A DNA stretch of 64,000 nt from Candidatus Saccharimonadota bacterium (GTDB taxonomy: Bacteria > Patescibacteriota > Saccharimonadia > Saccharimonadales > Saccharimonadaceae): NCBI GenBank assembly GCA_017524405.1, contig JAFWSJ010000014.1, forward strand, positions 65,623-129,622, in the 5' to 3' direction. Below are positions 1 through 64,000 of the stretch, one piece after another; positions within the stretch are counted from its first letter, which is position 1, and every line of letters begins with the position of its first letter. Under the pieces are notes generated by a model. The model was not told the origin of the DNA. It did no database searches and saw nothing but the letters and a program-made list of their open reading frames with translations. Made by a program: the position numbers and the translations under genes.

Positions 1-130
1 TGGAGTTGCGTGGGAGCTTCTGAAGTCCCTCGATATCGCCAGCTGCCTTAAGTTCGGCGCGCTTTGCAGCGTATTTTTCATACATCTTGCGGCGTTTTTC
101 GTCGCGAAGAACAGCACTAGTTTTAGCCAT
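1..130 (-). CDS. rpsN: 30S ribosomal protein S14 (5' part only; gene runs off the window start)
   Basis: Reverse-strand ATG at 128-130 opens [44 protein letters not shown]14-like N-terminus in the expected position right after rplE. Confidence 0.8.
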
Positions 131-131
131 A

Positions 132-704
132 TTACTTAGCCTCCTTCTCAAACGGCATGCCGAACTTCTCTAGCAACAACTTGCTGCCTTCACGGGAACC
201 GTTCTTAATAACAAATGTAATCTCGAGACCGTGGAGAACCGCTGCATCCTCGAAGCTGATTTCTGGGAAAACAGTCTGTTCCTTGAGGCCAAGGCTATAG
301 TTGCCCTGAGCGTCAAAGCTTCCGGTTGGGACGCCGTGGAAGTCACGGACGTGTGGAAGCGTGATGTTAACCAAACGATCAATGAATTCATACATCTTGT
401 CGTTTCTGAGGGTAGTAACGTAACCAACTGGTGCGCCCATACCTTTGCGAATCTTGAACTGTGCAATAGATTTCTTTGCGAGGCGGCTAGTAACTGCCTG
501 GCCGGTAATCTTGGTGAGCGTAAGCTCGACAGTTTCGGTGAAGCGCTTATCTTCGCGCTTCTTACCAACACCAGCGGAGACCATGATCTTCTCTAGTTTT
601 GGTACCTGATTGATATTCTTGAGACCAAGCTCCTTCTGGAGTTTCTTCTGAATCTCCGAGTTGTAGAGAGTCTTGAGTCTTGCTTCATATTTAGCTTCAG
701 CCAT
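132..704 (-). CDS. rplE: 50S ribosomal protein L5
   Basis: 190 aa. L5-type sequence ([34 protein letters not shown]). spc-operon order L14-L24-L5-S14. Confidence 0.96.
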
Positions 705-1024
705 TACTTAATCTCCCTATTATTAGCTTGGCGTGCGATACGGACAGTCTTGCCGTCTTTGTCCTTGGCATAACCAACGCGGCTAGTCTTGCCAGCCTTC
801 TCGTCGATGACGAGAGCGACGTTGCTCATGTCGATACCAACCTGAATATCTTTCTTGCCGGCCTGGCGGTATGCGCTAGCACGCATGTGACGAGTGCGCT
901 TGCCAAAACCTTCAACGAAAACCTTATTTTCGGCTGGAAGAACCTTGGTGACCTTACCGGTCTGGCCCTTAGCGGCGCCTGCGATGATCTTTACGGTATC
1001 ACCGGTCTTGATGCGAACACTCAT
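704..1024 (-). CDS. rplX: 50S ribosomal protein L24
   Basis: 106 aa. KOW-type N-terminus (IKTGDTVKIIAGAAKGQTGKV). Start and stop overlap the neighbours by 1 nt. Confidence 0.95.
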   Translation of the reverse strand: MSVRIKTGDTVKIIAGAAKGQTGKVTKVLPAENKVFVEGFGKRTRHMRASAYRQAGKKDIQVGIDMSNVALVIDEKAGKTSRVGYAKDKDGKTVRIARQANNREIK

Positions 1025-1392
1025 TATAGGACCTCCGGCGCAAGGCTGATAATCTTACTAAAACCGAGGTCGCGGAGTTCGCGTGGTACTGGGCCGAAGA
1101 CGCGAGTACCTTTTGGCGTCTTGTCTTCGTTAACGAGTACAGCGGCGTTGTCGTCGAAGCGGATAGTAGAACCATCTGGACGGCGAATAGCCTGACGAGT
1201 GCGAACGATAACAGCGCGGACTACGGCTTTTTTCTTGACGTTACCGGTTGGGGATGCGTCCTTGACGGAACAAGTGACGATATCGCCAACGTGAGCGTAA
1301 CGAGCGCGGGTGCCACCGAGGACACGGATAACACCAAGCTCTTTAGCGCCACTGTTGTCGGCAACCTTTAAGCGGGTTTCTTGCTGAATCAT
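1024..1392 (-). CDS. rplN: 50S ribosomal protein L14
   Basis: 122 aa. Near-universal L14 N-terminus [17 protein letters not shown]. Confidence 0.97.
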
Positions 1393-1698
1393 TTACTTTT
1401 CTCCTTCTTTCTTGTCACTTACGACCTCAGTGACTTCTTCCTTGAGCTCAACCTTACCACGGCTCTTCTCGACAATCTTGACGAGAGTCCAGGTCTTGGT
1501 CTTGCTGATTGGGCGCGTTTCGGCGATCATAACAACGTCGCCTTCATGAGCCTCGTTGTTGGCATCATGAGCAGTGTACTTGCGCGTCTTACTATACTGC
1601 TTCTTGTAAATTGGATGTGTCTCACGAGAGGTGATCTCGACGGTAATCGTCTTGTCACGCTTGTCGGAGGACACTACTCCTGTAAGTGTGCGTGCCAT
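1393..1698 (-). CDS. rpsQ: 30S ribosomal protein S17
   Basis: 101 aa. S17 core (LTGVVSSDKRDKTITVEI, HPIYKK) plus a roughly 20-aa charged C-terminal tail. Confidence 0.93.
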   Translation of the reverse strand: MARTLTGVVSSDKRDKTITVEITSRETHPIYKKQYSKTRKYTAHDANNEAHEGDVVMIAETRPISKTKTWTLVKIVEKSRGKVELKEEVTEVVSDKKEGEK

Positions 1699-1907
1699 TA
1701 CTTATCTCCTTTCGTGGCGTTAATCTTCGTATAAATACGAGCGATTTCCTTCTTGAGAGCCTTGATGTGATGTGGGTTTTGGAGCGTGGTACCGAGACCC
1801 TGGCGTGCAATCAAAAGCTCTTCTTGCTTTTCTTTGAGTTGCTCTTCGAGTGGCTTGCTCGAGACAACCTTAGCCTCTTTGACGGCTTTCTTGTCTGCCT
1901 TTGCCAT
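1698..1907 (-). CDS. rpmC: 50S ribosomal protein L29
   Basis: 69 aa helical protein (LKEKQEELLIARQGLGTTLQNPHHIKALKKEIARI) between L16 and S17. Confidence 0.9.
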   Translation of the reverse strand: MAKADKKAVKEAKVVSSKPLEEQLKEKQEELLIARQGLGTTLQNPHHIKALKKEIARIYTKINATKGDK

Positions 1908-1908
1908 A

Positions 1909-2328
1909 TTAGAGCTCCTCTCTCTTTACGATCTTGCAGCGAACTGGAAGTTTGTGGCTAGCAAGGCGAAGAGCCTCTTTTGCCTGCTCATCAGTAACGT
2001 CTGCGATTTCGAACATAACGGTACCGGCCTTAACCTTAGCAACGTGGAACTGTGGTTCACCCTTACCGCTACCCATCTTAACATCAAGAGGCTTCTTGGT
2101 GACTGGGGTATGTGGGAAGATGCGAATCCAGATCTTACCACCACGTTTGACGTAGCGAGTAATTGCCTGGCGGGCTGCCTCAATCTGGCGGCCGTTGACG
2201 CGTTCATTATCAAGGCTCATAAGGCCGTAATCACCGAAAGCAACATAGTTGCAGCGGCTAGCGGAACCTTCGTTCTTGCCTTTGCGGACCTTGCGGTGCG
2301 CTTCCTTGCGTGGTTGTGTAAGTGCCAT
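1909..2328 (-). CDS. rplP: 50S ribosomal protein L16
   Basis: 139 aa. RKVRKGKNEG, GRQIEAARQAITRYVKRGGKIWIRIFP. Confidence 0.97.
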   Translation of the reverse strand: MALTQPRKEAHRKVRKGKNEGSASRCNYVAFGDYGLMSLDNERVNGRQIEAARQAITRYVKRGGKIWIRIFPHTPVTKKPLDVKMGSGKGEPQFHVAKVKAGTVMFEIADVTDEQAKEALRLASHKLPVRCKIVKREEL

Positions 2329-2331
2329 AAT

Positions 2332-2958
2332 TTATTTCTCCCCCTTGTAGACCCAAACTTTAACACCAACGATACCAGCGATGGTCTGTGCATGCTCGAC
2401 GTAGAAGTCGATATCTGCACGGAGCGTATGGAGAGGGACGGAACCCTCAATGAATTTCTCGCGGCGGCTCATCTCGGCGCCATTAAGACGACCGGAGACC
2501 TCGACGCGGATACCCTTAGCGCCTGCGTTCATCGTAGAGGCACATGCCATCTTGACGGCGCGGCGGAAGTTCATACGCTTGCCAAGCTGGAAGCCGATGT
2601 TCTCGGCAACGAGCTTTGCGCTGAGTTCTGGTTTCTTGACCTCTTCGACATTGATGCGAAGTGGCGAGTTGGTAATCTTCTCGAGCTCTTTCTTGAGTTC
2701 GTTGATACCTGCACCCTGCTTACCGATCACGGCACCAGCCTTAGCGGTGCGGATAGTGATGGTAGTAAGGTTCGGGCTGCGCTCAATGCTGATACGATCA
2801 ACAGTTGGGCGGCTCTTGAAGCGATTCTCAACGGCTTCGCGGATCTTGATATCCTCGATAAGCCAGTTCTTGAAGTCGGCTTTGCGGGAGAACCACTTGC
2901 TGCTCCAGTTTTTGTTAACCTGGAGACGGTAGCTGACTGGGTTAACTTTCTGACCCAT
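2332..2958 (-). CDS. rpsC: 30S ribosomal protein S3
   Basis: 208 aa. MGQKVNPVSYRL start and KH-domain motif GKQGAGINELK. Confidence 0.97.
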   Translation of the reverse strand: MGQKVNPVSYRLQVNKNWSSKWFSRKADFKNWLIEDIKIREAVENRFKSRPTVDRISIERSPNLTTITIRTAKAGAVIGKQGAGINELKKELEKITNSPLRINVEEVKKPELSAKLVAENIGFQLGKRMNFRRAVKMACASTMNAGAKGIRVEVSGRLNGAEMSRREKFIEGSVPLHTLRADIDFYVEHAQTIAGIVGVKVWVYKGEK

Positions 2959-3350
2959 TACTTGTTCTCCTTCTTATCTTCTGCCTTTGGGGCAGCTTTC
3001 TTAACTTTCTCATCGCCTACGACCTCGACGAAGATGTTACTTGAAATCTTTTCGTAAGGAAGTGCGCGACCGCGGCTAGCTGGAACATAACGGCGCATGC
3101 GGGTACCAGCAGTGACGGAGATGCGAGAAATCGCAATCGTCTTGGTATCGATGCTACCGCTGTTGATAAGGTTAGCGGCTGCGGACTGAATAGCCTTCAT
3201 GACTGGCTTTGCGGCGCGGCGTGGGGTGTTCTCGAGGATCACGACAGCGTCGGCGACATAGCGGTCACGGACGAGGCTAGCAACGATGCTAACCTTGCGT
3301 GGCTGAGCGTCAATTCCTTTGATATATGCGTGTGCAGTTTTCTGGGCCAT
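2958..3350 (-). CDS. rplV: 50S ribosomal protein L22
   Basis: 130 aa. L22 core (PRKVSIVASLVR ... ITVTAGTRMRRY) plus a Lys-rich C-terminal tail. Confidence 0.93.
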   Translation of the reverse strand: MAQKTAHAYIKGIDAQPRKVSIVASLVRDRYVADAVVILENTPRRAAKPVMKAIQSAAANLINSGSIDTKTIAISRISVTAGTRMRRYVPASRGRALPYEKISSNIFVEVVGDEKVKKAAPKAEDKKENK

Positions 3351-3353
3351 ATG

Positions 3354-3647
3354 TTATGCTCCCTTCTTTGCTGCAGCGGCCTCAGCGGCTTTCTTACCGC
3401 CATGGCGCTTAAATTTACGAGTTGGGGCGAATTCGCCGAGCTTGTGACCAACCATATTCTCAGTAACGAATACTGGGACATGGACGCGACCATTATGAAC
3501 AGCGATCGTGCGGCCAACCATTTCTGGGCTGATGGTAGAACAGCGAGCCCAGGTCTTTACGATAGTGCGGTCTTCTGCGGAAAGAGCTTCAACTTTCTTC
3601 TGAAGCTTGTAGTCCACAAAGAGGCCCTTCTTAAGAGATCTAGACAT
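3354..3647 (-). CDS. rpsS: 30S ribosomal protein S19
   Basis: 97 aa. [40 protein letters not shown]. Confidence 0.97.
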
Positions 3648-3650
3648 AGA

Positions 3651-4487
3651 CTATTTCCTCTTTCCTTCATGACGACTGCGAACAATCATCTTGTTAGTTT
3701 TCTTATTATGACGAGTGCGGTAACCCAAAGTGAGCTGGCCCCATGGGCTGCGAGGAGCCTTACCGGAACCGTGGCGACCACCGTCACCACCACCATGAGG
3801 GTGATCTGTTGCGTTCATCACGACACCACGAACGGTTGGGCGGATTCCTTTGCGGCGTTTGCGGCCGGCGGAACCGATCTTGATGTTCTGGTGCTGAATG
3901 TTGCCAACGACACCGATGTTTGCGCTACAGGTGGTGAGAACCTTGCGGACCTCGCCAGATGGCATACGGATGGTGGCATAGCCGTCTTCCTTAGCCATGA
4001 GCTGTGCGGTTGCACCAGCGGCGCGGACTAGCTGCGCGCCCTTACCTGGGGTAAGTTCGATTGCGTAAATCTGAGTACCAACTGGGATCTGCTCGAGAGC
4101 GAGGCGGTTGGAAGTCTCGATTGGAGCTTCTTCGCCAGTCTTGATCTCTGCACCCTTAACCATGTTGGTGTCAGCGATAATGTAATAATATACACCGTTC
4201 TGGTCTTTAACACGAGCAATACGTGCGCTGCGGTTTGGATCGTACTCGATCTCCTCAATCTTGAGGGTAAGACCTGCAGGAAGATTGTGGGTCAAGATGC
4301 GATAATGACGCTTGACGCCGCCGCCACGATGGCGGACAGTGATGCGGCCAGAGTTATTCTTGCCAGCTTGCTGCTTTTTGCTCTTTACGAGGCTCTTTAG
4401 AGGCTTACGAGTAGTAATCTCATCGAAGTCCTGCGTAGTTTTCTGACGTTGAGCCGGCGTAGTTGGACGGTAAGCTTTAATAGCCAT
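3651..4487 (-). CDS. rplB: 50S ribosomal protein L2
   Basis: 278 aa. GRITVRHRGGGVKRHYR and MNATDHPHGGGDGG motifs. Confidence 0.98.
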   Translation of the reverse strand: MAIKAYRPTTPAQRQKTTQDFDEITTRKPLKSLVKSKKQQAGKNNSGRITVRHRGGGVKRHYRILTHNLPAGLTLKIEEIEYDPNRSARIARVKDQNGVYYYIIADTNMVKGAEIKTGEEAPIETSNRLALEQIPVGTQIYAIELTPGKGAQLVRAAGATAQLMAKEDGYATIRMPSGEVRKVLTTCSANIGVVGNIQHQNIKIGSAGRKRRKGIRPTVRGVVMNATDHPHGGGDGGRHGSGKAPRSPWGQLTLGYRTRHNKKTNKMIVRSRHEGKRK

Positions 4488-4873
4488 TACTTGTCTCCTT
4501 TCTTGTCGGCTTTCTTAGCAGCTTTCTCGGCTGCCTTTTCGGCTTTTTTATCAGCCTTTTTGTCGGCTGGTTTTTCTTCTTCGACTGGTTCTTCGTCAAA
4601 GACCTTAATCTTGTCGCCTTCCTTCAAAGTGACGTAGGCGATACGCTTGTCTTGGCGATAGGTGGTGCCAGGATATGCATGCTTGCCGCGGCTAAACTTA
4701 GTAGCTTTGCCTTTGCGGATGACGATGCGGACACCGAGAACCGTAACTTTATACTGATCTGCGACCTGCTGCGCGACGGCCTGCTTGCTTGCGCCTGCCG
4801 GGACGACGAACATGTAAGTGCGCTTAGTCTGCTCGCGGTAGGCTTTTTCAGTAGCGATAGAACGAACTAACAT
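4487..4873 (-). CDS. rplW: 50S ribosomal protein L23 with Lys/Ala/Glu-rich C-terminal tail
   Basis: 128 aa. L23 core (YMFVVPAGASKQAVAQQVADQYKVTVLGVR), then EEPVEEEKPADKKADKKAEKAAEKAAKKADKKGDK. Confidence 0.9.
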   Translation of the reverse strand: MLVRSIATEKAYREQTKRTYMFVVPAGASKQAVAQQVADQYKVTVLGVRIVIRKGKATKFSRGKHAYPGTTYRQDKRIAYVTLKEGDKIKVFDEEPVEEEKPADKKADKKAEKAAEKAAKKADKKGDK

Positions 4874-5484
4874 TACTTAGCCTCCTTTCCGAGTAGCCAG
4901 TTTTCGATAACTGGAAGAGATTTCTCAGTGATGACGACTTTGTCGGCATTGAGAATATCAAATACGTTTAGATAGGTTGGACGGACGACCTTGAGGTTCG
5001 CGACGTTGTTGGTTGCGCGAAGAACGAGTTCGTCTTTTTCGCTAACTACGAGCAAGATATTCTGCTTGGCATCGAGTTTGTTCTTTTCGAACATAGCGAT
5101 AGTTTCTTTAACCTTACCTTGTGGGCAGGCGAACGTATCAATAATGACGACGTTCTTATCTTTGTTCTGCATGCTCAAAGCCTGGCGAACTGCCTGGAGC
5201 TTTGCGCTCTTGCTGATCTTCTTGGTGAAATTCTCTTCACCGGTGCGGCCGAAGGCTACACCACCATGGCGCCAGATAGGGTTGCGGGTGCTACCGAAGC
5301 GAGCACGACCAGTACCTTTCTGCTTCCAAGGCTTTTTACCACCACCACGGACTTCGCCACGCTTCAAAGTTTTAGCGTGAGAGCTGCGGCTGTTTGCGAG
5401 GTAAGCATCGTAAGCGAGCTTAACCAATTCGTGATTGTCGACGGAAAGACCGAAGACGTCTTTGTTTAACTTAGCGTCTGCCAT
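4873..5484 (-). CDS. rplD: 50S ribosomal protein L4
   Basis: 203 aa. RGEVRGGGKKPWKQKGTGRARFGSTRNPIWRHGGVAFG. Confidence 0.95.
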   Translation of the reverse strand: MADAKLNKDVFGLSVDNHELVKLAYDAYLANSRSSHAKTLKRGEVRGGGKKPWKQKGTGRARFGSTRNPIWRHGGVAFGRTGEENFTKKISKSAKLQAVRQALSMQNKDKNVVIIDTFACPQGKVKETIAMFEKNKLDAKQNILLVVSEKDELVLRATNNVANLKVVRPTYLNVFDILNADKVVITEKSLPVIENWLLGKEAK

Positions 5485-5485
5485 A

Positions 5486-6106
5486 TTAGTCCTTTCCCTC
5501 CACCATTACGAGACCTTTGTTTGGACCAGGGACTGCACCTTTAAGTCCAATAAGGTTGTTATCCGAGTCGATGTACGATACGACGAGGTTCTTAACGGTA
5601 ACCTGGTCATGACCCATGCGGCCAGCCATTCTTTTACCCTTGAAAACCTTTTGTGGGTACATGGAACCGATGGAACCGACCTTGCGGATATCTCCCTTGA
5701 AGCCGTGCGTATTGCGGGATTCTTGGAAGTTATGGCGCTTGACAGTACCAGCGAAACCTTTACCCTTGCTCGTACCCGTGACCTGAACCTTGTCGCCAAG
5801 GCTGAATTCTGCGACGGTCAATTCGCTACCGAGGGTAACTTCCTCTGGAATTTCGTCGACGCGGAACTCACGGATGTACTTAGGGTTGATATCTTTTCCG
5901 GATTTTTTAACGTGTCCGGACACGGCCTTGCTCAGATTCTTACCCTGACCATATGCCACCTGAACAGCGCTATATCCATCTTTCTCGACGGATTTAGTCT
6001 GAGTCACTGTGCATGGGCCGGCTTGAAGGATCGTTACAGGGGTAACAATGCCATCTTCACCGATGATCTGGGTCATACCAATCTTGGTGCCGAGGATGAT
6101 TTTCAT
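5486..6106 (-). CDS. rplC: 50S ribosomal protein L3
   Basis: MKIILGTKIGMTQI is a typical L3 start, with GGAAAGGA 9 nt upstream. The ORF also stays open to an upstream ATG at 6193 (alternative 235-aa form). Confidence 0.93.
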   Translation of the reverse strand: MKIILGTKIGMTQIIGEDGIVTPVTILQAGPCTVTQTKSVEKDGYSAVQVAYGQGKNLSKAVSGHVKKSGKDINPKYIREFRVDEIPEEVTLGSELTVAEFSLGDKVQVTGTSKGKGFAGTVKRHNFQESRNTHGFKGDIRKVGSIGSMYPQKVFKGKRMAGRMGHDQVTVKNLVVSYIDSDNNLIGLKGAVPGPNKGLVMVEGKD

Positions 6107-6223
6107 CTGTGGGCGTCCTTTCCCATTAAAATCATTTGGCTTATGAGTGGTATCCCTCGTCTGCGCGATCTGGGACCTTACCTCTTGCGCCAAAGTGACG
6201 TTTATTTGATAATATACCTCGGT

Positions 6224-6253
6224 ATTATACCATGGGTTATCTTAAATTGTCAA
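6224..6253 (-). promoter_or_regulatory. sigma70-type promoter for rplC and downstream ribosomal genes
   Basis: Minus strand reads TTGACA-N18-TATAAT with TGG directly before the -10. It lies just after the stop of the inserted ORF and about 110 nt before the rplC ATG. Confidence 0.65.
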
Positions 6254-6258
6254 CAAAA

Positions 6259-6738
6259 TTATCTTAAACCACCTTCGCTCAAAAATGGGCCCCAAATTAC
6301 TAGCTCGAATAGCACTCGGCAGGCCGTGCCGTAGATCAATAGCGCTAGCGCGCAGCTCTTATAATACTTGATCGCGTTATCTTCGCTGGGTAGCCGAAAT
6401 TCGCTATGGTTTTCCGGATTTACCATTACCGGAGTCCATTCTTTGCCCGTAGGATATTCCATCTTTGCTTTCTCGTTCGAGATTGAATCAATCGTCGATT
6501 CAGCAATCGTATTCTTCACCTTGATTTTGTAGGTATACCTATATTCCCAACCTGTTATTCTGTCCCTCAGTTTCTCTTTCTTTACATATAGAGCCTTGCC
6601 CGGAACCGTAAAATTTTTCTTACGATTATTAAAGCGAATCCATTTAATTAGCATTTTTATCCCAATCACAAAAAAGACGCCAAAAAACACATTAAAACCA
6701 ATATAGAAAGCTAGGTATAGGAATTTGATCGGATCCAT
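6259..6738 (-). CDS. hypothetical membrane protein (TM - soluble domain - TM) inserted between rpsJ and rplC
   Basis: 159 aa with hydrophobic N-terminal (FLYLAFYIGFNVFFGVFFVIGI) and C-terminal segments. Has its own -10 box. Visibly more A+T-rich than its neighbours. Confidence 0.6.
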   Translation of the reverse strand: MDPIKFLYLAFYIGFNVFFGVFFVIGIKMLIKWIRFNNRKKNFTVPGKALYVKKEKLRDRITGWEYRYTYKIKVKNTIAESTIDSISNEKAKMEYPTGKEWTPVMVNPENHSEFRLPSEDNAIKYYKSCALALLIYGTACRVLFELVIWGPFLSEGGLR

Positions 6739-6755
6739 AAATATTAATTATACCA
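6736..6755 (-). promoter_or_regulatory. extended -10 promoter 8 nt from the ATG (predicted leaderless or near-leaderless)
   Basis: Minus strand reads TGGTATAAT-TAATATTT-ATG with no Shine-Dalgarno. Confidence 0.55.
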
Positions 6756-6758
6756 AAC

Positions 6759-6783
6759 AAAAAATCCCCGATTGCTCGGGGAT
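6759..6783 (-). terminator. intrinsic terminator directly after rpsJ
   Basis: Minus strand reads ATCCCCGAGCAATCGGGGAT followed by TTTTTTG, 15 nt after the rpsJ stop. Confidence 0.7.
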
Positions 6784-6798
6784 ATTCTTGAAGACTAA

Positions 6799-7119
6799 TT
6801 ACATCTTGATTTCGGCGTCGACGCCTGCTGGGAGGGAGAGATTCTGGAGAGAATCAATCGTCTTTGGCGTAGCGTTGATAACGTCGATGAGGCGTTTGTG
6901 GACCTTCATTTCGAAAGCTTCACCACCGGTCTTGTAGACGTGTGGGGACTTCACGACAGTGAAGGAAGAACGCTTGGTTGGAAGAGGCACTGGGCCGCTT
7001 ACCTGAGCACCGGTGCGAATAGCGGTGTCGACGATTTGCTTTGCGCTCTGGTCAATGAGGCGATGATCGTAGGCCTTGAGGCGGATACGAATCTTGAGAC
7101 CTTCGGCTTTTTCTGCCAT
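6799..7119 (-). CDS. rpsJ: 30S ribosomal protein S10
   Basis: 106 aa. [25 protein letters not shown] ... GPVPLPTK. Confidence 0.97.
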
Positions 7120-7215
7120 TTGGAATATATCCTTTCTTTACGACCGCGTAACCTCGGATACCACCTAGACGGGGTGTCCACGAGTTTTTCGCGGCAATTT
7201 AATATGTATGAGATT

Positions 7216-7243
7216 ATTATACAGATTTCGCGCGTTTTGTCAA
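7216..7243 (-). promoter_or_regulatory. consensus sigma70 promoter for rpsJ
   Basis: Minus strand reads TTGACA-N16-TATAAT (TG precedes the -10), about 95 nt upstream of the rpsJ ATG. Confidence 0.7.
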
Positions 7244-7262
7244 TGCTGGAACGCCGCGCTCC

Positions 7263-7291
7263 TTGACTTTTTGGCGCCTATAGTATATAAT
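7263..7291 (+). promoter_or_regulatory. sigma70 promoter for ORFan A, divergent from the rpsJ promoter
   Basis: TTGACT-N17-TATAAT. Confidence 0.65.
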
Positions 7292-7369
7292 GTAGATTTA
7301 GAGTGCGTTAGCGGTAGATATACTTACGTAAGTCTAAAATCTGGATACCGCACTTGTATGGAGGTGTAT

Positions 7370-7921
7370 ATGACCCCTATTACTAAATTTGCTCAGGATT
7401 ATCTGACTATTGAGCATATCAATGGAATTAGTGTTCCTGAACTCATCAACCTTTTAGAGGCAGCCAAGAGGGATAGCAGGTTTTCAATTGTTGAACAGCG
7501 CACTGACGCTTGCCTGGAAGCAACCTATCTTCGCCTCGACGAAGATGAAGACGATAGTATTCCTACGGCTGAAGAAATCGCAGCCATAGAAGCCGAAGAA
7601 GCCGCAGCTGCAGAGGCTGAAGAAACCGCGGCCGAAGAAGCTGAAGAAGTCGAGACGAAAGAACAGGACTATACTGAATATCCGTTCTTCGACGATGATG
7701 GAAATTTAGCTCCTGCTCCGGGTGATCCCGGCGAGCCCATCATGCTCACAATCGAATATCTTCCTAAGAACTTCAAAGATGATAGCGATACTGAGTATGA
7801 AGTCGTCGACTTGATGTCTGATGGATACAATAAGTACCACGTCTTCGACAACAACGACAATGGCCTTTTAATCGACTGCGACAAGGTCGATTATCTTATA
7901 AGCATCTTGAAACTGCTCTAA
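7370..7921 (+). CDS. hypothetical soluble acidic protein (ORFan A; paralog of B)
   Basis: ATG 7370 follows GGAGGTG. The earlier in-frame ATG at 7358 lies inside that SD. Has an Ala/Glu-rich insert. N- and C-terminal motifs are shared with the 8062-8496 product. Confidence 0.6.
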   Translation: MTPITKFAQDYLTIEHINGISVPELINLLEAAKRDSRFSIVEQRTDACLEATYLRLDEDEDDSIPTAEEIAAIEAEEAAAAEAEETAAEEAEEVETKEQDYTEYPFFDDDGNLAPAPGDPGEPIMLTIEYLPKNFKDDSDTEYEVVDLMSDGYNKYHVFDNNDNGLLIDCDKVDYLISILKLL

Positions 7922-7928
7922 AAGCATT

Positions 7929-7957
7929 AAAAACCGTCCGGCTCACCGGGCGGTTTT
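7929..7957 (+). terminator. intrinsic terminator after ORFan A
   Basis: AAACCGTCCGG-CTCA-CCGGGCGGTTTT hairpin plus U-run. Confidence 0.7.
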
Positions 7958-7975
7958 AGCATGCCAAATGTAGTG

Positions 7976-8004
7976 TTGACAACACTCGGATTTTCGTCTA
8001 TAAT
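7976..8004 (+). promoter_or_regulatory. consensus sigma70 promoter for ORFan B
   Basis: TTGACA-N17-TATAAT. Confidence 0.7.
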
Positions 8005-8061
8005 CACATGATACGCTCTGCCTGTATGGGCAGAGTAGTTCATTTCAGGAGGAAATCGCAC

Positions 8062-8496
8062 ATGGCAATCTTTAAACCGCACAAGCAGGAAGATGGTAGT
8101 ACTCGTTTCGTAGCAGACATCTGTCGCAACGTCACAATTCCCGAGGTTTTAGCTTTACTCGGGAGAATGCGCAGTAGCGAAATCGTTCAGGTTGACGCGG
8201 GGGACCTTCGAGCTTCCTACGTCTACAACGACCCCGAGAAGAACGGCATACAGATGACCCCTGTCTTCAAAGAAGACATGTCCGTCATCGCCCCGCCTTC
8301 GAAAGAGGTATCAAACGATGTCACGATTATTATTCGCGATTCGAATTATACAGTATTGAGCCTGAAGGCCAAGAGGTCTTCTTGCCTCGCTACTCCGTTC
8401 GAGACGAACAATAAGCTTCTTACTATCGATTATTCGAAGTTTGACGCACTTATGGATTATCTTACGAAGATCCAGGCCATCGAACAGTTAAAATAA
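8062..8496 (+). CDS. hypothetical soluble protein (ORFan B; paralog of A)
   Basis: ATG 8062 lies 9 nt after CAGGAGG. 144 aa. Motifs VTIPEVLALLGRMRSS and LLTIDYSKFDALMDYL align with A. Confidence 0.6.
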   Translation: MAIFKPHKQEDGSTRFVADICRNVTIPEVLALLGRMRSSEIVQVDAGDLRASYVYNDPEKNGIQMTPVFKEDMSVIAPPSKEVSNDVTIIIRDSNYTVLSLKAKRSSCLATPFETNNKLLTIDYSKFDALMDYLTKIQAIEQLK

Positions 8497-8514
8497 AGCA
8501 ATTGCCTTCCTTCG

Positions 8515-8547
8515 ACTGTCCAGCGTATGCTGGACAGTTATTTTTTT
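8515..8547 (+). terminator. intrinsic terminator after ORFan B
   Basis: ACTGTCCAGC-GTAT-GCTGGACAGT followed by TATTTTTTT. Confidence 0.75.
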
Positions 8548-8633
8548 GTGCTTATGCTCGCAATATAGTATTCCGTAAGATATAGTAATAGCAGTGCTTT
8601 AGGCATGCTATTTTTATTTAGGAGGTTCAAATA

Positions 8634-9269
8634 ATGATTAGAGAAGGCTTTTTGGCGCCGCCAGACCCAATTAACGGCCAGTTCGTCCAGCGCTTTCTCG
8701 AGTTTCATTACGAGAACGGCGCACAAAAAGATGTCGTAGAGCCCTACGAAAGTCACCTGCACTCCCTCAAGGATTTGATCGATATTTTAGAGTTCATATC
8801 AAATGCTTACCAATTAGAGTCCGATGACGAAGATTTATTACTACCTTTTACCAGAAAAGGTACCGCCGCATACCCTTTTACTTTGTCTAATCTTGACGAT
8901 TACGGGCGTGTCGCGGAGCTTTTCAACCTAAAGAACGCCACTTACAGGCGAAATTTAGGAAAAGCGGAGGAAATTTGCTTTTGGATGAAAGACAAGGATT
9001 ATCCGGGCATCATATGCCCCGTAGGTGGCATATCATATAGCGATGACGGTTTCGAGTATATGGGCGAAAGCAGGGCTAGATTGCCTCATTTCAATCTCTG
9101 GTATCGAATCCCTTTGCGGCAACTGAAGTACTTTATTCGTTTTTTCCGACGCTATCGGGACAATATCGAAGAATACTTATTACCGATTAGCTGCGACACT
9201 TATCGCACAATCGGTTACGTGCCCGCCGTGTCATCAATCCTAAAATACGACAATACTCTCCTCGAATGA
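8634..9269 (+). CDS. hypothetical protein (ORFan D)
   Basis: 211 aa. AGGAGG 7 nt upstream. No motif I recognise. Confidence 0.6.
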   Translation: MIREGFLAPPDPINGQFVQRFLEFHYENGAQKDVVEPYESHLHSLKDLIDILEFISNAYQLESDDEDLLLPFTRKGTAAYPFTLSNLDDYGRVAELFNLKNATYRRNLGKAEEICFWMKDKDYPGIICPVGGISYSDDGFEYMGESRARLPHFNLWYRIPLRQLKYFIRFFRRYRDNIEEYLLPISCDTYRTIGYVPAVSSILKYDNTLLE

Positions 9270-9284
9270 GGGGAGTATTCTTTT
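9253..9284 (+). terminator. intrinsic terminator overlapping the ORFan D stop
   Basis: ATACTCTCCTC-GAAT-GAGGGGAGTAT (1 mismatch) followed by TCTTTT. Confidence 0.55.
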
Positions 9285-9289
9285 GCCGA

Positions 9290-9315
9290 CAAAAATCCGC
9301 TCATTAAGAGCGGAT
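9290..9315 (-). terminator. intrinsic terminator of tuf
   Basis: Minus strand reads ATCCGCTC-TTAAT-GAGCGGAT followed by TTTTT, about 20 nt after the tuf stop. Confidence 0.7.
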
Positions 9316-9336
9316 TTCTGCTTACACGAGCGTTAA

Positions 9337-10518
9337 TTACTTAACAATCTTAGTAACAACACCAGAACCGACGGTGCGGCCACCTTCGCGGATAGCGAAG
9401 CGGTCATTGTCGTTCATAGCGATAGGAGCATTGAGCTTGACGCTGAAGGTGACGGTATCACCAGGCATAACAATCTCTTTGTCCTTTGGAAGTTCGACCT
9501 CACCAGTAACATCGGTGGTGCGGAAGTAGAACTGTGGCTTGTAACCGTTGGAGAATGGAGTGTGGCGACCGCCTTCTTCCTTCTTCAAGATGTAAACCTG
9601 GCCCTCAAACTCAGTATGTGGGGTGATGGAACCTGGCTTAGCAATAACCTGACCACGCTCAATCTGCTCGCGCTCAATACCGCGGAGAAGAAGACCAGCG
9701 TTGTCACCTGCCTGACCCTGATCGAGAGTCTTGTGGAAGGCCTCGATACCGGTAACGACAGACTTCTGAGTGTCCTTAAGACCGACGATTTCGACTTCGT
9801 CGTTGATGTGGACAGTACCCTGCTCGATACGACCAGTAGCAACAGTACCACGACCCTTGATGGAGAAGACATCCTCGATTGGCATCAAGAATGGCTTGTC
9901 GAGATCATGCTCTGGAATATCGAAGTATTCGTCCATAGCCTTGACGAGTTCCATGACAGCGTCTTCGTTGGCTGGATCGCCTTCGAGAGCCTTGGTTGCG
10001 GAACCCTTGATGATTGGACAGTTGCGATCGAAACCGTTCTTCTCGAGAAGGTCGCGGATATCTTCCTCGACGAGTTCGACGAGGTCAGGATCAGCGAGGT
10101 CCATCTTGTTCAAGAAGACGATGATCTTTGGAACGTTCACCTGGTGAGCGAGAAGCACGTGCTCGCGGGTCTGTGGAAGTGCACCATCGTTAGCAGCAAC
10201 GACGAGAATAGCACCATCAACCTGAGCAGCACCGGTGATCATGTTCTTAATGTAGTCGGCGTGGCCTGGCATGTCGACGTGAGCGTAGTGACGCTTCTCA
10301 GATTCGTACTCCTGGTGGGAAGTAGCGATGGTAATACCACGAGCCTTTTCCTCTGGAGCGTTGTCAATCTGATCGTAAGCGACTGGCTTGTTGATCTCGG
10401 AAGGAAGTCTCTTCGCGAGAACAGCGGTGATAGCAGCAGTCAAAGTAGTTTTACCGTGGTCAACGTGACCCATGGTACCGACATTGATATGCGGTTTGCT
10501 ACGGTCAAAATCTGCCAT
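9337..10518 (-). CDS. tuf: elongation factor Tu
   Basis: 393 aa. [22 protein letters not shown]-motifs and full-length EF-Tu-like sequence. Confidence 0.99.
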
Positions 10519-10659
10519 AGTTTTATTATTCTCCTTATTATTTTAATAATTTTGGGCACTAATATTAACCAGCCCAAAGCTATATATGCGTATATTTTAT
10601 ACGATTACGCAAATAAAGTAAAGCGTTTTTATCTGTTTTTCTGGCCAAAATATGGGTTG

Positions 10660-10688
10660 TTGCATTTTTTACAGATTCATGCCATAAT
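10660..10688 (+). promoter_or_regulatory. sigma70-like promoter for ORFan C
   Basis: TTGCAT-N17-CATAAT (TGC precedes the -10). Confidence 0.5.
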
Positions 10689-10722
10689 AGCGCACATATA
10701 TTCCACTTTTGGAGGTGAATTT

Positions 10723-11292
10723 ATGGCACATTTAGAACTCTACAGCCCTAGCGATTTCTGCGATCCCGAAGTGCAACCTCACGAGCCCGGTTTCGTCATT
10801 GAGTTTACTCCCTCGGATTTTATCGATGAGGCTTGTTACTCATTTTCCGTAAGCAGCACAGACGGTGAAGACTCATATAGCTACGTATTCCTCGATAGTC
10901 TTGAGTCTGTTGCTGAATTTTTATCTGAGTCCGGAGACATTCGTAGAACTCTCGTACGTGCCGGAATTATTTCGAAGGATTTTGACGAAAAGGACCCAAA
11001 GTTCAAGGACGACCTGAACGTCATTACGTTCGTAGTGAACTCCGACTCCGACCCGTCTAAGCAGCTCATCGGGATCTATCTCTACAAGGATTCTATCAGG
11101 TTCATGATTGGCGACGAGCCGCATCTCGTCAGCCCGGCTTCCGTTATCATCGAAATACCAAATGATAAGAGGCTTCTGCTTCGCGTTAAGAATCCTGACG
11201 AGATCGGATACGATCCAATGGTCTTCGAGGTCCAAGACGATGTCTGTTGCGGAAAATGCGAAAATTGCGATTGCGGTTACAGCGGTAGCTAA
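10723..11292 (+). CDS. hypothetical protein with Cys-rich C-terminus (ORFan C)
   Basis: ATG 10723 follows TGGAGGTG. Only the 3' third of the 9562-11292 ORF is used, since the rest is antisense to tuf. Ends in VCCGKCENCDCGYSGS. Confidence 0.55.
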   Translation: MAHLELYSPSDFCDPEVQPHEPGFVIEFTPSDFIDEACYSFSVSSTDGEDSYSYVFLDSLESVAEFLSESGDIRRTLVRAGIISKDFDEKDPKFKDDLNVITFVVNSDSDPSKQLIGIYLYKDSIRFMIGDEPHLVSPASVIIEIPNDKRLLLRVKNPDEIGYDPMVFEVQDDVCCGKCENCDCGYSGS

Positions 11293-11339
11293 GGCATTTA
11301 TAAAGAGCTCGCCGTCTAAGGCGGGCTTTTTGACGCTCT

Positions 11340-11367
11340 TTGACTTTTCCCCAGTTTGTGCTATAGT
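11340..11367 (+). promoter_or_regulatory. sigma70 promoter for ORFans E-F
   Basis: TTGACT-N16-TATAGT with TGC before the -10. Confidence 0.6.
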
Positions 11368-11419
11368 ATGAAGATATTAAACAGTACGCGTAGCACTGTC
11401 GCACATTAGGAGGTTTACT

Positions 11420-12643
11420 ATGAGCTACCAGAAAAATCCAGTCGAAGTTACTCCAAATTTCTTCGAGACACACGCAAAAGTCGTCACGGCAATCCCGCCG
11501 ACCGAAGTTCCAACAATGGGCGGACGAGGAGGTTTAACAAAAGCTAAACTGAATTCTTCAGACCAGAAGCTGAGTCGCCACATTATCTTTTCGGACGTGG
11601 ACCGATTCATTACCAAGGAGTTGAAAGATATTATCGAGGAAAATAATCTGTTTGCTTTTGGCTATTCATACAACTGCATGAATCAGTCCGAACATGTTCG
11701 TATTATTATTACGAACCTTCGGAAGATTGTGCTGAAATGGTATAGCGAAAGCAATTGGGCATTCCTCAGTATCTCACAGCCTAGCCCCAATAGCTATGTC
11801 GGTATGATCGAGTATAGCAATTGCGGTAAGTATAGGGTCTTTAACTACGGAGATCACTCCATCGTTATCCCCAACCCTAGCGATTCGAAAAAGGATATCT
11901 ACATGTTTGATTGCTCTCGCTTTATGCTTGTCGATAAAGACGTAAAAGTTTGCGAGTATAACAAGGAGAAAGGCCAACGTGTCGCAATTCCTGGCATGGA
12001 ATTCCAGATCGCAGACGACAGAGGCCTACATCTACTTGCAGAAGAGCTTAAATCCTACATCGAACATGTCAAAAAGTCCGGCTCTCCACTAGAGGGCCTT
12101 GCGGGAGAAAGCATCTTTGTTACGCCCGAGAGTTATATTTCTGTAACGAAAGATATGCTCGCCGGCTCTGGCGGATATGTCAATATCTTGCCGGATTACG
12201 AAAAAGTCGGAAGCGATAGCTATCCGAAAAATTGGCCGATCGCGCGCATTATCAAAGATATTTCGCCTTTCGTCCCAGAGGAATTCTCGAAATACTTGAA
12301 AGCGAGAGGGTCGAAGTATTTAACGTTTGCGGTCGACAACGGTGTTCATCCGTCAATGCCGACAAATATCCCTTCCGTTTCGGTCGTCGTAACGCCCCTC
12401 GAATCAGTCAGCGTTGGCATTACCGTCGGTTATCGAGTCATCGTGCAGGCAGCTGAGGCAAAACACGGCGAAGTTAAGTTCTATCGTTGCCCTCTGCTTG
12501 GAGGCTATAGCGTCTATATGAAAGGTAAGTGCTTAGGGCATGACTTCAATGGCTTTTACGACGTTTCTAAGAAAGGTGTCGAAATTAGCAACGATAACGG
12601 TTTTACTATCCTCGAATGCAATATGCGTCGCGGAAATCTTTAG
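11420..12643 (+). CDS. hypothetical protein (ORFan E), apparently two copies of an F-like module
   Basis: 407 aa. AGGAGG 7 nt upstream. Segments FITKELKDIIEENNLFAFGYSY and FVPEEFSKYLKARGSKYLTFAVDN resemble YVPPEICRIIERTGYFAFVEKTY in F. Confidence 0.6.
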   Translation: MSYQKNPVEVTPNFFETHAKVVTAIPPTEVPTMGGRGGLTKAKLNSSDQKLSRHIIFSDVDRFITKELKDIIEENNLFAFGYSYNCMNQSEHVRIIITNLRKIVLKWYSESNWAFLSISQPSPNSYVGMIEYSNCGKYRVFNYGDHSIVIPNPSDSKKDIYMFDCSRFMLVDKDVKVCEYNKEKGQRVAIPGMEFQIADDRGLHLLAEELKSYIEHVKKSGSPLEGLAGESIFVTPESYISVTKDMLAGSGGYVNILPDYEKVGSDSYPKNWPIARIIKDISPFVPEEFSKYLKARGSKYLTFAVDNGVHPSMPTNIPSVSVVVTPLESVSVGITVGYRVIVQAAEAKHGEVKFYRCPLLGGYSVYMKGKCLGHDFNGFYDVSKKGVEISNDNGFTILECNMRRGNL

Positions 12644-12659
12644 TCTAGGAGGTGCTACC

Positions 12660-13250
12660 ATGAAAAAAGACGACAAGATCACTATTAGCCAGAGCATGCT
12701 AAAGAGACATGGCGGAACTTTTAAGCTTCTAGATTGCGGGCCGTTCCAGACGTCGCGATCCAAGGCTTACGTTTCGGATTATACACCCTATGTCCCACCC
12801 GAAATCTGCAGGATCATCGAGAGAACAGGCTATTTCGCTTTCGTAGAGAAGACTTATTATGGCGGCATGGACGGCACGAATCCCGCTCTAACAGCCGTCA
12901 AGCTCGTCATCTGCCCGAAGGGCCGCTGGACAATCGCGAAGCAATACGAAAACGCAGATCCCCAATCCAAGGCTAAGACCGATTATGCCTTATGGGTCTG
13001 GGGCGTCGAAGGAAAACCGGTCTATTTTAGCTTGGAGTTTGACCTGCAACATACTTATTCCGTCTTTTCTTCCGAGGACCTTTCTTGCGGCACATCTAAT
13101 GTACTGCTGCATGGTTGGTATTCTGACGTCAATGAGCATTGTACTCTCGAGGAAGCAATCGAGACGCATAAGGACTTCGAGTTTGAAAATCCGTCCGGAT
13201 ATAACGCACTGCTCTTAGCGCTATATCGCTACGCTTTCACTCATCCGTGA
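12660..13250 (+). CDS. hypothetical protein (ORFan F)
   Basis: ATG 12660 follows AGGAGGTG, 17 nt after the E stop. 196 aa. Confidence 0.6.
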   Translation: MKKDDKITISQSMLKRHGGTFKLLDCGPFQTSRSKAYVSDYTPYVPPEICRIIERTGYFAFVEKTYYGGMDGTNPALTAVKLVICPKGRWTIAKQYENADPQSKAKTDYALWVWGVEGKPVYFSLEFDLQHTYSVFSSEDLSCGTSNVLLHGWYSDVNEHCTLEEAIETHKDFEFENPSGYNALLLALYRYAFTHP

Positions 13251-13257
13251 ACCAATC

Positions 13258-13293
13258 AAAAAATCCACCCCTTTTAACAAGAGGTGGATTTTT
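13258..13293. terminator. bidirectional intrinsic terminator between ORFan F and fusA
   Basis: AAAAA-ATCCACCCC...GAGGTGGAT-TTTT hairpin flanked by an A-run and a T-run, between convergent genes. Confidence 0.7.
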
Positions 13294-13303
13294 CTTGCTT
13301 TGC

Positions 13304-15397
13304 TTATTTAGCGTTGCGCTTCTCTATGATCTCAGCAGAGATGTTTGGTGGGACTTCCTCGTAACCGAAGAGCTCCATCGTGGAAGCTGCACGGCCCTGG
13401 GACATACCGCGGAGATCCGAAGTATAGCCAAACATGTTTGCTAGAGGCACGAAGCCAGTGATAACCTTGACGCCATTGTCGCGGTCTTCCATCGAATCGA
13501 TGCGGCCACGGCGGCTGTTAAGGTCGCCGATAACATCACCCATGAAGTCTTCTGGGGTGGTGATTTCAATCTTCATAATAGGCTCGAGGAGCACTGGTTT
13601 TGCCTTCTTGATACCTTCGCGAGTTGCAAGGACACCAGCGAGGTGGAATGCGAGCTCGGAGGAGTCGACATCGTGGTAGCTACCATCATAGAGCGTAGCC
13701 TTGACATCGAGCACTGGGTAACCAGCAATAACACCGCCTTCGAGGGTTTCCTTGATACCTTCCATGACTGGCTTGCGATATTCGAGAGGGACAACGCCGC
13801 CCTTGATAGCATCGACGAATTCGAAGCCCTTGCCAGCTTCGTTTGGTTCGAACTTGACCCAAACGTCACCGTACTGACCACGACCACCGGACTGCTTGAT
13901 GTGCTTACCCTGAGCTTCTGCGCTGCCGCGAATAGTCTCACGGTAGGCAACCTGCGGCTCACCAGTGTTACATTCGACGTTAAACTCGCGCTTCAAGCGG
14001 TCAATAATGATATCGAGGTGAAGCTCGCCCATACCGGAAATAATGGTCTGGCCGGTTTCTTCGTCAGTGTGAACACGGAAAGTTGGATCCTCTTCTGCGA
14101 GCTTGCCGAGGCCGATACCCATCTTTTCCTGGTCAGCCTTAGACTTTGGCTCAACAGCAATAGACACTGGAGGATCTGGGAAGTCGATAGACTCGAGATG
14201 AATTGGATGTGCTGGATCGCAGAGCGTGGTACCAGTAGTGGTATCCTTGAGACCTACGACAGCGGCAATATCGCCGGCGCCGACAGACTCGATGTCTTCG
14301 CGCTTGTCTGCAAACATACGAACGAGACGACCAACGCGCTCTTTTTCGCCCGTAGTAGCGTTAAGAATGTAGCTACCGGAGCTGAGCTTACCAGAGTAAA
14401 CGCGAATAAAGATAAGCTTACCGACGAATGGATCGGTTGCAATCTTGAATGCGAGTGCGGTAAGTGGTTCGGATTCATCGCTATGGCGAACGATGTCTTC
14501 GCCGGTCTTAGGATTCTTGCCAAGAATGGCAGGAATATCAGTAGGGGCTGGTAGGAAGTCGGTAACGAGGTCGAGAACCTTCTCAACGATAACACCGCGG
14601 CCATCGCCACCGGTGACTAGGAAGAACTGACCATCGATAACACGCTTGCGTAGAGCTTTCTTGAGTTCGTCCTCAGTAATAGCTTCTTCGCCTTCGCTAA
14701 AGTACTTTTCCATCAATGCTTCGTCTGCCTGAACAGCTTCCTCGACGAGCATAGAGCGATAATTCTTTGCCTTCTCAACCATGTCAGCTGGGATATCACC
14801 CTCAACGAGCTCATGGTCTGCGTAATCCTTGTAGGTGTAGGCCTTCATAGTGATGAGGTCGACAACGCCGCAGATATCCTTCTCGAAGCCGATTGGGAGA
14901 TGAATTGCAAAGGCGTTCTTCGAAAGACGCTTGTGAATAGACTCGAGAGACTTGTAGAAGTCGCCACCGATCTGATTGATCTTGTTAATAAAGCAGACGC
15001 GTGGAACGCCGTACTTATCGGCCTGGCGCCAAACCGTCTCGGACTGAGCCTCGACGCCCATCTTACCATCGAAGACCACGACTGCGCCGTCGAGAACGCG
15101 AAGCGAGCGCTCAACCTCAGCAGTAAAGTCGATGTGTCCCGGGGTGTCGATAATGTTAATCTTGTGACCCTTCCAGTAGGCGGTAACAGCTGCGGAGGTA
15201 ATGGTAATACCACGCTCCTTTTCCTGTTCCATCCAGTCGGTCGTAGCACCACCGGTGTCGCCCTTAACTAGGTCAATTTTGTGTTTGAGACCCGTGCGAT
15301 AAAGAATCGCCTCAGAGGTCGTCGTCTTGCCCGCGTCGATATGCGCGATAATACCGATATTGCGGTACTTGGACAAGTCTGTAACTTTTTCTGCCAT
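13304..15397 (-). CDS. fusA: elongation factor G
   Basis: 697 aa. [23 protein letters not shown]-motifs and full-length EF-G-like sequence. Confidence 0.99.
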
Positions 15398-15462
15398 ATT
15401 TTCCTTTATTATTTAATAATTTTAAGCATTAGTAATAATAGCCCCTAAGTGCTTTGGAGAAT

Positions 15463-15492
15463 ATTTTAGCATATTTTTCACTCTTGACGCAA
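15463..15492 (-). promoter_or_regulatory. own promoter of fusA
   Basis: Minus strand reads TTGCGT-N18-TAAAAT with TGC before the -10, about 60 nt upstream of the fusA ATG. Confidence 0.55.
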
Positions 15493-15566
15493 GGGGTATC
15501 AGGCGCGCTTGATTAGAGCCCAATTTTGTGTTATATTTCTGTCTTATATTTTGAGCACTACATTGT

Positions 15567-15589
15567 TAGTTCTTTAGAAAGAAGGTGAT
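15567..15589 (+). repeat. 23-nt leader element, copy 1 (identical copy at 37453-37475)
   Basis: TAGTTCTTTAGAAAGAAGGTGAT. Contains inverted hexamers TTCTTT/AAAGAA and the SD AAGGTG. Confidence 0.9.
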
Positions 15590-15593
15590 TTAT

Positions 15594-16220
15594 TTGGCAA
15601 AAGGACCCCGATTGACCGAAAACAAGGAATTACGAGTCGTTGACCCGCTTCTTAGAGAAAGTGAAACTTTCATGGATTTCTTGGATTCTATAATCAAAAT
15701 CGTCAAGAACGAGTTTGGCGAATTAGGACTTCGATACCCGCGTTACGATTTCGACGCTAATATCCTGATTAGTATTCGCGACATGGGAAATGACTTTCAG
15801 ACCTGCGAGATTTGGCTCTTCCGCGGAAGCAACAACGGAACCAAGCCCCACGAGCATAAGCCACGAAACGACAGCGTCAAATTCTATTTCGTACCGAACC
15901 ACGAAAAGAAGTTCGAGATCGTCCTGAGTATTTGGCTAGAAGAAAGAAAAGGCTGCGACGCACAAGCGGTTGACTTCGGATACGAGCTCGAACCGCGTAT
16001 AATTCGAGCTTATATCAAGAGCTTGCCGGACGTGAGAACATCGAATATCGCAAGATACGATACTGCGTTTAGCGTCATCATGCATCATAGCCCCATTAAA
16101 TTCGAAACCACAACTGAGCTCCACGCGTATGGCGCTAAATATGGCTTCGACTATGAGGGATCGAGCACGCTACTTAAAAACGTACGTATTAGCGTAAATC
16201 AGAAAGGCGGTCGCGTCTAG
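15594..16220 (+). CDS. hypothetical protein (ORFan G)
   Basis: TTG 15594 chosen by analogy with 37479: same leader, and both open M-A-K. In-frame GTG 15585 is the ORF-track alternative. Confidence 0.55.
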   Translation: MAKGPRLTENKELRVVDPLLRESETFMDFLDSIIKIVKNEFGELGLRYPRYDFDANILISIRDMGNDFQTCEIWLFRGSNNGTKPHEHKPRNDSVKFYFVPNHEKKFEIVLSIWLEERKGCDAQAVDFGYELEPRIIRAYIKSLPDVRTSNIARYDTAFSVIMHHSPIKFETTTELHAYGAKYGFDYEGSSTLLKNVRISVNQKGGRV

Positions 16221-16242
16221 TAAAATCACAAGTTTCAGAACG

Positions 16243-16270
16243 GCCCCGCACTTGATGCGGGGCTTGTTTT
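16243..16270 (+). terminator. intrinsic terminator after ORFan G
   Basis: GCCCCGCA-CTTGA-TGCGGGGC followed by TTGTTTT. The hairpin is nearly identical to the one at 17026-17045. Confidence 0.7.
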
Positions 16271-16327
16271 ATGTTATAATACGCGCATCGCAGAGATGCG
16301 AAATCGTTCTTTGAAAGGGGTAACAAC

Positions 16328-17020
16328 ATGCTCAATATTAGACATGATGGCAAAGTTCATACGCTATACAAGTTCGCATCAGATGGCGGACGCATAATGG
16401 ACACGAATGACAGAGATGGCAACTTCGGAAAATGCACAAAAGAGTTTTTAAGTCAGTTCGCAGATGCGGTAGAAAACAACCTCAGGATAATCGAGGAACA
16501 GAAAAACTTGAAGATATTTACCTTCTCGATCATACTCGATCTCCCGGAGGACCCTTTTTCTGTAACCAGATCCTCGATCATGAGAATCTATCGCTATGTT
16601 GATGGAGCCGACAAAGGCGGTTTTCTTCTCTCGACCGTCGATAGAAAAAGATTAGTAATACCGCTCTTTAATGGAGCCAACGATTTCGACAAAGTCCTCA
16701 TCGAACGCATTCAGTGTTCATTAGAAACCGATTGCAACGAACAGGACAAGGTAACTCGCTTGGCTGCAGAATTGGTATTGCGCTCTATCTCGGACGTAAT
16801 GATTGCGCGCCAGCTTGAATCTGAGGTCAGCGTCGCCGTGGCGTATATCATGTGCCGTTGGGACCCATTCCTTATCACGAGCCTCACGAGCGATTACTGC
16901 GCGATTTATGGCTGCGATAAGGTGTTCGACGTACTCAAGGCCTTCGATCTCCTCTGTAACAGAGGCCGAATAAAAATCGACAATTCCGGCAAAAACTTCA
17001 TTGCTTTGAGTTCTGTTTAA
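16328..17020 (+). CDS. hypothetical protein (ORFan H)
   Basis: 230 aa. GAAAGGGG 7 nt upstream and TGTTATAAT at 16272-16280. Confidence 0.6.
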   Translation: MLNIRHDGKVHTLYKFASDGGRIMDTNDRDGNFGKCTKEFLSQFADAVENNLRIIEEQKNLKIFTFSIILDLPEDPFSVTRSSIMRIYRYVDGADKGGFLLSTVDRKRLVIPLFNGANDFDKVLIERIQCSLETDCNEQDKVTRLAAELVLRSISDVMIARQLESEVSVAVAYIMCRWDPFLITSLTSDYCAIYGCDKVFDVLKAFDLLCNRGRIKIDNSGKNFIALSSV

Positions 17021-17025
17021 ATAAT

Positions 17026-17053
17026 GCCCCGCACTTGGTGCGGGGTCATTTTT
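17026..17053. terminator. terminator hairpin shared by convergent ORFan H and the GH13 gene
   Basis: GCCCCGCA-CTTGG-TGCGGGG followed by TCATTTTT. It fills the 31-nt convergent gap. Confidence 0.65.
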
Positions 17054-18470
17054 ATACCTTGATTACAATTTCGCCTTTGTCATCTATAAGCGTTGATTTG
17101 GTTTTGCCCGTAAAGTCGAGGTGGACTTTGTATATCTTACTGTTTAGATGGCGCTCAAAATCGAAGATGCCACCTTTTGTAATCTTATTCACTTTCAGCT
17201 TGCCGTCGGCGATAACTGGATCGCTACGCCAAAGCTCGATGAGGCGCGAGTAGAAGTTTAGAACGGATTCTTCGCGGGCACCCTGAAGGATGTATTCACC
17301 CCAGTTAATCGGCTGACGAGCGTTATCGCGCGACGTGAGCTTGACGATACGCATCGCCTCTTCCTTCGTCTTGCCTTTGCGTCGTAGACGGCGATAAACC
17401 TGCCGTGACTGGATGCCTGGGTAGTCTTGGATATTGTTACTTAGCTCAGCATTCTCAGTCCCGAGTTCCTGCCCCTGATATATACATGGGTTATAGCTCG
17501 GTAGTAGAAACTGAAGCATAGCTAGGATGCGCGGATCGGTATGGAAGCGGCTCGGCGCACGCGGCGCATCATGCGACTCAAAGGCAATCGAAAACTTCGG
17601 CTCAGGCGCCCATTCGGAGAGCTTCTTGAGCCATTTTTTGTATCTAATCGGATAGACTTTATCCTTCTTGCTGAAGAATGAGTCCGCTATATCTAGCGTG
17701 CCGACATTGAAGCTGGCGCTAAATGCCCGTTTTGTCAGCTCGTGAAATTTTCGCTTACTAAAGAATTCGCCCCCGACCGGCTCGGCAATCGTATAACATT
17801 TGCGCTTCGCAAAGAGGCGCTCAAGAATCTTCACGGTCTTTGGCTTTTGGTAATAGTGGAAGAAGCCCGGTAGGCCCGGAATACGCCCCTTTTTTAGATC
17901 CGATTCAGCGAGGACATTAGCTGAGTCGACGCGAAAGCCCGCTGCGCCATTCGCAAGCCAAAAATCCACGATATTTTCGAATTCCTTGACGACCCGAGGA
18001 TTATTGAAGTTTAGATCTGGCTGCGTCTTATCATAGAGGTGAAGATAATACTCGTCTCGCTGGGCGGAATAATCGAAGGCTGGGCCACCAAAGAACGAAC
18101 GCCAGTTGAGCGGGCGGTCGAGCCAAACATAATAGTTCTTATATTCCGGATCATGCTGCTCGGAGAGCTTGAACCATTCGTGCTGGTCGCTAGTATGATT
18201 TAGGACAAGGTCAACCAAGATTCCGATATGATATTTTTCGGCCACTTTTACGAGATGGTGAAAATCCTGCATTTTGCCAAAGCGCGGCTCGATGCGGTAA
18301 TAATTCGATACATCATATCCGCCATCGTTCCATGGGCTCTCAAAAAACGGATTGAGCCAGATGTAGTCTGGATGAAGTTTCTCGGCAATTCGCGGTATAA
18401 TTGCCGCGATATCTCTCAGGTCGCCCACCGAAGAAGGATAGATTTGATAGATAAGCGTATGCTTATTCAT
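17052..18470 (-). CDS. GH13 alpha-glucosidase / oligo-1,6-glucosidase-like enzyme
   Basis: 472 aa. GH13 regions DLVLNHTS, GFRVDSA, AEPVG, FESHDAPR. Confidence 0.9.
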   Translation of the reverse strand: MNKHTLIYQIYPSSVGDLRDIAAIIPRIAEKLHPDYIWLNPFFESPWNDGGYDVSNYYRIEPRFGKMQDFHHLVKVAEKYHIGILVDLVLNHTSDQHEWFKLSEQHDPEYKNYYVWLDRPLNWRSFFGGPAFDYSAQRDEYYLHLYDKTQPDLNFNNPRVVKEFENIVDFWLANGAAGFRVDSANVLAESDLKKGRIPGLPGFFHYYQKPKTVKILERLFAKRKCYTIAEPVGGEFFSKRKFHELTKRAFSASFNVGTLDIADSFFSKKDKVYPIRYKKWLKKLSEWAPEPKFSIAFESHDAPRAPSRFHTDPRILAMLQFLLPSYNPCIYQGQELGTENAELSNNIQDYPGIQSRQVYRRLRRKGKTKEEAMRIVKLTSRDNARQPINWGEYILQGAREESVLNFYSRLIELWRSDPVIADGKLKVNKITKGGIFDFERHLNSKIYKVHLDFTGKTKSTLIDDKGEIVIKV

Positions 18471-18482
18471 ACCTTCATTATA
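18468..18482 (-). promoter_or_regulatory. -10 box 6 nt from the ATG (predicted leaderless GH13 mRNA)
   Basis: Minus strand reads TATAAT-GAAGGT-ATG. Confidence 0.55.
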
Positions 18483-18503
18483 CCCTTTTTAGTTCTACCG
18501 CAG

Positions 18504-18533
18504 CAAAAATCCCGCCGTTATACCACGACGGGA
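18504..18533 (-). terminator. intrinsic terminator after the 18545-19171 gene
   Basis: Minus strand reads ATCCCGTCGT-GGTATA-ACGGCGGGAT (1 mismatch) followed by TTTTT. Confidence 0.65.
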
Positions 18534-18544
18534 TTATAAGAGGC

Positions 18545-19171
18545 CTAACTAGCCGCAGCTCTACGAAACGCCTTACCCGGCATATCAGGGTCAGGAATCT
18601 CGGGATCCATGCCGACATCAACTAAGACGATAATGTCGTCCTCCATCAATTCGTTAAGAACCCGATCGACTTTTTTCGGGTCCGTAATGCCGATTTTTGC
18701 TGCCTGCGCATAAAGCATTGGCTTCGTAAAATAGCCAGTATTCTCGAGGATAAGATAGCGAAGCGCTGCCACAAATGTCCCCTCCGACTTATCAGGCGGC
18801 ATTCCATGAAGAATGCCCCGAATGACGTCGTCGACGAGCTCAGACGCGACAGTTTCGGATCTCAGGTGCTTCTGATCTACCACGGATGCATGGACCTTAA
18901 TCGCATACTCATTGTCTCCAATCATTATGCGCGTCGACCGACAGCCATGTTGGTCCAGCAGATATCCTAGCCTCGCATACAGCGTATAGCTATGCTCTTT
19001 CTTGGGGTTAGGACCTTCAACGGAAACATCAATGCTACCCCTGACGTCCTTTTCGTTATAGTATTCTGCGAATACTTTATCAATTGCATTATCGACGACT
19101 TTGTCGATAGCTTTCAGCCCTCCGCCTTCCGGCGGCGTAACAGGTGTTTTCTTGATGTCTTTCTGTTCCAC
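18545..19171 (-). CDS. hypothetical protein
   Basis: 208 aa with a GTG start after AGAGAGG. No motif I recognise. Confidence 0.55.
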   Translation of the reverse strand: MEQKDIKKTPVTPPEGGGLKAIDKVVDNAIDKVFAEYYNEKDVRGSIDVSVEGPNPKKEHSYTLYARLGYLLDQHGCRSTRIMIGDNEYAIKVHASVVDQKHLRSETVASELVDDVIRGILHGMPPDKSEGTFVAALRYLILENTGYFTKPMLYAQAAKIGITDPKKVDRVLNELMEDDIIVLVDVGMDPEIPDPDMPGKAFRRAAAS

Positions 19172-19249
19172 GTTGATACCTCTCTTTCAAAGAACTTTGC
19201 GTTTTTTGTACAATCTGGCCTCATTATATCAGATTTCGGGCCTTTCCCC

Positions 19250-19278
19250 TTGACAATTTATACCGCTTATGCTATAGC
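19250..19278 (+). promoter_or_regulatory. orphan consensus-like promoter facing the 3' end of rpsG
   Basis: TTGACA-N17-TATAGC with TGC before the -10. No + strand ORF downstream. A terminator hairpin starts about 14 nt after the -10. Confidence 0.45.
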
Positions 19279-19291
19279 TAGCCAACAAAAA

Positions 19292-19324
19292 GACCCAGCT
19301 CCAAATTGGAACTGGGTCATTTTT
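19292..19324. terminator. bidirectional terminator hairpin downstream of rpsG
   Basis: AAAAA-GACCCAGCTCCAAATTGGAACTGGGTC-ATTTTT. Confidence 0.7.
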
Positions 19325-19337
19325 ATTGCGGGATCGA

Positions 19338-19817
19338 TTAGCCGCGGGCAAAATGCGCGAAGGCGCGGTTTGCCTCTGCCATGCGATGGCAATCTTCCTT
19401 CTTCTTGAAGGCTTTGCCAGCCTGGTTGTAAGCATCGACAATCTCGGCCTCGAGGCGCTTGGCATATGGCATGCCGGAGCGTTCGCGGGAAGCCTGGACC
19501 AACCAGCTCATTGCGAAATGCAACTGGCGATGGCCAGCGATTGGGAATGGAATCTGGTAGTTAGCACCACCAACACGGCGGGACTTAACTTCGAAATCTG
19601 GGCTAATATTCTTGATAGCGGTCTCGAGTACCTCAACTGGATTCTCGCTCTTGAGCTTCTTTGCAGCGCCCTCGATTGCGTCGTAAACGGCGCGCTCGGC
19701 GACCTGCTTCTTGCCGTTGAGCATAGATTTGTTAATGAGGCGCTGAACGAGTACGCTCTGGTACTTGCGATCTGGAGAGACCTTGCGCTGAAGGCTAGCA
19801 GTTACTTTACGTGGCAT
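19338..19817 (-). CDS. rpsG: 30S ribosomal protein S7
   Basis: 159 aa. PRKVTASLQRKVSPD, LINKSMLNGKK. Confidence 0.97.
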   Translation of the reverse strand: MPRKVTASLQRKVSPDRKYQSVLVQRLINKSMLNGKKQVAERAVYDAIEGAAKKLKSENPVEVLETAIKNISPDFEVKSRRVGGANYQIPFPIAGHRQLHFAMSWLVQASRERSGMPYAKRLEAEIVDAYNQAGKAFKKKEDCHRMAEANRAFAHFARG

Positions 19818-19819
19818 AA

Positions 19820-20233
19820 TTACTTATCCTCCTTCTTAGCGCCGTACTTAGAACGACCCTGCTTGCGACCCTGGACGCCCTGAAGATCGAGCGTACCGCG
19901 GACGATATGATAGCGGACACCCGGAAGATCTGGAACACGACCACCACGGACGAGCACAACTGCGTGCTCCTGGAGGTTGTGGCCTTCACCACCGATGTAT
20001 GCCCAAACTTCCTGGCCATTGGTAAGGCGCACACGTGCGACCTTGCGGAGAGCGGAGTTTGGTTTCTTTGGAGTCTTGGTAGTAACCTTGACACAGACGC
20101 CGCGCTTGAGCGGAGCAGCCTGCTTGTAATAACGAGTCTTGAGCGTATTCACGATGGAGCCGAGTGCCGGAGCTTTGCTCTTCTTGGCAGCGACTTTGCG
20201 TGGCTTACGCACTAATTGATTGATTGTAGGCAC
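19820..20233 (-). CDS. rpsL: 30S ribosomal protein S12
   Basis: 137 aa with a GTG start. [29 protein letters not shown]. Confidence 0.98.
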
Positions 20234-20322
20234 AAAAAATCCTTTATTTAATAATTGATATTGCTGATAAAGCTCTAATTGTCCAGCATTAACAAAGAGA
20301 GCTTACGAAACTCTTGGGGTAG

Positions 20323-20351
20323 ATTATAGCAAAGATGTTGTTTTTTTGCAA
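20323..20351 (-). promoter_or_regulatory. promoter of rpsL-rpsG
   Basis: Minus strand reads TTGCAA-N17-TATAAT with TGC before the -10, about 90 nt upstream of the rpsL GTG. Confidence 0.65.
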
Positions 20352-20357
20352 GATTTT

Positions 20358-21359
20358 TTATTCATCCGCAATCTGGAATTTGCCGGAGATCGAGTAGACG
20401 CCGAGCTCGTTATTAGTATAGAGGTCTTTCATGTCGGCGCCGATTGTTTGGTGCATCGTGATACCATTTACTCCATCAACCTGGAATGGGTCGAAGTCTA
20501 GCTTATATCTGGCATTAATCGAGCTGTCAAAAGTCCTAGCCAGCGCACCTTTCGTGCCCGCAACGACTTTGCCGTCCTTATCGTAAAGCGCAAAGGTGAG
20601 CGTAGCGGCCCGAATTGGTTTTTCTCCGGTATAGCCGATTTTCGACGGCATGAGGACGCGATAGCCGCCACTAATAGGCTCAAATTTGATCTCGCCATAT
20701 TGGATACCAAACGCACTGACGACCGGCTCAAGAATATCTCTGCGACAGCGCTCAATCGAAGCTGTGGCCTTAGTATAGTTACCGCTGATGCGCGAATACT
20801 CGTCGTTCGCCTCGACATAATCGTCTTTGTCGTCTCCGCGGTGGCTAAGAAGCACGAATTCGCGCGTATCGATGCCGAAACGGCGGAGGCAGTTATGGCT
20901 CGCTGTGACGATTTCTTCGTCGCCAGGATAAATATCTGCCGCTGTCGGCTTACCACTCAGGCCATAGACACTATAGCTATACTCCGTAAATGCTTCGTTG
21001 TAGGCCTTCTCGTTCTCTGAGAGGAACGAGAGGGTCTGTTCATAGGTCTCACGGCTTCGCTCGCGGAAGTTATGACGATCGATTTGATCGATAAGGATAA
21101 AAACGCCTGCGACCACGGCAATTGTGCCGAGAACTAACCCGACGATAATGCGATTGCGCTTATATCGTAGCTGGACCGGATCAACCGATGTCTTGCCAGC
21201 AACATCTACCGCCTCGGCGCCAACAGCGGCGTCCTGGGCTTTCGTAGTGTTTGCTGCCGTACTTTCCGGCGCAATCTGAATATCTCCAGGCATTTCCTCT
21301 GGCTCTTTGCCGAGGTAGCCATCGATGTCGAAGATTTTTTCCGGTTTTTCGCTATCCAT
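20358..21359 (-). CDS. hypothetical single-pass membrane protein with a large C-terminal domain
   Basis: 333 aa. One hydrophobic helix (IIVGLVLGTIAVVAGVFILI) after a roughly 65-aa N-terminal region. Confidence 0.6.
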   Translation of the reverse strand: MDSEKPEKIFDIDGYLGKEPEEMPGDIQIAPESTAANTTKAQDAAVGAEAVDVAGKTSVDPVQLRYKRNRIIVGLVLGTIAVVAGVFILIDQIDRHNFRERSRETYEQTLSFLSENEKAYNEAFTEYSYSVYGLSGKPTAADIYPGDEEIVTASHNCLRRFGIDTREFVLLSHRGDDKDDYVEANDEYSRISGNYTKATASIERCRRDILEPVVSAFGIQYGEIKFEPISGGYRVLMPSKIGYTGEKPIRAATLTFALYDKDGKVVAGTKGALARTFDSSINARYKLDFDPFQVDGVNGITMHQTIGADMKDLYTNNELGVYSISGKFQIADE

Positions 21360-21375
21360 TACTAATATTTTAGCA
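21357..21375 (-). promoter_or_regulatory. extended -10 box 7 nt from the ATG (predicted leaderless)
   Basis: Minus strand reads TGCTAAAAT-ATTAGTA-ATG with no SD. Confidence 0.55.
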
Positions 21376-21395
21376 TAAGAAAAATGGAGGGGCGG

Positions 21396-21827
21396 CTACA
21401 AGCGCAGCCGCGCCTCCTTCGGGTGGTTTTTGAAGTACGCTAATTGGTCACGAAGTTGGTCAGAAATCCACCAGCAGTCCTTATGGTTGCTGTCATAAGG
21501 AATATGATAAATCAGCCAGCTAAGGTAATCCTCAGGGGCTAGATTTCCATCCAGCTTGGTGGCCTTTTCGGCCTTGAACGCTTCAATTAGCTTTTCTAAG
21601 GTGCTCTCGTCCGGCAAATAATCCGGACCAATCTGAATTTGCGCAATCGAGATACCGTGCTTGTTGTCTAACTCCTGGTGGAGATCGGCATGGAAGAACT
21701 TCGGCGTCTCTACAACAAAGAAATCCCTCAAGATTATGATGTCTTTTACTTTGCAGTTGGTATACGCAGTTTCGGGGTACAACAGATGATGCTTGTTGAC
21801 GTTAGGATTAGTTGTTATCAACGCCAT
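21396..21827 (-). CDS. hypothetical protein (weak His-Me/HNH-like pattern)
   Basis: 143 aa. Strong SD AAGGAGGTGA and TGTATAAT upstream. KHHLLYP ... N ... FHADLH pattern only. Confidence 0.5.
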   Translation of the reverse strand: MALITTNPNVNKHHLLYPETAYTNCKVKDIIILRDFFVVETPKFFHADLHQELDNKHGISIAQIQIGPDYLPDESTLEKLIEAFKAEKATKLDGNLAPEDYLSWLIYHIPYDSNHKDCWWISDQLRDQLAYFKNHPKEARLRL

Positions 21828-21893
21828 CCGTCCTCACCTCCTTTGCAAGTAGGATAATTCCATTATACACCCCTTAAAATGCTCATGCTTCTA

Positions 21894-21922
21894 TTGACTT
21901 TTTATCTGTTCTGTGCTATAAT
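21894..21922 (+). promoter_or_regulatory. consensus promoter for the PurA-like gene
   Basis: TTGACT-N17-TATAAT with TGC before the -10. Confidence 0.7.
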
Positions 21923-21979
21923 TAGAAGGTTACGTATGTAATGTTCCCTAAAAATCTATCGCACAGGAGGTACATTTCA

Positions 21980-23416
21980 ATGATTATTGAACCAATCAGT
22001 ATGGCGCCAGGAGTTCACGCAGTAGGAATTACTCTCTACTGCTTATATAAACAATTCTTGGAAGCCAACAAAAAGAAACCCCTGGTTTCAATCAAAGCCG
22101 GCGCAGGCTCTAATCCGCGTAAAATTCGAGTTAGAGATAAGCGCATCGAGCTTGCTCATCTCGGCTGCGGAACATCACTTGGCATCCCGACACACTTTTC
22201 TGCGAAGATGATTATCTCGCCGGAAAAGTTGATCGATGAAGTCAACATGATGTACAGGCTCAATCTGGTCGACGACCCCTGGTCTAAGATCACTTGCGAC
22301 CCCGACGCCATAATCGTCACAGATTACCACAAAGCGTGGTCGCAGATTTTCGAGATGATGTCAGATGAGACGCGCGGCACTTGCGGAAGCGGAGCAGGCA
22401 GAGCTTATTACTTTGCCGAGCTTGCCCCCGAAAGAGCAATCTACGCACGAGACCTGACAGATCTCAAGGTTGTCAAAGAAAAGCTTGCTTTTCTTAGAGA
22501 CCATGTCAGAGACGCTGTCAGAAACCTGTCGGCAAAACCAGACCTTAGCGACGACGATCGCTATCGCTTTACTGAGCTCCAGGCCATCGTCGAAGACATT
22601 GGCAACAAGCGTTTCGATCTGATGGCGAATCAGTTCTTCGTACTTGGCAGAAGACTCGAACTTTGCACGACAAAGGAGATTCTCGACCGGTATGAAGGAA
22701 ATGCTGTCGTCGAATTCTCTCATGGCGTCCTTTCGGATGCCGAGAAAGGGTTCAAGCCTTATGTCAGCAAGATGCGCACTCTCCCCCAGTTATTCGATAA
22801 GTATCTGAGAGAAATCGGATATAAGGGAAAGATCCAGCGTATTGCTGTCGTCTGTGCGTACGATTATCGCCACGGTCCTGGACCGATGCCTACCTACGAG
22901 CCTGCGCTTCGCGCTCTGCTCGGGATTGCACCGACCCCCGAAGAGGACCGTTGGCGCGGTCCGATCCGTTGCGGAAATCTCGACATCATGCAGGTCCGGT
23001 ATGCAATTCGTTGCTGCGGCGGCGTCAAGAAATTTGACGGCGTATGGCTGACCTGTTTCGACCAGATCCTGTCTTCTTCGGTCAAGAAACCCTACATTGA
23101 CACGAAATTAGACAAGGAAACTGGCGAGAGAACGCTAGATTGCCTACAGACGTGGCCGATTTGCGTTGGCTATCTCAAAGACAACGGCACAAAGTATTCG
23201 GTCCACCGTCCCGGGAAGGATGTGCTCACTACTGAGTTCATGCAGCACGTAGTGCCGATTACTCATCACTATTGTCTTCCCGACCAGACTACGTTCAAGG
23301 ACAACAAGGCCGCAATTTATGATTTCCTTGCGCCAATTATCGAGGAACTCATCGGGCTGCCGCTCAAGGCCGTATCTTACGGTACGAGCGAAAAACGGAA
23401 AATTTGGAAGAAGTAA
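21980..23416 (+). CDS. adenylosuccinate-synthetase-fold protein lacking canonical catalytic motifs
   Basis: ATG 21980 lies 9 nt after AGGAGG. Colinear with PurA blocks (TRGTCGSGAGRAYY, VVEFSHGVLSD..KPYVS, VVCAYDYRHGPGPMPT, IIEELIGLPLKAVSYGTS), but there is no GDEGKGK P-loop. Confidence 0.6.
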   Translation: MIIEPISMAPGVHAVGITLYCLYKQFLEANKKKPLVSIKAGAGSNPRKIRVRDKRIELAHLGCGTSLGIPTHFSAKMIISPEKLIDEVNMMYRLNLVDDPWSKITCDPDAIIVTDYHKAWSQIFEMMSDETRGTCGSGAGRAYYFAELAPERAIYARDLTDLKVVKEKLAFLRDHVRDAVRNLSAKPDLSDDDRYRFTELQAIVEDIGNKRFDLMANQFFVLGRRLELCTTKEILDRYEGNAVVEFSHGVLSDAEKGFKPYVSKMRTLPQLFDKYLREIGYKGKIQRIAVVCAYDYRHGPGPMPTYEPALRALLGIAPTPEEDRWRGPIRCGNLDIMQVRYAIRCCGGVKKFDGVWLTCFDQILSSSVKKPYIDTKLDKETGERTLDCLQTWPICVGYLKDNGTKYSVHRPGKDVLTTEFMQHVVPITHHYCLPDQTTFKDNKAAIYDFLAPIIEELIGLPLKAVSYGTSEKRKIWKK

Positions 23417-23454
23417 TTCTTCCAGCTGGAGGTCAGCAATGGCCTCCTTTTTCA

Positions 23455-23472
23455 TGCTAAAATTTAGGCATG
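23455..23472 (+). promoter_or_regulatory. extended -10 box 6 nt from the ATG (predicted leaderless ABC-F mRNA)
   Basis: TGCTAAAAT-TTAGGC-ATG. Confidence 0.55.
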
Positions 23473-25113
23473 AAAGGCGAGCATCTCTCTCTAGCTTTTG
23501 GCGGCCAGAAACTCTACGACGATTGTAGTTTTAATTTTGAAGCCACAGATAAGGTAGGGATCGTGGGCGTGAATGGCGCCGGCAAGTCTACGCTCATCAA
23601 GGTGCTGCTCGGCTTCGAGCAACTCGACGAGGGCGAGATTACGCTGCCAAGCATGCGCGTCGCCTACCTGCCGCAGGAGATTCGCATCGATTCCGATCAG
23701 GACAATGTGACGGTTTGGGATTATATCGCCGACGGCCGCCCCGTCGATTCCCTGCAAGGGCAGCTTAGCGTTGAATACGAAAAACTCGCAAAATATCCCG
23801 AGAGTCAGGCCATTCTCGAGCGCATCAACCGTTTGCAAGATTTGATTGATTCCTACGATATCGCGAATTTTGACTATGAACTAATGAAAATCGTCGAGCG
23901 CATGGGCTTGTCCGATTTGATTGATTCTCCGATGAAACAGCTTTCCGGTGGCCAGAAGTCCAAGGTTGCCTTCGCGAAGGTACTATTTGAGAATGCCGGG
24001 CTTCTCATGCTCGACGAGCCGACCAACCACCTCGACGCCTCGACCAAGGAATTCGTCGCGAATTACCTACGTAATTACAAGGGTATGGTCCTTGTTATTT
24101 CGCACGATGTTCCCTTCCTCGATACCGTCACGAATAAGACACTTTTTTTAAACAAAACTACGCATAAAATGAACACCTACCACGGCAACTACACGGCCTT
24201 CCGCCGCCAGTACGCTGCCGAGATGGCCGACCAAGATAAGCGCGTGACCGAGCAAGAGCGCGAGATTCGCCGCCTTCGCGAATTCGTGGAACGCGCCAGG
24301 AATGCCAAGCGCAGCAACACGGCCCTCATCAAGCAGGGGCATGTCCGCGAGAAGGTTCTCGATAAGAAGCTCGCTGAGCTCGAAACCCGCGAGCAGGAAT
24401 ACAAAAAGGTCGAGATTAACGTTTCGCCAGCAAAGCAGTCCGGCAAGACGCCGCTCGAGCTCCAAAATCTTACGTTCTCTTATCCTGGTGCCGATCCAAT
24501 GTATGATAAGCTGTCATTCCAGTTAACTCGCGGTGAGAAGTTTCTGATTGTCGGCGAGAACGGCATCGGCAAGTCTACACTCCTCAAGCTCATCGTCGGC
24601 CAGCTCTATCCGGACGAGGGCTCGATTATCTTTAGCCAGAATACGACTACCGCTTACTATGCGCAGGAGCTCGAGATTCTCGACGAGCATCGCTCCGTGC
24701 TCGAGAATGTCCGCAATTATGACTTTACCGATACCGATATGCGCGGAATCCTCTCGAATTTCCTTTTCCAGGGCGATGATGTCAATAAACCAGTCTCCGT
24801 GTTGTCTCCTGGCGAGAAGGCCCGCGTGGCGCTCTGCAAGATTCTTTCGGAGCGCGCGAATCTCATCATTCTTGATGAGCCGACCAACCATTTCGATCCA
24901 GAGACCCAGAAGATTATTGGCGAAAATTTCCGTGATTACGACGGCACGCTCGTAATGGTTAGCCACAACCCGGCCTTCGTGGAGCAAATCGGCATTACGC
25001 GCATGCTGATTTTGCCTTCGCACGAGCCCGGCAAGCCTCTAGTGCCGGTTATTAAGAACTACTCCCGAGAGCTGCTCGAATACTATTACTACCTCAACTC
25101 CGACCTCGTTTAG
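23470..25113 (+). CDS. ABC-F family ATPase (two ABC domains, no TM domain)
   Basis: 547 aa. Walker A GVNGAGKST and GENGIGKST, signatures LSGGQKSKV and LSPGEKARV, and a charged interdomain linker. Confidence 0.92.
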   Translation: MKGEHLSLAFGGQKLYDDCSFNFEATDKVGIVGVNGAGKSTLIKVLLGFEQLDEGEITLPSMRVAYLPQEIRIDSDQDNVTVWDYIADGRPVDSLQGQLSVEYEKLAKYPESQAILERINRLQDLIDSYDIANFDYELMKIVERMGLSDLIDSPMKQLSGGQKSKVAFAKVLFENAGLLMLDEPTNHLDASTKEFVANYLRNYKGMVLVISHDVPFLDTVTNKTLFLNKTTHKMNTYHGNYTAFRRQYAAEMADQDKRVTEQEREIRRLREFVERARNAKRSNTALIKQGHVREKVLDKKLAELETREQEYKKVEINVSPAKQSGKTPLELQNLTFSYPGADPMYDKLSFQLTRGEKFLIVGENGIGKSTLLKLIVGQLYPDEGSIIFSQNTTTAYYAQELEILDEHRSVLENVRNYDFTDTDMRGILSNFLFQGDDVNKPVSVLSPGEKARVALCKILSERANLIILDEPTNHFDPETQKIIGENFRDYDGTLVMVSHNPAFVEQIGITRMLILPSHEPGKPLVPVIKNYSRELLEYYYYLNSDLV

Positions 25114-25201
25114 TCTGAGCCGTGTTATAATTCGTCTATCTCGGCAACATTTTCTAGCCCCATGAGAAGGAGGTTGGTCGAGGCTAGCGACCAAGCACAT
25201 T

Positions 25202-25732
25202 ATGAGTATACAGAGAAAAATCGCCCGCCGCATCAAGTCTCGGTACCCTGTTTCGATTCCGCGAGAAGAGCTAGATCACAAGGGTATCCTCGTGGTCAAT
25301 AGTGCTTTTGCGCTATCGATTTATGCCACAATCGTCGCCATAATCTTGCTACTAGCAGCAGACACTGGCCAGATAATTGCGACTAAGCCGGTAGCCTTCG
25401 TGCTGCTCTTGAGCGCTCTCCCGTGCGTAATCCCGAAGATTATCGTCGCCCACACGAAACTAGACGAAGACAACCCCTCCGAGTGCACGAGGGATATTCT
25501 TCGACTCAAGATGATCTTCGCTGCAATGTCGATGGTCGCATCGCTCGTATGGTCGATCAATCTACTTGGGCTCATGCTTACGGCCGCCGAATTTCGCAGC
25601 AACATCTACGCAATTCTCTCGGTCGCAGTATTGATAATTGGCGTAATCATTGCGCTGGTAGACATATCGCTAATCGTGATCGAAAACCGGAAATTCAAAA
25701 GAAAGCAGAGGCGCGTAGTAGGTTGGGAATGA
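25202..25732 (+). CDS. hypothetical multi-pass membrane protein
   Basis: 176 aa with about four hydrophobic helices. TGTTATAAT at 25128-25136. Confidence 0.55.
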   Translation: MSIQRKIARRIKSRYPVSIPREELDHKGILVVNSAFALSIYATIVAIILLLAADTGQIIATKPVAFVLLLSALPCVIPKIIVAHTKLDEDNPSECTRDILRLKMIFAAMSMVASLVWSINLLGLMLTAAEFRSNIYAILSVAVLIIGVIIALVDISLIVIENRKFKRKQRRVVGWE

Positions 25733-25789
25733 TTTTCTAGAAATCCTCGGTTTTAATACCGGGGATTTTTGTTGGCATAAGCTATTCCG

Positions 25790-25806
25790 TGTATAATAAG
25801 CTTATG
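25790..25806 (+). promoter_or_regulatory. extended -10 box 6 nt from the ATG (predicted leaderless)
   Basis: TGTATAAT-AAGCTT-ATG. Confidence 0.55.
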
Positions 25807-26991
25807 ATTAAGGTCAAAAAGCTTCGTCTCGGTTTTAGCCTGAGCGTCCTAGCGCTTCTCCTAGCTTCTTCTTTTGTTATTTCCTTGCCGAAACAGGCGC
25901 ATGCCTCATCGATGGTCTGTAAATGTACTAATACCTACTCTGACGGCACCGTAAAGGAAGAAAACGGCGCGAGCGTCACCATATTCGGCGACGAAAACGG
26001 CTGCTATTGCGGGGGCACCGACGGCGCAATTAATCTCATCGTTAGCATTTTTACTGGGACCTTAGTGGTGGCTGGCACGGTCGGAATCGTCATCGTCGGC
26101 CTCATGTTCTTGACCGCCCGCGACAACGAAGAGCAAGTCACGAAGGCAAAGAAAAGACTCGCGCAAGTCGTCGTCGGCATAATTGCCTTTGCTCTCATTG
26201 ACGCTATCGCCAATCTCCTCATTCCGGGTGGCCTAGCCAATCGGAAGCCTCTCGTCGCCAGTTCGGAATCGAGCCTCGAAGAGGTCGAGGACCCCGAGCT
26301 AGAGCTAGCCGAAGACAAAAAGCGCCCTTCTGGGCTTCCGCCGACCATGCATACTTACGATAATGACGGCCAATCCTCGTCGAGCACTGGCTGCCTAGAT
26401 GGGGCCAAAAAGACGAGCTCCGCAAAATTCTACTGGCAATTTAACAAAGATGTCGGAAATATTATCTGGAAGGGTGGCACCTGTCAGGGTTCAAGCAAAA
26501 ACTGGAAGCCGAACTCGAAGATCGGCGCCTCCGGCTGCCCGATGATGGCCTCACTTAACGCAATCAACAAGGTCACGGGTTGCGGCTACACGCCAAAAAT
26601 GTTCGCAGAGCATATGAAGAAGTACACCAATAACTTCAAGGATCGAAAGGGCCTATTCTCGAGCAATAGTTGCTGGTCGAATACCGGCGCCCCTATCGTA
26701 AAACACTACATGAAGGCGTATAAGGTACACCACAAAGAGTTGAGCGGCTCGAAGCAACAGAAGAAAGAAAAGGCAAAAGAAGCCCTCCTGAAACAGCATG
26801 TCGTCATCGTCAGTGGCAAAGGCGACGATATCTTCGGCACTAACGCAGGCCATTTCGTCCTATTCTCGACCTATAAGTCTTCCTCAAATACCGTCACAAT
26901 TATTAATCCGTCCCAGGGCGGCCTCAGAATTGATAAAAATCTAGACACGGCAGTCAAGCACGCTAAGAGGTTCATCGAAGTATGGAACTAA
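25804..26991 (+). CDS. secreted T4SS-pilin-like (TrbC/VirB2-type) domain fused to a papain-like cysteine peptidase domain
   Basis: Starting at ATG 25804 gives a classic signal peptide (MIKVKKLRLGF...AHA/SS). This is followed by a Cys-rich stretch, two TM helices flanking NEEQVTKAKKRL, an acidic linker, and GASGCPMMASL ... AGHFVLF (Cys/His). Confidence 0.6.
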   Translation: MIKVKKLRLGFSLSVLALLLASSFVISLPKQAHASSMVCKCTNTYSDGTVKEENGASVTIFGDENGCYCGGTDGAINLIVSIFTGTLVVAGTVGIVIVGLMFLTARDNEEQVTKAKKRLAQVVVGIIAFALIDAIANLLIPGGLANRKPLVASSESSLEEVEDPELELAEDKKRPSGLPPTMHTYDNDGQSSSSTGCLDGAKKTSSAKFYWQFNKDVGNIIWKGGTCQGSSKNWKPNSKIGASGCPMMASLNAINKVTGCGYTPKMFAEHMKKYTNNFKDRKGLFSSNSCWSNTGAPIVKHYMKAYKVHHKELSGSKQQKKEKAKEALLKQHVVIVSGKGDDIFGTNAGHFVLFSTYKSSSNTVTIINPSQGGLRIDKNLDTAVKHAKRFIEVWN

Positions 26992-27506
26992 AAGATTTGC
27001 TGAATAAACGGGGGCAGAAGTCGCAACCGTTGACGCCGACCAGTAATTCCAAACCAGCGAGCTCGAGCGGCAAGAAGCGTGCCATATTCATCGTCGTTGT
27101 CTGCGCGGTATTCTTGCTCATAGTCGCCGGAGTTACCTTATTTGTCGCGTCAACCCAAAAGGGCCCAAATAAAAACGTCGACGTTTCAGAAGGAGCCCCG
27201 GGTATCAACGACGAAACGGGGGGCGAAGAATATGTTTTTCCAGAAAATCAGAGAATAGATTTCCTCTCGAAGTATGGCGTCTCTGAAGACGACATGGTTT
27301 TCGTCGAGGATAAGATTACTGAAGTTATCGAAGAATATTACGGCGAGGTCGGCTACGACCAGATATTCTACAACAACGGCGAAGGCGACGTAACAGTCGA
27401 AGACGGCCAGATTAAGTTTACCGTCTACACCGATGTGGGCGACCGCCTGACTAGCGTCACGATCAAGATGGACGGCAACAGAGTCAAGACTGTGTACATC
27501 TATTAG
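26982..27506 (+). CDS. hypothetical membrane-anchored protein, translationally overlapping the peptidase fusion
   Basis: 174 aa. One TM helix (AIFIVVVCAVFLLIVAGVTLFVA) followed by an acidic extracytoplasmic domain. Overlaps the upstream gene by 10 nt. Confidence 0.55.
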   Translation: MELKDLLNKRGQKSQPLTPTSNSKPASSSGKKRAIFIVVVCAVFLLIVAGVTLFVASTQKGPNKNVDVSEGAPGINDETGGEEYVFPENQRIDFLSKYGVSEDDMVFVEDKITEVIEEYYGEVGYDQIFYNNGEGDVTVEDGQIKFTVYTDVGDRLTSVTIKMDGNRVKTVYIY

Positions 27507-27517
27507 ATGCTCCTCTA

Positions 27518-27545
27518 TTGACTTTTTAGCTACTTATGCTATAAT
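27518..27545 (+). promoter_or_regulatory. cassette 1 promoter
   Basis: TTGACT-N16-TATAAT with TGC before the -10. Confidence 0.7.
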
Positions 27546-27585
27546 TAGTTTATCCTATATATACTCTTCGAGGAGGTGCTCTTTT

Positions 27586-27891
27586 ATGGAAACATGTGAA
27601 AAAGATATCAATAAACTGCTAAAGAAGCATGATCTTGTGTTTAAGCGCAGAAAAATGTGCCAAACAACAGGCCTAGTTTCATTGGCTATTGCGGGATTAG
27701 CTATGATTACATTCGTAGCTTTTGCCCTTAGCGATGTCGCGGTATGGGGGCTCATAGCCGTAGCAGTCTTGTTCGCTATCGGTGCCATCGTTTCGCTTGC
27801 TGCGTATTATTATTACGACGATGAGTCAATAAGATACGTGGAAAAGATTAACAGCATACAGCTCTATATGATTCGACGGCCCCGTTCCTAA
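27586..27891 (+). CDS. small 2-TM protein, cassette 1
   Basis: 101 aa. Roughly 28-aa polar N-terminus, two hydrophobic helices and a polar tail. GAGGAGGTG upstream. Confidence 0.55.
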   Translation: METCEKDINKLLKKHDLVFKRRKMCQTTGLVSLAIAGLAMITFVAFALSDVAVWGLIAVAVLFAIGAIVSLAAYYYYDDESIRYVEKINSIQLYMIRRPRS

Positions 27892-27921
27892 CCCCGGTTA
27901 ACACCCGGGGTTAACTTTTTT
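27889..27921 (+). terminator. cassette 1 terminator
   Basis: TAACCCCGG-TTAACAC-CCGGGGTTA followed by ACTTTTTT. Confidence 0.7.
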
Positions 27922-27941
27922 GCCAGATAGCGCCTGTGCTC

Positions 27942-27969
27942 TTGACTTTCGCGTATTTCGTGCTATAAT
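27942..27969 (+). promoter_or_regulatory. cassette 2 promoter
   Basis: TTGACT-N16-TATAAT with TGC before the -10. Confidence 0.7.
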
Positions 27970-28006
27970 TTAGACACCTATACCTACTCTTACAGGAGGG
28001 CACCTT

Positions 28007-28306
28007 ATGAAAAAGATTAATGATTTGGATTACGAAGAGCTAACGCTCGAGGCAATAATAGCCAAAACGTGGACCGAACGCTGCAAGACGATGTTCTGGG
28101 CTACGATGGTCTTCGGATGGCTTACTCTCGGCATAGCAGGAGCACTTATAGAATGGGCAAATCTTCCGACTCTCGGAAATATCATCTGGATTTCCGCTCG
28201 CGTAGTCATGTTTTTGGCCATAATTCCCCTTACTCTACAGATCATTTTCTTCATTCGAGGACGTAAGTGTTTTACTCTTCGAGAACAAATTAAGCAACAG
28301 CCATAA
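28007..28306 (+). CDS. small 2-TM protein, cassette 2
   Basis: 99 aa with the same architecture as cassette 1. CAGGAGGG upstream. Confidence 0.55.
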   Translation: MKKINDLDYEELTLEAIIAKTWTERCKTMFWATMVFGWLTLGIAGALIEWANLPTLGNIIWISARVVMFLAIIPLTLQIIFFIRGRKCFTLREQIKQQP

Positions 28307-28318
28307 TTGGCGATTCTG

Positions 28319-28347
28319 ACACCCCGGTCCATACCGGGGTTCTCGTT
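28319..28347 (+). terminator. cassette 2 terminator
   Basis: ACCCCGGT-CCAT-ACCGGGGT followed by TCTCGTTT. Confidence 0.6.
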
Positions 28348-28358
28348 TGGGTTTAGTA

Positions 28359-28387
28359 TTGACTTTTTATCCCGCTTGTGCTATAAT
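28359..28387 (+). promoter_or_regulatory. cassette 3 promoter
   Basis: TTGACT-N17-TATAAT with TGC before the -10. Confidence 0.7.
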
Positions 28388-28427
28388 AGTATTATCCTAT
28401 TTATTCTATCCCCAAGGAGGTTCCTTT

Positions 28428-28739
28428 ATGAAAAATGATATTACGGTCGAAGAGTTGCATGCCGAAATTGCACACGCATCTAAGGTAGGAAGTTTTTGCG
28501 ATAAAGGCAGCTGGGTTGCGCTAGTCATTAGCAGCCTGCTCAATATACTGCAGATTTGCCTCATACCAGATGGATCTTGGCTGAAGTGGTGCTTCATCAT
28601 TGCGGCAGGAAATTTCCTGATTTGCGCAATCGTGATGATCATCATTGAAATGCGCGCCGATAGAAAAGCACGCAGGCTTCTTTACCAATTAGCTAGAAAA
28701 GCGTCGGTTCTCATAAGAATCGACTCTTGCCCCGACTAA
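28428..28739 (+). CDS. small 2-TM protein, cassette 3
   Basis: ATG 28428 follows AAGGAGG. 103 aa with the same architecture as cassettes 1-2. Confidence 0.55.
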   Translation: MKNDITVEELHAEIAHASKVGSFCDKGSWVALVISSLLNILQICLIPDGSWLKWCFIIAAGNFLICAIVMIIIEMRADRKARRLLYQLARKASVLIRIDSCPD

Positions 28740-28758
28740 CCATCGGGGTTCATTTTTT
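28730..28758 (+). terminator. cassette 3 terminator
   Basis: CCCCGA-CTAACCAT-CGGGG followed by TTCATTTTTT, overlapping the stop codon. Confidence 0.6.
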
Positions 28759-28797
28759 ACCAAAAAAATAAGCCCTGCGGGCATATTTTCTTGTTTT

Positions 28798-28872
28798 TGG
28801 CTGGGGATGAGGGATTCGAACCCCCGAATGGTGGGACCAGAACCCACTGCCTTACCACTTGGCGAATCCCCA
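28798..28872 (-). tRNA. tRNA-Gln (anticodon CTG)
   Basis: 75-nt cloverleaf folded by hand: acceptor TGGGGAT/ATCCCCA, 3-bp D stem, anticodon loop TTCTGGT, T arm GGGGG-TTCGAAT-CCCTC, encoded CCA. Confidence 0.9.
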
Positions 28873-28989
28873 ATGGTTAATTCGGATACCATTTGATTCT
28901 ACCACTTTTTCGGCAAAATGCCAATACTTAGCCAAAAATGTTATAATGGGGGCAATCCAAAAGAAGTCCTTTGAAAGGGGGTGGGTCAA

Positions 28990-29973
28990 TTGAGGAATAA
29001 GTACTCAATTTTGAAAATTAGTCAGAGCGAACCTAGAGATTTAATCGACGACATGAGCAAGGCCCATTTTTCCTTATTAAGGAGTTTTGGGTGTGGCATA
29101 CATAATTTCTGGTTGTTTTGGGTGCGGTTTGCGTGCCTCTTTTTTATTAAGATGGCAGAACGCCGCGCGGAGAAACGCACAGAGATGGATCGCGAAAGCG
29201 CACTGAGGCTTGAGCTCGGTAAAATCTTTCAGCATGGAGCGCCGTCGATCGTTGGCACTTCGCCCGATTTTCCCGATCCGGACTATGGCCTCGTCATTGG
29301 TTTTAACCATCCGTCTCTAGGAGAAATTCTCCGTCTCATGTATATTTGCATGCTCGTTTATCCCGAGCGCAAGTATCTGTTTCCGGTCAATATTCTCTGG
29401 TACGAGGCTTTAGTCCCGGTTATCGATAGGCTTGCCGAATTTGGCTTCACGCTTATGCCGGTAATTACGCCAAAGGCCAAGAAAAAGCTCATGAAGCATG
29501 CCAAGAAAATCGAGGCGCGCGTTCAGGTCAATCGCTTAACTCGCGGCTTCGTCGAGGCATACTTTGCGCGCAGCACAGAGTTTGTCAAATCGGGCCAGAT
29601 AGTGCTCGTAGCGCCAAGCGCAACCCGCAAGCAATACGTCTTCGACGACAAAGCAACCGCAGAAGGCAAGAAGCCGATCGAGCCACAGACGATGACTCTT
29701 CTCGCGCTCAGCATTATGAGAGCGAAGATTGAGCATTTCGCCTTTATACCTGTTGCGATTATCCCGCCCGAAGGCGCATCGCGTGGGTTGAATCTTCTTT
29801 GCGAGTACCGGATTATGCCTTGCAATCCGATGAGCGAGGAGACGATCATCCCTAGGTGCAAACAGTTCAAAGATGGCTGCAATGCGCGCCGCTTCGAGCG
29901 CTGCTTCCTAGAAGCGATCGCCAAGGAGCTGGAGTCCAATAACCGCAAAGATCTCATTACTCGCCCTGGCTAA
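28990..29973 (+). CDS. putative acyltransferase (PlsC/LPLAT-like, weak)
   Basis: TTG 28990 lies 5 nt after GAAAGGGGGTGG. Alternatives are GTG 28981 and ATG 29053/29152. Hydrophobic N-terminal helix and an NHPSLGE (HX4E) block resembling the HX4D acyltransferase motif. Confidence 0.45.
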   Translation: MRNKYSILKISQSEPRDLIDDMSKAHFSLLRSFGCGIHNFWLFWVRFACLFFIKMAERRAEKRTEMDRESALRLELGKIFQHGAPSIVGTSPDFPDPDYGLVIGFNHPSLGEILRLMYICMLVYPERKYLFPVNILWYEALVPVIDRLAEFGFTLMPVITPKAKKKLMKHAKKIEARVQVNRLTRGFVEAYFARSTEFVKSGQIVLVAPSATRKQYVFDDKATAEGKKPIEPQTMTLLALSIMRAKIEHFAFIPVAIIPPEGASRGLNLLCEYRIMPCNPMSEETIIPRCKQFKDGCNARRFERCFLEAIAKELESNNRKDLITRPG

Positions 29974-30054
29974 TAAAAAGGTCGTAATCTTGTTTTGCGG
30001 CCTTTTTTCGTGCTAAAATGGAGATAGTTTTAAGCATAAACGATAAGGAAAAGG

Positions 30055-31782
30055 GTGGATAGCTATCAGCCATTAGACAGTGTCGAGGACGTCGAGGAGT
30101 TTTACTCGGCGATTGAACGCGACAAATTGACCCACAAGCTCTCGCCAGAGCGCCCTTATTGTTATTGGACGATCGAAACTTACGACAAGAGTAATGGTAT
30201 TCGTGGTGGCGGTGGTCTTGGCGTGCTCGCGGCCGATATGCGCCGCGTTGCCGAACAGCTTTCCGTGCCATTCGTGCTCGTGACGCCATTTTATCCTTGG
30301 GAATCGCATCAGAAGATGCAGGACATGAAGCAGACCGATTTCCATACCGAGCAGCACTATGAGGATTATGGCTTCAATTTCGTAGACAATATCCATATCA
30401 AGACCGAGACGACTGCGGTTGAGCTCAGCGTAATCGAGAAGAAGCTCGGTTCGACCCGCTTCCTTTGCGTAACTGAGCCGAATTTTGGCGAGCTCTACTC
30501 CGGCGAATCCGGTTCCGATCATCGCCTCTATCAAGAGGTGGCGCTCGGCTTTGGCGGCTATCAGGCGCTGAAGCTTGTTGGACTTAGGCCGGCCGTCATC
30601 CAGCTTAATGAGGTTGCGACCTTCTTCGCCGCTGTCGCCCGCCTAGACGAGCTCGTAAGCTCTGGCATGGATTTCTACGAAGCCGTAGTATACACGCGCA
30701 AGCACACGCTCTATACAAACCACACGCTTGTCCAGGCTGCTGAAGCACGCTTCAATTACCGCCAGTTCGAACAGTACGTTTTCCCGAATATCAAGAGCGT
30801 CGCCGTGAAGCGATGGCTCTCCGATAAGTTTACGAATGGCAGTATCCAACTCTCTACGCCAACCGTTGAGATTGCCGAGCTTCGTTCTGGCGTCAGCAAG
30901 CTACATGCCCGCGTCGCGAATTACCACGATATCAATGGCGCAAAGATTAAGTTCAAGAGCGTCACGAATGGTATTCATATGCGTACTTGGGTACTCCCAG
31001 AAATTATGGACTACTACTACGAGCACGAAATTCTTGATAAATTCGATTTGCCGCCGGTAGAAACACTCGCCGAGAAGGTCGAGGTTATGAACGCCGAAGA
31101 TATTCGCCACTTGAAGCTCGCCGGTCGCCGTAAGCTTAACGAGATTCTCTCGCATCGCACCGATCAGTACGGCAATTCGATTCAGATTCCAGAAGACGCA
31201 ATGCTTTTTGATTTCAAGCGCCGCTTCGTCGATTACAAGCGCCCTTGGCTACCTTTTGATAACCCACATAAGCTCGCGGAGATTCTCGAGAAGTACAATG
31301 CTCACTACATTCTCGCCGGCCGCGTGCATCTCGGCGACAAGCGCATGTTCGAGAAGCTAATGGACGTATTGCATACGATCGACAACAACCCGATTCTCAA
31401 GGAACGCGTGCATTATCTACCAGATTACGATGAGGAGCTCGGCCTTGGTCTTAGCCTTGGCGCGAACAGCTCAATTAATACGCCAATCGTTGGCCTTGAA
31501 GCCTGCGGCACGAGCTGGATGAAAGACATCGCTAACCTCGGCATTTTGATTTCTACCCACGATGGTGGCGTAGCAGACATGCCTTCGGATAATTACCTCA
31601 CGATTTCTGGCCGAAACGAAGGCGAGGAATGCGCAGAGCTATATCGCCAGATGGAAGTTGCCGCTCAGGCCTGGCAAAATGATTTTGATCTCGAATACTG
31701 GATCCACAAGGAACTCGTTGCCTATCTCGACATTATTTCCGGCTCGAGAATGATGAAAGATTATTTGAATTATCTATTCTAG
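30055..31782 (+). CDS. glgP: alpha-glucan phosphorylase (GT35, short GlgP type)
   Basis: 575 aa. GGLGVLAAD near the N-terminus and EACGTSWMK (PLP-lysine region). GTG start after AAGGAAAAGG. Confidence 0.9.
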   Translation: MDSYQPLDSVEDVEEFYSAIERDKLTHKLSPERPYCYWTIETYDKSNGIRGGGGLGVLAADMRRVAEQLSVPFVLVTPFYPWESHQKMQDMKQTDFHTEQHYEDYGFNFVDNIHIKTETTAVELSVIEKKLGSTRFLCVTEPNFGELYSGESGSDHRLYQEVALGFGGYQALKLVGLRPAVIQLNEVATFFAAVARLDELVSSGMDFYEAVVYTRKHTLYTNHTLVQAAEARFNYRQFEQYVFPNIKSVAVKRWLSDKFTNGSIQLSTPTVEIAELRSGVSKLHARVANYHDINGAKIKFKSVTNGIHMRTWVLPEIMDYYYEHEILDKFDLPPVETLAEKVEVMNAEDIRHLKLAGRRKLNEILSHRTDQYGNSIQIPEDAMLFDFKRRFVDYKRPWLPFDNPHKLAEILEKYNAHYILAGRVHLGDKRMFEKLMDVLHTIDNNPILKERVHYLPDYDEELGLGLSLGANSSINTPIVGLEACGTSWMKDIANLGILISTHDGGVADMPSDNYLTISGRNEGEECAELYRQMEVAAQAWQNDFDLEYWIHKELVAYLDIISGSRMMKDYLNYLF

Positions 31783-33104
31783 GCCGCCTGCGGCGTTTCA
31801 TCGCTTTCGGCGATGTTTTTCTTAATATAGGCTTTTTCGTCCACGACAACTATTGGGATACCATAATATTTCGCATGCCTCAAAACCAGCTCATTAATAC
31901 CTCTTTCTGCCGGTACGAATATGAACTGCGGCGAAAGAGGCTTATCGCTGTCCTCCTCGTAGCGATCAATTGCAATTTCATTATAATTCCCATGAAACGA
32001 CACACCCTCGTCTTTCTGGTTGGCAAGAGCAGCCTGCTCTAATTCAGGAATGTTGAATATGGTCGGTGTTGGCGAAGAGCTGTCTATATTTCCGGTGTAC
32101 GACTGCCTGATTGCAGCGTCCTTTGCGTCGGCAGCGATTATTTTTCTTCTCCCTATATCGCTAAAACCATAAAATAGGTGTCGCTCCCGATTGTAGTTTT
32201 CGCCACGTTGCGCATGCCCATCCGGCATTTTATCGGTCAGAAGGGAGGTCGAAATGTTTACGGAATATTCCTTGCCAAAATCTCCATATCGTGAAACCTG
32301 GTTATGCTTTTTTGCGCGCGTCACAAAGGCGCCTGGGTCATCTAGCTGTCTTAATGAGCGGGCAATACTCTCTCCATGCGCGGGCTTCATGCGTTCCCCC
32401 TCTTCCGAGCGATACCCAATATCGTGCACTAGGAAGCAGAAATTATGGCCAGTTAGATGGTAAACCGGGATCATCTCGCCCTCATACTCTACGCTTTCTT
32501 TCGAAATCCCGTCTTCACCCATTATGACCCAGTCCTCGAAGTCGTCGACGCCCGTAGCCCTATTTTCAAAATCTAGCTTAAACATTTCCCTATTGGTTTT
32601 ATATTTAGCTATCGCCGCATCTGCATCGACCATTTCTTTTATCATCTGGTCATTCAGCTTTTTCTTCTCAACCCTAGCCGCTTTGATAGCTTTTTCGTGC
32701 GCTGCTCTGATGTCCGCATTTTCACTATGCCTAGCTGAATCGCCCTCGCCAAAAAATTTATTTCCCCGCTCTTCATATCGGCGTCGTTTTTCGCCTTCGA
32801 CATACGCTTCTAGATCGCGTTCTTCATCTATTTTTTCGCGCATGATCCCCATCGCATATAATGCCTTACGTGCAATTTTTTTGACAGTGGGGACCTCTTC
32901 TTTTGCGCGTTCATATTCCTCTGGAGTCCACGCGTTCTCCGTAGCACGCTCTTCTTCTTTAAACACACGAATAGCCTCTTCCTGCTCATCATCGTAGCTT
33001 TTAACGATAGCTTTAACAGGGCGAAAAATAGCAGATTTTAGTTTTTCCCACCCACTTTTTGGCGCTTGCGCCTCTTCTTCGTTTCTGTTTTCGCCATTTT
33101 CCAT
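31779..33104 (-). CDS. hypothetical protein with a highly charged N-terminal half
   Basis: 441 aa. Glu/Lys/Arg-rich N-terminal half of roughly 200 aa, then a globular C-terminal half. No motif I recognise. Confidence 0.55.
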   Translation of the reverse strand: MENGENRNEEEAQAPKSGWEKLKSAIFRPVKAIVKSYDDEQEEAIRVFKEEERATENAWTPEEYERAKEEVPTVKKIARKALYAMGIMREKIDEERDLEAYVEGEKRRRYEERGNKFFGEGDSARHSENADIRAAHEKAIKAARVEKKKLNDQMIKEMVDADAAIAKYKTNREMFKLDFENRATGVDDFEDWVIMGEDGISKESVEYEGEMIPVYHLTGHNFCFLVHDIGYRSEEGERMKPAHGESIARSLRQLDDPGAFVTRAKKHNQVSRYGDFGKEYSVNISTSLLTDKMPDGHAQRGENYNRERHLFYGFSDIGRRKIIAADAKDAAIRQSYTGNIDSSSPTPTIFNIPELEQAALANQKDEGVSFHGNYNEIAIDRYEEDSDKPLSPQFIFVPAERGINELVLRHAKYYGIPIVVVDEKAYIKKNIAESDETPQAA

Positions 33105-33116
33105 GATTAAATTATA
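33102..33116 (-). promoter_or_regulatory. -10 box 6 nt from the ATG (predicted leaderless)
   Basis: Minus strand reads TATAAT-TTAATC-ATG. Confidence 0.55.
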
Positions 33117-33184
33117 TACTTTTCAGAGATAGTATGCTATACTCTTGACAGAGTCCGGTAAGGACTATTTTTAATGGAGTAAAT

Positions 33185-33553
33185 ATGGCAACGAAAGTCA
33201 CCAGAATCAAGGCTCGCGACGATGCCCCAAAGGCAAAGGAAGAGTCTGAGGAAATTACTCGCAAAGTTAGCGTCAAGGCTAAGAACAGCGAGAGCAAGAA
33301 ATCCAAAGCTGAGACAAAAACTAAGGCCAAGGCTGTAAAGAAAGCCGAAAAGCAGGCCGAGAAAAAAGAAAAGAAAGTCGGTTATTTCCGTGGTGCCGTC
33401 CGCGAACTTCGCCAGGTACGCTGGCCAAATCGCAAGGAAACCTGGAAGATGACTCTTTCGGTTATCGTATATGTCGTCATCCTTGCAGTCATTATCATGC
33501 TGCTCGATGCGCTTCTACAATTTATTTTCACTAAAATCCTGGGAGGAAACTAA
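33185..33553 (+). CDS. secE: preprotein translocase subunit SecE with a Lys-rich N-terminal extension
   Basis: 122 aa. C-terminal VRELRQVRWPNRKETWKMT plus a single TM is the SecE core. It immediately precedes nusG. Confidence 0.88.
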   Translation: MATKVTRIKARDDAPKAKEESEEITRKVSVKAKNSESKKSKAETKTKAKAVKKAEKQAEKKEKKVGYFRGAVRELRQVRWPNRKETWKMTLSVIVYVVILAVIIMLLDALLQFIFTKILGGN

Positions 33554-33556
33554 TTT

Positions 33557-34108
33557 ATGGCAGTTAACCGCTATGATGGTACTCGCGCATGGTATGCAGT
33601 TAGTACCTACTCCGGCTACGAAGACAAGGTGGCCGATTCCATCCGTCAGCGTCTCGATGGCGTAGATTTCGCCGACAAGATCTTTGACGTTATGGTTCCA
33701 AAAGAAAAACAAATTGATATCAAGAACGGCAAGCGCCGTATCGTCGAAAAGAAGATTTTCCAGGGCTACGTGCTCGTCGAAATGAAGCTTTCCGATGCTA
33801 CTTGGTACATTATTCGTAACACGCCAGGCGTAACCGGCTTCGTCGGTACTGGCACTCAGCCAACTCCAGTTTCAAAGAAAGAAATCGAAAAGATCAAGAA
33901 GCGCATGGGCGTTGACGATCCAAAGTTCACCGTCAACTACTCTGCTGGCGAGGTCGTTTCCGTCACCGATGGTCCATTCAAGGGCTTCGAAGGTACTATC
34001 TCCGAGATCGACTCGAATAAGGGTAAGCTCAAGGTTCTCGTTTCCATGTTTGGTCGCGAAACCGCCGTCGAGCTTGACGCACTACAAGTTAAGAAGATTG
34101 ACGACTAG
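33557..34108 (+). CDS. nusG: transcription termination/antitermination factor NusG
   Basis: 183 aa. NGN domain (WYAVSTYSGYEDKV) and KOW (GEVVSVTDGPFKGFEGTISEID). Confidence 0.96.
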   Translation: MAVNRYDGTRAWYAVSTYSGYEDKVADSIRQRLDGVDFADKIFDVMVPKEKQIDIKNGKRRIVEKKIFQGYVLVEMKLSDATWYIIRNTPGVTGFVGTGTQPTPVSKKEIEKIKKRMGVDDPKFTVNYSAGEVVSVTDGPFKGFEGTISEIDSNKGKLKVLVSMFGRETAVELDALQVKKIDD

Positions 34109-34109
34109 T

Positions 34110-35765
34110 ATGAAAGCGCTTAAGAATCTTAAGCGCCCAAGCCGCCTTAGCGTATTCTCCGGAATCGCGGCGGTTTTTTTGGCTCTAATGATGCAGTCGG
34201 GCGGCAGCGCCATGGCTGGCATTATGGGTTATTCCGCATTGTCTTTCGTTATCGGATTCTTGCTCTATTTTGCCCTGTTCTTCTTCCTGATTCGCAAGCT
34301 GTTCCTCTTCCTTGACCGCAAGCCAAAAGCACGCGCGAAAAAACAATCTTTCGTAAACAAATTCTCCGTTAAATACTTCTTCATCTTCTTCGGCATCATC
34401 TTGCTATGTTGGCTGCCAATCTTCCTGGCATACTACCCGGGCGCCTTTGGCTATGATGTCGAGTACCAGATGACCGACCTCGATACTTTCGATGGGCACC
34501 ATCCGCTCATCCACAATATCTTCCTACGCGGGACGGTCGCGATTGGCTACAAGCTATTCGGCCCAAACAACCTCGCTATCGCATTCAGCACGGTGATCCA
34601 GATGATTATCATCGGGGGCGCATTCGCTTATATCTGCGAGGCTTTCCGTCACTTCGGCAAGAAGTATCTTCATTATGGTGCAGCGCTGTTCTTCGGCCTC
34701 ATGCCATTCTGCAGCTATATGGCGATTAGCCACACCAAGGATGCGATGTTTATCGCTTTCTTTGCGATGAGCCTGATGATGATTTTCGAGGCTTTAGTTA
34801 TCGAGAAAATCAGCGTAAAACGCATTATTGGCACGTCGTTTATCTTCATGTTGACAGCACTATTTCGCAACAACGCGCCATACATTGTCGTCGCTTGGCT
34901 CATCATCGCATCAATCATGCTTTGGCGCTACCAGGCGAAGCGCGTGCTGCTTTACGCTTGTGCAGGCGGCCTCGTGCTCGCTGGCGTATTCCATATTGTC
35001 GGAACTCGCGTATTCTCAACTACGGGCGAAACTGAGCTCAGCGCGCCATATTCCGTGCCGCTTCACCTCATGGCCGCCACGATCGCCTTCCACCCGGAGC
35101 TTCTCGACGAAGAGAATCTCGAGGACGGTAAAGTCTTTGGCTACTTCGATAAGGAGAACGTCGAAGCCGGCGCATATTATTGCCCAGTTCTCGCTGACTG
35201 CGCGAAGCATACCTTGGGTCTGCAAATTACGAACGAAAACAAGATGCAGATGCTCCTCACGACCGCAAAGGTCGGCTTGAGCCATCCGGCAGACTATCTC
35301 AAGTCTTACATTTATCTCATGAAGAGTTCTTGGTATCCGTTCTCTTATGACTACTACAAGATTTACGGCACGGTCAATCCGGCCGGCGAAGAAGAGGCGG
35401 GCTTCCGCGAAGGCATTACGCGCCCAACTATCATGGCGCCATACGTCACGCATCAGCCGCTCTTGCCGCATCTTCGCGCCTTCCTCGATAAGGAATGGTT
35501 TAACTTGGGCTACTCTGGCAATCTCATCACGAACACCATCATGGTCCCAGCCACTTATGTACATGGCCTCGTGATTATCATTTGCTACGCTTGGTATTCT
35601 CGCCGCAAGAAGCTACTTCTCATGACGATGCTACCACTCATGGCTTACGGAACGATCTTAATCGGCCCATGCGTGCTCATTCGCTACATGGCGCCAGTCA
35701 TGGTCGCAGTACCGATGCTCTACGCATATACTTTCGTCTATAAGGATAGCCTACTGGAGAAGTAG
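34110..35765 (+). CDS. large polytopic membrane protein, GT-C-like putative glycosyltransferase (paralog 1)
   Basis: ATG 34110 lies 2 nt after the nusG stop. 551 aa. Shares MK..RP.R..VFSGI, PG.FGYDV, HHPLIH and SSWYPFSYDY blocks with the next gene. Confidence 0.6.
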   Translation: MKALKNLKRPSRLSVFSGIAAVFLALMMQSGGSAMAGIMGYSALSFVIGFLLYFALFFFLIRKLFLFLDRKPKARAKKQSFVNKFSVKYFFIFFGIILLCWLPIFLAYYPGAFGYDVEYQMTDLDTFDGHHPLIHNIFLRGTVAIGYKLFGPNNLAIAFSTVIQMIIIGGAFAYICEAFRHFGKKYLHYGAALFFGLMPFCSYMAISHTKDAMFIAFFAMSLMMIFEALVIEKISVKRIIGTSFIFMLTALFRNNAPYIVVAWLIIASIMLWRYQAKRVLLYACAGGLVLAGVFHIVGTRVFSTTGETELSAPYSVPLHLMAATIAFHPELLDEENLEDGKVFGYFDKENVEAGAYYCPVLADCAKHTLGLQITNENKMQMLLTTAKVGLSHPADYLKSYIYLMKSSWYPFSYDYYKIYGTVNPAGEEEAGFREGITRPTIMAPYVTHQPLLPHLRAFLDKEWFNLGYSGNLITNTIMVPATYVHGLVIIICYAWYSRRKKLLLMTMLPLMAYGTILIGPCVLIRYMAPVMVAVPMLYAYTFVYKDSLLEK

Positions 35766-37382
35766 ATGAAGCTGCGGAGGCCAGATAGAATTACCGTTTT
35801 CTCAGGTATTTCGGCGTTCTTGCTCTCCGCGACCTTTGCTATTGGCCCACTATTCACTGGAAACAGCTCAAAACTCGTTTGCGTTTTGAGCTTTTTGATG
35901 TATCTTCCAATTTTCTGGTTCGCAATCTATAAGCTCTACGGCTTTTTCGACAAACTCACCAAGCGCCGCGTTCGTAAGGTAGACCTGGCCAAAACACGCT
36001 TTTCGTTTAAAAACTTTTGGCTATTCTTCGCAATCATCATAATCCCGTCTATCCTTCTACTTTTAGCCTTCTGGCCGGGGCATTTCGGATATGACGTGGG
36101 CGGAGAATTGCTTGGAGAAGGCGTCTATTCCGACCATCATCCACTGATTCACGTGCTATGGCTTCACGGCATCGTAAGAATCGGCAATCTGCTAAATCTC
36201 AGCCCGAACTTGACGGTTGCTCTGATGTCGATTAGTCAGATTGTTCTTTGCGCCGCAATATATGCTTACATCTCCGAGTTTTTCTCGCGAATTACCTCTA
36301 GAAAATGCGGGATTTTTGTCGCATTACTTTTCGCATTACTTCCTGCGAGCAGCTTTGCGATGATTGCCATTACGAAGGATACCGTGCATGTGGCTATGTT
36401 CTGCTTGGTGGTCACCCTCGCATATCGCCTATTTTGCCTTAAATCGCCCGCTAAGCGAGACATTGTTGCATTTGTCGCGATTGCTGGGCTGTTTGGGGTT
36501 ACCCGTAATAATTCAATATATATCCTAGCTCTGTTCGGCATCTTTAGCTTCTTCCTACTCAAGAGGCATGCTCTGCGCAAGACGATGACGATTTGCGCAT
36601 TTTCGTCACTAGTAGTTGCCGTTATTCTGAATGCCGGTCTTGCGGCCTATGCGCATCCTTATAAGCTGCAAGCATCAGCAGCGTTTAGCCTGCCGCTCCA
36701 GCTCGTTGCCGGCACGGTCGACGCCCACCCAGAGCTTATCCCTGAAATCAATAGCGGAGAGAAGATCCTTGGGTTTTTCGAATATAGCTCCGATTTTAAC
36801 ACCTACGACTTCTTCAGCAAAGGCTCCGACGTTACAAAAAATAACAGCTACGCTAAGCAAATCGAGGGGCGCGAGTTCGAATTCCTGCTACTAACGGCCA
36901 GAACTGGCCTCAGATATCCGGCCGACTACCTGAGAGTATTCGGCGACCAGACGCTAAGTTCTTGGTATCCATTCTCCTACGACTATGCCTATTATTACTA
37001 TAAATTCGGTGGGCAACTCAACTTCAACGAGTCAACAACGCAGCAAACAGCGATGTTACCAAACGTCCAGGACAGCTCGAAAATCCCGTTCCTACGCGAT
37101 TTCCTTTCTTACGAATTCCGCGAACTGCACTATCGGGATAATCCGTTTTTGCTCTTCTTATGCGCTCCAGCAAGCTATGTTCTGGCTCTGCTCGTATTGG
37201 CTCTTTATCTCGCCTATCGCAAGGATAGGATTCTGTTCTTGGTCGCAAGCCTCGCCCTGTCATGCTACTTCGTTATCTTAATTGCTGCGCCGTGCATCCT
37301 AGTTCGATACATGCTACCGATCATGCTAGCCGTACCGCTTCTCTATCTATTGAAGCTTCGCTCTAGGGCTCGCATCTATTAG
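35766..37382 (+). CDS. large polytopic membrane protein, GT-C-like putative glycosyltransferase (paralog 2)
   Basis: 538 aa. Starts immediately after the stop of paralog 1 and is colinear with it. Confidence 0.6.
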   Translation: MKLRRPDRITVFSGISAFLLSATFAIGPLFTGNSSKLVCVLSFLMYLPIFWFAIYKLYGFFDKLTKRRVRKVDLAKTRFSFKNFWLFFAIIIIPSILLLLAFWPGHFGYDVGGELLGEGVYSDHHPLIHVLWLHGIVRIGNLLNLSPNLTVALMSISQIVLCAAIYAYISEFFSRITSRKCGIFVALLFALLPASSFAMIAITKDTVHVAMFCLVVTLAYRLFCLKSPAKRDIVAFVAIAGLFGVTRNNSIYILALFGIFSFFLLKRHALRKTMTICAFSSLVVAVILNAGLAAYAHPYKLQASAAFSLPLQLVAGTVDAHPELIPEINSGEKILGFFEYSSDFNTYDFFSKGSDVTKNNSYAKQIEGREFEFLLLTARTGLRYPADYLRVFGDQTLSSWYPFSYDYAYYYYKFGGQLNFNESTTQQTAMLPNVQDSSKIPFLRDFLSYEFRELHYRDNPFLLFLCAPASYVLALLVLALYLAYRKDRILFLVASLALSCYFVILIAAPCILVRYMLPIMLAVPLLYLLKLRSRARIY

Positions 37383-37452
37383 CCTTTTCATAACCGTTAT
37401 GTTTGACCGCAGTTTTAAGAGGTGGTATAACATAGGCAGATTGACTTGCTCA

Positions 37453-37475
37453 TAGTTCTTTAGAAAGAAGGTGAT
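37453..37475 (+). repeat. 23-nt leader element, copy 2 (identical to 15567-15589)
   Basis: TAGTTCTTTAGAAAGAAGGTGAT, 3 nt before ATG 37479. Confidence 0.9.
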
Positions 37476-37478
37476 AAG

Positions 37479-37934
37479 ATGGCAAAGAACTTTTTGGACA
37501 AAGCGAAGGAATTGTTTAGAGGAGACCAAAAATTGCATTTTGAGCCGAAGGATAATATCTCAAAAGACTGCCCTTCGGATTACAGGCAAACCATTACTTC
37601 CGTGGCAAAAGACATTAGGAGCTTTCTGGGGACTTATCTCGACGAACCAAACAATGAGCTTACTAGCGAAGAGCTTTCTGTTTACGTCAAAATCTCTGGC
37701 AATAACAGGACTCTTTATAGTTTGACGATACTCAGAAAACGCCAGAATATGTCCACCGACAACACGGTTTATAAGAATAGCAATACCCAGACACTCGGGA
37801 GAGGCAAAAACAGCTTTTCCTTCAAGATAAGTGTAGCTATTTTTATAAAAAACCGGAGCAAGCGTGGGATCGACCGCGCAGCAGGTCTTTACAGAAAACT
37901 CGAAGAGTATCTTGAGGCAAAGCACAGATGGTAG
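37479..37934 (+). CDS. hypothetical protein
   Basis: 151 aa. AAGGTG SD. TTGACC-N17-TATAAC at 37402-37430. Terminator hairpin ACCCACCTT...AAGGTGGGTTTTT at 37952-37979. Confidence 0.5.
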   Translation: MAKNFLDKAKELFRGDQKLHFEPKDNISKDCPSDYRQTITSVAKDIRSFLGTYLDEPNNELTSEELSVYVKISGNNRTLYSLTILRKRQNMSTDNTVYKNSNTQTLGRGKNSFSFKISVAIFIKNRSKRGIDRAAGLYRKLEEYLEAKHRW

Positions 37935-37986
37935 TCAATCTTATCCGCTAACCCACCTTTGTTTTGAAGGTGGGTTTTTCTTATCC

Positions 37987-38015
37987 TTGCAAAAATCGCC
38001 AAAATTAGGTATAAT
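37987..38015 (+). promoter_or_regulatory. promoter of rplK
   Basis: TTGCAA-N17-TATAAT. Confidence 0.65.
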
Positions 38016-38091
38016 TAACCCCGTTACGCACGATTATTAATCGTAATCGCCGGCGAAGCGCTTCAAAAGCCGGCAAAGGAAAATTAATAAA

Positions 38092-38517
38092 ATGGCAAAA
38101 CAGGTTATTGGCAACTTGAAGTTGCGCATCCCTGGCGGCAAAGCGACGGCTGGGCCTCCAGTAGGTAGCACCCTCGGTCAGTGGGGTCTTAATATGATGG
38201 ATTTCATTAACCCATTTAATGAAGCCACCAAGGAATACATGGGCAAGAATGTGATTGTTCACATCGCTGTCTATGATGACCGCACTTTTGACTGGAAATG
38301 CCTCGGTCAGCCTGTCGATGACTTGATCCGCGAAAAGATCAAGCTCGAAAAAGGCAGCGGCCGTCCAAACACTGAGAAAGTTGGTAAGATTACCATGGCT
38401 CAGATCAAGGAAATCGCCGCAGTCAAGAAAGATCAGCTCAACGCTATCGACGAAGCTGGCGCTTGCAAGATTATTGCTGGCACCGCACGCTCGATGGGCG
38501 TCGAAGTTGTCGAGTAA
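38092..38517 (+). CDS. rplK: 50S ribosomal protein L11
   Basis: 141 aa. IKLRIPGGKATAGPPVGSTLGQWGLNMMDF. Confidence 0.97.
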   Translation: MAKQVIGNLKLRIPGGKATAGPPVGSTLGQWGLNMMDFINPFNEATKEYMGKNVIVHIAVYDDRTFDWKCLGQPVDDLIREKIKLEKGSGRPNTEKVGKITMAQIKEIAAVKKDQLNAIDEAGACKIIAGTARSMGVEVVE

Positions 38518-38614
38518 GACACCGCAAACAGCACCCCTGGACAACAGGGGTGTTTTTTGTTATAATATCAAAATCTAGTTAGCTTCAAAAATTCATCAGA
38601 AAGGGGTGGTTTTT

Positions 38615-39511
38615 ATGAAAGGAAGGCTAATTGGTGCAGCTTTCATTATCGCGACGTTGGCGATTTTTTACTTTAACCTGAGAGAAATTCTTGCAATTAT
38701 CTTCCCTATTGTAGTGGTTCTCTACTTGGTAAAAGTAATGATCGACACTTATGTTAAGCCGTTTCAGATTGCAGCTTCCTATTCGTACGAATTCCCCCGT
38801 GCCGTGTGCGCGAACCTATGGCTCTCGATAGCCGCAACGGTATTCTGTATTTATTTTAGGAAGCTAATGCTCGGGGCTATGCCTCTCGACATACGAGATG
38901 ATTTCACGAATCTGTTCTTCTTCGCGTTACTTCTTTGTATGGCCGAGATATTAGTCATATCGAGCGAGATGCCGTTTCGGGTAAACTCTAAAGCATGCAA
39001 ACCGCATGGAGCATGGCTGGCGCAAATAATGTTCCTCTTCTTCGCCGCCATCTTCTGTATGTTGCTGAGGAGGCAAGAGATGCTATTCGTCGTAATAGTA
39101 TGCTCTCTATCTGACACGGGTGCCTTTACTGCCGGAAAGTTATTCGGCAAGCACAGGGCAAAATTTTCCGCTAGCATCTCGCCAAACAAGACTATAGAAG
39201 GATATGTCGGCGGAATTATATTCACGCTGATAGCAATTCCGGTGGCGCTATTGCTCAGAATAGCGATTACCCCTGGGTTGATCCTCTACTTGATTTTAGG
39301 CGGCTTGACAGCAGAGATCGGCGACCTGCTTGGTTCCGCGACCAAGCGGCAGTTGTCGATAAAAGACAGCGGAGATGGCTTGCGCGATAAGTTCATCTTC
39401 GACGGACTCGAGTATCCGATTCGCGGGCATGGCGGATACTTGGATCGTATAGACTCGATATCTCTTAATATCATTCTATACGCTGCTATTCTTGGAGCGC
39501 CGCAGCTTTAA
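38615..39511 (+). CDS. cdsA: phosphatidate cytidylyltransferase
   Basis: SDTGAFTAGKLFGKHR, ISPNKTIEGYVGG and GHGGYLDRIDS signatures. ATG 38615 lies 5 nt after GAAAGGGGTGG. Confidence 0.85.
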   Translation: MKGRLIGAAFIIATLAIFYFNLREILAIIFPIVVVLYLVKVMIDTYVKPFQIAASYSYEFPRAVCANLWLSIAATVFCIYFRKLMLGAMPLDIRDDFTNLFFFALLLCMAEILVISSEMPFRVNSKACKPHGAWLAQIMFLFFAAIFCMLLRRQEMLFVVIVCSLSDTGAFTAGKLFGKHRAKFSASISPNKTIEGYVGGIIFTLIAIPVALLLRIAITPGLILYLILGGLTAEIGDLLGSATKRQLSIKDSGDGLRDKFIFDGLEYPIRGHGGYLDRIDSISLNIILYAAILGAPQL

Positions 39512-39524
39512 TGCGGCGCTTTTT
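39496..39524 (+). terminator. intrinsic terminator overlapping the cdsA stop
   Basis: AGCGCCGCA-GCTTTAA-TGCGGCGCT followed by TTTT. Confidence 0.7.
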
Positions 39525-39531
39525 CTTGCTC

Positions 39532-39560
39532 TTGACTATCAGGGGTAGATTTAGTATACT
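39532..39560 (+). promoter_or_regulatory. own promoter of rplA
   Basis: TTGACT-N17-TATACT. The 60-nt leader contains UCGGGAGGCGAUGAGCCG. Confidence 0.6.
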
Positions 39561-39620
39561 AGAACAAGTTAAATTTAAGGTCGGGAGGCGATGAGCCGTT
39601 TGTACCGCGAAAGGAATTTC

Positions 39621-40550
39621 ATGGCAACTAAGAAAGATGCCGAAAAACTTGAGACTCCAGAGGTCGAGACCCCTGTAGTCGAAGAAGCTCCAGTTGAAAC
39701 TGAAGCTCCAGCAGAAGACGAAAAATTCGCAAAAGCTGGCAAAAAATCTAAGAAGCACGTAGAGGAAGCCAAGGCTGAGGAAGAGCGCCAGGCTCGCAAG
39801 GCCGAGAAGGCTGCTGAGCCAGAGAAGAAAGTTGGTCCAAAGCCAGTTACTCGCACTCGCCTCGAACGCCGCGGCAAGAACTACCGCAAGGCTGTCGAGA
39901 AGATCGAAAAAGGCAAGGTCTATAACCTCACTGACGCTATCAAGCTCGCTATCGAGACTAGTCCAGTCAAGTTCGACGCTACTGTTGAGATGCATTTCCG
40001 CCTTGGCGTAGATCCACGCCAAGCTGATCAGAACATCCGCGCTACGGTCACCCTTCCAGCTGGTACTGGTAAGACTGTCCGCGTCGCCGTCTTTGCTCCA
40101 CTCGATCTCGCCAAGGCCGCTAAGGCTGCTGGCGCAGACATCGCAGAGGACGAAGAGTTCACCAAGCGCCTCGATAAAGAACAGCTCGATTTCGACGTTC
40201 TTATCTCTACCCCACAGTACATGCCAAAGCTCGGTAAGTACGCTCGTCTCCTTGGTCCAAAGGGCCTCATGCCAAATCCAAAGGCTGGCACTGTTACGAC
40301 CGACATCGAGAAGGCTGTCAAGGAAGCTAAGGCTGGTAAGATTGAATACCGCGTCGACAAGCAGGCCATCATCCACGTTGGTCTTGGCAAGGTCAGCTTC
40401 GGCGCTGACAAGATTGCTGAGAACGTTAACGCGTTCATCGAAAGCCTCAAGAGCCAGAAGCCTGCATCCATCAAGGGTCAGTATGTGAAGTCCGTCTTCA
40501 TTAGCACCACGATGGGTCCAAGCATCCAGGTCGAAAACAACTACAACTAA
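39621..40550 (+). CDS. rplA: 50S ribosomal protein L1 with a roughly 80-aa charged N-terminal extension
   Basis: ATG 39621 follows AAGGAA. The L1 core starts near RRGKNYRKAVEKIEKGKVYNL. The first ~80 aa are Glu/Lys/Ala/Pro-rich, and there is no internal start codon before the core. Confidence 0.93.
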   Translation: MATKKDAEKLETPEVETPVVEEAPVETEAPAEDEKFAKAGKKSKKHVEEAKAEEERQARKAEKAAEPEKKVGPKPVTRTRLERRGKNYRKAVEKIEKGKVYNLTDAIKLAIETSPVKFDATVEMHFRLGVDPRQADQNIRATVTLPAGTGKTVRVAVFAPLDLAKAAKAAGADIAEDEEFTKRLDKEQLDFDVLISTPQYMPKLGKYARLLGPKGLMPNPKAGTVTTDIEKAVKEAKAGKIEYRVDKQAIIHVGLGKVSFGADKIAENVNAFIESLKSQKPASIKGQYVKSVFISTTMGPSIQVENNYN

Positions 40551-40604
40551 TCTAGTTAAATCAAAAAAGTTCCGGTGTAATGCCGGAACTTTTTGTTTGG
40601 CTAA

Positions 40605-41513
40605 CTATAAGTTTGCGTCTTCTTCTACACAGGTAAGATCGCGCTCGGTAACGCCAGTTTTAGCGTCGCTTCCGACGAGATACTGGTAGTTCTTGATAAA
40701 GTTGCGTTGTTCGAGAGTAAGATCCTTGCAGGCTGGTGCGATCAAAGTGCTATCGTTATAGCCGAGGAGCTCAGTCCATTCGGAGTCCTTCTCCGCCTTG
40801 CGGTACCAGGTACCGGCATACCATGCGCCATCCATGCCTTCAATGTTGGTATTAATCATGGCGAAGTAGTACTTGTTGTCCTTTGTAAGGCCACTAGCGC
40901 GAACAACAAAGGATTCCTCAGGAGACGAGACGACGAGGCTCTCGAGGCTATCGAGGTCGATGTCGTCGGCAGACGGCTTGGCCGGTTCCTCTGGCTTTTC
41001 GGCTGGTTTGTTCGGCGTAATAGGCTTGGTCTGGCTAGAAGTAATCGTGCGGCCAAGAATATTGGTCGTGCCGTCGACGAAGAAGAGATAGCAGAGACCG
41101 CCACAGCCAGCGATAGCGAGCAATGCAAACAAGATAGTAGCAACCTTCCAACCGGCGCCGCCTTTGCATTCCTTTTTGGCTTTTGGCTCCTTGACGGAGT
41201 CAATCGTCATGATTGGGTCTTCTTTCTCTGGTTCTTCAACCGGTTCGTCGAGCTTAAACTCAGGCTTCTCTTCTGGCTCTTCGGCTGGGATATCTTCCTT
41301 GAACTCTTCTTTTGGCTCTTCGATTTTTTCTTCAGGCATAGAATCCTCGACTTCGCTGCTCTCGAGTTCTTCGATTGCATCTTCGAGTTCTTCGTTCTCA
41401 GTCTTTTCAGTTTCTGCTGGAGATTCGTCTTTCATCCCACCGAAACTGTGAAGTTCGCTAGCATCATGACTCTCTTCATTAGAGCGGTCAAAGCTGTTTT
41501 CTTCGTCGTTCAT
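40605..41513 (-). CDS. hypothetical single-pass membrane protein with an acidic N-terminal region
   Basis: 302 aa. Glu-rich N-terminus, one TM helix (WKVATILFALLAIAGCGGLCYLFFV) and a C-terminal domain. TGCTAAAAT and AAGGAG upstream. Confidence 0.55.
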   Translation of the reverse strand: MNDEENSFDRSNEESHDASELHSFGGMKDESPAETEKTENEELEDAIEELESSEVEDSMPEEKIEEPKEEFKEDIPAEEPEEKPEFKLDEPVEEPEKEDPIMTIDSVKEPKAKKECKGGAGWKVATILFALLAIAGCGGLCYLFFVDGTTNILGRTITSSQTKPITPNKPAEKPEEPAKPSADDIDLDSLESLVVSSPEESFVVRASGLTKDNKYYFAMINTNIEGMDGAWYAGTWYRKAEKDSEWTELLGYNDSTLIAPACKDLTLEQRNFIKNYQYLVGSDAKTGVTERDLTCVEEDANL

Positions 41514-41583
41514 TATTAATAATTCTCCTTATGCTTAATATTTTAGCATAAAAAATACGCCCCGCAAGAGGCGATGGGCGTAT

Positions 41584-41793
41584 TTAGCGTTTCTTTTCCT
41601 TGACTTCGTTGCGGCCGAGGTTCTTCTTCGTCTCGGTGAAGACAACGTGCTTGCGAAGTACTGGATCGTACTTGCGAAGGCTGAGTTTGTCAGGGGTGTT
41701 CATGGTGTTCTTCTTCGTATAATAAAGGCGAATACCAGATTCCTCAGAAACTAAACCGACAAGCTTGCGCTTGGTATTATTTTTCTTTGCCAT
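41584..41793 (-). CDS. rpmG: 50S ribosomal protein L33 (Cys-less form)
   Basis: Start at [29 protein letters not shown]...[22 protein letters not shown]33 pattern without CxxC pairs. Confidence 0.85.
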
Positions 41794-41843
41794 ACTGTTC
41801 GCTATTTTATCACAAATATTATTTTCTTGCAACAGATAGCTAG

Positions 41844-41861
41844 TGATACAATATAAGCATG
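41844..41861 (+). promoter_or_regulatory. extended -10 box 6 nt from the ATG (predicted leaderless trxA-trxB mRNA)
   Basis: TGATACAAT-ATAAGC-ATG. Confidence 0.55.
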
Positions 41862-42161
41862 AATATCACTAGCGAAGAATTCGACAAAGAAGTCCTAAGC
41901 TGCGACAAACCTGTCGTCGTAGATTTTAACGCGACTTGGTGCCCACCATGCCAGGCTTTGCATCCGATTCTCGAGGAGCTCGCCACAGAGAGCGACGAGT
42001 ACAAGGTGGTATTTGTCGATATTGACGAAGACCCAATTCTGGCAACCGAATACCGCGTTTCGTCGATTCCGTGCCTAGTGTTTTTCAAGAATGGCGAAGA
42101 ATATGAGCGCCGCGTAGGACTTACGCCGAAGAAGCGCATTAAGAAGATTTTGGAGGCCTAA
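41859..42161 (+). CDS. trxA: thioredoxin
   Basis: 100 aa. WCPPCQ active site. Confidence 0.93.
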
Positions 42162-43045
42162 TGTACGATATTTTGATTATTGGTGGCGGTCCCGCAGGAC
42201 TTACTGCCGCGATTTATGCTTGCCGTGCCGGCAAGAAATGTTTGGTGCTAGAAGCGACCGCTTGCGGTGGCCAGATTCTCAATACCGACAAGATTACGAA
42301 CTATCCGGCAGTAGCGTCCGTTTCTGGCCCAGAGCTGGCGCAAAACATGCAGCAACAGGTTCTCGACCTCGGCGCCGAGATCGAGTTCGATAAGGCCACG
42401 ATGATTACCGCAATTAATGGCGGCTTCTCCGTTAAGGGTGAAGATGGCGAATATTCCGCCAAGTCGGTCATTATTGCTGCCGGCACTTCCCCGCGCAAAC
42501 TTGGCCTCGCCCGCGAGGACGAATTCATCGGGAAAGGCGTTTCCTACTGCACGACCTGCGATGGCGCATTCTACAAAGGTAAGACGGTCGCAATTTACGG
42601 CGGCGGTTTCTCGGCTGCCTACGGCGCGCTCTACCTAGCAGATATCGCAGATAAGGTTTATCTCGTCCATCATCATGACGAACTCCGCGCAACCGGCGGC
42701 GTCATCGATGCAATTAACGCAAATCCAAAGATCGAAATGGTTCTCGGCTCGGATATCGCCGAGCTCGAAGGCTCCGAAAAACTCACCGGCATCACGCTTG
42801 CCGATGGCCGTTCGCTAGAGGTAGACGCACTATTTGTCTCAATTGGCCGCGTGCCGCATTGCGATTTCTGCATTGATCTAAAGCTCGACGACGAAGGCTA
42901 TATCGTCGCAAATGAAAGCTGCGAAACGAACATTCCGGGTATCTTTGTTGCTGGCGACGTACGCACAAAAGCGCTACGCCAGATTGTCACCGCGACCGCC
43001 GATGGCGCAGCCGCCGCCGAGGCCGCAATCCGGTTCTTGAATTAA
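42161..43045 (+). CDS. trxB: thioredoxin-disulfide reductase
   Basis: 294 aa. GGGPAGLTAAIYA FAD motif, CTTCDG redox-active pair and a second dinucleotide motif GGGFSAAYGA. Confidence 0.95.
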   Translation: MYDILIIGGGPAGLTAAIYACRAGKKCLVLEATACGGQILNTDKITNYPAVASVSGPELAQNMQQQVLDLGAEIEFDKATMITAINGGFSVKGEDGEYSAKSVIIAAGTSPRKLGLAREDEFIGKGVSYCTTCDGAFYKGKTVAIYGGGFSAAYGALYLADIADKVYLVHHHDELRATGGVIDAINANPKIEMVLGSDIAELEGSEKLTGITLADGRSLEVDALFVSIGRVPHCDFCIDLKLDDEGYIVANESCETNIPGIFVAGDVRTKALRQIVTATADGAAAAEAAIRFLN

Positions 43046-43077
43046 CCTGAAGTTTATGCTAATATAATCAACAGGTT

Positions 43078-43152
<75 letters not shown>

Positions 43153-43172
43153 TTTTTGTTGCCTCGCCTTTG

Positions 43173-43201
43173 TTGACTTTGTGCTAATTTTGTGCTATAA
43201 T
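43173..43201 (+). promoter_or_regulatory. consensus promoter for the 43293 gene
   Basis: TTGACT-N17-TATAAT with TGC before the -10. Confidence 0.7.
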
Positions 43202-43219
43202 TATAAGACACGCACTATT

Positions 43220-43266
43220 TGGCTGGCACCTTAAAAACTCAAGAAAAGAGGAGTTTTTGCCAGCCA
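43220..43266 (+). promoter_or_regulatory. 47-nt two-tier hairpin in the 5' leader
   Basis: TGGCTGGC/GCCAGCCA (8 bp), a 5-nt bulge, AAAAACTC/GAGTTTTT (8 bp) and loop AAGAAAAGAG. Flanked by direct repeats ACACGCAC at 43208 and 43272. Confidence 0.6.
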
Positions 43267-43292
43267 TAAAAACACGCACATAGGAGGTTTTT

Positions 43293-43829
43293 ATGGACAA
43301 AAATGATTCGTTTTCAAACATTGCCGCACTTTACAGCAAAGCTGCTGGAACGGAGTTCGTCTTCGACGGCGACCACATGCCACCTACAGATGAGCAGCTC
43401 AGAATGCTGAAGGCCGCGCTGGCCTACCGCCTGACTTCAGATCAGTTTTACGTTATCGTAAAACATTTTGGTCTTGAAGGCGGCCCGAGGATTAGTATCG
43501 AGAATATAGCTCTCCTCGGCCGAGATTCGTGGGAAGTCTACTGTGATGCGATGAATGCGCTCGGGAGAAATCCCCTTCCGCCATTTCCTATCACGACCAT
43601 CGACGAGGAAGTCGCGCATAAACTCGGGTCCGACGAAAGCATTAAGCACCTCGGTCTAAGTACCCGCACCCTCAATGCACTGTTCCGCTCCAACATATAT
43701 ACAATTGAGGATTTGCTAAGAGTCGAGAGAGGAAAACGATTTTTCTGTAGAAATTTTGGCGATGGGAGCCGCAAAGAACTTGAGGCGGCAATGGCAAAAG
43801 CCGGCTACGCAAATTTTTCCGCACGCTGA
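43293..43829 (+). CDS. putative transcription factor: sigma-70 region-4-like HTH fused to an RNA polymerase alpha-CTD-like HhH domain
   Basis: 178 aa. LTSDQFYVIVKHFGLEGGPRISIENIALLG resembles sigma region 4. LGLSTRTLNALFRSNIYTIEDLL...NFGDGSRKELEAAMAKAGY resembles alpha-CTD. Confidence 0.55.
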   Translation: MDKNDSFSNIAALYSKAAGTEFVFDGDHMPPTDEQLRMLKAALAYRLTSDQFYVIVKHFGLEGGPRISIENIALLGRDSWEVYCDAMNALGRNPLPPFPITTIDEEVAHKLGSDESIKHLGLSTRTLNALFRSNIYTIEDLLRVERGKRFFCRNFGDGSRKELEAAMAKAGYANFSAR

Positions 43830-43869
43830 TATCTCTTTTCGAGAGGATAGCCCTCGGCTTCGGCCGGGG

Positions 43870-44100
43870 CTATTTTTTATCTTTCGCAAACGCCTTGAAG
43901 CAAAAGAAGACGAGCGTGATGAGCACTGCGAATGCGAGTGGCTCAATAATATAATCTTGCACGGTGTAATGGAATTCGGAGTGAGTGATGACGCCAGCCC
44001 AGAAGAGATCGAGGAGCGGCCAGATAATCATCGCGGCGACCGCGCTGATTGCCCAAAATACTAAGATTTGTAGATACTTGTTTCCAATTTTCTTTGCCAT
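43870..44100 (-). CDS. small hypothetical 2-TM protein
   Basis: 76 aa with two hydrophobic helices. The promoter is 6 nt from the ATG. Confidence 0.5.
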   Translation of the reverse strand: MAKKIGNKYLQILVFWAISAVAAMIIWPLLDLFWAGVITHSEFHYTVQDYIIEPLAFAVLITLVFFCFKAFAKDKK

Positions 44101-44115
44101 AGGGATATTTTAGCA
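44098..44115 (-). promoter_or_regulatory. extended -10 box 6 nt from the ATG (predicted leaderless)
   Basis: Minus strand reads TGCTAAAAT-ATCCCT-ATG. Confidence 0.55.
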
Positions 44116-44166
44116 CAACAGAAAGGCCCCCTCTTAGAGGGAGCCTAACTAGGTGGAGGTCATGAC

Positions 44167-44787
44167 TTAGTGAAGTAACGAGAGTAAGGCGGAACCGAGC
44201 ATACCACCAATGGCCGCCATTGCGAGACCCTCGATTGCACCGCATTGTGCCGAATCTACCGAAAATGCCATGAATTCGAGCAGCCTGTCGTTGGGGACAT
44301 AGCCCAGCTCATAGATACGCTGGATAATCAACTCCGAATAGTCGGTTGCCACCTTTTCGACTTCGCCGCTCGCCAGATACCCGAGAAGACCAGACATAGC
44401 CCTCTCACTCATCGTCTTAATTTTATAGCGAGTTCTCGGAGAAGGCCTTCCCGCATGCTTTATGTTCATCAAGACGGAACGAGGTGCGCTGCCGCAAGTT
44501 TCGGTGTTCAAGTAGCCCGCCATTTCCATATACCCCGCAAACGCGAAGGTATTCATATATGCAGCGAGCTTCTCGACCAATAATTGGCGCATATCTTCAC
44601 TGAGTTTGCCACTGCCTTCGGCTGCTGCCGCTGCCCTAAGAATTGACGAGAACGTATCTTCCATCTCCTCGAGATAGAGCCTGCCGCCATTCTTGTTCTT
44701 GATAACAAGATCGTACAAAAGCTGCCCCATGGCCTCAACGTCGTTCTCCTTGACCATCCTAAAAACATCTACGTTTGTGACTTCCAT
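44167..44787 (-). CDS. hypothetical protein with a hydrophobic C-terminal tail
   Basis: ATG 44787 lies 6 nt after AGGAGG (MEVTNVDVF...). 206 aa. C-terminal GLAMAAIGGMLGSALLSLL. Confidence 0.5.
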   Translation of the reverse strand: MEVTNVDVFRMVKENDVEAMGQLLYDLVIKNKNGGRLYLEEMEDTFSSILRAAAAAEGSGKLSEDMRQLLVEKLAAYMNTFAFAGYMEMAGYLNTETCGSAPRSVLMNIKHAGRPSPRTRYKIKTMSERAMSGLLGYLASGEVEKVATDYSELIIQRIYELGYVPNDRLLEFMAFSVDSAQCGAIEGLAMAAIGGMLGSALLSLLH

Positions 44788-44879
44788 AGTAAGCCTCCTA
44801 GTTGTAAAAAGATCAAGGCCCGGTAAAGCGGACCTCGTCTTTATTATTATAGCACAGTTTTGCCGAATAGTCAATGGAG

Positions 44880-45797
44880 CTACTTCAGGAAGCCGTTGAT
44901 TATTTGGGATTCGGCCTGGAGCTGAGTGAGGCCGAGCGACATGAGCTTCGTGAGCTGTTCGCCGGCGATTTTACCAATGGCGGCCTCATGAACGAGCTGC
45001 GCGTCGACGTGCTTGGCGTCGAGCGATGGCGTAGCGATTACTGAGCCCTTATCCTGGAGGATTGCGTCGCACTCAGAGTGGCCACGACATTCGTTGTCGC
45101 CCTCGATGTGGAGCGTGAATTCCTGGCGCGATTCGTCAGTCGCGACGGAGCGCGAAACAATATCGGCGACGGAGTTTTTGCCGAGAAGCAATGCCTCGAT
45201 GTGGGACTTCGCGTGCTGCTTGCCCTGGGTGAGCATCTTTTCGTGAATCAAGACCTTCGCACCATCTTTCAGCTCAGCTTCAGTGATGCGCTCGGTCGAA
45301 TCGACGCCGCGAATCTGCTCGAGCTCGAGCTCGGCGTAGCTATTCTCGGCTAGATACACCTTCGTCGTCGGATTAATCCACTTGCCAGTAGATGGGCCGG
45401 CGCCGTAATGTTTTTCGATATATTTCACCTTGGCGTTCTTGCCAATATGGAAAGTATGGACGCCATTATGCTCCGAGCGACTGGCGCCGCAATTATAGAT
45501 ACCGCAACCCGCGACGATCGTGACGTCGGCGTTGTCGCCGATATAGAAATCGTTAATGACGGTCTCCGTAAAGCCGGTCTTAGTGATGATGACCGGGATA
45601 TGGACGACATCGTCCTTCGTGTTCGGCTTGACGGTGATTTTTAGACCGCCTTTTTGCGACTCGACGTTAATATTTGCCGAGCTCTGGCGGCCGACCGCCT
45701 TGCCGTTGATACGGAAATTGTAGGCGCCCTGCGGGACTTCGTTGATGTCTGCGACCTCGCGGAAGAGGTCTTTTTCGATTTGGTCGAGAGTTTTCAT
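44880..45797 (-). CDS. short SufB/SufD-family Fe-S cluster scaffold protein
   Basis: 305 aa. C-terminal SufB/D-like region (ECDAILQDKGSVIATPSLD, VHEAAIGKIAGEQLTKLMSLGL). Much shorter than classical SufB or SufD. Confidence 0.85.
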   Translation of the reverse strand: MKTLDQIEKDLFREVADINEVPQGAYNFRINGKAVGRQSSANINVESQKGGLKITVKPNTKDDVVHIPVIITKTGFTETVINDFYIGDNADVTIVAGCGIYNCGASRSEHNGVHTFHIGKNAKVKYIEKHYGAGPSTGKWINPTTKVYLAENSYAELELEQIRGVDSTERITEAELKDGAKVLIHEKMLTQGKQHAKSHIEALLLGKNSVADIVSRSVATDESRQEFTLHIEGDNECRGHSECDAILQDKGSVIATPSLDAKHVDAQLVHEAAIGKIAGEQLTKLMSLGLTQLQAESQIINGFLK

Positions 45798-46489
45798 GCC
45801 TGCTCCTCCTCTAGTTCCTCTAGCATCTTGGTGGCTGGGCCGGATTTCGCAATCTGGCCATCTTTCAGGACGACGATGCGGTCGGCCTGCGCCATGAGAC
45901 GCTTTTGGTGCGATATCACGATAATCGCGCAGTTGCGCTTGCGGAGCTTCTGGAAGACCTTCACGAGGCGGTCGAAACTCCAGATGTCGATACCAGCCTC
46001 CGGCTCGTCGAAGATCAGGAGTTTGGCTGGGCGCGCCAGGGCGCTCGCGATCTCAACGCGCTTCAGCTCGCCGCCAGAGAGCGACTTGTCGATTTCGCGG
46101 TCTAGGTAACTCTCATCGAGACCGACCTCAGCGAGGAGGCTAGCAAAGTCGATGACGCCAGGATCGAGGAAGGTCTCCTGTCCAGTCACGGCAATCTGCA
46201 ATAGATCACGCACAGTCAGGCCTTTGAAATGTACCGGCTGCTGGAAAGAAAAGGCGATGCCCTTCTTTGCGCGCTCCGTAATCGGCAACTCGCTAATATC
46301 CTCTCCGTCCAGGATAATCTGGCCAGAGCTCTGCTGTTCGATGCCCGCAACAATCTTTGCGAGCGTAGATTTGCCACTACCGTTTGGTCCGGTAATGACG
46401 ACGAATTCGCCGGGCTTGACTCTGAGCGACAGCTCACTCAGAATCGCGCGACGATTCGCTTTAAAACATAAATTGTTAAGACATATCAT
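45794..46489 (-). CDS. sufC: Fe-S cluster assembly ATPase SufC
   Basis: 231 aa. GPNGSGKST, LSGGELKR, LLIFDEPEAGID. Overlaps the downstream suf gene by 4 nt. Confidence 0.95.
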   Translation of the reverse strand: MICLNNLCFKANRRAILSELSLRVKPGEFVVITGPNGSGKSTLAKIVAGIEQQSSGQIILDGEDISELPITERAKKGIAFSFQQPVHFKGLTVRDLLQIAVTGQETFLDPGVIDFASLLAEVGLDESYLDREIDKSLSGGELKRVEIASALARPAKLLIFDEPEAGIDIWSFDRLVKVFQKLRKRNCAIIVISHQKRLMAQADRIVVLKDGQIAKSGPATKMLEELEEEQA

Positions 46490-46507
46490 AGCCCTCTAAT
46501 TATAGCA
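46487..46507 (-). promoter_or_regulatory. extended -10 box 9 nt from the sufC ATG (very short leader)
   Basis: Minus strand reads TGCTATAAT-TAGAGGGCT-ATG. Back to back with the + strand -10 at 46514. Confidence 0.5.
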
Positions 46508-46510
46508 TTT

Positions 46511-46529
46511 TGGTATAATGAAATTAATG
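46511..46529 (+). promoter_or_regulatory. extended -10 box 7 nt from ATG 46527 (predicted leaderless)
   Basis: TGGTATAAT-GAAATTA-ATG. The ORF-track ATG at 46518 lies inside the -10 box. Confidence 0.5.
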
Positions 46530-46994
46530 GAAGCATCTGTAAAAATGAGCATTGACGGGCGCAAAACCGCGATTTTTAACGCCTACGAGGTGCCAGAGAA
46601 TTTTCAAGCAAGGATTAATGACTTAATCGCAAAAATGGAGGAACTCGGCAAGGGCTGCAAAGATAGCGCCGACTTTGAGGCGAAGTTTGCTAGCTCGCCG
46701 CTGAACGCCGAATATACACAATTATTTACCGGCCTCGCGATGGGCGGAGCCAAGTGCAAGTATGGCCCAGCACCAGGCGAGATTGAGGAAGTCGACCAGG
46801 CAGAGGTCGCGAAAGATCTCGCGAAGGATTATGCCGAAATGGAAGTCGAAGGCGCCGTTCAGCACGTGCGTGGTCGCGCATACCGCGCGGCAGAAAGCAA
46901 GATTCGCGACGTGCCGGTGATCGGCGATGCGATTGACGCGAAACGTAAGTTTGATTTCTTTAAAACAATCACAGGAGGTAATAATGAAGAATAG
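46527..46994 (+). CDS. hypothetical soluble protein
   Basis: 155 aa from ATG 46527 (MEASVKMSIDG...). No motif I recognise. Confidence 0.5.
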   Translation: MEASVKMSIDGRKTAIFNAYEVPENFQARINDLIAKMEELGKGCKDSADFEAKFASSPLNAEYTQLFTGLAMGGAKCKYGPAPGEIEEVDQAEVAKDLAKDYAEMEVEGAVQHVRGRAYRAAESKIRDVPVIGDAIDAKRKFDFFKTITGGNNEE

Positions 46995-47667
46995 CAGAAT
47001 CGTATTTGGTAGCCTAATCGCTGCGATTGCAGTAGTAGCGGGCTTGGCACTCGGCAGCCTGCTCTGGCAAAAACGTGTACCGGCGTTACCTAAGGCCGAA
47101 GTCGCAAATAACGAACGTGGCCAAACTTTTGGCATCGACAAGAATATTAACGAAGCAAGCATTGATAAGTATCTCGGTCGCGACGACGTCGTCTACCGTG
47201 ATATGCGCATGCTCGAGGATCCAGCAGAGTACGAGAAAATCGATGGCGATAGATTTCTATCCGGCATCGTCGAGGGCTTCGAGGTTACACCGCTTCCTTA
47301 TCTCGTGAACGTCGAGGGGCTTCCTGAGGCTGTCGGCAAAACCTACGAAGGACCGACGCTATATACCGTAACGGATGGCAAATATACCGAAAATTACAAG
47401 GAATCGAAGCAAATCCTCGAGGATCTCTTCCCGAAGGACAAGAATATCTTCCTGATGTGCGGCGGTGGTGGCTATGCCGGCATGACGAAGCAGATGCTCG
47501 TCACGCTCGGCTGGAATGCAGACAAGCTCTATGTCGTCGGCGGTTACTGGTACTACGAAGGCGAGCATAATATTAAGATTAAGCAAGGCGACGGTAGTTT
47601 TGCGTTCTGGAAATTAGCTTATCACAATATCGACTTTAGTAAATTGACCGAGACCCAGGATGAATAA
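46984..47667 (+). CDS. membrane-anchored rhodanese-like protein
   Basis: ATG 46984 follows AGGAGG. N-terminal TM helix. IFLMCGGGGYAGMTKQMLVTLGW...VVGGYWYY resembles the rhodanese active-site Cys loop. Confidence 0.7.
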   Translation: MKNSRIVFGSLIAAIAVVAGLALGSLLWQKRVPALPKAEVANNERGQTFGIDKNINEASIDKYLGRDDVVYRDMRMLEDPAEYEKIDGDRFLSGIVEGFEVTPLPYLVNVEGLPEAVGKTYEGPTLYTVTDGKYTENYKESKQILEDLFPKDKNIFLMCGGGGYAGMTKQMLVTLGWNADKLYVVGGYWYYEGEHNIKIKQGDGSFAFWKLAYHNIDFSKLTETQDE

Positions 47668-48130
47668 ACGCACAAAAAAGTGGCTGATCGGGGGCGCGAT
47701 TGGACTAGCGGCTCTCTTCGCTGCGGCCTTTGCGATCGCCGTCATTATCCCGCACGATTCGCGCGTACGCCTCGAATCTTATGGCAAGAGTGAGTCAGTT
47801 TTACTCGACGACAAGGAATACGAGCAGATGATTGCAGACAAGCGCTCATTCCTAATAATGGTGAACCAGCCAGGATGCATTAGGACGGACGACATGAGCA
47901 CTTGGTTTCTGGAATATCCCGAGGAAATGCAGTTTAAATACTACTCCATGAGCTGGGCTCATGCGAAGGATACGAGCCTACACAATTATGTGAAATATGC
48001 GCCGTCGCTCGCTGTAATAAAAGGCGGCGAGGTCATTGCCTGGCTTGACGCCGACTCCGAGGAAGACGAGAAGTATTTTGGCGATCCAGAGGAACTCAAG
48101 ACTTGGCTGAAAAAGTATATAATTTTCTAG
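47660..48130 (+). CDS. membrane-anchored thioredoxin-fold-like protein (no CxxC)
   Basis: 156 aa. N-terminal TM helix. FLIMVNQPGCIRT ... PSLAVIKGGEVIAWLD pattern. Confidence 0.45.
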   Translation: MNKRTKKWLIGGAIGLAALFAAAFAIAVIIPHDSRVRLESYGKSESVLLDDKEYEQMIADKRSFLIMVNQPGCIRTDDMSTWFLEYPEEMQFKYYSMSWAHAKDTSLHNYVKYAPSLAVIKGGEVIAWLDADSEEDEKYFGDPEELKTWLKKYIIF

Positions 48131-48241
48131 CCGAGAGTAGTATAATAGTAAAAAGCTAATAATTATTTTACAGATTACGCCGAGCGAGTCTTAACTGAGA
48201 ATGGATTTAAGAGATCCGCCCGGAAAATAGTGGAATAGTGG

Positions 48242-48886
48242 ATGAGTAAAAAACATAAGCAAAATTTGGCTTACCGCGCCGCGAAGAGGACTTTTGATGT
48301 TCTCATCTCGTGTATCGGTTGCATTTTTTTGCTGCCGCTAACACTGATTGTAAAGATTATTTATCTAGCCCACGGCGATAAGCACTCGATTTTCCTGGAG
48401 CACTACCGTGTCGGCAAGAATGGCAAGATTTTCCGAATTCGTAAGTTCCGCACAATGGTTCCCGGCGCCGAAGCAATGCTCGACAAGCTAAAAAAAGACC
48501 CGAAGTACCGCGACGAATTCAAGAAGTACGGCAAAATTCAGAATGACCCACGCGTCAATAAATATAGCCGCTTCTTGCGTAAATCTAGCCTAGACGAGCT
48601 GCCGCAGCTCTACAACATCATTGCTGGCCACATGTCGCTCGTCGGGCCACGTCCGCTCGTTGAAGGCGAGCTAGATGAGTTTGGCGGCGATCACAAGCGC
48701 TACGAGTCGATGAGGCCAGGCCTCACTGGCTGGTGGGCAGTCAATGGACGCAGCGACATCGACTACAAGAAGCGCCTCGAGCTCGAATATTACTATGTCG
48801 ACCACGCCAGCCTTGGCCTAGACATAAAAATCAACTTCAAGACATTCGGTGCTGTTTTTGGCGGCGAAGGCAAGGGTGCGAAATAA
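48242..48886 (+). CDS. undecaprenyl-phosphate sugar phosphotransferase (bacterial sugar transferase family)
   Basis: 214 aa. FRIRKFRTM and DELPQLYNIIAGHMSLVGPRP. Confidence 0.9.
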   Translation: MSKKHKQNLAYRAAKRTFDVLISCIGCIFLLPLTLIVKIIYLAHGDKHSIFLEHYRVGKNGKIFRIRKFRTMVPGAEAMLDKLKKDPKYRDEFKKYGKIQNDPRVNKYSRFLRKSSLDELPQLYNIIAGHMSLVGPRPLVEGELDEFGGDHKRYESMRPGLTGWWAVNGRSDIDYKKRLELEYYYVDHASLGLDIKINFKTFGAVFGGEGKGAK

Positions 48887-49680
48887 TGTCAGAGTTCGCC
48901 AAGATCATCATCGCTACGCACAAAAAGTACGATATGCCGAAAGACAAGATTTATCTGCCAGTACGCGTGGGCGCCGCGCTCGCCGATGACGATTTCGGCT
49001 ACCAGCGCGATGACGAGGGCGAGAATATCTCCACCAAGAACCCTTATTACTGCGAGCTCACCGGCCTTTACTGGGCTTGGAAGAATTGCGACGCAAAGTA
49101 TATCGGGCTCGTGCATTACAGGCGCCATCTGGGTATGAAGAAGACGCTCGCGACGACGCCAGCTAGGCGCATGAAGAGAGTACTGACCGAAGCGCAACTA
49201 CGCCTTTTACTCGCTGATAATGACATTATTTTGCCGAAGAAGCGCAATTATTACGTGGTTAATCTTTATGACCACTACGCGAATACGATGTACGTCGAGC
49301 CGCTCGACGAGCTTCGCAAGATCATCATGAGCGACTACCCGGAGTATTACGCCGAGATGCGCAAGCTCGAGAAACGCAAGACCGCACACATCTTCAATAT
49401 GTTCGTCATGCGTAAGGACATTCTCGATGATTACTGTAAATGGTTGTTTGAAATACTCGGCAAGCTAGAAAAGAAGATCGATGCAACGAAATACAACGCC
49501 TTCCATGCGCGCGTCTATGGGCGCCTATCGGAATGGTTGCTCGATGTGTATATCCGTACAAATAAACTAAAGTTCGTCGAAGTGCCAGTGATTAATATTG
49601 AAGGCGAGAGCTTCGTGAAGAAGGGCGTGGGGTATGTCACATCAAAAACATTAGGGAGAAAGTATGAAAAAAGCTACTAA
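48886..49680 (+). CDS. DUF4422-like putative glycosyltransferase
   Basis: ATG overlaps the upstream stop (TAATG). MSEFAKIIIATHKKYDMPKD...YCELTGLYWAWKN. Confidence 0.6.
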   Translation: MSEFAKIIIATHKKYDMPKDKIYLPVRVGAALADDDFGYQRDDEGENISTKNPYYCELTGLYWAWKNCDAKYIGLVHYRRHLGMKKTLATTPARRMKRVLTEAQLRLLLADNDIILPKKRNYYVVNLYDHYANTMYVEPLDELRKIIMSDYPEYYAEMRKLEKRKTAHIFNMFVMRKDILDDYCKWLFEILGKLEKKIDATKYNAFHARVYGRLSEWLLDVYIRTNKLKFVEVPVINIEGESFVKKGVGYVTSKTLGRKYEKSY

Positions 49681-50479
49681 ACAATCGACCCTTAGAGAGA
49701 TTCAGCTAGCGGAACTAGAGCTGCTGAAGAAACTTGATGCTTTCTGTAAGAAAAACAAGATTAAGTATTTCATTTCATACGGCACCCTGCTCGGCGCCGT
49801 TCGTCATAAGGGTTTTATCCCATGGGATGACGACATCGATGTGTCGATGATGAGAAAGGATTTTGATCGTTTTTGCGAGTTAGTTCAGAAAGACAAGACT
49901 CTCAAGTTTCAAAGCTTTGAGACCGATAAGGATTATCTGTTCTATGTACCAATTGTCTATGACGAATCAATTGATTTGATTCGCAATTTTAACGGAAAAG
50001 ACGAAGTGATCCACCCTTGGATAGACATCTTCCCGTATGACGGAATGCCAAAAAACAAGTTCGCGAAAAAAATGCATGCCGCCAACATGATGCGTCGATT
50101 GATTCAAATTAATTTATCGGGCATCGATAAGATCGTCAAGCTAAACAAGAAAAATCGCCCATTTCACGAACGAGCGCTCATCGCCCTCGGCAAGACTGGC
50201 GCCTTCAAGATACTTAATACTAAGAAACAATTATATAAAATGGATAAAATCCTTCGAAAGTATCCCGTCGAGGACAGTGATGACATTGTATGCTTCATGG
50301 CGGGCGGCAAAACTAAAGAGATAATGCCGAAGAAATATTTTGAGCCATTCAAGAGCTACAAGTTTGAGGGTGTATCATTCCCGGGCGTCAACGACTTCGA
50401 TGGGTATCTAAAACACCAGTATGGCGACTATATGACGCCGCCACCGGAAGCAGAGAGAGGCAGCAATCATGGCCTCTAA
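49664..50479 (+). CDS. licD: LicD-family phosphotransferase
   Basis: 271 aa. YGTLLGAVRHKGFIPWDDDIDVSM motif. Confidence 0.85.
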   Translation: MKKATKQSTLREIQLAELELLKKLDAFCKKNKIKYFISYGTLLGAVRHKGFIPWDDDIDVSMMRKDFDRFCELVQKDKTLKFQSFETDKDYLFYVPIVYDESIDLIRNFNGKDEVIHPWIDIFPYDGMPKNKFAKKMHAANMMRRLIQINLSGIDKIVKLNKKNRPFHERALIALGKTGAFKILNTKKQLYKMDKILRKYPVEDSDDIVCFMAGGKTKEIMPKKYFEPFKSYKFEGVSFPGVNDFDGYLKHQYGDYMTPPPEAERGSNHGL

Positions 50480-51467
50480 AGAGCCGCTCATCAGCATTAT
50501 TGTTCCTATTTACAATGTAGCCGAATACTTGCCGCGCTGCCTAGACAGTATTCTAACGCAAACCTACAGTAAATTCGAAGTGCTCCTCGTGAACGACGGG
50601 TCTACTGATGATTCAAAAACAATCTGCGGGGAGTACGTAAAAAAGGACAGGCGGTTCATTCTAATAAATAAAAAGAATGGCGGCGTTTCAAGTGCGAGGA
50701 ATGCTGGATTAGAAAAGTCTTCCGGCGAGTATATCACTTTTATAGATCCAGACGACTATGCCGATGAGGACTATCTAGAGACACTGCTAAAAACTTTGCG
50801 TAAATTCAACTCTGACGTCGCTGCCTGCGGTCACATCACTAGATATGGAGCCTCTGACACCACGCTGTCTTCAGCTTGCGGCAAATCGTTTTGTCTGTCC
50901 GCACATGACGCCGTCGAGGCAATGCTCTATGAGACATACGATGGTCTTGGCGTTTCGTTATGGGCTAAGATTTTTTCTAAAGCCCTCTTCGACGGCATCT
51001 GCTTTCCCGAAGGTAGCATATTTGAAGATACGGCCATCGTCTTCGAACTTGTCGGCTCGGCGCATAAGGTTGGCGCAAACCTAATCAGCAAATACAATTA
51101 CATGATGCGCGACGATTCAATTACCAACCGTAGCTTCGACAAGAGTAAGCTAGACATGATTGATGCGACAGAGTACGCCTGCAGGAGTGCGGCCAAGAAA
51201 TTCCCCGACCTTAAGCGTGCCGCAAAATGCCGCATGGTCTATGCATACCTAAGCACATTGTCGCAAGCATCCAAGTCCGCCAAGAAGCCTGACAAAAAAA
51301 TTACTAAAAAACTCATACGCTACATTCGCAAGCACGGTTTTCTTATCTTACTAAACAAACGCGTTAAAGCAAGAAACAAGATTGGAGTCTTGTCCTCATT
51401 GTTTGGTTTCGGTTTTTATTCCTTCATCTGGAGGCTATATTCAACAATAACTGGGAGAAAAGTATGA
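50469..51467 (+). CDS. family 2 glycosyltransferase
   Basis: 332 aa. ISIIVPIYNVAEYLPRCLDSIL, VNDGSTDDS, DPDD. Confidence 0.92.
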   Translation: MASKEPLISIIVPIYNVAEYLPRCLDSILTQTYSKFEVLLVNDGSTDDSKTICGEYVKKDRRFILINKKNGGVSSARNAGLEKSSGEYITFIDPDDYADEDYLETLLKTLRKFNSDVAACGHITRYGASDTTLSSACGKSFCLSAHDAVEAMLYETYDGLGVSLWAKIFSKALFDGICFPEGSIFEDTAIVFELVGSAHKVGANLISKYNYMMRDDSITNRSFDKSKLDMIDATEYACRSAAKKFPDLKRAAKCRMVYAYLSTLSQASKSAKKPDKKITKKLIRYIRKHGFLILLNKRVKARNKIGVLSSLFGFGFYSFIWRLYSTITGRKV

Positions 51468-54013
51468 AAATATTAGTCGGCTACATTGATGGGGTTCTTT
51501 CTTCGGGTATTAATCGATACCTTTTTGATTTCAAAGATAAAAACAAAGACTTAGACCTCACTTTTTTAACTCGAAGCGAGATTTGTGATGTCGAAGAAAA
51601 GACGGGGAGGAGCGATATTACCCTTAGAAAAATTTCCCGCAATCGCCACCCAATAAAACAGCTATTAGAAATGAGAAAAATTATCAAGGCAGATAACTAT
51701 GACGCCGCGTACTTTAACATATCGGAATCCTACAATTTCGTCGGCATTATTGCCTCAAAAATATTCGGAGTTAAAAACGTAGTGGTCCACGCCCACGCCT
51801 CTGGCGCAGACGAGCCCAAAGCTATATCGAGATTTGCAGCCAGATTGCTCAACTGGCTATGCAAACCGGCCTTAAGTTTTACCGCAGACCATTTTCTCGC
51901 CAGTTCCGAAAAGTCAGCAAAATGGGTGTTCGGCAGAAGCGTCTATGACACCAACTCTTACGACATTGTCTGGAGCCAAATAGATAAAAACAGGTTCGTC
52001 CGCAACGAGAAAACACGGAACAAAGTTAGAAAGGCCTTAAAGATAACGGATGATTTTGTTATTGGGCACGTTGGGAGATTCTGCTATGCGAAAAACCATC
52101 GCTTTATTCTAAAGGTTTTTAAGGGGGTGGCGAACGAAGTACCAAATGCAAAGCTGGTACTAATTGGGGATGGCGAGCAAAAAGAAGAGATCAAGAAACT
52201 CATTGCTAAGATGGGCCTAGAAGATAAGGTGATCATTTTGGACCCGCTTCCAAATATAGCGGACTACATTCAGTCTTTCGATGTTTTTGTGCTACCCTCT
52301 CATTTCGAAGGATTATCTTTTGTTGCCCTAGAGGCGCAAGAGCTCGGGGTGCCATGCCTCGTTTCAGAAAACGTTCCAGACATCGTCTCCGTTACTAAAA
52401 ATATTAGGTACTTAAGCATACGGAGGCCCTCATTGTGGGTTAAAGCCGTTCGCTCCATCCGAAACGGCGAGCAACTCAAGCCCAATAAAACTGTGGCGGA
52501 ACACGACGAAATTTCGGCGAAAAGCTATTTAGCGAAAAAAGATTCAGAAAGAACCTACCTGATTCCTGCGCTTCTGAAAACATTGCTTACAGCTCACTAC
52601 ATACTTAACGTGACCGCCTTTCTTAATGGTTTTAATCTGTTACTAATTCCTTCTTTTGTTTTACTAGTTCTCTTTACGTTCGTGCGATTCCCCGCTTTCT
52701 TCAAGCGAAAAATCGATTATGCAAGGCTCTTCCTTCCATTGGCGCTATTTATAATTAGTTACATAGTCACATTTGTTATTTCTGAGAAATTTGATATCCC
52801 CACCTCTATTAAAGTCTTGTTCTGGACAGCACTGCACTTCTTTTTCATCTTCGACGTTTTTTACGCAAACAATCGTCGCTCCATAAAAAAAGAATTTTAC
52901 ATTCTCTGCAGACCGCTAATTCTGCTAATCTCTTCAGTCAATATACACAACATTCTCTTATTAATTCTTGGCACTTCTTCCGTCCGCCGAGTGTATAATG
53001 GGCATCTGCACAGATTCGGCCTTTCGACCTGGGGCCGCTTTTATGGTAATTATTACGACCCAAATCTAGCCTCCACCGTCTGCGTATGCGCCATCGTTCT
53101 TTCTTTCTACTTGATTACGATATCTAAAAGCAGAATAAGACAAACACTTCTAGCCGCATCAATTATCGTCAATTTGCTCTACGTTTATTTTTGCGAATCA
53201 AGAACAGGTCTCGTGACCTTAGGGATTGCCATCTTCTCATATGCACTATTGGACATAATTATCAAACAAAACAAGCGAGTTCGAAAGTCGATCATTGCGA
53301 TTTTCGTATTTGTCTTATCGATTTTTGCCCTTCCGAAGATAACAATAGGGGCTTACAACTATATTTACATGTCCGTAAGTTATAACCCGTCATCCTCCAC
53401 CGCAAAATCCGTAAATTATAACCCGTCATCCTCCACCGCAAAATCCGCCATTACCCCCGATAATAAGACATCCAGTAACTTGCCGATCATAGACACCACA
53501 CCTTCGGAAGAGTCTCAGGATGTGCGCATTTCAAGGAAAGACGGCCAAGATGACGTTTCAAATGGTCGGATGGATTTGTGGAAGGGCTCTTTTGAACTAT
53601 TTAAAATGAAGCCCGTCTTAGGTATAGGTTTTTCTAATATCACGCAGTTTGCCGCTAAATATGCGCCGAATACGTCAATCGCGAAGCGAAGAATGAGCTC
53701 GCTGCATAACCTATTTATAGAGGTGTTCGTTTCGCAAGGCATCATTGGCCTAGCTATAATTATGGCTTTCTTTACGATATCCCTGCTAATATTTATTCGC
53801 GGGATAATAGATATTTCAAAACGCAGAACATCAGCATCCGGCCAAGAGCCCGCACTAATCGCTTGCATATTCGCCATTTTCGCCGCCGCAATGCTCGAGC
53901 CTTTGTTACTCTATACAAACAATGTGGCTTCTTTTGAGTTCTGGCTATTACTTGGCTTTCTCATGGCAACAGTCGCAAGAAAGCCTTATCATAAGGCAAT
54001 AAATAATAATTAG
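51464..54013 (+). CDS. fusion of a GT4 glycosyltransferase (N-terminal) and a Wzy/O-antigen-ligase-like polymerase (C-terminal)
   Basis: 849 aa. GT4 EX7E region (PSHFEGLSFVALEAQELGVPCL), then about 10 hydrophobic helices with SLHNLFIEVFVSQGIIGL. Confidence 0.8.
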   Translation: MKILVGYIDGVLSSGINRYLFDFKDKNKDLDLTFLTRSEICDVEEKTGRSDITLRKISRNRHPIKQLLEMRKIIKADNYDAAYFNISESYNFVGIIASKIFGVKNVVVHAHASGADEPKAISRFAARLLNWLCKPALSFTADHFLASSEKSAKWVFGRSVYDTNSYDIVWSQIDKNRFVRNEKTRNKVRKALKITDDFVIGHVGRFCYAKNHRFILKVFKGVANEVPNAKLVLIGDGEQKEEIKKLIAKMGLEDKVIILDPLPNIADYIQSFDVFVLPSHFEGLSFVALEAQELGVPCLVSENVPDIVSVTKNIRYLSIRRPSLWVKAVRSIRNGEQLKPNKTVAEHDEISAKSYLAKKDSERTYLIPALLKTLLTAHYILNVTAFLNGFNLLLIPSFVLLVLFTFVRFPAFFKRKIDYARLFLPLALFIISYIVTFVISEKFDIPTSIKVLFWTALHFFFIFDVFYANNRRSIKKEFYILCRPLILLISSVNIHNILLLILGTSSVRRVYNGHLHRFGLSTWGRFYGNYYDPNLASTVCVCAIVLSFYLITISKSRIRQTLLAASIIVNLLYVYFCESRTGLVTLGIAIFSYALLDIIIKQNKRVRKSIIAIFVFVLSIFALPKITIGAYNYIYMSVSYNPSSSTAKSVNYNPSSSTAKSAITPDNKTSSNLPIIDTTPSEESQDVRISRKDGQDDVSNGRMDLWKGSFELFKMKPVLGIGFSNITQFAAKYAPNTSIAKRRMSSLHNLFIEVFVSQGIIGLAIIMAFFTISLLIFIRGIIDISKRRTSASGQEPALIACIFAIFAAAMLEPLLLYTNNVASFEFWLLLGFLMATVARKPYHKAINNN
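53375..53446 (+). repeat. tandem 36-nt duplication inside the Wzy-like domain
   Basis: GTAAGTTATAACCCGTCATCCTCCACCGCAAAATCC x2 (35/36 identical), encoding VSYNPSSSTAKS and VNYNPSSSTAKS. Confidence 0.95.
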
Positions 54014-54037
54014 CCGGCACTAGCCTATCGAATAATC

Positions 54038-55027
54038 TTATACTTTCCTATATACTTCTTCGATCGGCTTCCTGACACTGGCTGGAACTTTCGTCTTCTC
54101 GTCGTAGTAACCAGCCGCAATCATGACAGCAACCTTTTCATTGTCTGGGATATTGAGCACTTTTTTCATTTCACACTCTTCATCGTACGAGTCTCCATAC
54201 TCAAGAAAACACGATCCTATCCCGAGAGAATGTAGCGCATTTACAAAATTCATCGACACCAAGCCGGAATTTAAATATCCTTGGCATATTTCGGACTCAT
54301 TACAAAGGGCCGATACGTCATACGTAACAACGAACATGCCGATATAGCCTTTTTTAAAGTTAGTTAACCCGTGTGCATATTTATATATGCTCTCTCTAAT
54401 CGAATCCGATGATATGTTGTAGATTTTGCACATCTGCCTATTGCATGCGGTCGGTGTTAATATCGCCATCTTTACCGCACGCCTAATATCCGATTCTGAC
54501 ATTTTTTTATTAGCATAAGACCTAACGCTATGCCTGCTCTTCAGAAACTTCTCATAGTCAATAGCCCCATCGGCAACCATCTCTTTTCTAAGGACGACTT
54601 TTGTCCCCCCAATCCCCACCGTAAGCCCGTTGCTGTTAATATATTTCTTAACCTCTTCATATTCCGGTCTCTCATTCCAGCCATGCTCCTCATAAAAGCG
54701 CACATATTCAATTAAAATCCCACAGCCCATATCGAATGCATAATCATGTCGCCACCCATTCTTTTCATATATATCGAGATATTCAATTATGTTGCGAATT
54801 TTTTGGGTTCCAAAATATCTGGGATTGGGGCTCGTCATCCCTTTTTCTAGCGCATGCACTTCGAGAAGAATCTTATAGCCAATTTTGTTTTCGTCAGTTT
54901 TAGAATTTATCCAATTGCGCTTATAGCTCCGGATAAGCCTGTTGCTATATTTATTTATCTTGCCATTACGAATAGCAGTCGCTACGAATGGCAGCCGTTT
55001 TTTAATACTTTCCTTTACGCTAGACAT
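54038..55027 (-). CDS. nitroreductase-family protein with an extra N-terminal domain
   Basis: 329 aa. FLKSRHSVRSY and LTPTACNRQ in the C-terminal half. Confidence 0.75.
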   Translation of the reverse strand: MSSVKESIKKRLPFVATAIRNGKINKYSNRLIRSYKRNWINSKTDENKIGYKILLEVHALEKGMTSPNPRYFGTQKIRNIIEYLDIYEKNGWRHDYAFDMGCGILIEYVRFYEEHGWNERPEYEEVKKYINSNGLTVGIGGTKVVLRKEMVADGAIDYEKFLKSRHSVRSYANKKMSESDIRRAVKMAILTPTACNRQMCKIYNISSDSIRESIYKYAHGLTNFKKGYIGMFVVTYDVSALCNESEICQGYLNSGLVSMNFVNALHSLGIGSCFLEYGDSYDEECEMKKVLNIPDNEKVAVMIAAGYYDEKTKVPASVRKPIEEVYRKV

Positions 55028-56426
55028 ACTTCCTTCTCAATTTTTTATAAATTTGTTTCATTGAGCCTGCATTTAGGTATATTGCCGACGCTACTGACAA
55101 TACCATCATCGCAATGCTCATGTATATACTCTTATTATAGTAGCACACTAATATTCCCGCTCCCAAAACAGCAATGAGGAAGACTTTTCTGGCGTCATAG
55201 CGAATTTTAAAGTATTTTTTGCTAACGTCGTGCGTTCTATAAATGGCAAATACTAAATATGACGCAAGCGTCGATACGACGGCCGCATATAGACCGATCC
55301 ATCTAATTAGCAAAAGGTGGACAACGATATTAATGATGGCAGAGATGATTGACGTATTCGCTATAGCTTTAGTATTATTCTTCGCTATATAGACCACACT
55401 AATTAGGCCAACGACAACCTGGAAAACCGCTGCGAGTATTGGGATGGGAATAAGATAATATGCGTCTGTATAATTATCATTTACCAGTATCTTAAAAATT
55501 ATTGGCATAAATGCTATGGTGCAGAAGCCAAGAGATACAAATACGTACAGAATTTTGTTAAATACATTATTAAAATATTTCTCAATATCGCCATCATTTA
55601 TATGCAAAGCTACGGACTCTGTCCAGCTCATATGAAAAATGTTATAGATTATGATAATTATGCTCGAAAACTTATAAGAAACAGAGAGCACGCCATTCGA
55701 CGCGAGGCCTAGCATCAAAGACACAATCACTCTGTCTGATGTATTAAATACCCACCACGACAGCTGGTTTGGGACTAGCGGAACCGAATATCTAATTAGG
55801 CGTTTCAGTGTTTTCTTAGTGCAATAATGAACTGAAAACAATTTATATATTTTTAGCCTTAGGAATAAATATACTATTCCAACTAAGTATCCAGCTAGCG
55901 TACCCAAGAGCATGCCATCGACTCTAAGATGGATTGAAACCAAAAACAGCACATTGCACGCTATAGTGACTACCGCGGTGATTATTCCTGCTGCTGAGTA
56001 TTCTTTGTTTTCGCCTATGCCTCTCGATATCTGAAGCAGCATAGTCGACAGCACACAGGCGACCGCATTGGTTGCAAGGAAATATTTGTATTCGTTATGA
56101 ATGAACGGACTGACCGCTAAGAAAATCAACAGGTATACGAAAGCGCTCGCGACGGTAAACAGTATCCCCGTAGATATCACCTCTCTTTTCTTCTTTTCTT
56201 CTTTCCTGCTATCAATTAAGAACCTAAAAACGCCCTGTTCAATCTGCAAACTCATTATAGGCACGGCTAAGGACACTATTGTCATGAATAGATCTACAAT
56301 TCCGTATTCTTCCGTGGTCAAGATACTAGTGTAAAGTGGAAGCAACAAAAATGTCAGTAGTTTCGTGCATATAGTGCCGATTGCTATAATAATAGTATTC
56401 TTAGCTAAATCCCTACCCCTATTCAT
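55020..56426 (-). CDS. wzx: Wzx-type polysaccharide flippase (MOP superfamily)
   Basis: 468 aa, polytopic and A+T-rich. Lies between the pyruvyl transferase and the nitroreductase. Confidence 0.85.
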   Translation of the reverse strand: MNRGRDLAKNTIIIAIGTICTKLLTFLLLPLYTSILTTEEYGIVDLFMTIVSLAVPIMSLQIEQGVFRFLIDSRKEEKKKREVISTGILFTVASAFVYLLIFLAVSPFIHNEYKYFLATNAVACVLSTMLLQISRGIGENKEYSAAGIITAVVTIACNVLFLVSIHLRVDGMLLGTLAGYLVGIVYLFLRLKIYKLFSVHYCTKKTLKRLIRYSVPLVPNQLSWWVFNTSDRVIVSLMLGLASNGVLSVSYKFSSIIIIIYNIFHMSWTESVALHINDGDIEKYFNNVFNKILYVFVSLGFCTIAFMPIIFKILVNDNYTDAYYLIPIPILAAVFQVVVGLISVVYIAKNNTKAIANTSIISAIINIVVHLLLIRWIGLYAAVVSTLASYLVFAIYRTHDVSKKYFKIRYDARKVFLIAVLGAGILVCYYNKSIYMSIAMMVLSVASAIYLNAGSMKQIYKKLRRKYV

Positions 56427-57535
56427 CTCTTCGCCTCAATCGCACCAATAAGCCATTTCGATGATTTATTTCTTTCTTTTTCGAGCTTATCGTTTACCGC
56501 GCCCCAATCAATCGCGCGTTTGCACGCTTCTTCTAGTTTTTTCCCATCCGCAACTATCTTTCCGGAGAGACCAAGGATGCCGGTTAGGGTAGTAATTCGC
56601 TCAGAATACGTACTCGGGATGATAATCATTTCCTTATTCAGGATGGCGGACAATGCGGTCCCGTGAAAGCTAGTAGTCACAACTATTTCCGAATTATACA
56701 GTAGGTTCAAGAATTCATATGGGCCAGCACAGTACATCGAATGATTTTTGGCGCGAATTTTGCCGCCTTTATTCCACTTATCAAAAAACACTACTTCCAG
56801 ATTACGCTCCCTAGCAATACTATTGACTGCTTCATAGTATAGCTCGGTGGCATTCCCAACACTATATGCAAACAGATATTTGCCTGCGACAATCCTTTTG
56901 CCAGGAATGACGGATTTCCATTCGTCCAACGTCAATAATATGGTGGGGTCAGCTACAAGTTTGACTCCTTTGATGCCTTGGCGCGAAATTGTATCCTCTA
57001 GGCTTCGCTCCCTCACCGAGACAGCGTCATAAGTCTTTAGAATGTTTTTAAAATACTCCTTTTTTTCCAAATATACGTCGGCATTGCCGCTACTGGCGGC
57101 GTAGGATATTTTTTTAAAATCTCCTCTTCCAAAATTTAGAGAATACACGTCGTCGACGCCGCCCGTAATAGTATGATTCCAAACCTGGTCGCTCCCCACT
57201 ATATAGGCGTCGGCTTGAGGGTACTCCCCACTTTTGACAGCGCTCAGCGTATAGCAATCGGATATTTTTAGCTCGCTCCTGAATCTATTGAAGCTGTGCG
57301 TCCTTTTCGACGTTTTTCGCAGATTAATCAAATCTTTAACTAGTCCCAGTGCCATCTTGGCGCCAGTGTTGTTATAAAATGTAAATCTTTTATAGCAGTT
57401 CGATATGGCCCTATTGTCGTAATTCAATATTTTTGTGTCATATTTTTTGGATAAAAATCTCTGCAACGCATACGCTTGAAGTATGGCACCGTAGTTGTTG
57501 GCCTTATGGAATGTGATTGTGTATATTTTTTTCAT
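56423..57535 (-). CDS. polysaccharide pyruvyl transferase family protein
   Basis: 370 aa. N-terminal ITFHKANNYGAILQAYALQ is typical of this family. Confidence 0.8.
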   Translation of the reverse strand: MKKIYTITFHKANNYGAILQAYALQRFLSKKYDTKILNYDNRAISNCYKRFTFYNNTGAKMALGLVKDLINLRKTSKRTHSFNRFRSELKISDCYTLSAVKSGEYPQADAYIVGSDQVWNHTITGGVDDVYSLNFGRGDFKKISYAASSGNADVYLEKKEYFKNILKTYDAVSVRERSLEDTISRQGIKGVKLVADPTILLTLDEWKSVIPGKRIVAGKYLFAYSVGNATELYYEAVNSIARERNLEVVFFDKWNKGGKIRAKNHSMYCAGPYEFLNLLYNSEIVVTTSFHGTALSAILNKEMIIIPSTYSERITTLTGILGLSGKIVADGKKLEEACKRAIDWGAVNDKLEKERNKSSKWLIGAIEAKR

Positions 57536-57678
57536 GATAATTATTCAAGAGTGCAAAACTCAACCATCAACGATATGCGCTAAATTCTGCGCGCGCTGAT
57601 ACTATGTCATATTTTACCATATCGATAATTAGTTTGCACCTTCGCGAGGGGTGGTAATCAATAGCGGCAATCGGTTGG

Positions 57679-57696
57679 TGTATAATAACAATTATG
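57679..57696 (+). promoter_or_regulatory. extended -10 box 7 nt from the ATG (predicted leaderless)
   Basis: TGTATAAT-AACAATT-ATG. Confidence 0.5.
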
Positions 57697-58779
57697 AGAA
57701 CAGCCCCCCCCCTCGAACATAGTTCAGCTAGAAAGAATCGTCGCTCGCAAGAGAGGCTATATTATCTCGATATATTAAATATTCTAGCGATACTAGGAGT
57801 ATTGTTTCTCCATCATAACGGCATAGTTCACACTTACAGCAATTCAAGCTCTTGGGCGCAATCTCTCATCGTGAAATGTATTTTTTATTATTCTGTTCCT
57901 CTTTTCCTCATGATAACTGGAGCTACCCTCCTCGGGTACCGCAAACGCTACGATACAAAAACTTTCTTCAAAAAGCGTTTCATGAAAATCCTCATCCCCT
58001 TGATATGCTGGTCTGCATTAATGATGCTTTGGGACGTCTTCATAACTCGCTCCGTCAATATGCCGACATCGTTCGCTAGCTTCTTTAACATGTTTATGTA
58101 CTCGAAGTTTAATTCAATCTACTATTTCATGTTCGTAATTCTTGGGATATATATCACAATCCCCACACTTTCGCCCCTTTCCGAAAACAAGAATCGCGGT
58201 ATTCTAAAATACACTATTGTTGCCTTCTTCGTCCTAAACACTTTGATTCCAGATCTATTGCAGTTTACGCAACTGTCCGTAAATCCAAACCTTAAGCTTC
58301 AGCTAGCCGGCTGGATAATTCTTCCGCTCGTGGGGTACTATTTAAATACCACCTCTTTCAGTAAGCGTCAGCGCATACTTATTTATCTGCTTGGTGCTGC
58401 TTCCGTTGCTTATCATTTCTTAATTACTTACTGCCTCTCTACGTCGTCTGGAATTTTAAAAACTCCAGCTTCGGACTATGGACAATTCCATGTGATTTTA
58501 TCTACCTCCGCCGTCTTCGTATTTTTCAAAAATCTTCGTCTAAAATTATCCCCTAGGGCATCGGGCGCGCTAAAGACTCTGGCTGGTTGTAGTTTTGGAA
58601 TATTTTTATGCCACATACTTATTATGCATTACGAATCCGCTATAATTCGGCACGCGTTCGGCTTGCAGACCTCTTCATGGATCTATCGCCTTCTCTGCCC
58701 ATTCCTTACCTACGCTCTTTGCGTCGGGCTAGTCCTAATCCTCAAAAAGATTCCGTTCTTGCGGCGTATCGTCCCGTAA
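57694..58779 (+). CDS. acyltransferase family 3 (O-acyltransferase) membrane protein
   Basis: 361 aa, polytopic. RLYYLDILNILAILGVLFLH N-terminal motif. Confidence 0.85.
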   Translation: MRTAPPLEHSSARKNRRSQERLYYLDILNILAILGVLFLHHNGIVHTYSNSSSWAQSLIVKCIFYYSVPLFLMITGATLLGYRKRYDTKTFFKKRFMKILIPLICWSALMMLWDVFITRSVNMPTSFASFFNMFMYSKFNSIYYFMFVILGIYITIPTLSPLSENKNRGILKYTIVAFFVLNTLIPDLLQFTQLSVNPNLKLQLAGWIILPLVGYYLNTTSFSKRQRILIYLLGAASVAYHFLITYCLSTSSGILKTPASDYGQFHVILSTSAVFVFFKNLRLKLSPRASGALKTLAGCSFGIFLCHILIMHYESAIIRHAFGLQTSSWIYRLLCPFLTYALCVGLVLILKKIPFLRRIVP

Positions 58780-58782
58780 GTG

Positions 58783-58943
58783 TGCTACAATATTATTAAG
58801 CATTAACGGTCTGACCCACCGTAGATGTGGAGTGTGAACACGTGGAGTGTGATCACTATAACAAACAGCGGCTCTTTATCCGCCAGGCTATGGACATGAG
58901 GCCTGGCGGATGCCGCATCTAGGCCTATGCGCCCCGCACGATC
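58783..58943 (+). promoter_or_regulatory. TGCTACAAT promoter plus a roughly 147-nt structured leader upstream of the vanZ-like gene
   Basis: Extended -10 at 58783-58791, tandem 15-mers at 58827-58856 and an 11-bp-stem hairpin at 58878-58911. No SD before ATG 58944. Confidence 0.45.
58827..58856 (+). repeat. tandem 15-nt direct repeat in the leader
   Basis: GTGGAGTGTGAACAC GTGGAGTGTGATCAC (14/15). The second copy contains the palindrome GTGATCAC. Confidence 0.9.
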
Positions 58944-59510
58944 ATGAAGAAAACTACGAAGATCAAAATCGCGAAGATTGTCGCAATCTGTCTCGTCGCC
59001 ATTCTCTGGATGGGCGGCATTTTTAAGCTCTCTAGCATGAATTCCGACAATTCTAACGGTCACAGCACTGATATTCTCGCCGTCTTTATCGAGGACACCC
59101 TAGAGGTAACAAATAAAGCCGGCATCACGAATTCTAATCCTAGCGAAAAGAAGCTCGCGAAGGCGACAAAGCTCATTAATGCACCGCTTCGCAAGGTCAT
59201 GCACGCGAGCGTTTACTTCGGCCTAGCCTTCATCATTATGTTGGTTTGCGGCATCGCCTTCGATCATCGGCGCTATGCCCTTTCCTGCATTATCGCGTTC
59301 GCCGTCGCCGCTATTTTCGCCTGTACTGACGAATTCCATCAGACCCTAGTGCCGGGTCGCACCGGCCAGGCGCTAGACGTCCTTATTGACTCTGCGGGCG
59401 CCGCAGCAGGAATTTTGTTTTATTCTACCTATCGTTTTGCGTACTGCCTCGGCATGCGCCATCAAAAAGCATTAACCAATAAGGAGAAAGTGGATGCCAA
59501 GCAAGAGTAG
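58944..59510 (+). CDS. VanZ-like family membrane protein
   Basis: 188 aa. KVMHASVYFGLAFII and DEFHQTLVPGRTGQALDVLIDSAGAAAG. Confidence 0.8.
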   Translation: MKKTTKIKIAKIVAICLVAILWMGGIFKLSSMNSDNSNGHSTDILAVFIEDTLEVTNKAGITNSNPSEKKLAKATKLINAPLRKVMHASVYFGLAFIIMLVCGIAFDHRRYALSCIIAFAVAAIFACTDEFHQTLVPGRTGQALDVLIDSAGAAAGILFYSTYRFAYCLGMRHQKALTNKEKVDAKQE

Positions 59511-61224
59511 CAAATCCATCGACGGCCTGACTAGAAAGCCAGCCACCAAGAAGCCGGCCGCAAAGAAGCCAGTAAAGAAACCAACCGCGAAGAAACCTGT
59601 CGCCATCAAGGTGAAGGACCTCGATGCTCAGCCAGTAGTCGCCGAGCCGATTGTCGAGGAGCCAGTAGCGGCCCCGGCCGAACCAGAAACGCCTGTAACT
59701 GACGATATCTCTGCTGAGATTGCGGACCTCGAAAAATCTGAGCCAGAGATGACCGCCGAGCAGCCTGCCGTAAAGAAGGCTGTAAAGAAGCATAGCCTTG
59801 CCTCTAAGATTATTTGCCTCGTGCTTCTCCTTGCTGAGGCAGTAACTGGCGGACTCTTTATCTACGCTCTCCTCAAGCTCAACGTACTCGCCGACTGGCA
59901 GAACTACGCGATTATTGTAGCAATGACACTACTCTTCCTCTTCACCGCGCGCAAGCTCACGAAGAAGAAAGCCAAGAACGTCACTCGCATCATCTGCTGC
60001 GTCATCGCCGGCTTACTCGCTATCGGCTACGGCGTCGGGTTCTACTATATCAGCACCGTTTCTAGCTTCCTCCAGAAGATTACGACGATCGACAATACTG
60101 AGACTCAGGAATACTCCGTCGTTGTTTATAAGGACAGCAATATTAAGAAGATCGAGAAACTAGCCGGCAAGAATATCGGCTTCCAGAGTGGCAACATCCA
60201 CCTAAAGCTCGCCGAAAACAAGCTCAAAGAAGCCGTTAAATACTCAAAGAAGGAATATGACGACCTCGCCAGTATCTTCATCGATATGGACAATGGTACG
60301 CTTTCTGCCGTTTCGATGGCCTCTAGCTACCTCGAGGTGCTCAAGGAAGACGCAAAGGATTATTACGATAAGCTCAAGGTTATCTATACCTACGAGATCG
60401 AGTTCGAGAAGGAAAAGAAAACCACGAAGAAAGTCGACATGGAAAACGAGCCATTCGTTATCTACATCAGCGGTACCGACTCTCGTAACGGCGTGAAGGC
60501 AACCGCGCGTAGCGACGTCAACATGCTTGCCGTCATCAACCCGAAGAAGAACAAGATTCTCCTTGTCTCCGTCCCACGCGACTACTACGTCCAGCTCCAC
60601 GGCACTACTGGCAAGAAAGATAAGCTCACCCACGCCGGCATCTACGGCATCGACATGAGCAAGAACACGATGTCCGACCTCTTCGGCGGCGTCGAGATTG
60701 CCCATACCGTCAAGGTTAGCTTCAAAACCGTCGAGAACCTCGTAAACGCGGTCGAAGGTATCGATATCTACTCCGACCAGAGCTTCACGGCTTGGACGGA
60801 CCGCAGCTGCCGCATTCCGAAGGGTGATATTCACCTCGATGGTCGTTGCGCCCTCGCCTTTAGCCGCGAGCGCATGTCTTATGCAACTGGCGACCGCCAC
60901 CGCGTCGAGAACCAACAGAACGTCCTCACGGCCATTCTAAAGAAAGCGACGAGTATTCAGTATATTGTGAACTATCCAAGGCTTCTCAGCGCGATTGAGG
61001 GCACTTTCCAGACCAGTCTCAGCTACGAGGACATCACTAGCTTCGCCAAGATGCAGATGAACACGATGAAGAACTGGGAAATCGAGCAGTTTAGCGTCAA
61101 TGGCTCCGGTAGCACTCAGCCTACATATAGCATGGGCAGCCAGCCGCTTTATGTGATGATTCCGGATCAGAACACCGTGAACGAGGCCATCACGAAGATT
61201 CAGGACACCCTCTCCACTAAGTAG
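59494..61224 (+). CDS. LytR-CpsA-Psr (LCP) family glycopolymer transferase with a Lys/Pro/Ala-rich N-terminus
   Basis: 576 aa. TM helix then LCP core (FVIYISGTDSRNG, RSDVNMLAVINPKKNKILLVSVPRDYYV). Confidence 0.9.
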   Translation: MPSKSSKSIDGLTRKPATKKPAAKKPVKKPTAKKPVAIKVKDLDAQPVVAEPIVEEPVAAPAEPETPVTDDISAEIADLEKSEPEMTAEQPAVKKAVKKHSLASKIICLVLLLAEAVTGGLFIYALLKLNVLADWQNYAIIVAMTLLFLFTARKLTKKKAKNVTRIICCVIAGLLAIGYGVGFYYISTVSSFLQKITTIDNTETQEYSVVVYKDSNIKKIEKLAGKNIGFQSGNIHLKLAENKLKEAVKYSKKEYDDLASIFIDMDNGTLSAVSMASSYLEVLKEDAKDYYDKLKVIYTYEIEFEKEKKTTKKVDMENEPFVIYISGTDSRNGVKATARSDVNMLAVINPKKNKILLVSVPRDYYVQLHGTTGKKDKLTHAGIYGIDMSKNTMSDLFGGVEIAHTVKVSFKTVENLVNAVEGIDIYSDQSFTAWTDRSCRIPKGDIHLDGRCALAFSRERMSYATGDRHRVENQQNVLTAILKKATSIQYIVNYPRLLSAIEGTFQTSLSYEDITSFAKMQMNTMKNWEIEQFSVNGSGSTQPTYSMGSQPLYVMIPDQNTVNEAITKIQDTLSTK

Positions 61225-61234
61225 TTTTGACAAA

Positions 61235-61282
61235 GTGAAGCTATTATGCTATCCTAGACCGATAGCTAGCTTCACTTTTTTT
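61235..61282 (+). terminator. intrinsic terminator after the LCP gene
   Basis: GTGAAGCTA...TAGCTTCAC with inner pairing GCTATC/GATAGC, followed by TTTTTTT. Confidence 0.7.
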
Positions 61283-61321
61283 GGTCGCTAAGCTAAATAG
61301 CACATTGGAGGTTTACACCAC

Positions 61322-61909
61322 ATGGACAAATTCGGCAATTTGAAGATCTCGGAGTTGATCACTGAGCTCGTCGGAGCAGCACGCAAGAAGTCGCAGAGTA
61401 ATGCCCTGAAGGAGAAGGTCGAAGAAGATGGCCTTGTCGCCATCGGAATCCAGACCATCTCGGCAGAAGCAAAGGAATGGTCCAAGCTCGACTCTGGCGG
61501 CACATTTATCCTTCATTATCGTCCTCTTTTCAAAAAGGGGAAGATCGAAGGAAAAATTGGCAGACGCTTCAAGGCCCGCACAGAGAGGATCGAGCAGGAC
61601 ATGCAGGCTTCATCCGAGGACAGAGCGCGCTATGTTCATCTGGACGATTGGTCAGTCGACAGCGATCTCGGTTCTACTTGTAGCTTCGAGATCAAGGATT
61701 TTAAGACGAACGAGCTTCATATGAGGATCGGCATCTTCGTATCTGGAGACACGGACTTCGCTAGAGAGTGTTGCTATGCCGCTCACAAACAGCTCGAGCT
61801 GATGATCCTGAAGCACTGCCAGGAGGTCAAGACCGACGGAACGACACGGCGCATCGTCTATACGCCGGCAGCGATTCCGGACCCGACTATAAGAGCGATT
61901 GCATCCTAA
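61322..61909 (+). CDS. hypothetical soluble protein
   Basis: 195 aa. TGGAGGT upstream. The N-terminal KISELITELVGAARKKS weakly resembles the ORFan A/B motif. Confidence 0.5.
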   Translation: MDKFGNLKISELITELVGAARKKSQSNALKEKVEEDGLVAIGIQTISAEAKEWSKLDSGGTFILHYRPLFKKGKIEGKIGRRFKARTERIEQDMQASSEDRARYVHLDDWSVDSDLGSTCSFEIKDFKTNELHMRIGIFVSGDTDFARECCYAAHKQLELMILKHCQEVKTDGTTRRIVYTPAAIPDPTIRAIAS

Positions 61910-61973
61910 CGGTAAACCAACAAACAAAAAATGCCGGGCCTCCTGGAGGAGAGACCCGGTTATTTTTATGTCC

Positions 61974-62588
61974 TTAATTTAATCCAGGGAGATCTGCCGA
62001 GACGCTAACCGTTACGACCTTTGGCTGGATGTTCTGGAGCTTAATTAGCGCCACATAACCGCCAATATTCTCGACTTGGAGCATGTCGCTATAGACGAGA
62101 TTAACGGAGACGTTGTAGTTTTCGTCGCGCGAAACGCCCTTTACGCTGATACCGCTAAGCCCCTTGTGCTCATAGGGCACAGCGACGATGGAGCTCGACT
62201 TAAAGAAGTCTTCGCTAACAGTGTATTCACCGGTATGGCCAGCTGCGTCGAGGACGGCGTTAAGCTTATCCTGGCTATTAATGATGTAGTAATCCTGGCC
62301 CTTCGGGGCGTCCAGCTTATCTAGTAGATATCTAGTAACCGTCGGATATTCAGCATGGGCGTTGTAGGCGAAATAATCGGCATCATATTCAACCGTCTTT
62401 ACCTCGACGATCTTATTCTTTTCCTGCTGCGCGGCATTCTCTGAGTCAAACTTGCGCTGCGCATTCATACCAAAGGTGATGAGCGCTAGTACGAAGGCCG
62501 CGCAAAGCAAAACGCTCACGACAGCGGTAATAATAATCTTCGCGTTGAAGCTTTTTTCTTCGGTTTCGTTGTGGTTCTCGTTATCCAT
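61974..62588 (-). CDS. hypothetical membrane-anchored protein
   Basis: 204 aa. One N-terminal TM helix (IIITAVVSVLLCAAFVLALITF). AAGGGAAGG upstream. Lies 25 nt after frr. Confidence 0.5.
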   Translation of the reverse strand: MDNENHNETEEKSFNAKIIITAVVSVLLCAAFVLALITFGMNAQRKFDSENAAQQEKNKIVEVKTVEYDADYFAYNAHAEYPTVTRYLLDKLDAPKGQDYYIINSQDKLNAVLDAAGHTGEYTVSEDFFKSSSIVAVPYEHKGLSGISVKGVSRDENYNVSVNLVYSDMLQVENIGGYVALIKLQNIQPKVVTVSVSADLPGLN

Positions 62589-62613
62589 TTGCCTTCCCTT
62601 TTTGCTTACTTGG

Positions 62614-63156
62614 CTAGATCCTCATGATCTCCGCTTCTTTTTCGGCGAAGAGCTTGTCAATCTCGGTGTTGAACTCATGAATCATATCGTCGACAGCCTT
62701 CTCGGCGCGCTTCTTGGCGTCTTCGGCAAGCTCCATGCCCTTAATGTCTTTGCGGGCATCCTCACGGGCCTGGCGGAGCTGAACTTTGGACTCCTCGACC
62801 TTGCCGCTAGCAGTCTTTACGATTTCCTTGCGGCGCTCCTCGGTGAGTGGAGGAATCGGGACGCGAATCACACGGCCGTCATCGGCTGGATTGAGACCAA
62901 GAGCCTGATCGGCACGAATTGCACTAGAAATCTTCTCAATGTTGCTCATATCGTACGGAGTAATTAGGAGCATAGTAGCGCCCTGGACGGTGATATTTGC
63001 AATCTGATTGAGTGGCATGTACTGGCCATAAACCTCTGCCTTTACGTTAGCGAGCATATCTGGGTGCGCACGACCGGTGCGAACCTTCTTCATTTCTTCC
63101 TTGAAACGGTCCACCACTGCTGTCATTTTGGCTTTTACGCCGTTAGTATCGAACAT
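62614..63156 (-). CDS. frr: ribosome recycling factor
   Basis: 180 aa. FKEEMKKVRTGRAHPDML and full-length RRF-like sequence. Confidence 0.96.
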   Translation of the reverse strand: MFDTNGVKAKMTAVVDRFKEEMKKVRTGRAHPDMLANVKAEVYGQYMPLNQIANITVQGATMLLITPYDMSNIEKISSAIRADQALGLNPADDGRVIRVPIPPLTEERRKEIVKTASGKVEESKVQLRQAREDARKDIKGMELAEDAKKRAEKAVDDMIHEFNTEIDKLFAEKEAEIMRI

Positions 63157-64000
63157 AGTTTGTCAAACTCCTCTTTATCTTTAAATTTTAGCACGATATC
63201 ACCTGAGCCGCGAGCACTAGTGCTGATGCGAACTTTCACGCCCAATTTCTTGCTGATGGTTTTTGCTTCTGCGTCGGCATTGATGCGCGGTTTATAGGCG
63301 CCCTTGCCGGCTTTTTCGCTCTTGCGACCCTTGAGGTCAACGACATATTGCTCGACTTTGCGAGCGGTCCATCCTTCATTTACGATCTTTGGCAATACCG
63401 CCTTCACCTGAGCCGGTTCAAGCGTCACGAGTGGGCGCATCTGGCCCTCAGAGAGCTTGTGCTCGACCATAGCGTGCTTCGCCTCGTCTGGGAGGCCGAG
63501 GAGGCGCATTGTATTTACGATAGCCGGCTCACTTTTGCCAACACGCTTAGCGATCTCAGTGTTACTGAGATTGAATTGGTCACGAAACTTCTGGTAAACC
63601 GTTGCAATTTCGATCGCATTGAGATCTTCGCGCTGGACGTTCTCGATCAAAGAGAGCTCGAGGCGATTCTGAGCGCTGAGCGTGCGGACGATGGCCGGAA
63701 TCTTATCGAGGCCAGCAATCTTACTAGCGCGCCAACGGCGTTCACCAGCGACAATCTTATACTTGCCGTTCTCTTTGACAACCACGATTGGCTGAACGAC
63801 GCCATGCTCCTTGATGGAGGCCGCGAGAGCGTTTAACTGCTCTTCATTAAAGTTGCGGCGTGGCTGATCGGAATCTGGAATAATTTCGTCTAGTTTGATA
63901 TCTCTAAGGTCACTAACGCGCTCGTCTTCTTCGGCGGTCGGATCGAAAAAATCATCAATCCCTTCGGTTGGGATGAGTTTGTCGACGCCGCTACCGAGAC
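63135..64000 (-). CDS. parB: ParB/Spo0J partition protein (5' end beyond the window)
   Basis: The frame stays open to 64000 (..LGSGVDKLIPTEG..QPRRNFNEEQLNALAASIKEHGVVQPIVV..). GERRWRASKIAGL box. The ORF-track M at 63785 is an internal GTG. Confidence 0.9.
   Translation of the reverse strand, partial: LGSGVDKLIPTEGIDDFFDPTAEEDERVSDLRDIKLDEIIPDSDQPRRNFNEEQLNALAASIKEHGVVQPIVVVKENGKYKIVAGERRWRASKIAGLDKIPAIVRTLSAQNRLELSLIENVQREDLNAIEIATVYQKFRDQFNLSNTEIAKRVGKSEPAIVNTMRLLGLPDEAKHAMVEHKLSEGQMRPLVTLEPAQVKAVLPKIVNEGWTARKVEQYVVDLKGRKSEKAGKGAYKPRINADAEAKTISKKLGVKVRISTSARGSGDIVLKFKDKEEFDKLCSILTA
63185..63193 (-). promoter_or_regulatory. extended -10 box for frr embedded in the 3' end of parB
   Basis: Minus strand reads TGCTAAAAT, then AAGAGGAG 9 nt before the frr ATG. 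Confidence 0.45.

Follow-up and report, generated by a model that had tools for sequence, protein, structure and literature searches.

A normally contiguous rpsL–rplC translation block split by strain-variable gene islands in a rumen-type Saccharibacteria genome

Introduction

Classic replacement-type islands include the O-antigen locus, which lies between galF and gnd, and the capsule locus of pneumococci, flanked by dexB and aliA. Replacement-type flexible genomic islands have been described by López-Pérez et al. 2014 (PMC4033161). Beside loci for type VII secretion, immunity genes such as esaG (DUF600) and tipC form strings of non-identical paralogues (Garrett et al. 2022, PMC9484751). Saccharibacteria take up DNA by natural transformation and recombine it through homology arms of about 1 kb (PMC10633639).

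Here we describe a locus in a stretch of 64,000 nucleotides from a Candidatus Saccharimonadota bacterium, hereafter the window. In this rumen-type Saccharibacteria genome the rpsL–rplC block, which is normally contiguous, is split into separate transcription units. Record names suggest that the clade to which the window belongs is one of ruminant gut metagenomes.

Layout of the split block

The minus-strand order is rpsL-rpsG, a gene for a hypothetical protein of 208 aa, GH13, fusA, tuf, rpsJ, an ORF for a membrane protein of 159 aa, and rplC. NCBIfam equivalog models match every conserved gene far above cut-off. The minus-strand genes are as follows.

5486..6193, minus strand: rplC (L3), NCBIfam TIGR03625, E 8e-71; the public gene call (L081) starts at 6106
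6259..6738, minus strand (that of both neighbours): membrane protein of 159 aa between rpsJ and rplC, hydropathy maximum 2.24
6799..7119, minus strand: rpsJ (S10), NCBIfam, E 5e-43
9337..10518, minus strand: tuf (EF-Tu), NCBIfam equivalog
13304..15397, minus strand: fusA (EF-G), TIGR00484, 1034 bits
17052..18470, minus strand: GH13 alpha-glucosidase-type enzyme, NCBIfam
18545..19171, minus strand (as the translation genes): hypothetical protein of 208 aa, a G-family paralogue linked to G through a strain homologue
19338..20233, minus strand: rpsG (19338-19817) and rpsL (19820-20233), NCBIfam, their adjacency kept

Gaps in the window measure 3.9 kb between rpsG and fusA, 2.8 kb between fusA and tuf, and 0.6 kb between rpsJ and rplC. 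Plus-strand ORFs lie in three places: A, B and D at 7208-9269, C, E and F at 10723-13250, and G and H at 15585-17020. The initial annotation listed the conserved genes and these eight opposite-strand ORFs, and all were found where it had placed them; the divergent and convergent arrangement that it described is likewise present three times. The 159-aa membrane protein has a weak match to DUF3592 (E 0.016) and varies among strains (87%, 45% and 25% identity). At the rpsG/fusA junction some strains and L001 carry GH13 and others lack it.

That the block is normally contiguous was borne out by an 80-locus comparison, in which the gaps in non-CPR loci are mostly shorter than 300 bp. The splitting is not peculiar to this genome: many Saccharibacteria have large inserts at these junctions, and other Patescibacteria have them as well. 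Among distant Saccharibacteria the junctions hold assorted ordinary genes (nucleotidyltransferase, aminotransferase, ApbE, histidine kinase, APH-type kinase), and the synteny comparison found no set of ordinary genes that occupies the same gaps in all relatives. The rpsG/fusA, fusA/tuf, tuf/rpsJ and rpsJ/rplC junctions are open insertion points in Saccharibacteria, and in the window's clade three junctions hold lineage-specific arrays of soluble cytoplasmic proteins on the opposite strand.

Promoter-like and terminator-like sites

The following sites are consensus matches rather than mapped transcript ends.

6224..6253, minus strand: rplC promoter-like site, TTGACA-18-TATAAT with TG, 12/12
6764..6783, minus strand: terminator-like hairpin 3' of rpsJ
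7216..7243, minus strand: rpsJ promoter-like site, TTGACA-16-TATAAT, 12/12
7263..7291, plus strand: A promoter-like site, 11/12 consensus, back to back with the rpsJ promoter
7976..8004, plus strand: B promoter-like site, 12/12 consensus
8514..8539, plus strand: terminator-like hairpin 3' of B
9290..9318, minus strand: tuf terminator, hairpin and T-tract, read from the sequence and kept between strains
10540..10622, minus strand: tuf leader with promoter-like sites
13257..13293, either strand: bidirectional fusA/F terminator (A-tract, hairpin, T-tract), read from the sequence
16242..16264, plus strand: terminator 3' of G
17026..17046, either strand: bidirectional H/GH13 terminator
19292..19318, minus strand: strong terminator hairpin (12 pairs) 3' of rpsG
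20323..20351, minus strand: rpsL promoter-like site, 10/12 consensus with TG

Consensus promoters score 12/12 5' of rpsJ, rplC and B, 11/12 for A, and 10/12 for rpsL, E and H. Hairpins with T-tracts follow rpsG, rpsJ, tuf, B and G, and bidirectional terminators separate the convergent pairs fusA/F and H/GH13. The terminator of G recurs 783 nt away as a 41-nt repeat 3' of H, and a 53-nt stretch of the tuf leader is 72% identical to the fusA leader. The rpsJ promoter-like site falls within an upstream stretch of ~125-135 bp that can be aligned across strains; homology to other strains reaches 9270-9289 on the terminator side of tuf and about 10606-10643 on its leader side. Every translation gene retains a private conserved promoter or leader and a terminator, and every array gene looks, from its predicted signals, like a transcription unit of its own. 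Promoter-like and terminator-like sites occur at each conserved gene or gene pair, which agrees with the initial description of a cluster cut into separately promoted pieces. Consensus matches underlie its stronger statement, that each gene would have gained its own promoter and terminator, and indirect support comes from published work in cultured Saccharibacteria, where the rpsJ and tuf promoters are strong and act independently (PMC10633639).

Island genes and protein families

7370..7921, plus strand: A, AB family, 183 aa in the public call (ORF from 7208), acidic low-complexity insert
8062..8496, plus strand: B, 144 aa, AB family, paralogue of A
8634..9269, plus strand: D, 211 aa, D family
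10723..11292, plus strand: C, 189 aa, C family, conserved C-terminal CxxCxxCxC cluster, annotated in GenBank
11420..12643, plus strand: E (E407), 407 aa, tandem double of the EF-family domain, two EF-profile domain matches
12660..13250, plus strand: F, 196 aa (public call), one EF-family domain, dN/dS 0.14
15594..16220, plus strand: G, 208 aa, G family, dN/dS 0.10
16328..17020, plus strand: H, 230 or 207 aa, dN/dS 0.17

All eight ORFs have been deposited as called genes, and their 90% clusters hold 6-18 members. GGAGG-type ribosome-binding sites lie 5-9 nt 5' of the starts of A to F, and dN/dS against near-identical strains is 0.10-0.25 (0.25 for A against L088, 0.20 for E). With conservation between strains, these features mark the ORFs as coding rather than as spacer, the alternative that had been raised at the outset. 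Averaged dN/dS is below 1 in the island genes and positive selection was not detected; by these ratios, genes within one island type are under purifying selection. Island GC (45-49%) is slightly below that of flanking genes (50-55%). The initial observation that the eight proteins are soluble and carry no recognized motif was confirmed: their pI is 4.0-7.6 (4.05 for A), and none has a match in Pfam, NCBIfam or PADLOC. In PHROGs the only match is a weak one of A through its acidic low-complexity stretch.

The proteins are not independent ORFans, as they had been called. E consists of two tandem copies of the F domain, B is a paralogue of A, and the hypothetical protein at 18545-19171 is kin to G: it matches a 222-aa protein of L084 at E 1e-10, and the latter matches the G profile at E 9e-9. 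Related strains carry divergent homologues of every island ORF but H, for which the only relatives found are at least 94% identical. Homologues of D at the same junction are 163-180 aa long in L084, L085 and L087 and truncated to 102 aa in L086. C has a homologue of about 31-32% identity in L087 that retains every cysteine of the CxxCxxCxC cluster, and a member in L097 (E 2e-16). G has a 62% homologue (P0030), a paralogue in L096 (E 6e-6) and a member at the same junction in L097 (E 8e-69).

For the EF family, 1.84 billion representatives were searched exhaustively with HMMER, and only 25 relatives were found; the D, AB and C families were traced within the fetched loci. Across 26 EF sequences there is no invariant column, and the single nearly invariant residue is a phenylalanine. 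An AF2 model of an EF member is confident (pLDDT 95.6, pTM 0.91). A Foldseek search with this predicted structure, as initially proposed, gave no match in PDB (best E 0.17) or BFVD (best E 0.19), with TM about 0.2 or lower. The best E in a sequence search of PDB was 0.47, which is not significant, and none of 50,697 phage records was matched by E407 in tblastn. On the model, which is of high confidence, the EF fold has no counterpart among the solved or viral structures searched.

Variation among strains

The layout recurs in >15 independent assemblies, and opposite orientation is retained in nearly all strains. All contigs that offer context (L081-L089, L093 and L097-L100) have an occupied fusA/tuf junction, and tuf/rpsJ is occupied in L081-L088 and L090. 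Families are tied to junctions: EF and C to fusA/tuf, D and AB to tuf/rpsJ, and G to rpsG/fusA. In L097 to L100, too, the fusA/tuf gap holds EF and C members, and L097 also has its G member 5' of fusA.

Content changes between close relatives at these fixed sites. Ten contigs with 100% identical EF-Tu differ in gene sets at both tuf junctions, and the tuf/rpsJ junction of L082 holds only a nucleotidyltransferase. L088 apart, contigs align with the window by blastn only at the conserved genes, and HSPs end 45-65 bp past the stop and about 90-135 bp before the start of these genes. Beside flanking proteins that are 99-100% identical, those of the islands are either unrelated or 23-43% identical. 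For example, L087 has 99.3% identical EF-G and 100% identical EF-Tu, alongside an E homologue of equal length (40%), an F homologue (30%) and its C homologue in changed order; in L083 the homologues of A and B are 43% and 30% identical. Synonymous sites are saturated in the island genes, against a dS of 0.03-0.21 in the flanks. A control region around trxB is, in two relatives, collinear and alignable at 79-95% nucleotide identity, and most of its orthologues are 84-99% identical in protein. Island content is replaced between close relatives, and gene order and copy number also shift. EF-domain copy number per array ranges from 2 to 8. The L093 array has eight tandem EF paralogues between tuf and fusA that are 20-45% identical mutually, one L085 copy is split by a frameshift, and a single cassette type recurs at 100% identity in L086 and at 88% in the L093 array.

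Of about 107 differences from the near-clonal L088, 99 lie in two tracts: 12250-13999 covers the fusA 3' end, F and the last part of E, and 7000-7999 covers the rpsJ upstream region and A. Outside both tracts about 5.7 kb hold 0-1 differences, and per-gene dS is mosaic. This clustering in two tracts at gene/island junctions indicates recombination.

Origin and function of the islands

We consider it probable that these are replacement-type hypervariable islands set between ultra-conserved anchors, possibly encoding binding proteins related to conflict. The islands would behave as replacement-type flexible genomic islands, with near-invariant translation genes acting as homology arms. DNA taken up by naturally competent cells may lead to swapping of whole cassettes or alleles by homologous recombination, and tandem duplication and loss within arrays may widen the variation. 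Replacement could, however, be imitated with little ongoing exchange if lineages had lost different members of a large ancestral array. Function is the weakest step. The confident EF fold, the near lack of conserved polar residues and deep divergence between types fit binding proteins and do not fit enzymes or housekeeping factors. EF proteins may be non-enzymatic binders with diversifying surfaces; in conflicts with hosts, competitors or phages they would be candidates for immunity factors, inhibitors or specificity factors. NCBIfam, gene records and PADLOC reveal no toxin, secretion-system or defence genes adjoining the islands. Within 10 kb on each side are translation genes, GH13, a nucleotidyltransferase, a purA-like gene and ABC-F, and no toxin domain is on record for genes in that range.

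The tie between family and junction might instead reflect a functional link to the adjoining translation gene. Island proteins would then act on or with EF-G, EF-Tu and S10, protecting these targets from translation-directed toxins or antibiotics or regulating them, or expression would be inversely coupled to strong translation promoters through divergent promoters or antisense read-through. Such a link, which we regard as unlikely, could account for the confinement of each family to one junction in every contig with enough context, for the retained opposite orientation, and for island promoters that stand back to back with those of rpsJ, tuf and fusA. Yet bidirectional terminators part the convergent gene pairs, some strains lack a given family at its junction (L082, for example), and a conserved partner is hard to reconcile with island proteins at 23-43% identity beside 100% identical EF-Tu. 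About as improbable is that the proteins are effectors secreted or injected into or onto the host bacterium of the epibiont and diversified in an arms race. Strain-variable, paralogous, lineage-restricted families and an EF fold without detectable analogue are typical of effector repertoires, and about 6 kb away the window encodes a protein in which T4SS-pilin and C39-like peptidase domains are present. However, signal peptides and transmembrane segments were not seen in the eight island ORFs, their products showed no known effector motif or secretion signal, and the islands do not adjoin any secretion system.

Neutral birth-and-death of dispensable genes, with paralogues lost differentially from a large ancestral array and no strong or common function, has a similarly small chance of being correct. 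With a promoter already in place for every translation gene, the junctions would simply tolerate inserts, and the variable array size, the frameshifted L085 copy and the unrelated genes at these junctions in more distant Saccharibacteria are in keeping with this. The low dN/dS nevertheless indicates constraint, one cassette type is found in different arrays, recombination tracts are centred on gene/island junctions, and families persist at their own junctions in every strain examined. An explanation of the islands as integron cassettes, as debris of prophages or IS elements, as assembly chimeras or as non-coding spacer with chance ORFs is very improbable. Their slightly lower GC and the weak PHROG match of A might be read that way, but this reading is contradicted: the repeat search gave only terminator and leader repeats, with no attC-like or terminal repeats and no IS ends; the genes within 10 kb on each side have no integrase or transposase Pfam domain; PADLOC gave no match and E407 none among phage records; and the layout recurs across assemblies with coding signatures. 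The initial term 'cassette', taken in its mobile-element sense, is not supported.

A wider version of the replacement-island reading, tentative at best, is that the islands form an unrecognized diversity locus, with arrays of new-fold binding proteins for immunity, host specificity or anti-defence. Their seat in the str-S10 block would follow because near-invariant genes and natural competence render cassettes exchangeable. If so, homologous recombination could exchange cassettes even across diverged species, and the most conserved genes of the cell would be universal recombination arms for its least conserved ones.

Comparison with known systems

In gene identity, order and orientation the block matches canonical str and S10 operons. 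Unlike in those operons, rpsG/fusA, fusA/tuf and rpsJ/rplC, which are normally intra-operon, are here large gaps with terminators and promoters, including predicted terminator-like hairpins 3' of rpsG, fusA and tuf. The islands resemble esaG and tipC arrays in having tandem divergent paralogues of about 150-200 aa that are cytoplasmic, with strain-variable copy number (2 to 8 EF domains) and recombination that contributes to repertoire turnover. They differ in that no cognate toxin or secretion locus adjoins them, their proteins have no sequence or fold similarity to known immunity or defence families (Pfam, NCBIfam, PADLOC, PDB, BFVD), and their paralogues are far more divergent (20-45%), with no conserved DNA blocks seen among them. 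With replacement-type islands they share a site that is the same in all strains and is flanked by conserved core genes, content that differs or is deeply divergent in close relatives with identity falling sharply at the borders, and exchange through the flanks by homologous recombination, as indicated by tracts and mosaic dS. In contrast to those islands, the islands encode small soluble cytoplasmic proteins of lineage-specific families and do not consist of envelope glycan genes, the anchors belong to the cell's most highly conserved protein genes and lie in what is usually the str operon, and three or four sites follow in succession within 14 kb.

Gene order and transcription signals

The minus-strand order of rpsL, rpsG, fusA, tuf, rpsJ and rplC proposed in the initial annotation is matched by the ORF listing and by NCBIfam scans of the window. 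The eight plus-strand ORFs (A–H) lie, as claimed, in three gaps of this block, where they form the arrays termed islands here.

Features of the block (window coordinates, strand, identity; basis)
5486–6193, minus, rplC; ORF listing, NCBIfam
6259–6738, minus, membrane ORF of 159 aa; ORF listing
6799–7119, minus, rpsJ; ORF listing, NCBIfam
7208–9269, plus, ORFs A, B and D; gap ORFs
9337–10518, minus, tuf; ORF listing, NCBIfam
10723–13250, plus, ORFs C, E and F; gap ORFs
13304–15397, minus, fusA; ORF listing, NCBIfam
15585–17020, plus, ORFs G and H; gap ORFs
17052–18470, minus, GH13 gene; ORF listing, NCBIfam
18545–19171, minus, hypothetical protein of 208 aa; ORF listing
19338–19817, minus, rpsG; ORF listing, NCBIfam
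19820–20233, minus, rpsL; ORF listing, NCBIfam

All eight products are soluble (pI 4.0–7.6), and their description as motif-less holds: Pfam, NCBIfam, PHROGs and PADLOC scans gave no usable match. Ribosome-binding sites of GGAGG type occur 5–9 nt upstream of the A–F starts chosen by public gene callers. The exact A–H proteins are already in public databases, where their 90% clusters have 6–18 members each. Within A, periodic 9- and 15-nt repeats (7567–7676) encode an Ala/Glu-rich acidic tract that is the source of the sole PHROG match of A and is absent from the homologue in strain locus L083.

Each conserved gene had been credited with its own promoter and terminator; consensus promoter and hairpin sites are indeed found, as predictions from consensus matches and sequence reading. 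Predicted sigma-70 sites match the consensus at 12/12 positions upstream of rpsJ, rplC and B, at 11/12 upstream of A and at 10/12 upstream of rpsL, E and H. Downstream of rpsG, rpsJ, B and G there is a terminator hairpin, and the space between H and the GH13 gene has a bidirectional one. From a reading of the sequence, fusA and F also share a bidirectional terminator, and tuf is followed by one of its own. Independent tuf and rpsJ promoters are established in the phylum because Wang et al. 2023 (PMC10633639) expressed reporter genes from the tuf and rpsJ promoters, and with the tuf terminator, of cultured Saccharibacteria.

The tuf (10527–10579) and fusA (15397–15449) leaders have in common a 53-nt AT-rich stretch (72% identity) ending at the ribosome-binding site, which may serve both genes as a promoter or translation-enhancer element. 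The 159-aa membrane ORF, the GH13 gene, a 333-aa ORF and an ABC-F gene lack a Shine-Dalgarno sequence and have, only ~6–9 nt before the ATG, a −10-like element (TATAAT, or TGCTAAAAT plus an extended TG; at 6739–6763, 18471–18495, 21360–21384 and 23445–23469, respectively), which suggests leaderless or near-leaderless mRNAs; island genes, unlike these, carry strong GGAGG sites.

Variation among close relatives

A look-up of the exact EF-Tu protein yields ten contigs, of which one (L081) is the window's DNA itself (100% over 17.5 kb) and another (L088) matches it at 98.6%. For the remaining eight, homology to the window at the DNA level covers only conserved genes (tuf 96–99%, fusA 86–96%, rpsJ onward 85–95%) and ends 45–65 bp past stop codons and ~90–135 bp ahead of start codons, and nearly all eight carry Pfam-less opposite-strand ORFs (98–512 aa) in the fusA/tuf and tuf/rpsJ gaps. 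Contig L087 has flanking EF-G and EF-Tu at 99.3% and 100% identity and island homologues of E, F and C at 40%, 30% and 31%, in changed order; in L083, EF-Tu and S10 are 100% identical and the homologues of B and A 30% and 43%. Flanking genes have dS values of 0.03–0.21, and island synonymous sites are saturated. Gap content therefore differs between close relatives, rather than consisting of the same ordinary genes throughout.

The 333-aa membrane-anchored protein upstream of rpsL (20358–21359) is also hypervariable, with a counterpart in L082 that is 22.5% identical beside an S12 that is 97.8% identical; upstream of rpsL, the window has a purA-like gene and a 143-aa ORF, and L082 an HD_4 protein gene and a 197-aa ORF. 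Some genes are interrupted in the metagenome assemblies: fusA is divided in two in L083 (635–2649), rplD and rplB are truncated or split in L082 (15405–17213), and an EF-family island cassette is in two parts in L085 (2693–3224). These may be frameshifts or assembly errors, and the L085 cassette could be a true pseudogene.

Between closely related strains, F, E and A have dN/dS values of 0.14, 0.20 and 0.25 against L088, and G, H and the 208-aa hypothetical have values of 0.10, 0.17 and 0.21 against L095, where GH13 gives 0.04 and translation genes 0.00–0.02. At 0.10–0.25 for A, E, F, G and H, these ratios indicate that the island ORFs are real, constrained genes and not non-coding spacer.

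The window and L088 are nearly clonal, with 0–1 differences over ~5.7 of 7.9 kb of alignment, and differ mainly in two tracts: 64 differences lie in 12250–13999, which takes in the 3' end of fusA, F and the last part of E, and 35 lie in 7000–7999 (the rpsJ upstream region and A). Both tracts are best read as imports that span a conserved gene and the adjoining island gene. Natural competence, and recombination with ~1-kb arms, are known from Saccharibacteria (PMC10633639). Import tracts, such competence and the sharp homology borders together support a process in which cassettes would be exchanged through conserved flanks by homologous recombination. An integron or mobile-element origin of the islands was considered and rejected.

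Island protein families and predicted fold

The initial finding is real, yet the islands are more structured than described: the ORFs form families tied to position and are not eight unrelated ORFans, with E a double of the F domain, A and B paralogues, and G a paralogue of the 208-aa hypothetical. The EF family has a domain of ~185 aa, present once in F (196 aa) and as a tandem double in E (407 aa). Its members fill the fusA/tuf gap in L083–L087, L089, L093 and L097–L100, and L093 (EF-Tu 98.9% and EF-G 96.1% identical to the window) has eight tandem paralogues with mutual identities of 20–45%. One cassette type recurs in L086 (100% identity) and in the L093 array (88%), and one L085 copy is interrupted by a frameshift. 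Members of family C share a conserved CxxCxxCxC cluster at the C-terminus and occur together with the double-domain type of E, in the window, L087 and L097. Families D and AB are located at tuf/rpsJ; profile-profile comparison found no mutual relation among EF, D and AB. Family G includes G, a 62% homologue and a second paralogue in L096, and a member upstream of fusA in L097; the same-strand hypothetical (18545–19171) joins it through a 222-aa protein of L084. The only relatives found for H are near-identical, and its sole link to G, to which it could not be connected by sequence, is a duplicated terminator at 783-nt spacing.

PDB sequence-profile searches returned only chance-level matches for EF, D, AB and C. 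A likeness of family D to the Phytophthora RxLR effector PSR2 (E 0.003) was rejected, as no stretch passed on its own.

The EF family is tiny: five clusters were found by a word-indexed search of 5.8 billion proteins, and 25 matches by an exhaustive HMMER search of 1.84 billion representatives; the matches are singles of 170–214 aa or doubles of 401–407 aa, with only two outliers (95 and 1011 aa). The fold search suggested for predicted structures was run for an EF member. A first AlphaFold2 model of F from 8 sequences (pLDDT 63) gave an uninformative search and was replaced by a model of a typical member from a 26-sequence alignment (pLDDT 95.6, pTM 0.91), which has a beta-rich core, several helices and a long C-terminal helix. 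Foldseek found no match to it in PDB or BFVD (best E values 0.17 and 0.19, respectively; TM no higher than about 0.2), and PDB sequence searches gave no match; against these two databases the predicted structure can provisionally be termed a new fold. We infer that EF proteins would have a stable scaffold whose surfaces vary, and would resemble binding proteins more than enzymes, because the 26-sequence alignment has zero invariant columns and its sole near-invariant residue is a phenylalanine.

Distribution of the split block and other variable sites

An EF-G scan with one genome per species gave 80 loci. The block had been called normally contiguous, which is true of non-CPR genomes in this set, where the rpsG/fusA, fusA/tuf, tuf/rpsJ and rpsJ/rplC junctions are mostly <300 bp; it does not follow that the split is peculiar to this genome, as the same junctions are often 0.5–5.6 kb in Saccharibacteria. 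Because such gaps recur there and inserts also occur in some other Patescibacteria, block splitting is a property of the whole lineage and not a quirk of the window genome. Inserts in distant Saccharibacteria are a mixed, largely same-strand set that includes a nucleotidyltransferase, a Band7/SHOCT protein, a class-V aminotransferase, ApbE, a ferric-reductase-like protein, a CHASE histidine kinase, an APH-type kinase and unknowns. Since tblastn and profile searches gave no relatives of A–H in any of the 80 species-level loci, including the closest of them (L001), with 94% identical EF-G, the island families are, on sequence searches, evidently confined to a narrow clade. The arrangement is undescribed in the literature searched.

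A same-strand nucleotidyltransferase of 407–420 aa (PF00483) occupies the tuf/rpsJ gap in L082, L084, L085, L086, L090 and the distant L001; it is absent from L083 and from the window and L088, which have A and B instead, and may be an older occupant of this junction. A divergent adenylosuccinate-synthase-like gene (window 21941–23416; NCBIfam E 1e-12, far below the family cut-off) has a 32% homologue in L001 (19675–20880), downstream of rpsJ. The S10 operon is broken further in L001, because this homologue takes the expected place of rplC, which was not found within 4.7 kb.

The surroundings of trxB served as a control, with a small sample of two close relatives (L101 and L102). Both are collinear and alignable with the window at 79–95% nucleotide identity, most orthologues are 84–99% identical at the protein level, and the exceptions are a tRNA-adjacent 178-aa ORF, a 235-aa ORF missing in L102 and a polysaccharide cluster beyond 49.7 kb. 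Hypervariability is therefore, for the two relatives compared, concentrated in hot spots, str-S10 junctions among them. The 178-aa ORF (43293–43829) lies in a 719-bp segment (43158–43876) directly after tRNA-Thr (43078–43152) that is absent from both relatives and looks like a strain-specific insertion beside a tRNA gene. The low-GC (39–42%) polysaccharide cluster (48700–57600), where homology to L101 ends at 49680, carries genes for DUF4422, LicD, GT2, an 849-aa GT1 and O-antigen-ligase fusion, a nitroreductase, a flippase and a pyruvyl transferase, and looks like a replacement island of the classical glycan type. Elsewhere, 25789–26991 encodes a 400-aa protein with T4SS-pilin and Peptidase_C39-like domains between Pfam-less ORFs, and 33912–37382 two adjoining DUF6020 paralogues (617 and 538 aa).

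Significance and comparison with known systems

Saccharibacteria, like other Patescibacteria, live as epibionts with reduced genomes and, to our knowledge, few of the factors that determine how they interact with hosts have been identified. Prime candidates for such factors are loci that are fully strain-variable beside frozen surroundings, and for those described here there are now family definitions, coordinates and a confidently predicted structure. The layout suggests diversity genes parked between ultra-conserved genes and reachable by recombination across species boundaries. The genes tuf, fusA and rpsJ are in use as phylogenetic and binning markers and as promoter sources, and contigs of this clade are liable to break, or to differ, precisely at str-S10 junctions. 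Linear DNA can now be used to transform members of the phylum, which makes the islands testable.

The genome architecture and mode of variation of the islands are well supported, and we rate them as replacement-type hypervariable islands or paralogue arrays of unknown families in the most conserved gene block. Exchange through conserved flanks is also the process described for replacement-type flexible genomic islands (PMC4033161). For function, the closest analogy is with the immunity genes esaG and tipC, which occur as rows of non-identical paralogues and evolve through recombination (PMC9484751). When checked, the islands showed neither of two defining features of such arrays, affiliation with a recognised immunity family and a linked toxin or secretion locus, so membership in this class is not claimed; by analogy, the islands resemble strings of immunity paralogues.

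Follow-up and report, generated by a model that had tools for sequence, protein, structure and literature searches.

The DNA analysed here, a window of 64,000 nucleotides from a Candidatus Saccharimonadota bacterium, contains three small genes in a row, each provided with a promoter of its own and each encoding a protein of about 100 residues with two transmembrane (TM) helices. Saccharibacteria are obligate epibionts with tiny genomes, and at this locus strain-level variation within an uncultured gut lineage can be seen in a clean and compact form. The locus raises two questions: how was the array assembled, and what might its products do? A preliminary description proposed a duplication followed by rapid diversification of the coding sequences, with regulatory DNA conserved, as seen for immunity, holin-like or receptor-blocking proteins.

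Anatomy of the cassettes

Direct reading of the sequence, together with scans, shows that the tandem cassettes are real: three promoter–gene–terminator units occupy positions 27518-28758, with a spacing of 424 and 417 bp, all on the + strand. The promoters are located at 27518-27545 (TTGACT-16-TATAAT), 27942-27969 (TTGACT-16-TATAAT) and 28359-28387 (TTGACT-17-TATAAT). Each matches 11 of the 12 consensus positions and carries the TGC of an extended -10 element immediately 5' of the -10 box, and together they are the best three promoter-like sites detected by scanning 12 kb. The motif TTGACT-N13/14-TGCTATAAT occurs six times in the 64 kb, versus 0.00 expected in shuffled sequences, and three of these six occurrences fall within the 1.24 kb of the cassettes. 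A TTGACT promoter had been correctly noticed in all three units, but its initial notation (N16/17-TGCTATAAT) is a slight miscount, as the 16/17-nt spacer already includes the TGC.

The leaders are 37-40 nt long, each with a GGAGG, and their similarity holds as first described: CCTAT...ACTCTT is common to leaders 1 and 2, and TATCCTAT to leaders 1 and 3. An Rfam scan of positions 25000-29200 returned a tRNA only, and thus no known leader RNA or riboswitch. The genes, which we call cas1, cas2 and cas3, are located at 27586..27891 (101 aa, with GAGGAGG at 27570-27576), 28007..28306 (99 aa, MKKINDLDYEEL...) and 28428..28739 (103 aa, MKNDITVEEL...), respectively; the ORF starting at 28347 in the ORF list (130 aa, TTG start) is an upstream extension of the third.

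A hairpin lies at the end of each unit. Intrinsic terminator 1 (27889..27921; hairpin 27889-27913) has a 9-bp stem and a T6 tract and overlaps the cas1 stop codon; terminator-like hairpin 2 (28321..28350; hairpin 28321-28340) has an 8-bp stem and a weak T-tract; intrinsic terminator 3 (28729..28758; hairpin 28729-28749) has a 7-bp stem and a T6 tract. The stop codons of the first and third ORFs fall within these hairpins, in the loop in the latter case. In the order of the units, the hairpins fold with -15.5, -16.0 and -11.3 kcal/mol (z-scores -3.0, -1.6 and -3.7). Three hairpins are therefore present as initially noted, although the CCCCGG type does not extend to the third stem (CCCCGA) and the T-tract of the second is poor. 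GC content is 42-44% over the cassette part of the locus versus ~50% in the flanks. With promoters and terminators identified as consensus matches, each cassette is predicted to be an autonomous monocistronic unit, comprising a near-consensus sigma-70 promoter, a GGAGG, an ORF of ~100 codons and a terminator at or after the stop codon. Such a set of near-consensus promoter, leader and terminator may also serve as an expression part for Saccharibacteria.

The similarity of the promoters does not imply a regulatory element dedicated to the cassettes. The same motif is found in the window upstream of purA, of an RpoA-CTD-like gene and of a third gene, and in related genomes it also precedes unrelated cassettes. 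What had been taken for conserved regulatory DNA is thus mostly the ordinary strong-promoter consensus of this genome.

A family of hairpin proteins in a variable island

The three proteins have the common layout that was first recognized, with 99-103 aa, a polar N-terminal tail of 27-29 aa, two hydrophobic helices and a C-terminal tail with 4-8 Lys/Arg. Calling them barely alignable is fair, as pairwise identities are 15-18% in a three-way alignment and 20-28% in a family-wide alignment. Nevertheless, several observations support a single fast-evolving family of paralogues. The proteins have in common an N-terminal MKxxxD(M/L)xxEEL-like motif, a Cys preceding TM1 and a loop Trp; hhalign relates cas1 to cas3 (E 5e-5) and cas3 to cas2 (E 0.0036), the cas1-cas2 comparison having no significance on its own; and leave-one-out HMMs rank each type first or second among ~9,070 ORFs (E 9e-7 to 0.023), these being weak profile scores for short, compositionally biased proteins. 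The family comprises at least eight sequence types. Further types are encoded in the related loci L009 (4609-4929), L011 (4781-5056), L012 (4170-4445 and 6424-6720), L014 (6472-6825) and L180 (5426-5746), and another, P0022, lies directly before tRNA-Gln in L181, that is, at the same position. All types share a charged N-terminal helix of 25-32 aa, TM1, a loop of 2-17 aa, TM2 and a basic tail. The cas1, cas2 and cas3 products are thus deeply diverged from one another within a lineage-restricted family of membrane proteins built as helical hairpins. This small membrane protein family was previously unannotated, and is defined here together with a companion four-TM family (see below).

Lys and Arg residues number 3-8 in the tails versus 0-1 in the loop, which by the positive-inside rule predicts an N-in/C-in topology with a tiny outer loop. 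Receptor blocking, one of the roles first suggested, is unlikely, because merely 2-17 residues are predicted to face outward. The AlphaFold model consists of two long helices (4-50 and 57-97; pLDDT 69) forming a generic helical hairpin. A Foldseek search against the PDB gave nothing below E=1, the best matches being designed helical bundles, and a profile search of PDB sequences gave no match at E<=1. A known domain was not identified either: the Pfam, PHROGs, PADLOC and NCBIfam matches to the three ORFs (Na_Ala_symp, Sigma_M_inh, Holin-X, SLATT_1, CoxD, PspM) are all sub-threshold and composition-like.

In word searches, cas1 relatives form 17 clusters (83-99% identity) and cas3 relatives three (83-98%), and for cas2 a single 90% cluster was found in 5.8e9 proteins; a cas2 orthologue with four amino-acid differences is located in L014 (7580-7879). 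A profile search of 1.84e9 representatives yielded five matches at E<=1e-3, only two of which (P0022 and P0023) were new. The family thus appears to be confined to close relatives of this animal-gut Saccharibacterium, within the limited sensitivity that searches of databases of 1e9 sequences have for TM proteins of 100 aa. No family member was detected in loci of other species anchored on the ABC-F gene described below. Relatives of the cassette proteins were likewise absent from IMG/VR, the INPHARED phages and the PLSDB plasmids, and a phage or plasmid origin is therefore unsupported.

A conserved single-copy gene of other species (MSVYDLD...), which encodes a two-TM protein near ABC-F, was considered as an ancestor and rejected (hhalign P 0.01-0.03, probability <4%). 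Its layout and its distribution, complementary to that of the cassettes, are suggestive only.

The cassettes form the tRNA-proximal end of a 3.7-kb strain-variable island (25114..28797), in which every gene is on the + strand. To the left, a conserved ABC-F ATPase gene (23470..25113, +; Pfam ABC_tran/ABC_tran_Xtn) served as an anchor; to the right, a tRNA-Gln(CTG) gene (28798..28872, - strand), whose 3' end faces the island, constitutes a conserved boundary, and the right flank in relatives is tRNA-Gln/a 330-aa gene. Upstream of the cassettes, the island carries three other genes. The first (25202..25732, +) encodes a 176-aa four-TM protein ending in ...RRVVGWE, without match in Pfam, NCBIfam or PADLOC. 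It represents a second island-specific family, with one or two copies in each island examined, including two (L016 and L096) devoid of two-TM cassettes. We considered that this protein might be a duplicated two-TM unit, which was not established (hhalign P 0.002-0.005, probability <=13%). The second gene (25789..26991, +) encodes a 400-aa protein with a predicted signal-like N-terminal hydrophobic segment, a VirB2-like pilin TM hairpin (T4SS_pilin, residues 80-144, E 8.7e-7) and a C39-like domain (Peptidase_C39_2, residues 247-374, E 1.9e-6); its NCBIfam match to Mbov_0395 pilin-like (E 1.8e-6) is under the cut-off of that model. The third gene (26982..27506, +) begins before the peptidase gene has ended and also accompanies that gene in relatives; its 174-aa product has a single TM helix and an acidic domain at the C-terminus.

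This island belongs to a narrow clade of animal-gut/rumen Saccharibacteria, and our literature search returned no specific description of such a Saccharibacteria island. Almost every related genome has its own gene content here, with 0-3 cassettes per island in at least nine arrangements, and in L040 the site is empty, tRNA-Gln lying 58 bp after ABC-F. Cassette number and identity thus vary between strains. Invariant single-copy genes in relatives would have spoken against the preliminary description; as the relatives are variable, it is not refuted on this ground. Its suggested link to the adjacent C39-like peptidase fares less well. Indeed, cas1 is present without the peptidase gene in four islands (L009, L012, L176 and L180), and a toxin-immunity pairing of the two is therefore rejected as obligatory.

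Are the cassette ORFs genuine genes? Values of dN/dS are 0.27-0.57 for cas1, 0.22 for cas2 and 0.66 for cas3 (the latter two versus L014), as compared to 0.01-0.03 for ABC-F between the compared genomes (dS 0.77-1.38). The diversification is thus rapid in that dN/dS is 10-30 times that of flanking core genes, but it stays below 1, significantly so for cas1, for cas2 and for the pooled data (Fisher p 2e-4). In cas1, the TM hairpin is the best conserved region, with 28 of its 42 columns invariant as against 8 of 29 in the N-terminal tail. We regard it as very improbable that the ORFs are non-functional, that is, chance ORFs or decaying remnants behind strong promoters. The absence of known domains, the single cas2 cluster in the whole protein collection and the moderate AlphaFold confidence could be read that way, but dN/dS lies significantly under 1 as just noted, more than 20 clusters retain the length and reading frame of the ORFs, a strong Shine-Dalgarno sequence precedes every ORF at the correct distance, and the TM hairpin is conserved within each type. 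From dN/dS, the cassette ORFs appear to be real, fast-evolving genes.

Apparent exchange of cassettes between lineages

Comparisons with related genomes bear directly on how the array arose. The cas1 module (27518-27949) is 91% identical to its counterparts in L009 and L012, and the block carrying cas2 and cas3 (27939-28815) is 94.5% identical to L014, whereas the ABC-F and phosphorylase genes are 77-89% identical in the same genome comparisons. Similarly, dS is 0.06-0.22 for the cassettes versus 0.65-1.38 for flanking core genes. Selection on synonymous sites could in principle lower cassette dS, but conservation is just as high in the parts of the modules that do not code for protein.

Neighbouring genes differ from one genome to another. 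The cas1 gene occurs alone, with types of 106, 91 or 98 aa, or with metzincin-like cassettes, and in L014 cas2 and cas3 sit behind a 117-aa type and a four-TM gene. Homology with L095 ends exactly at 27969 and homology with L014 begins at 27939, both at promoter 2. More generally, 48 of 128 homology-block ends fall in promoter-plus-leader intervals covering 4.7% of island positions, and 27 of 99 unique ends (versus ~2 expected) in promoter cores, where their density per nucleotide is ~3.5 times that of adjacent intergenic DNA, with the proviso that block ends are non-independent observations. Part of this enrichment is to be expected, because a junction has to be intergenic to be viable and because motifs common to all cassettes prolong BLAST blocks. 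Promoters and terminator-like hairpins are the only repeated intergenic elements between cassettes.

These alignments show that homology blocks end preferentially inside the common promoter core, and the modules therefore look horizontally exchanged rather than duplicated in place. As judged from the same comparisons, the cassettes behave as units of exchange, modules of ~430 bp running from one -35 box to the next, with core genes 5-10 times more diverged synonymously. Self-expressing modules of less than one kilobase thus appear to cross lineage boundaries at this locus.

The model first put forward, a recent tandem triplication in place followed by fast coding divergence, with selection holding the regulatory DNA, accounts for the regular unit length (424 and 417 bp), for the promoter, leader and terminator design common to all three units, for proteins that are homologous yet very diverged, and for the raised dN/dS. 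We nonetheless consider it improbable. Every type recurs in other lineages as an orthologue that is nearly identical (91-94%) but flanked by different genes, the divergence between types therefore being older than the present array; our data contradict the expectation that the window copies are each other's closest relatives; the common promoter is a genome-wide consensus; and dN/dS never exceeds 1.

How, then, might modules move? No recombinase or transposase domain was detected in the scanned proteins of the window island or of the islands of relatives. An integrative element was considered and rejected, as no integrase was found and the left border does not carry the tRNA 3' end as a direct repeat. 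Recombination that is homologous, or facilitated by homology, would move the modules, probably once DNA has been taken up by natural transformation; the homology would come from ABC-F, tRNA-Gln and the 330-aa gene as conserved flanks and from the promoters common to unrelated cassettes. Natural competence and recombination with ~1-kb flanks are documented in cultured oral Saccharibacteria (PMC10633639), and this locus would be well suited to testing whether natural transformation shapes accessory gene content in the phylum.

The site may thus resemble a hotspot of the minimal mobile element type, devoid of integrase. Such elements were reportedly described in Neisseria by Saunders & Snyder in 2002 and Snyder et al. 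in 2007 (both cited in PMC2649163). In them, whole-gene cassettes that differ between strains lie between the same two conserved genes, and exchange is attributed to transformation and homologous recombination. The likeness extends to different cassettes between fixed flanks, to the lack of detected integrase or att repeats, and to cassettes less diverged than their flanks would predict. Unlike in Neisseria, several cassettes are stacked here. Since internal junctions coincide with the common consensus promoter, single ~430-bp modules seem to be reshuffled within the site, rather than the whole insert alone.

Another comparison is provided by rAID-1 of gut Bacteroidales, an array of orphan immunity genes with a XerD-type recombinase, integron-like repeats and immunity domains (bioRxiv 10.1101/471110). 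Both systems consist of strain-variable, horizontally acquired, small and diverse genes of gut bacteria with repetitive intergenic sequence and a proposed protective role, but the present locus lacks a recombinase, its repeated sequence is a promoter, and neither an immunity domain nor a cognate toxin was identified in it. In contrast to an integron, every cassette has its own promoter and terminator and is not read from a common promoter.

Possible functions of the hairpin proteins

VirB2/TraA pilins have their termini outside and a basic loop in the cytoplasm; a leader that is cleaved off precedes their two hydrophobic helices, and their genes lie close to virB4 or a T4SS cluster. Arrays of VirB2-like pilin genes, which are especially abundant in Saccharimonadia, comprise 2-11 tandem, divergent two-TM genes with a mean identity of ~25% (PMC12102498), and the pilin array of S. 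epibionticum is essential (PMC10633639). The cassettes could accordingly be an array of type IV secretion pilins providing variant subunits for host contact. The resemblance is considerable: same phylum, three tandem ~100-aa two-TM proteins at 15-28% identity, variability between genomes, and a T4SS_pilin-domain gene 600 bp upstream. However, none of the three ORFs matches PF18895 (T4SS_pilin) or PF04956 (TrbC) at E<=0.1, both of which match the neighbouring 400-aa protein, and hhalign of family alignment A3 against the pilin domain of this neighbour gives E 0.23. A signal peptide is absent; there are only two hydrophobic segments, and the N-terminal 25-32 residues form a charged stretch that includes 4-7 Asp/Glu. 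The predicted N-in/C-in orientation, deduced from the Lys/Arg counts given above, is opposite to that of pilins, and each cassette gene has its own promoter and terminator, unlike the published arrays. Finally, no VirB4 domain was found in the scanned ORFs of at least 538 aa in the 64-kb window, which encode EF-G, two DUF6020 proteins, a glycosyltransferase/Wzy protein, LytR, the phosphorylase and ABC-F (a 576-aa ORF at 9562-11292 has no Pfam match). We thus hold a pilin array to be quite improbable.

Pore-forming or lytic proteins in several variants, such as class II holin-like proteins, SLATT-like suicide effectors or membrane toxins, are a second candidate. Class II holins (e.g., phage 21 S) have two TMs, an N-in/C-in topology and a charged C-terminal tail, a layout which the cassette proteins are predicted to share, as they share the size. 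SLATT_1 (NF033634) scores below threshold in seven of seven cas1-type members (best E 5e-5; 21 bits for the window cas1 versus a 41-bit cut-off), and Pfam Phage_holin_3_6 (PF07332) hits cas1 at E 0.012 (16.1 bits versus a 28.4-bit cut-off). None of these matches reaches its curated cut-off, however, and neither cas2 nor cas3 gives any. Moreover, the neighbouring genes include no endolysin, prophage, or SMODS/SLOG/TIR or reverse-transcriptase partner, PADLOC returned nothing, and the phage collections hold no relatives; lysis cassette, sensor partner and phage context are thus all lacking. Three near-consensus, apparently constitutive promoters are also hard to square with lethal products, and suit harmless or protective ones better. 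Lytic or toxic variants therefore seem highly doubtful to us.

The cassette proteins could also be small accessory or regulatory components of an epibiont membrane machine (type IV pili, a T4SS, transporters or the co-resident four-TM family), and matter for host specificity instead of defence. A four-TM member is present in every island with two-TM cassettes, conservation within a type is highest in the TM hairpin, as fits helix-helix binding, and epibionts typically have surface and contact genes that vary between strains (PMC10633639, PMC12102498). On the other hand, the nine arrangements reveal no specific partner that follows a particular cassette type, L016 and L096 contain four-TM members in the absence of any two-TM cassette, and the two families display no sequence relation (hhalign P 0.002-0.005, probability 13%). 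We consider a role in such a machine unlikely, though less so than pilins or pore-formers.

The explanation that we prefer overall, and advance tentatively, is that of exchangeable, self-expressing cassettes of hairpin proteins in an accessory island, with a putative protective role. As to this role itself, it is conceivable, if somewhat doubtful, that the hairpins are constitutively and strongly expressed, type-specific protective factors within the cytoplasmic membrane, a reading that draws on layout, expression design and population pattern only. They might for example confer immunity to membrane-active toxins or exclude an incoming apparatus; specificity would then reside in the TM helices, and each strain would have its own set of cassettes. 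Searches of Pfam, PHROGs, PADLOC and the phage and plasmid collections found no toxin partner, phage or defence signature linked to the cassettes. A more specific proposal, which we regard as a long shot, is that transformation shuffles ~430-bp TM-hairpin immunity or exclusion modules without a recombinase, with the promoter as junction, so that they constitute a membrane 'barcode' for each strain; if so, the setting would be one of conflict between epibionts or between epibiont and host.

Immunity proteins to pore-forming colicins (Cei/Cai types) offer a parallel for the protective reading. They are small inner-membrane proteins expressed from a constitutive promoter of their own, with specificity in their TM helices; they have 3-4 TM helices and are encoded beside their toxin. 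Unlike them, the cassette proteins have two TMs, no sequence similarity to these immunity proteins and no toxin here. If the cassette proteins prove to serve in immunity or exclusion, this would imply a hitherto unknown membrane-targeting antagonism, epibiont-epibiont or epibiont-host. The two size classes of colicin immunity proteins (~110 aa and ~175 aa) are paralleled by the two-TM and four-TM families of the island.

Three tandem cassettes with an ordinary strong promoter

Positions 27518-28758 hold, as the preliminary description proposed, three head-to-tail units of promoter, leader, small ORF and hairpin, with -35 to -35 spacings of 424 and 417 bp. At the head of each unit, TTGACT and TATAAT are separated by a 16- or 17-nt spacer whose last three bases are TGC; the three promoters each match the consensus at 11 of 12 positions and are the top three promoter-like sites in a 12-kb scan. 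Leaders of 37-40 nt containing GGAGG precede ATG-started ORFs of 101, 99 and 103 codons (27586-27891, 28007-28306 and 28428-28739, plus strand; labelled cas1, cas2 and cas3), each followed by a G+C-rich hairpin (-15.5, -16.0 and -11.3 kcal/mol, in that order; the T-tract of the second is weak). Another short hairpin (GCCCTGCGGGC between A- and T-runs) lies at 28759-28797, past the cas3 terminator and ahead of the tRNA-Gln 3' end, and could terminate transcription arriving from either side.

The idea of regulatory DNA conserved specifically among cassettes did not hold, as the shared promoter is the ordinary strong promoter of this genome. Six exact copies of the motif TTGACT-N13/14-TGCTATAAT are present in the 64-kb window (versus none in shuffles): three fall inside the 1.24-kb cassette region, and the others lie upstream of the genes for adenylosuccinate synthetase (21894) and a small RpoA-CTD-like protein (43173) and of a further gene on the minus strand (44846). 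In relatives' genomes, the same design precedes purA and many unrelated island genes. Outside the promoter and Shine-Dalgarno sequence, the leaders share short strings only (e.g. TATCCTAT, close to the expected start site), and Rfam found no known RNA element in them.

A variable island and exchange of modules

The cassettes, with a GC content of 42-44% versus about 50% in the flanks, belong to a strain-variable island (25114-28797). From left to right, the window carries purA, an ABC-F gene (23470-25113), a 176-aa four-TM (4TM) protein, a 400-aa pilin-hairpin/C39-like fusion, a 174-aa single-TM protein, the three cassettes, tRNA-Gln (28798-28872, minus strand), a conserved 330-aa gene, a glycogen-phosphorylase-like gene and NusG, downstream of which are two adjoining large DUF6020 membrane proteins (33912-35765 and 35766-37382, plus strand; Pfam E 1e-11 and 4e-16). 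A 441-aa ORF without domain match (31779-33104, minus strand) shows a clear-cut presence/absence pattern: homology with L009, L014 and L016 skips from 31782 to 33130, where their own coordinates are contiguous. Exact matches to the cas1 protein are found on 17 contigs from metagenomes, one of them 438 kb long, and an ABC-F-anchored search retrieved MAGs labelled Candidatus Saccharibacteria or Nanosyncoccaceae (rumen, sheep, goat, buffalo, horse and mouse gut samples) plus further metagenome contigs.

Comparison of these loci shows that content between ABC-F and tRNA-Gln or the 330-aa gene differs in nearly every related lineage (bare numbers below denote genes by protein length in aa). The window order, 4TM-C39-174-cas1-cas2-cas3, is also that of L001 and L175, while L178 and L095 carry 4TM, C39, 177, cas1, a metzincin-like 221-aa gene and others. 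L176 has 4TM, cas1, 4TM and two metzincin-like genes; L180 has 4TM, 155, cas1, a 106-aa two-TM (2TM) type, 4TM and others; L009 has the 106-aa type, 4TM, cas1 and a metzincin-like gene; and L011 has cas1, a 91-aa type, 4TM, C39 and 168. The order is 71, 91-aa type, 4TM, 155, cas1, 98-aa type, 4TM, 391 in L012, and C39, 179, 70, 117-aa type, 4TM, cas2, cas3 in L014. L181 carries three other genes and then a 96-aa type (P0022) immediately before tRNA-Gln, L016 lacks 2TM cassettes, and L040 is an empty site with a 58-bp ABC-F to tRNA-Gln gap. The 2TM cassette count per island thus runs from 0 to 3, and the variation between strains anticipated in the preliminary description is present in both number and sequence. 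Neither an integrase among the scanned island proteins nor a repeat of the tRNA end was found.

The cassette modules look exchanged between lineages rather than duplicated in place. Positions 27518-27949 (cas1 -35 to the next -35) are 91% identical to L009 and L012, and 27939-28815 (cas2, cas3 and the tRNA start) are 94.5% identical to L014, versus 77-89% for the ABC-F and phosphorylase region in the same genome pairs; an origin by local duplication and rapid diversification, as initially suggested, is thus not borne out. Similarly, Nei-Gojobori dS is 0.06-0.22 for cassettes versus 0.65-1.38 for core genes. L095, whose ABC-F protein is 99% identical to that of the window, shows homology over 7 kb, which ends exactly at 27969, the final base of the cas2 -10 element, and is followed by a metzincin-like cassette. 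In a comparison of nine or ten islands, promoter-plus-leader intervals (4.7% of positions) contain 48 of the 128 homology-block ends, and the 33-nt promoter cores contain 27 of the 99 unique ends (about two expected; about 3.5 times the per-nt density of flanking intergenic DNA). These counts are to be read knowing that survival requires intergenic junctions, that BLAST blocks run on through shared motifs and that the ends are not independent of one another. Cultured Saccharibacteria are documented to be naturally competent and to recombine DNA through homologous arms (PMC10633639), and the exchange pattern matches the Neisseria 'minimal mobile element' concept (references in PMC2649163). We regard the architecture and population genetics of the cassettes as well supported; what is new is the protein family, and the locus itself is a neat variation on a known kind rather than a new category.

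The 4TM family, a second one specific to the islands (168-179 aa; window 25202-25732, plus strand; L009 5379-5906; L012 4603-5133 and 6833-7351; L014 6948-7454; L016 3271-3810), has one or two copies in every island examined, including those free of 2TM cassettes. Most members show an (E/N)ELDH(K/R)G-like motif before TM1, with R(I/V)(I/V)GWE at the C-terminus; about 85 bp upstream are conserved, and no database match was found. Metzincin-like cassettes (221-242 aa; L009 6420-7091; L095 12522-13202; L176 6369-7034 and 7158-7877; L016 4694-5422) combine HE(I/L)GH and Cys-rich motifs with the same consensus promoter, and have no Pfam match. As they sometimes form two diverged tandem copies, they represent another diversifying family in this hotspot. 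In two islands (L012 3744-3959, L014 6052-6264) there are genes for small proteins (about 70 aa) that are rich in Pro and Gly and repeat (I/M)PAGTF(H)D motifs.

A lineage-restricted family of membrane hairpins

The substitution patterns of the cassette ORFs are those of genes: dN/dS amounts to 0.27-0.57 for cas1, 0.22 for cas2 and 0.66 for cas3 (0.01-0.04 for core genes), and the synonymous excess is significant for cas1, cas2 and the pooled set (p 2e-4), not for cas3 alone. A three-way alignment gives 15-18% identity among their proteins, and profile comparisons indicate that these are distant paralogues within one lineage-restricted family. Hhalign relates cas1 to cas3 (E 5e-5, 78 columns) and cas3 to cas2 (E 0.0036, N-terminal 37 residues), cas1 versus cas2 being non-significant, and leave-one-type-out HMMs rank the omitted type first or second of about 9,070 ORFs (E 9e-7 to 0.023). 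The family alignment features an N-terminal M-K-x-x-x-D-(M/L)-x-x-E-E-L, a Cys right before TM1, a loop Trp and a Pro near the C-terminus.

Word-based searches of 5.8e9 proteins retrieved relatives only at 83-99% identity (17, 1 and 3 clusters for cas1, cas2 and cas3), and a complete profile search with HMMER through 1.84e9 representatives added only P0022 and one 71-aa protein. No member was detected in 160 ABC-F-anchored loci of more distant species. As searches with 100-aa membrane proteins have limited sensitivity, the true extent of the family may be somewhat greater. Near ABC-F/tRNA-Gln, other Nanosyncoccaceae-like species encode a two-TM protein of 94-102 aa, conserved and in single copy (MSVYDLDIKGLRKTF...NIYFYSEIRKF...KKK; L027 9620-9928; L040 7201-7482, minus strand; L022 8096-8383; 28 other loci). 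Its layout is that of the cassette family, the two never occur in one locus, and homology between them is not significant (hhalign P 0.01-0.03).

In all nine sequence types examined, the tails hold 3-8 Lys/Arg and the 2-17-aa loop, often Pro-, Trp- or Tyr-rich, holds 0-1, so that both termini are predicted to be cytoplasmic. Among the cas1 columns, 28 of 42 are invariant in the TM hairpin, compared with 16 of 30 (C-tail) and 8 of 29 (N-tail). AlphaFold2, run on a shallow family alignment, gave two long helices (4-50 and 57-97; mean pLDDT 69), for which Foldseek returned generic or designed helical hairpins only (E>1).

Possible functions

The closest described feature in the phylum is the VirB2-like pilin array (PMC12102498), which the cassettes resemble in array form and level of divergence. 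However, they give no pilin profile match, have no signal peptide, differ in predicted topology and lack a virB4 neighbourhood (no VirB4 domain was found in the large ORFs scanned in the window), making it unlikely that they encode pilins. We regard pore formers of the holin/SLATT kind as equally improbable: the layout fits and cas1 alone gives sub-threshold scores, but partner genes and phage context were not found, and three predicted constitutive near-consensus promoters fit poorly. Accessory subunits of a membrane machine are somewhat less doubtful than either. Our preference goes, tentatively, to type-specific protective membrane hairpins. The rAID-1 orphan immunity arrays (10.1101/471110) would be a functional analogue, although, unlike the cassettes, they have a recombinase and recognisable immunity domains.

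A link with the adjacent C39-like peptidase, also envisaged initially, is not obligate, since four islands carry cas1 without the C39 gene. The product of this fusion gene (25789-26991, plus strand) combines an N-terminal segment predicted to be signal-like with a VirB2/T4SS_pilin-like TM hairpin (residues 80-144) and a C-terminal Peptidase_C39_2 domain (residues 247-374); the end of the gene overlaps the start of that for the acidic 174-aa protein (26982-27506, plus strand). The pair recurs in L011 and L014 at 67-77% nucleotide identity, with the same gene order in L178, and may represent a membrane-anchored peptidase with its partner or immunity protein. Positions 26453-26470 of the fusion gene and 28173-28190 of cas2 are identical at 17 of 18 nt (TCGGAAATAT(T/C)ATCTGGA), both encoding GNIIW; with a chance expectation roughly estimated at 0.01 in 4 kb, this identity could reflect micro-conversion or coincidence.
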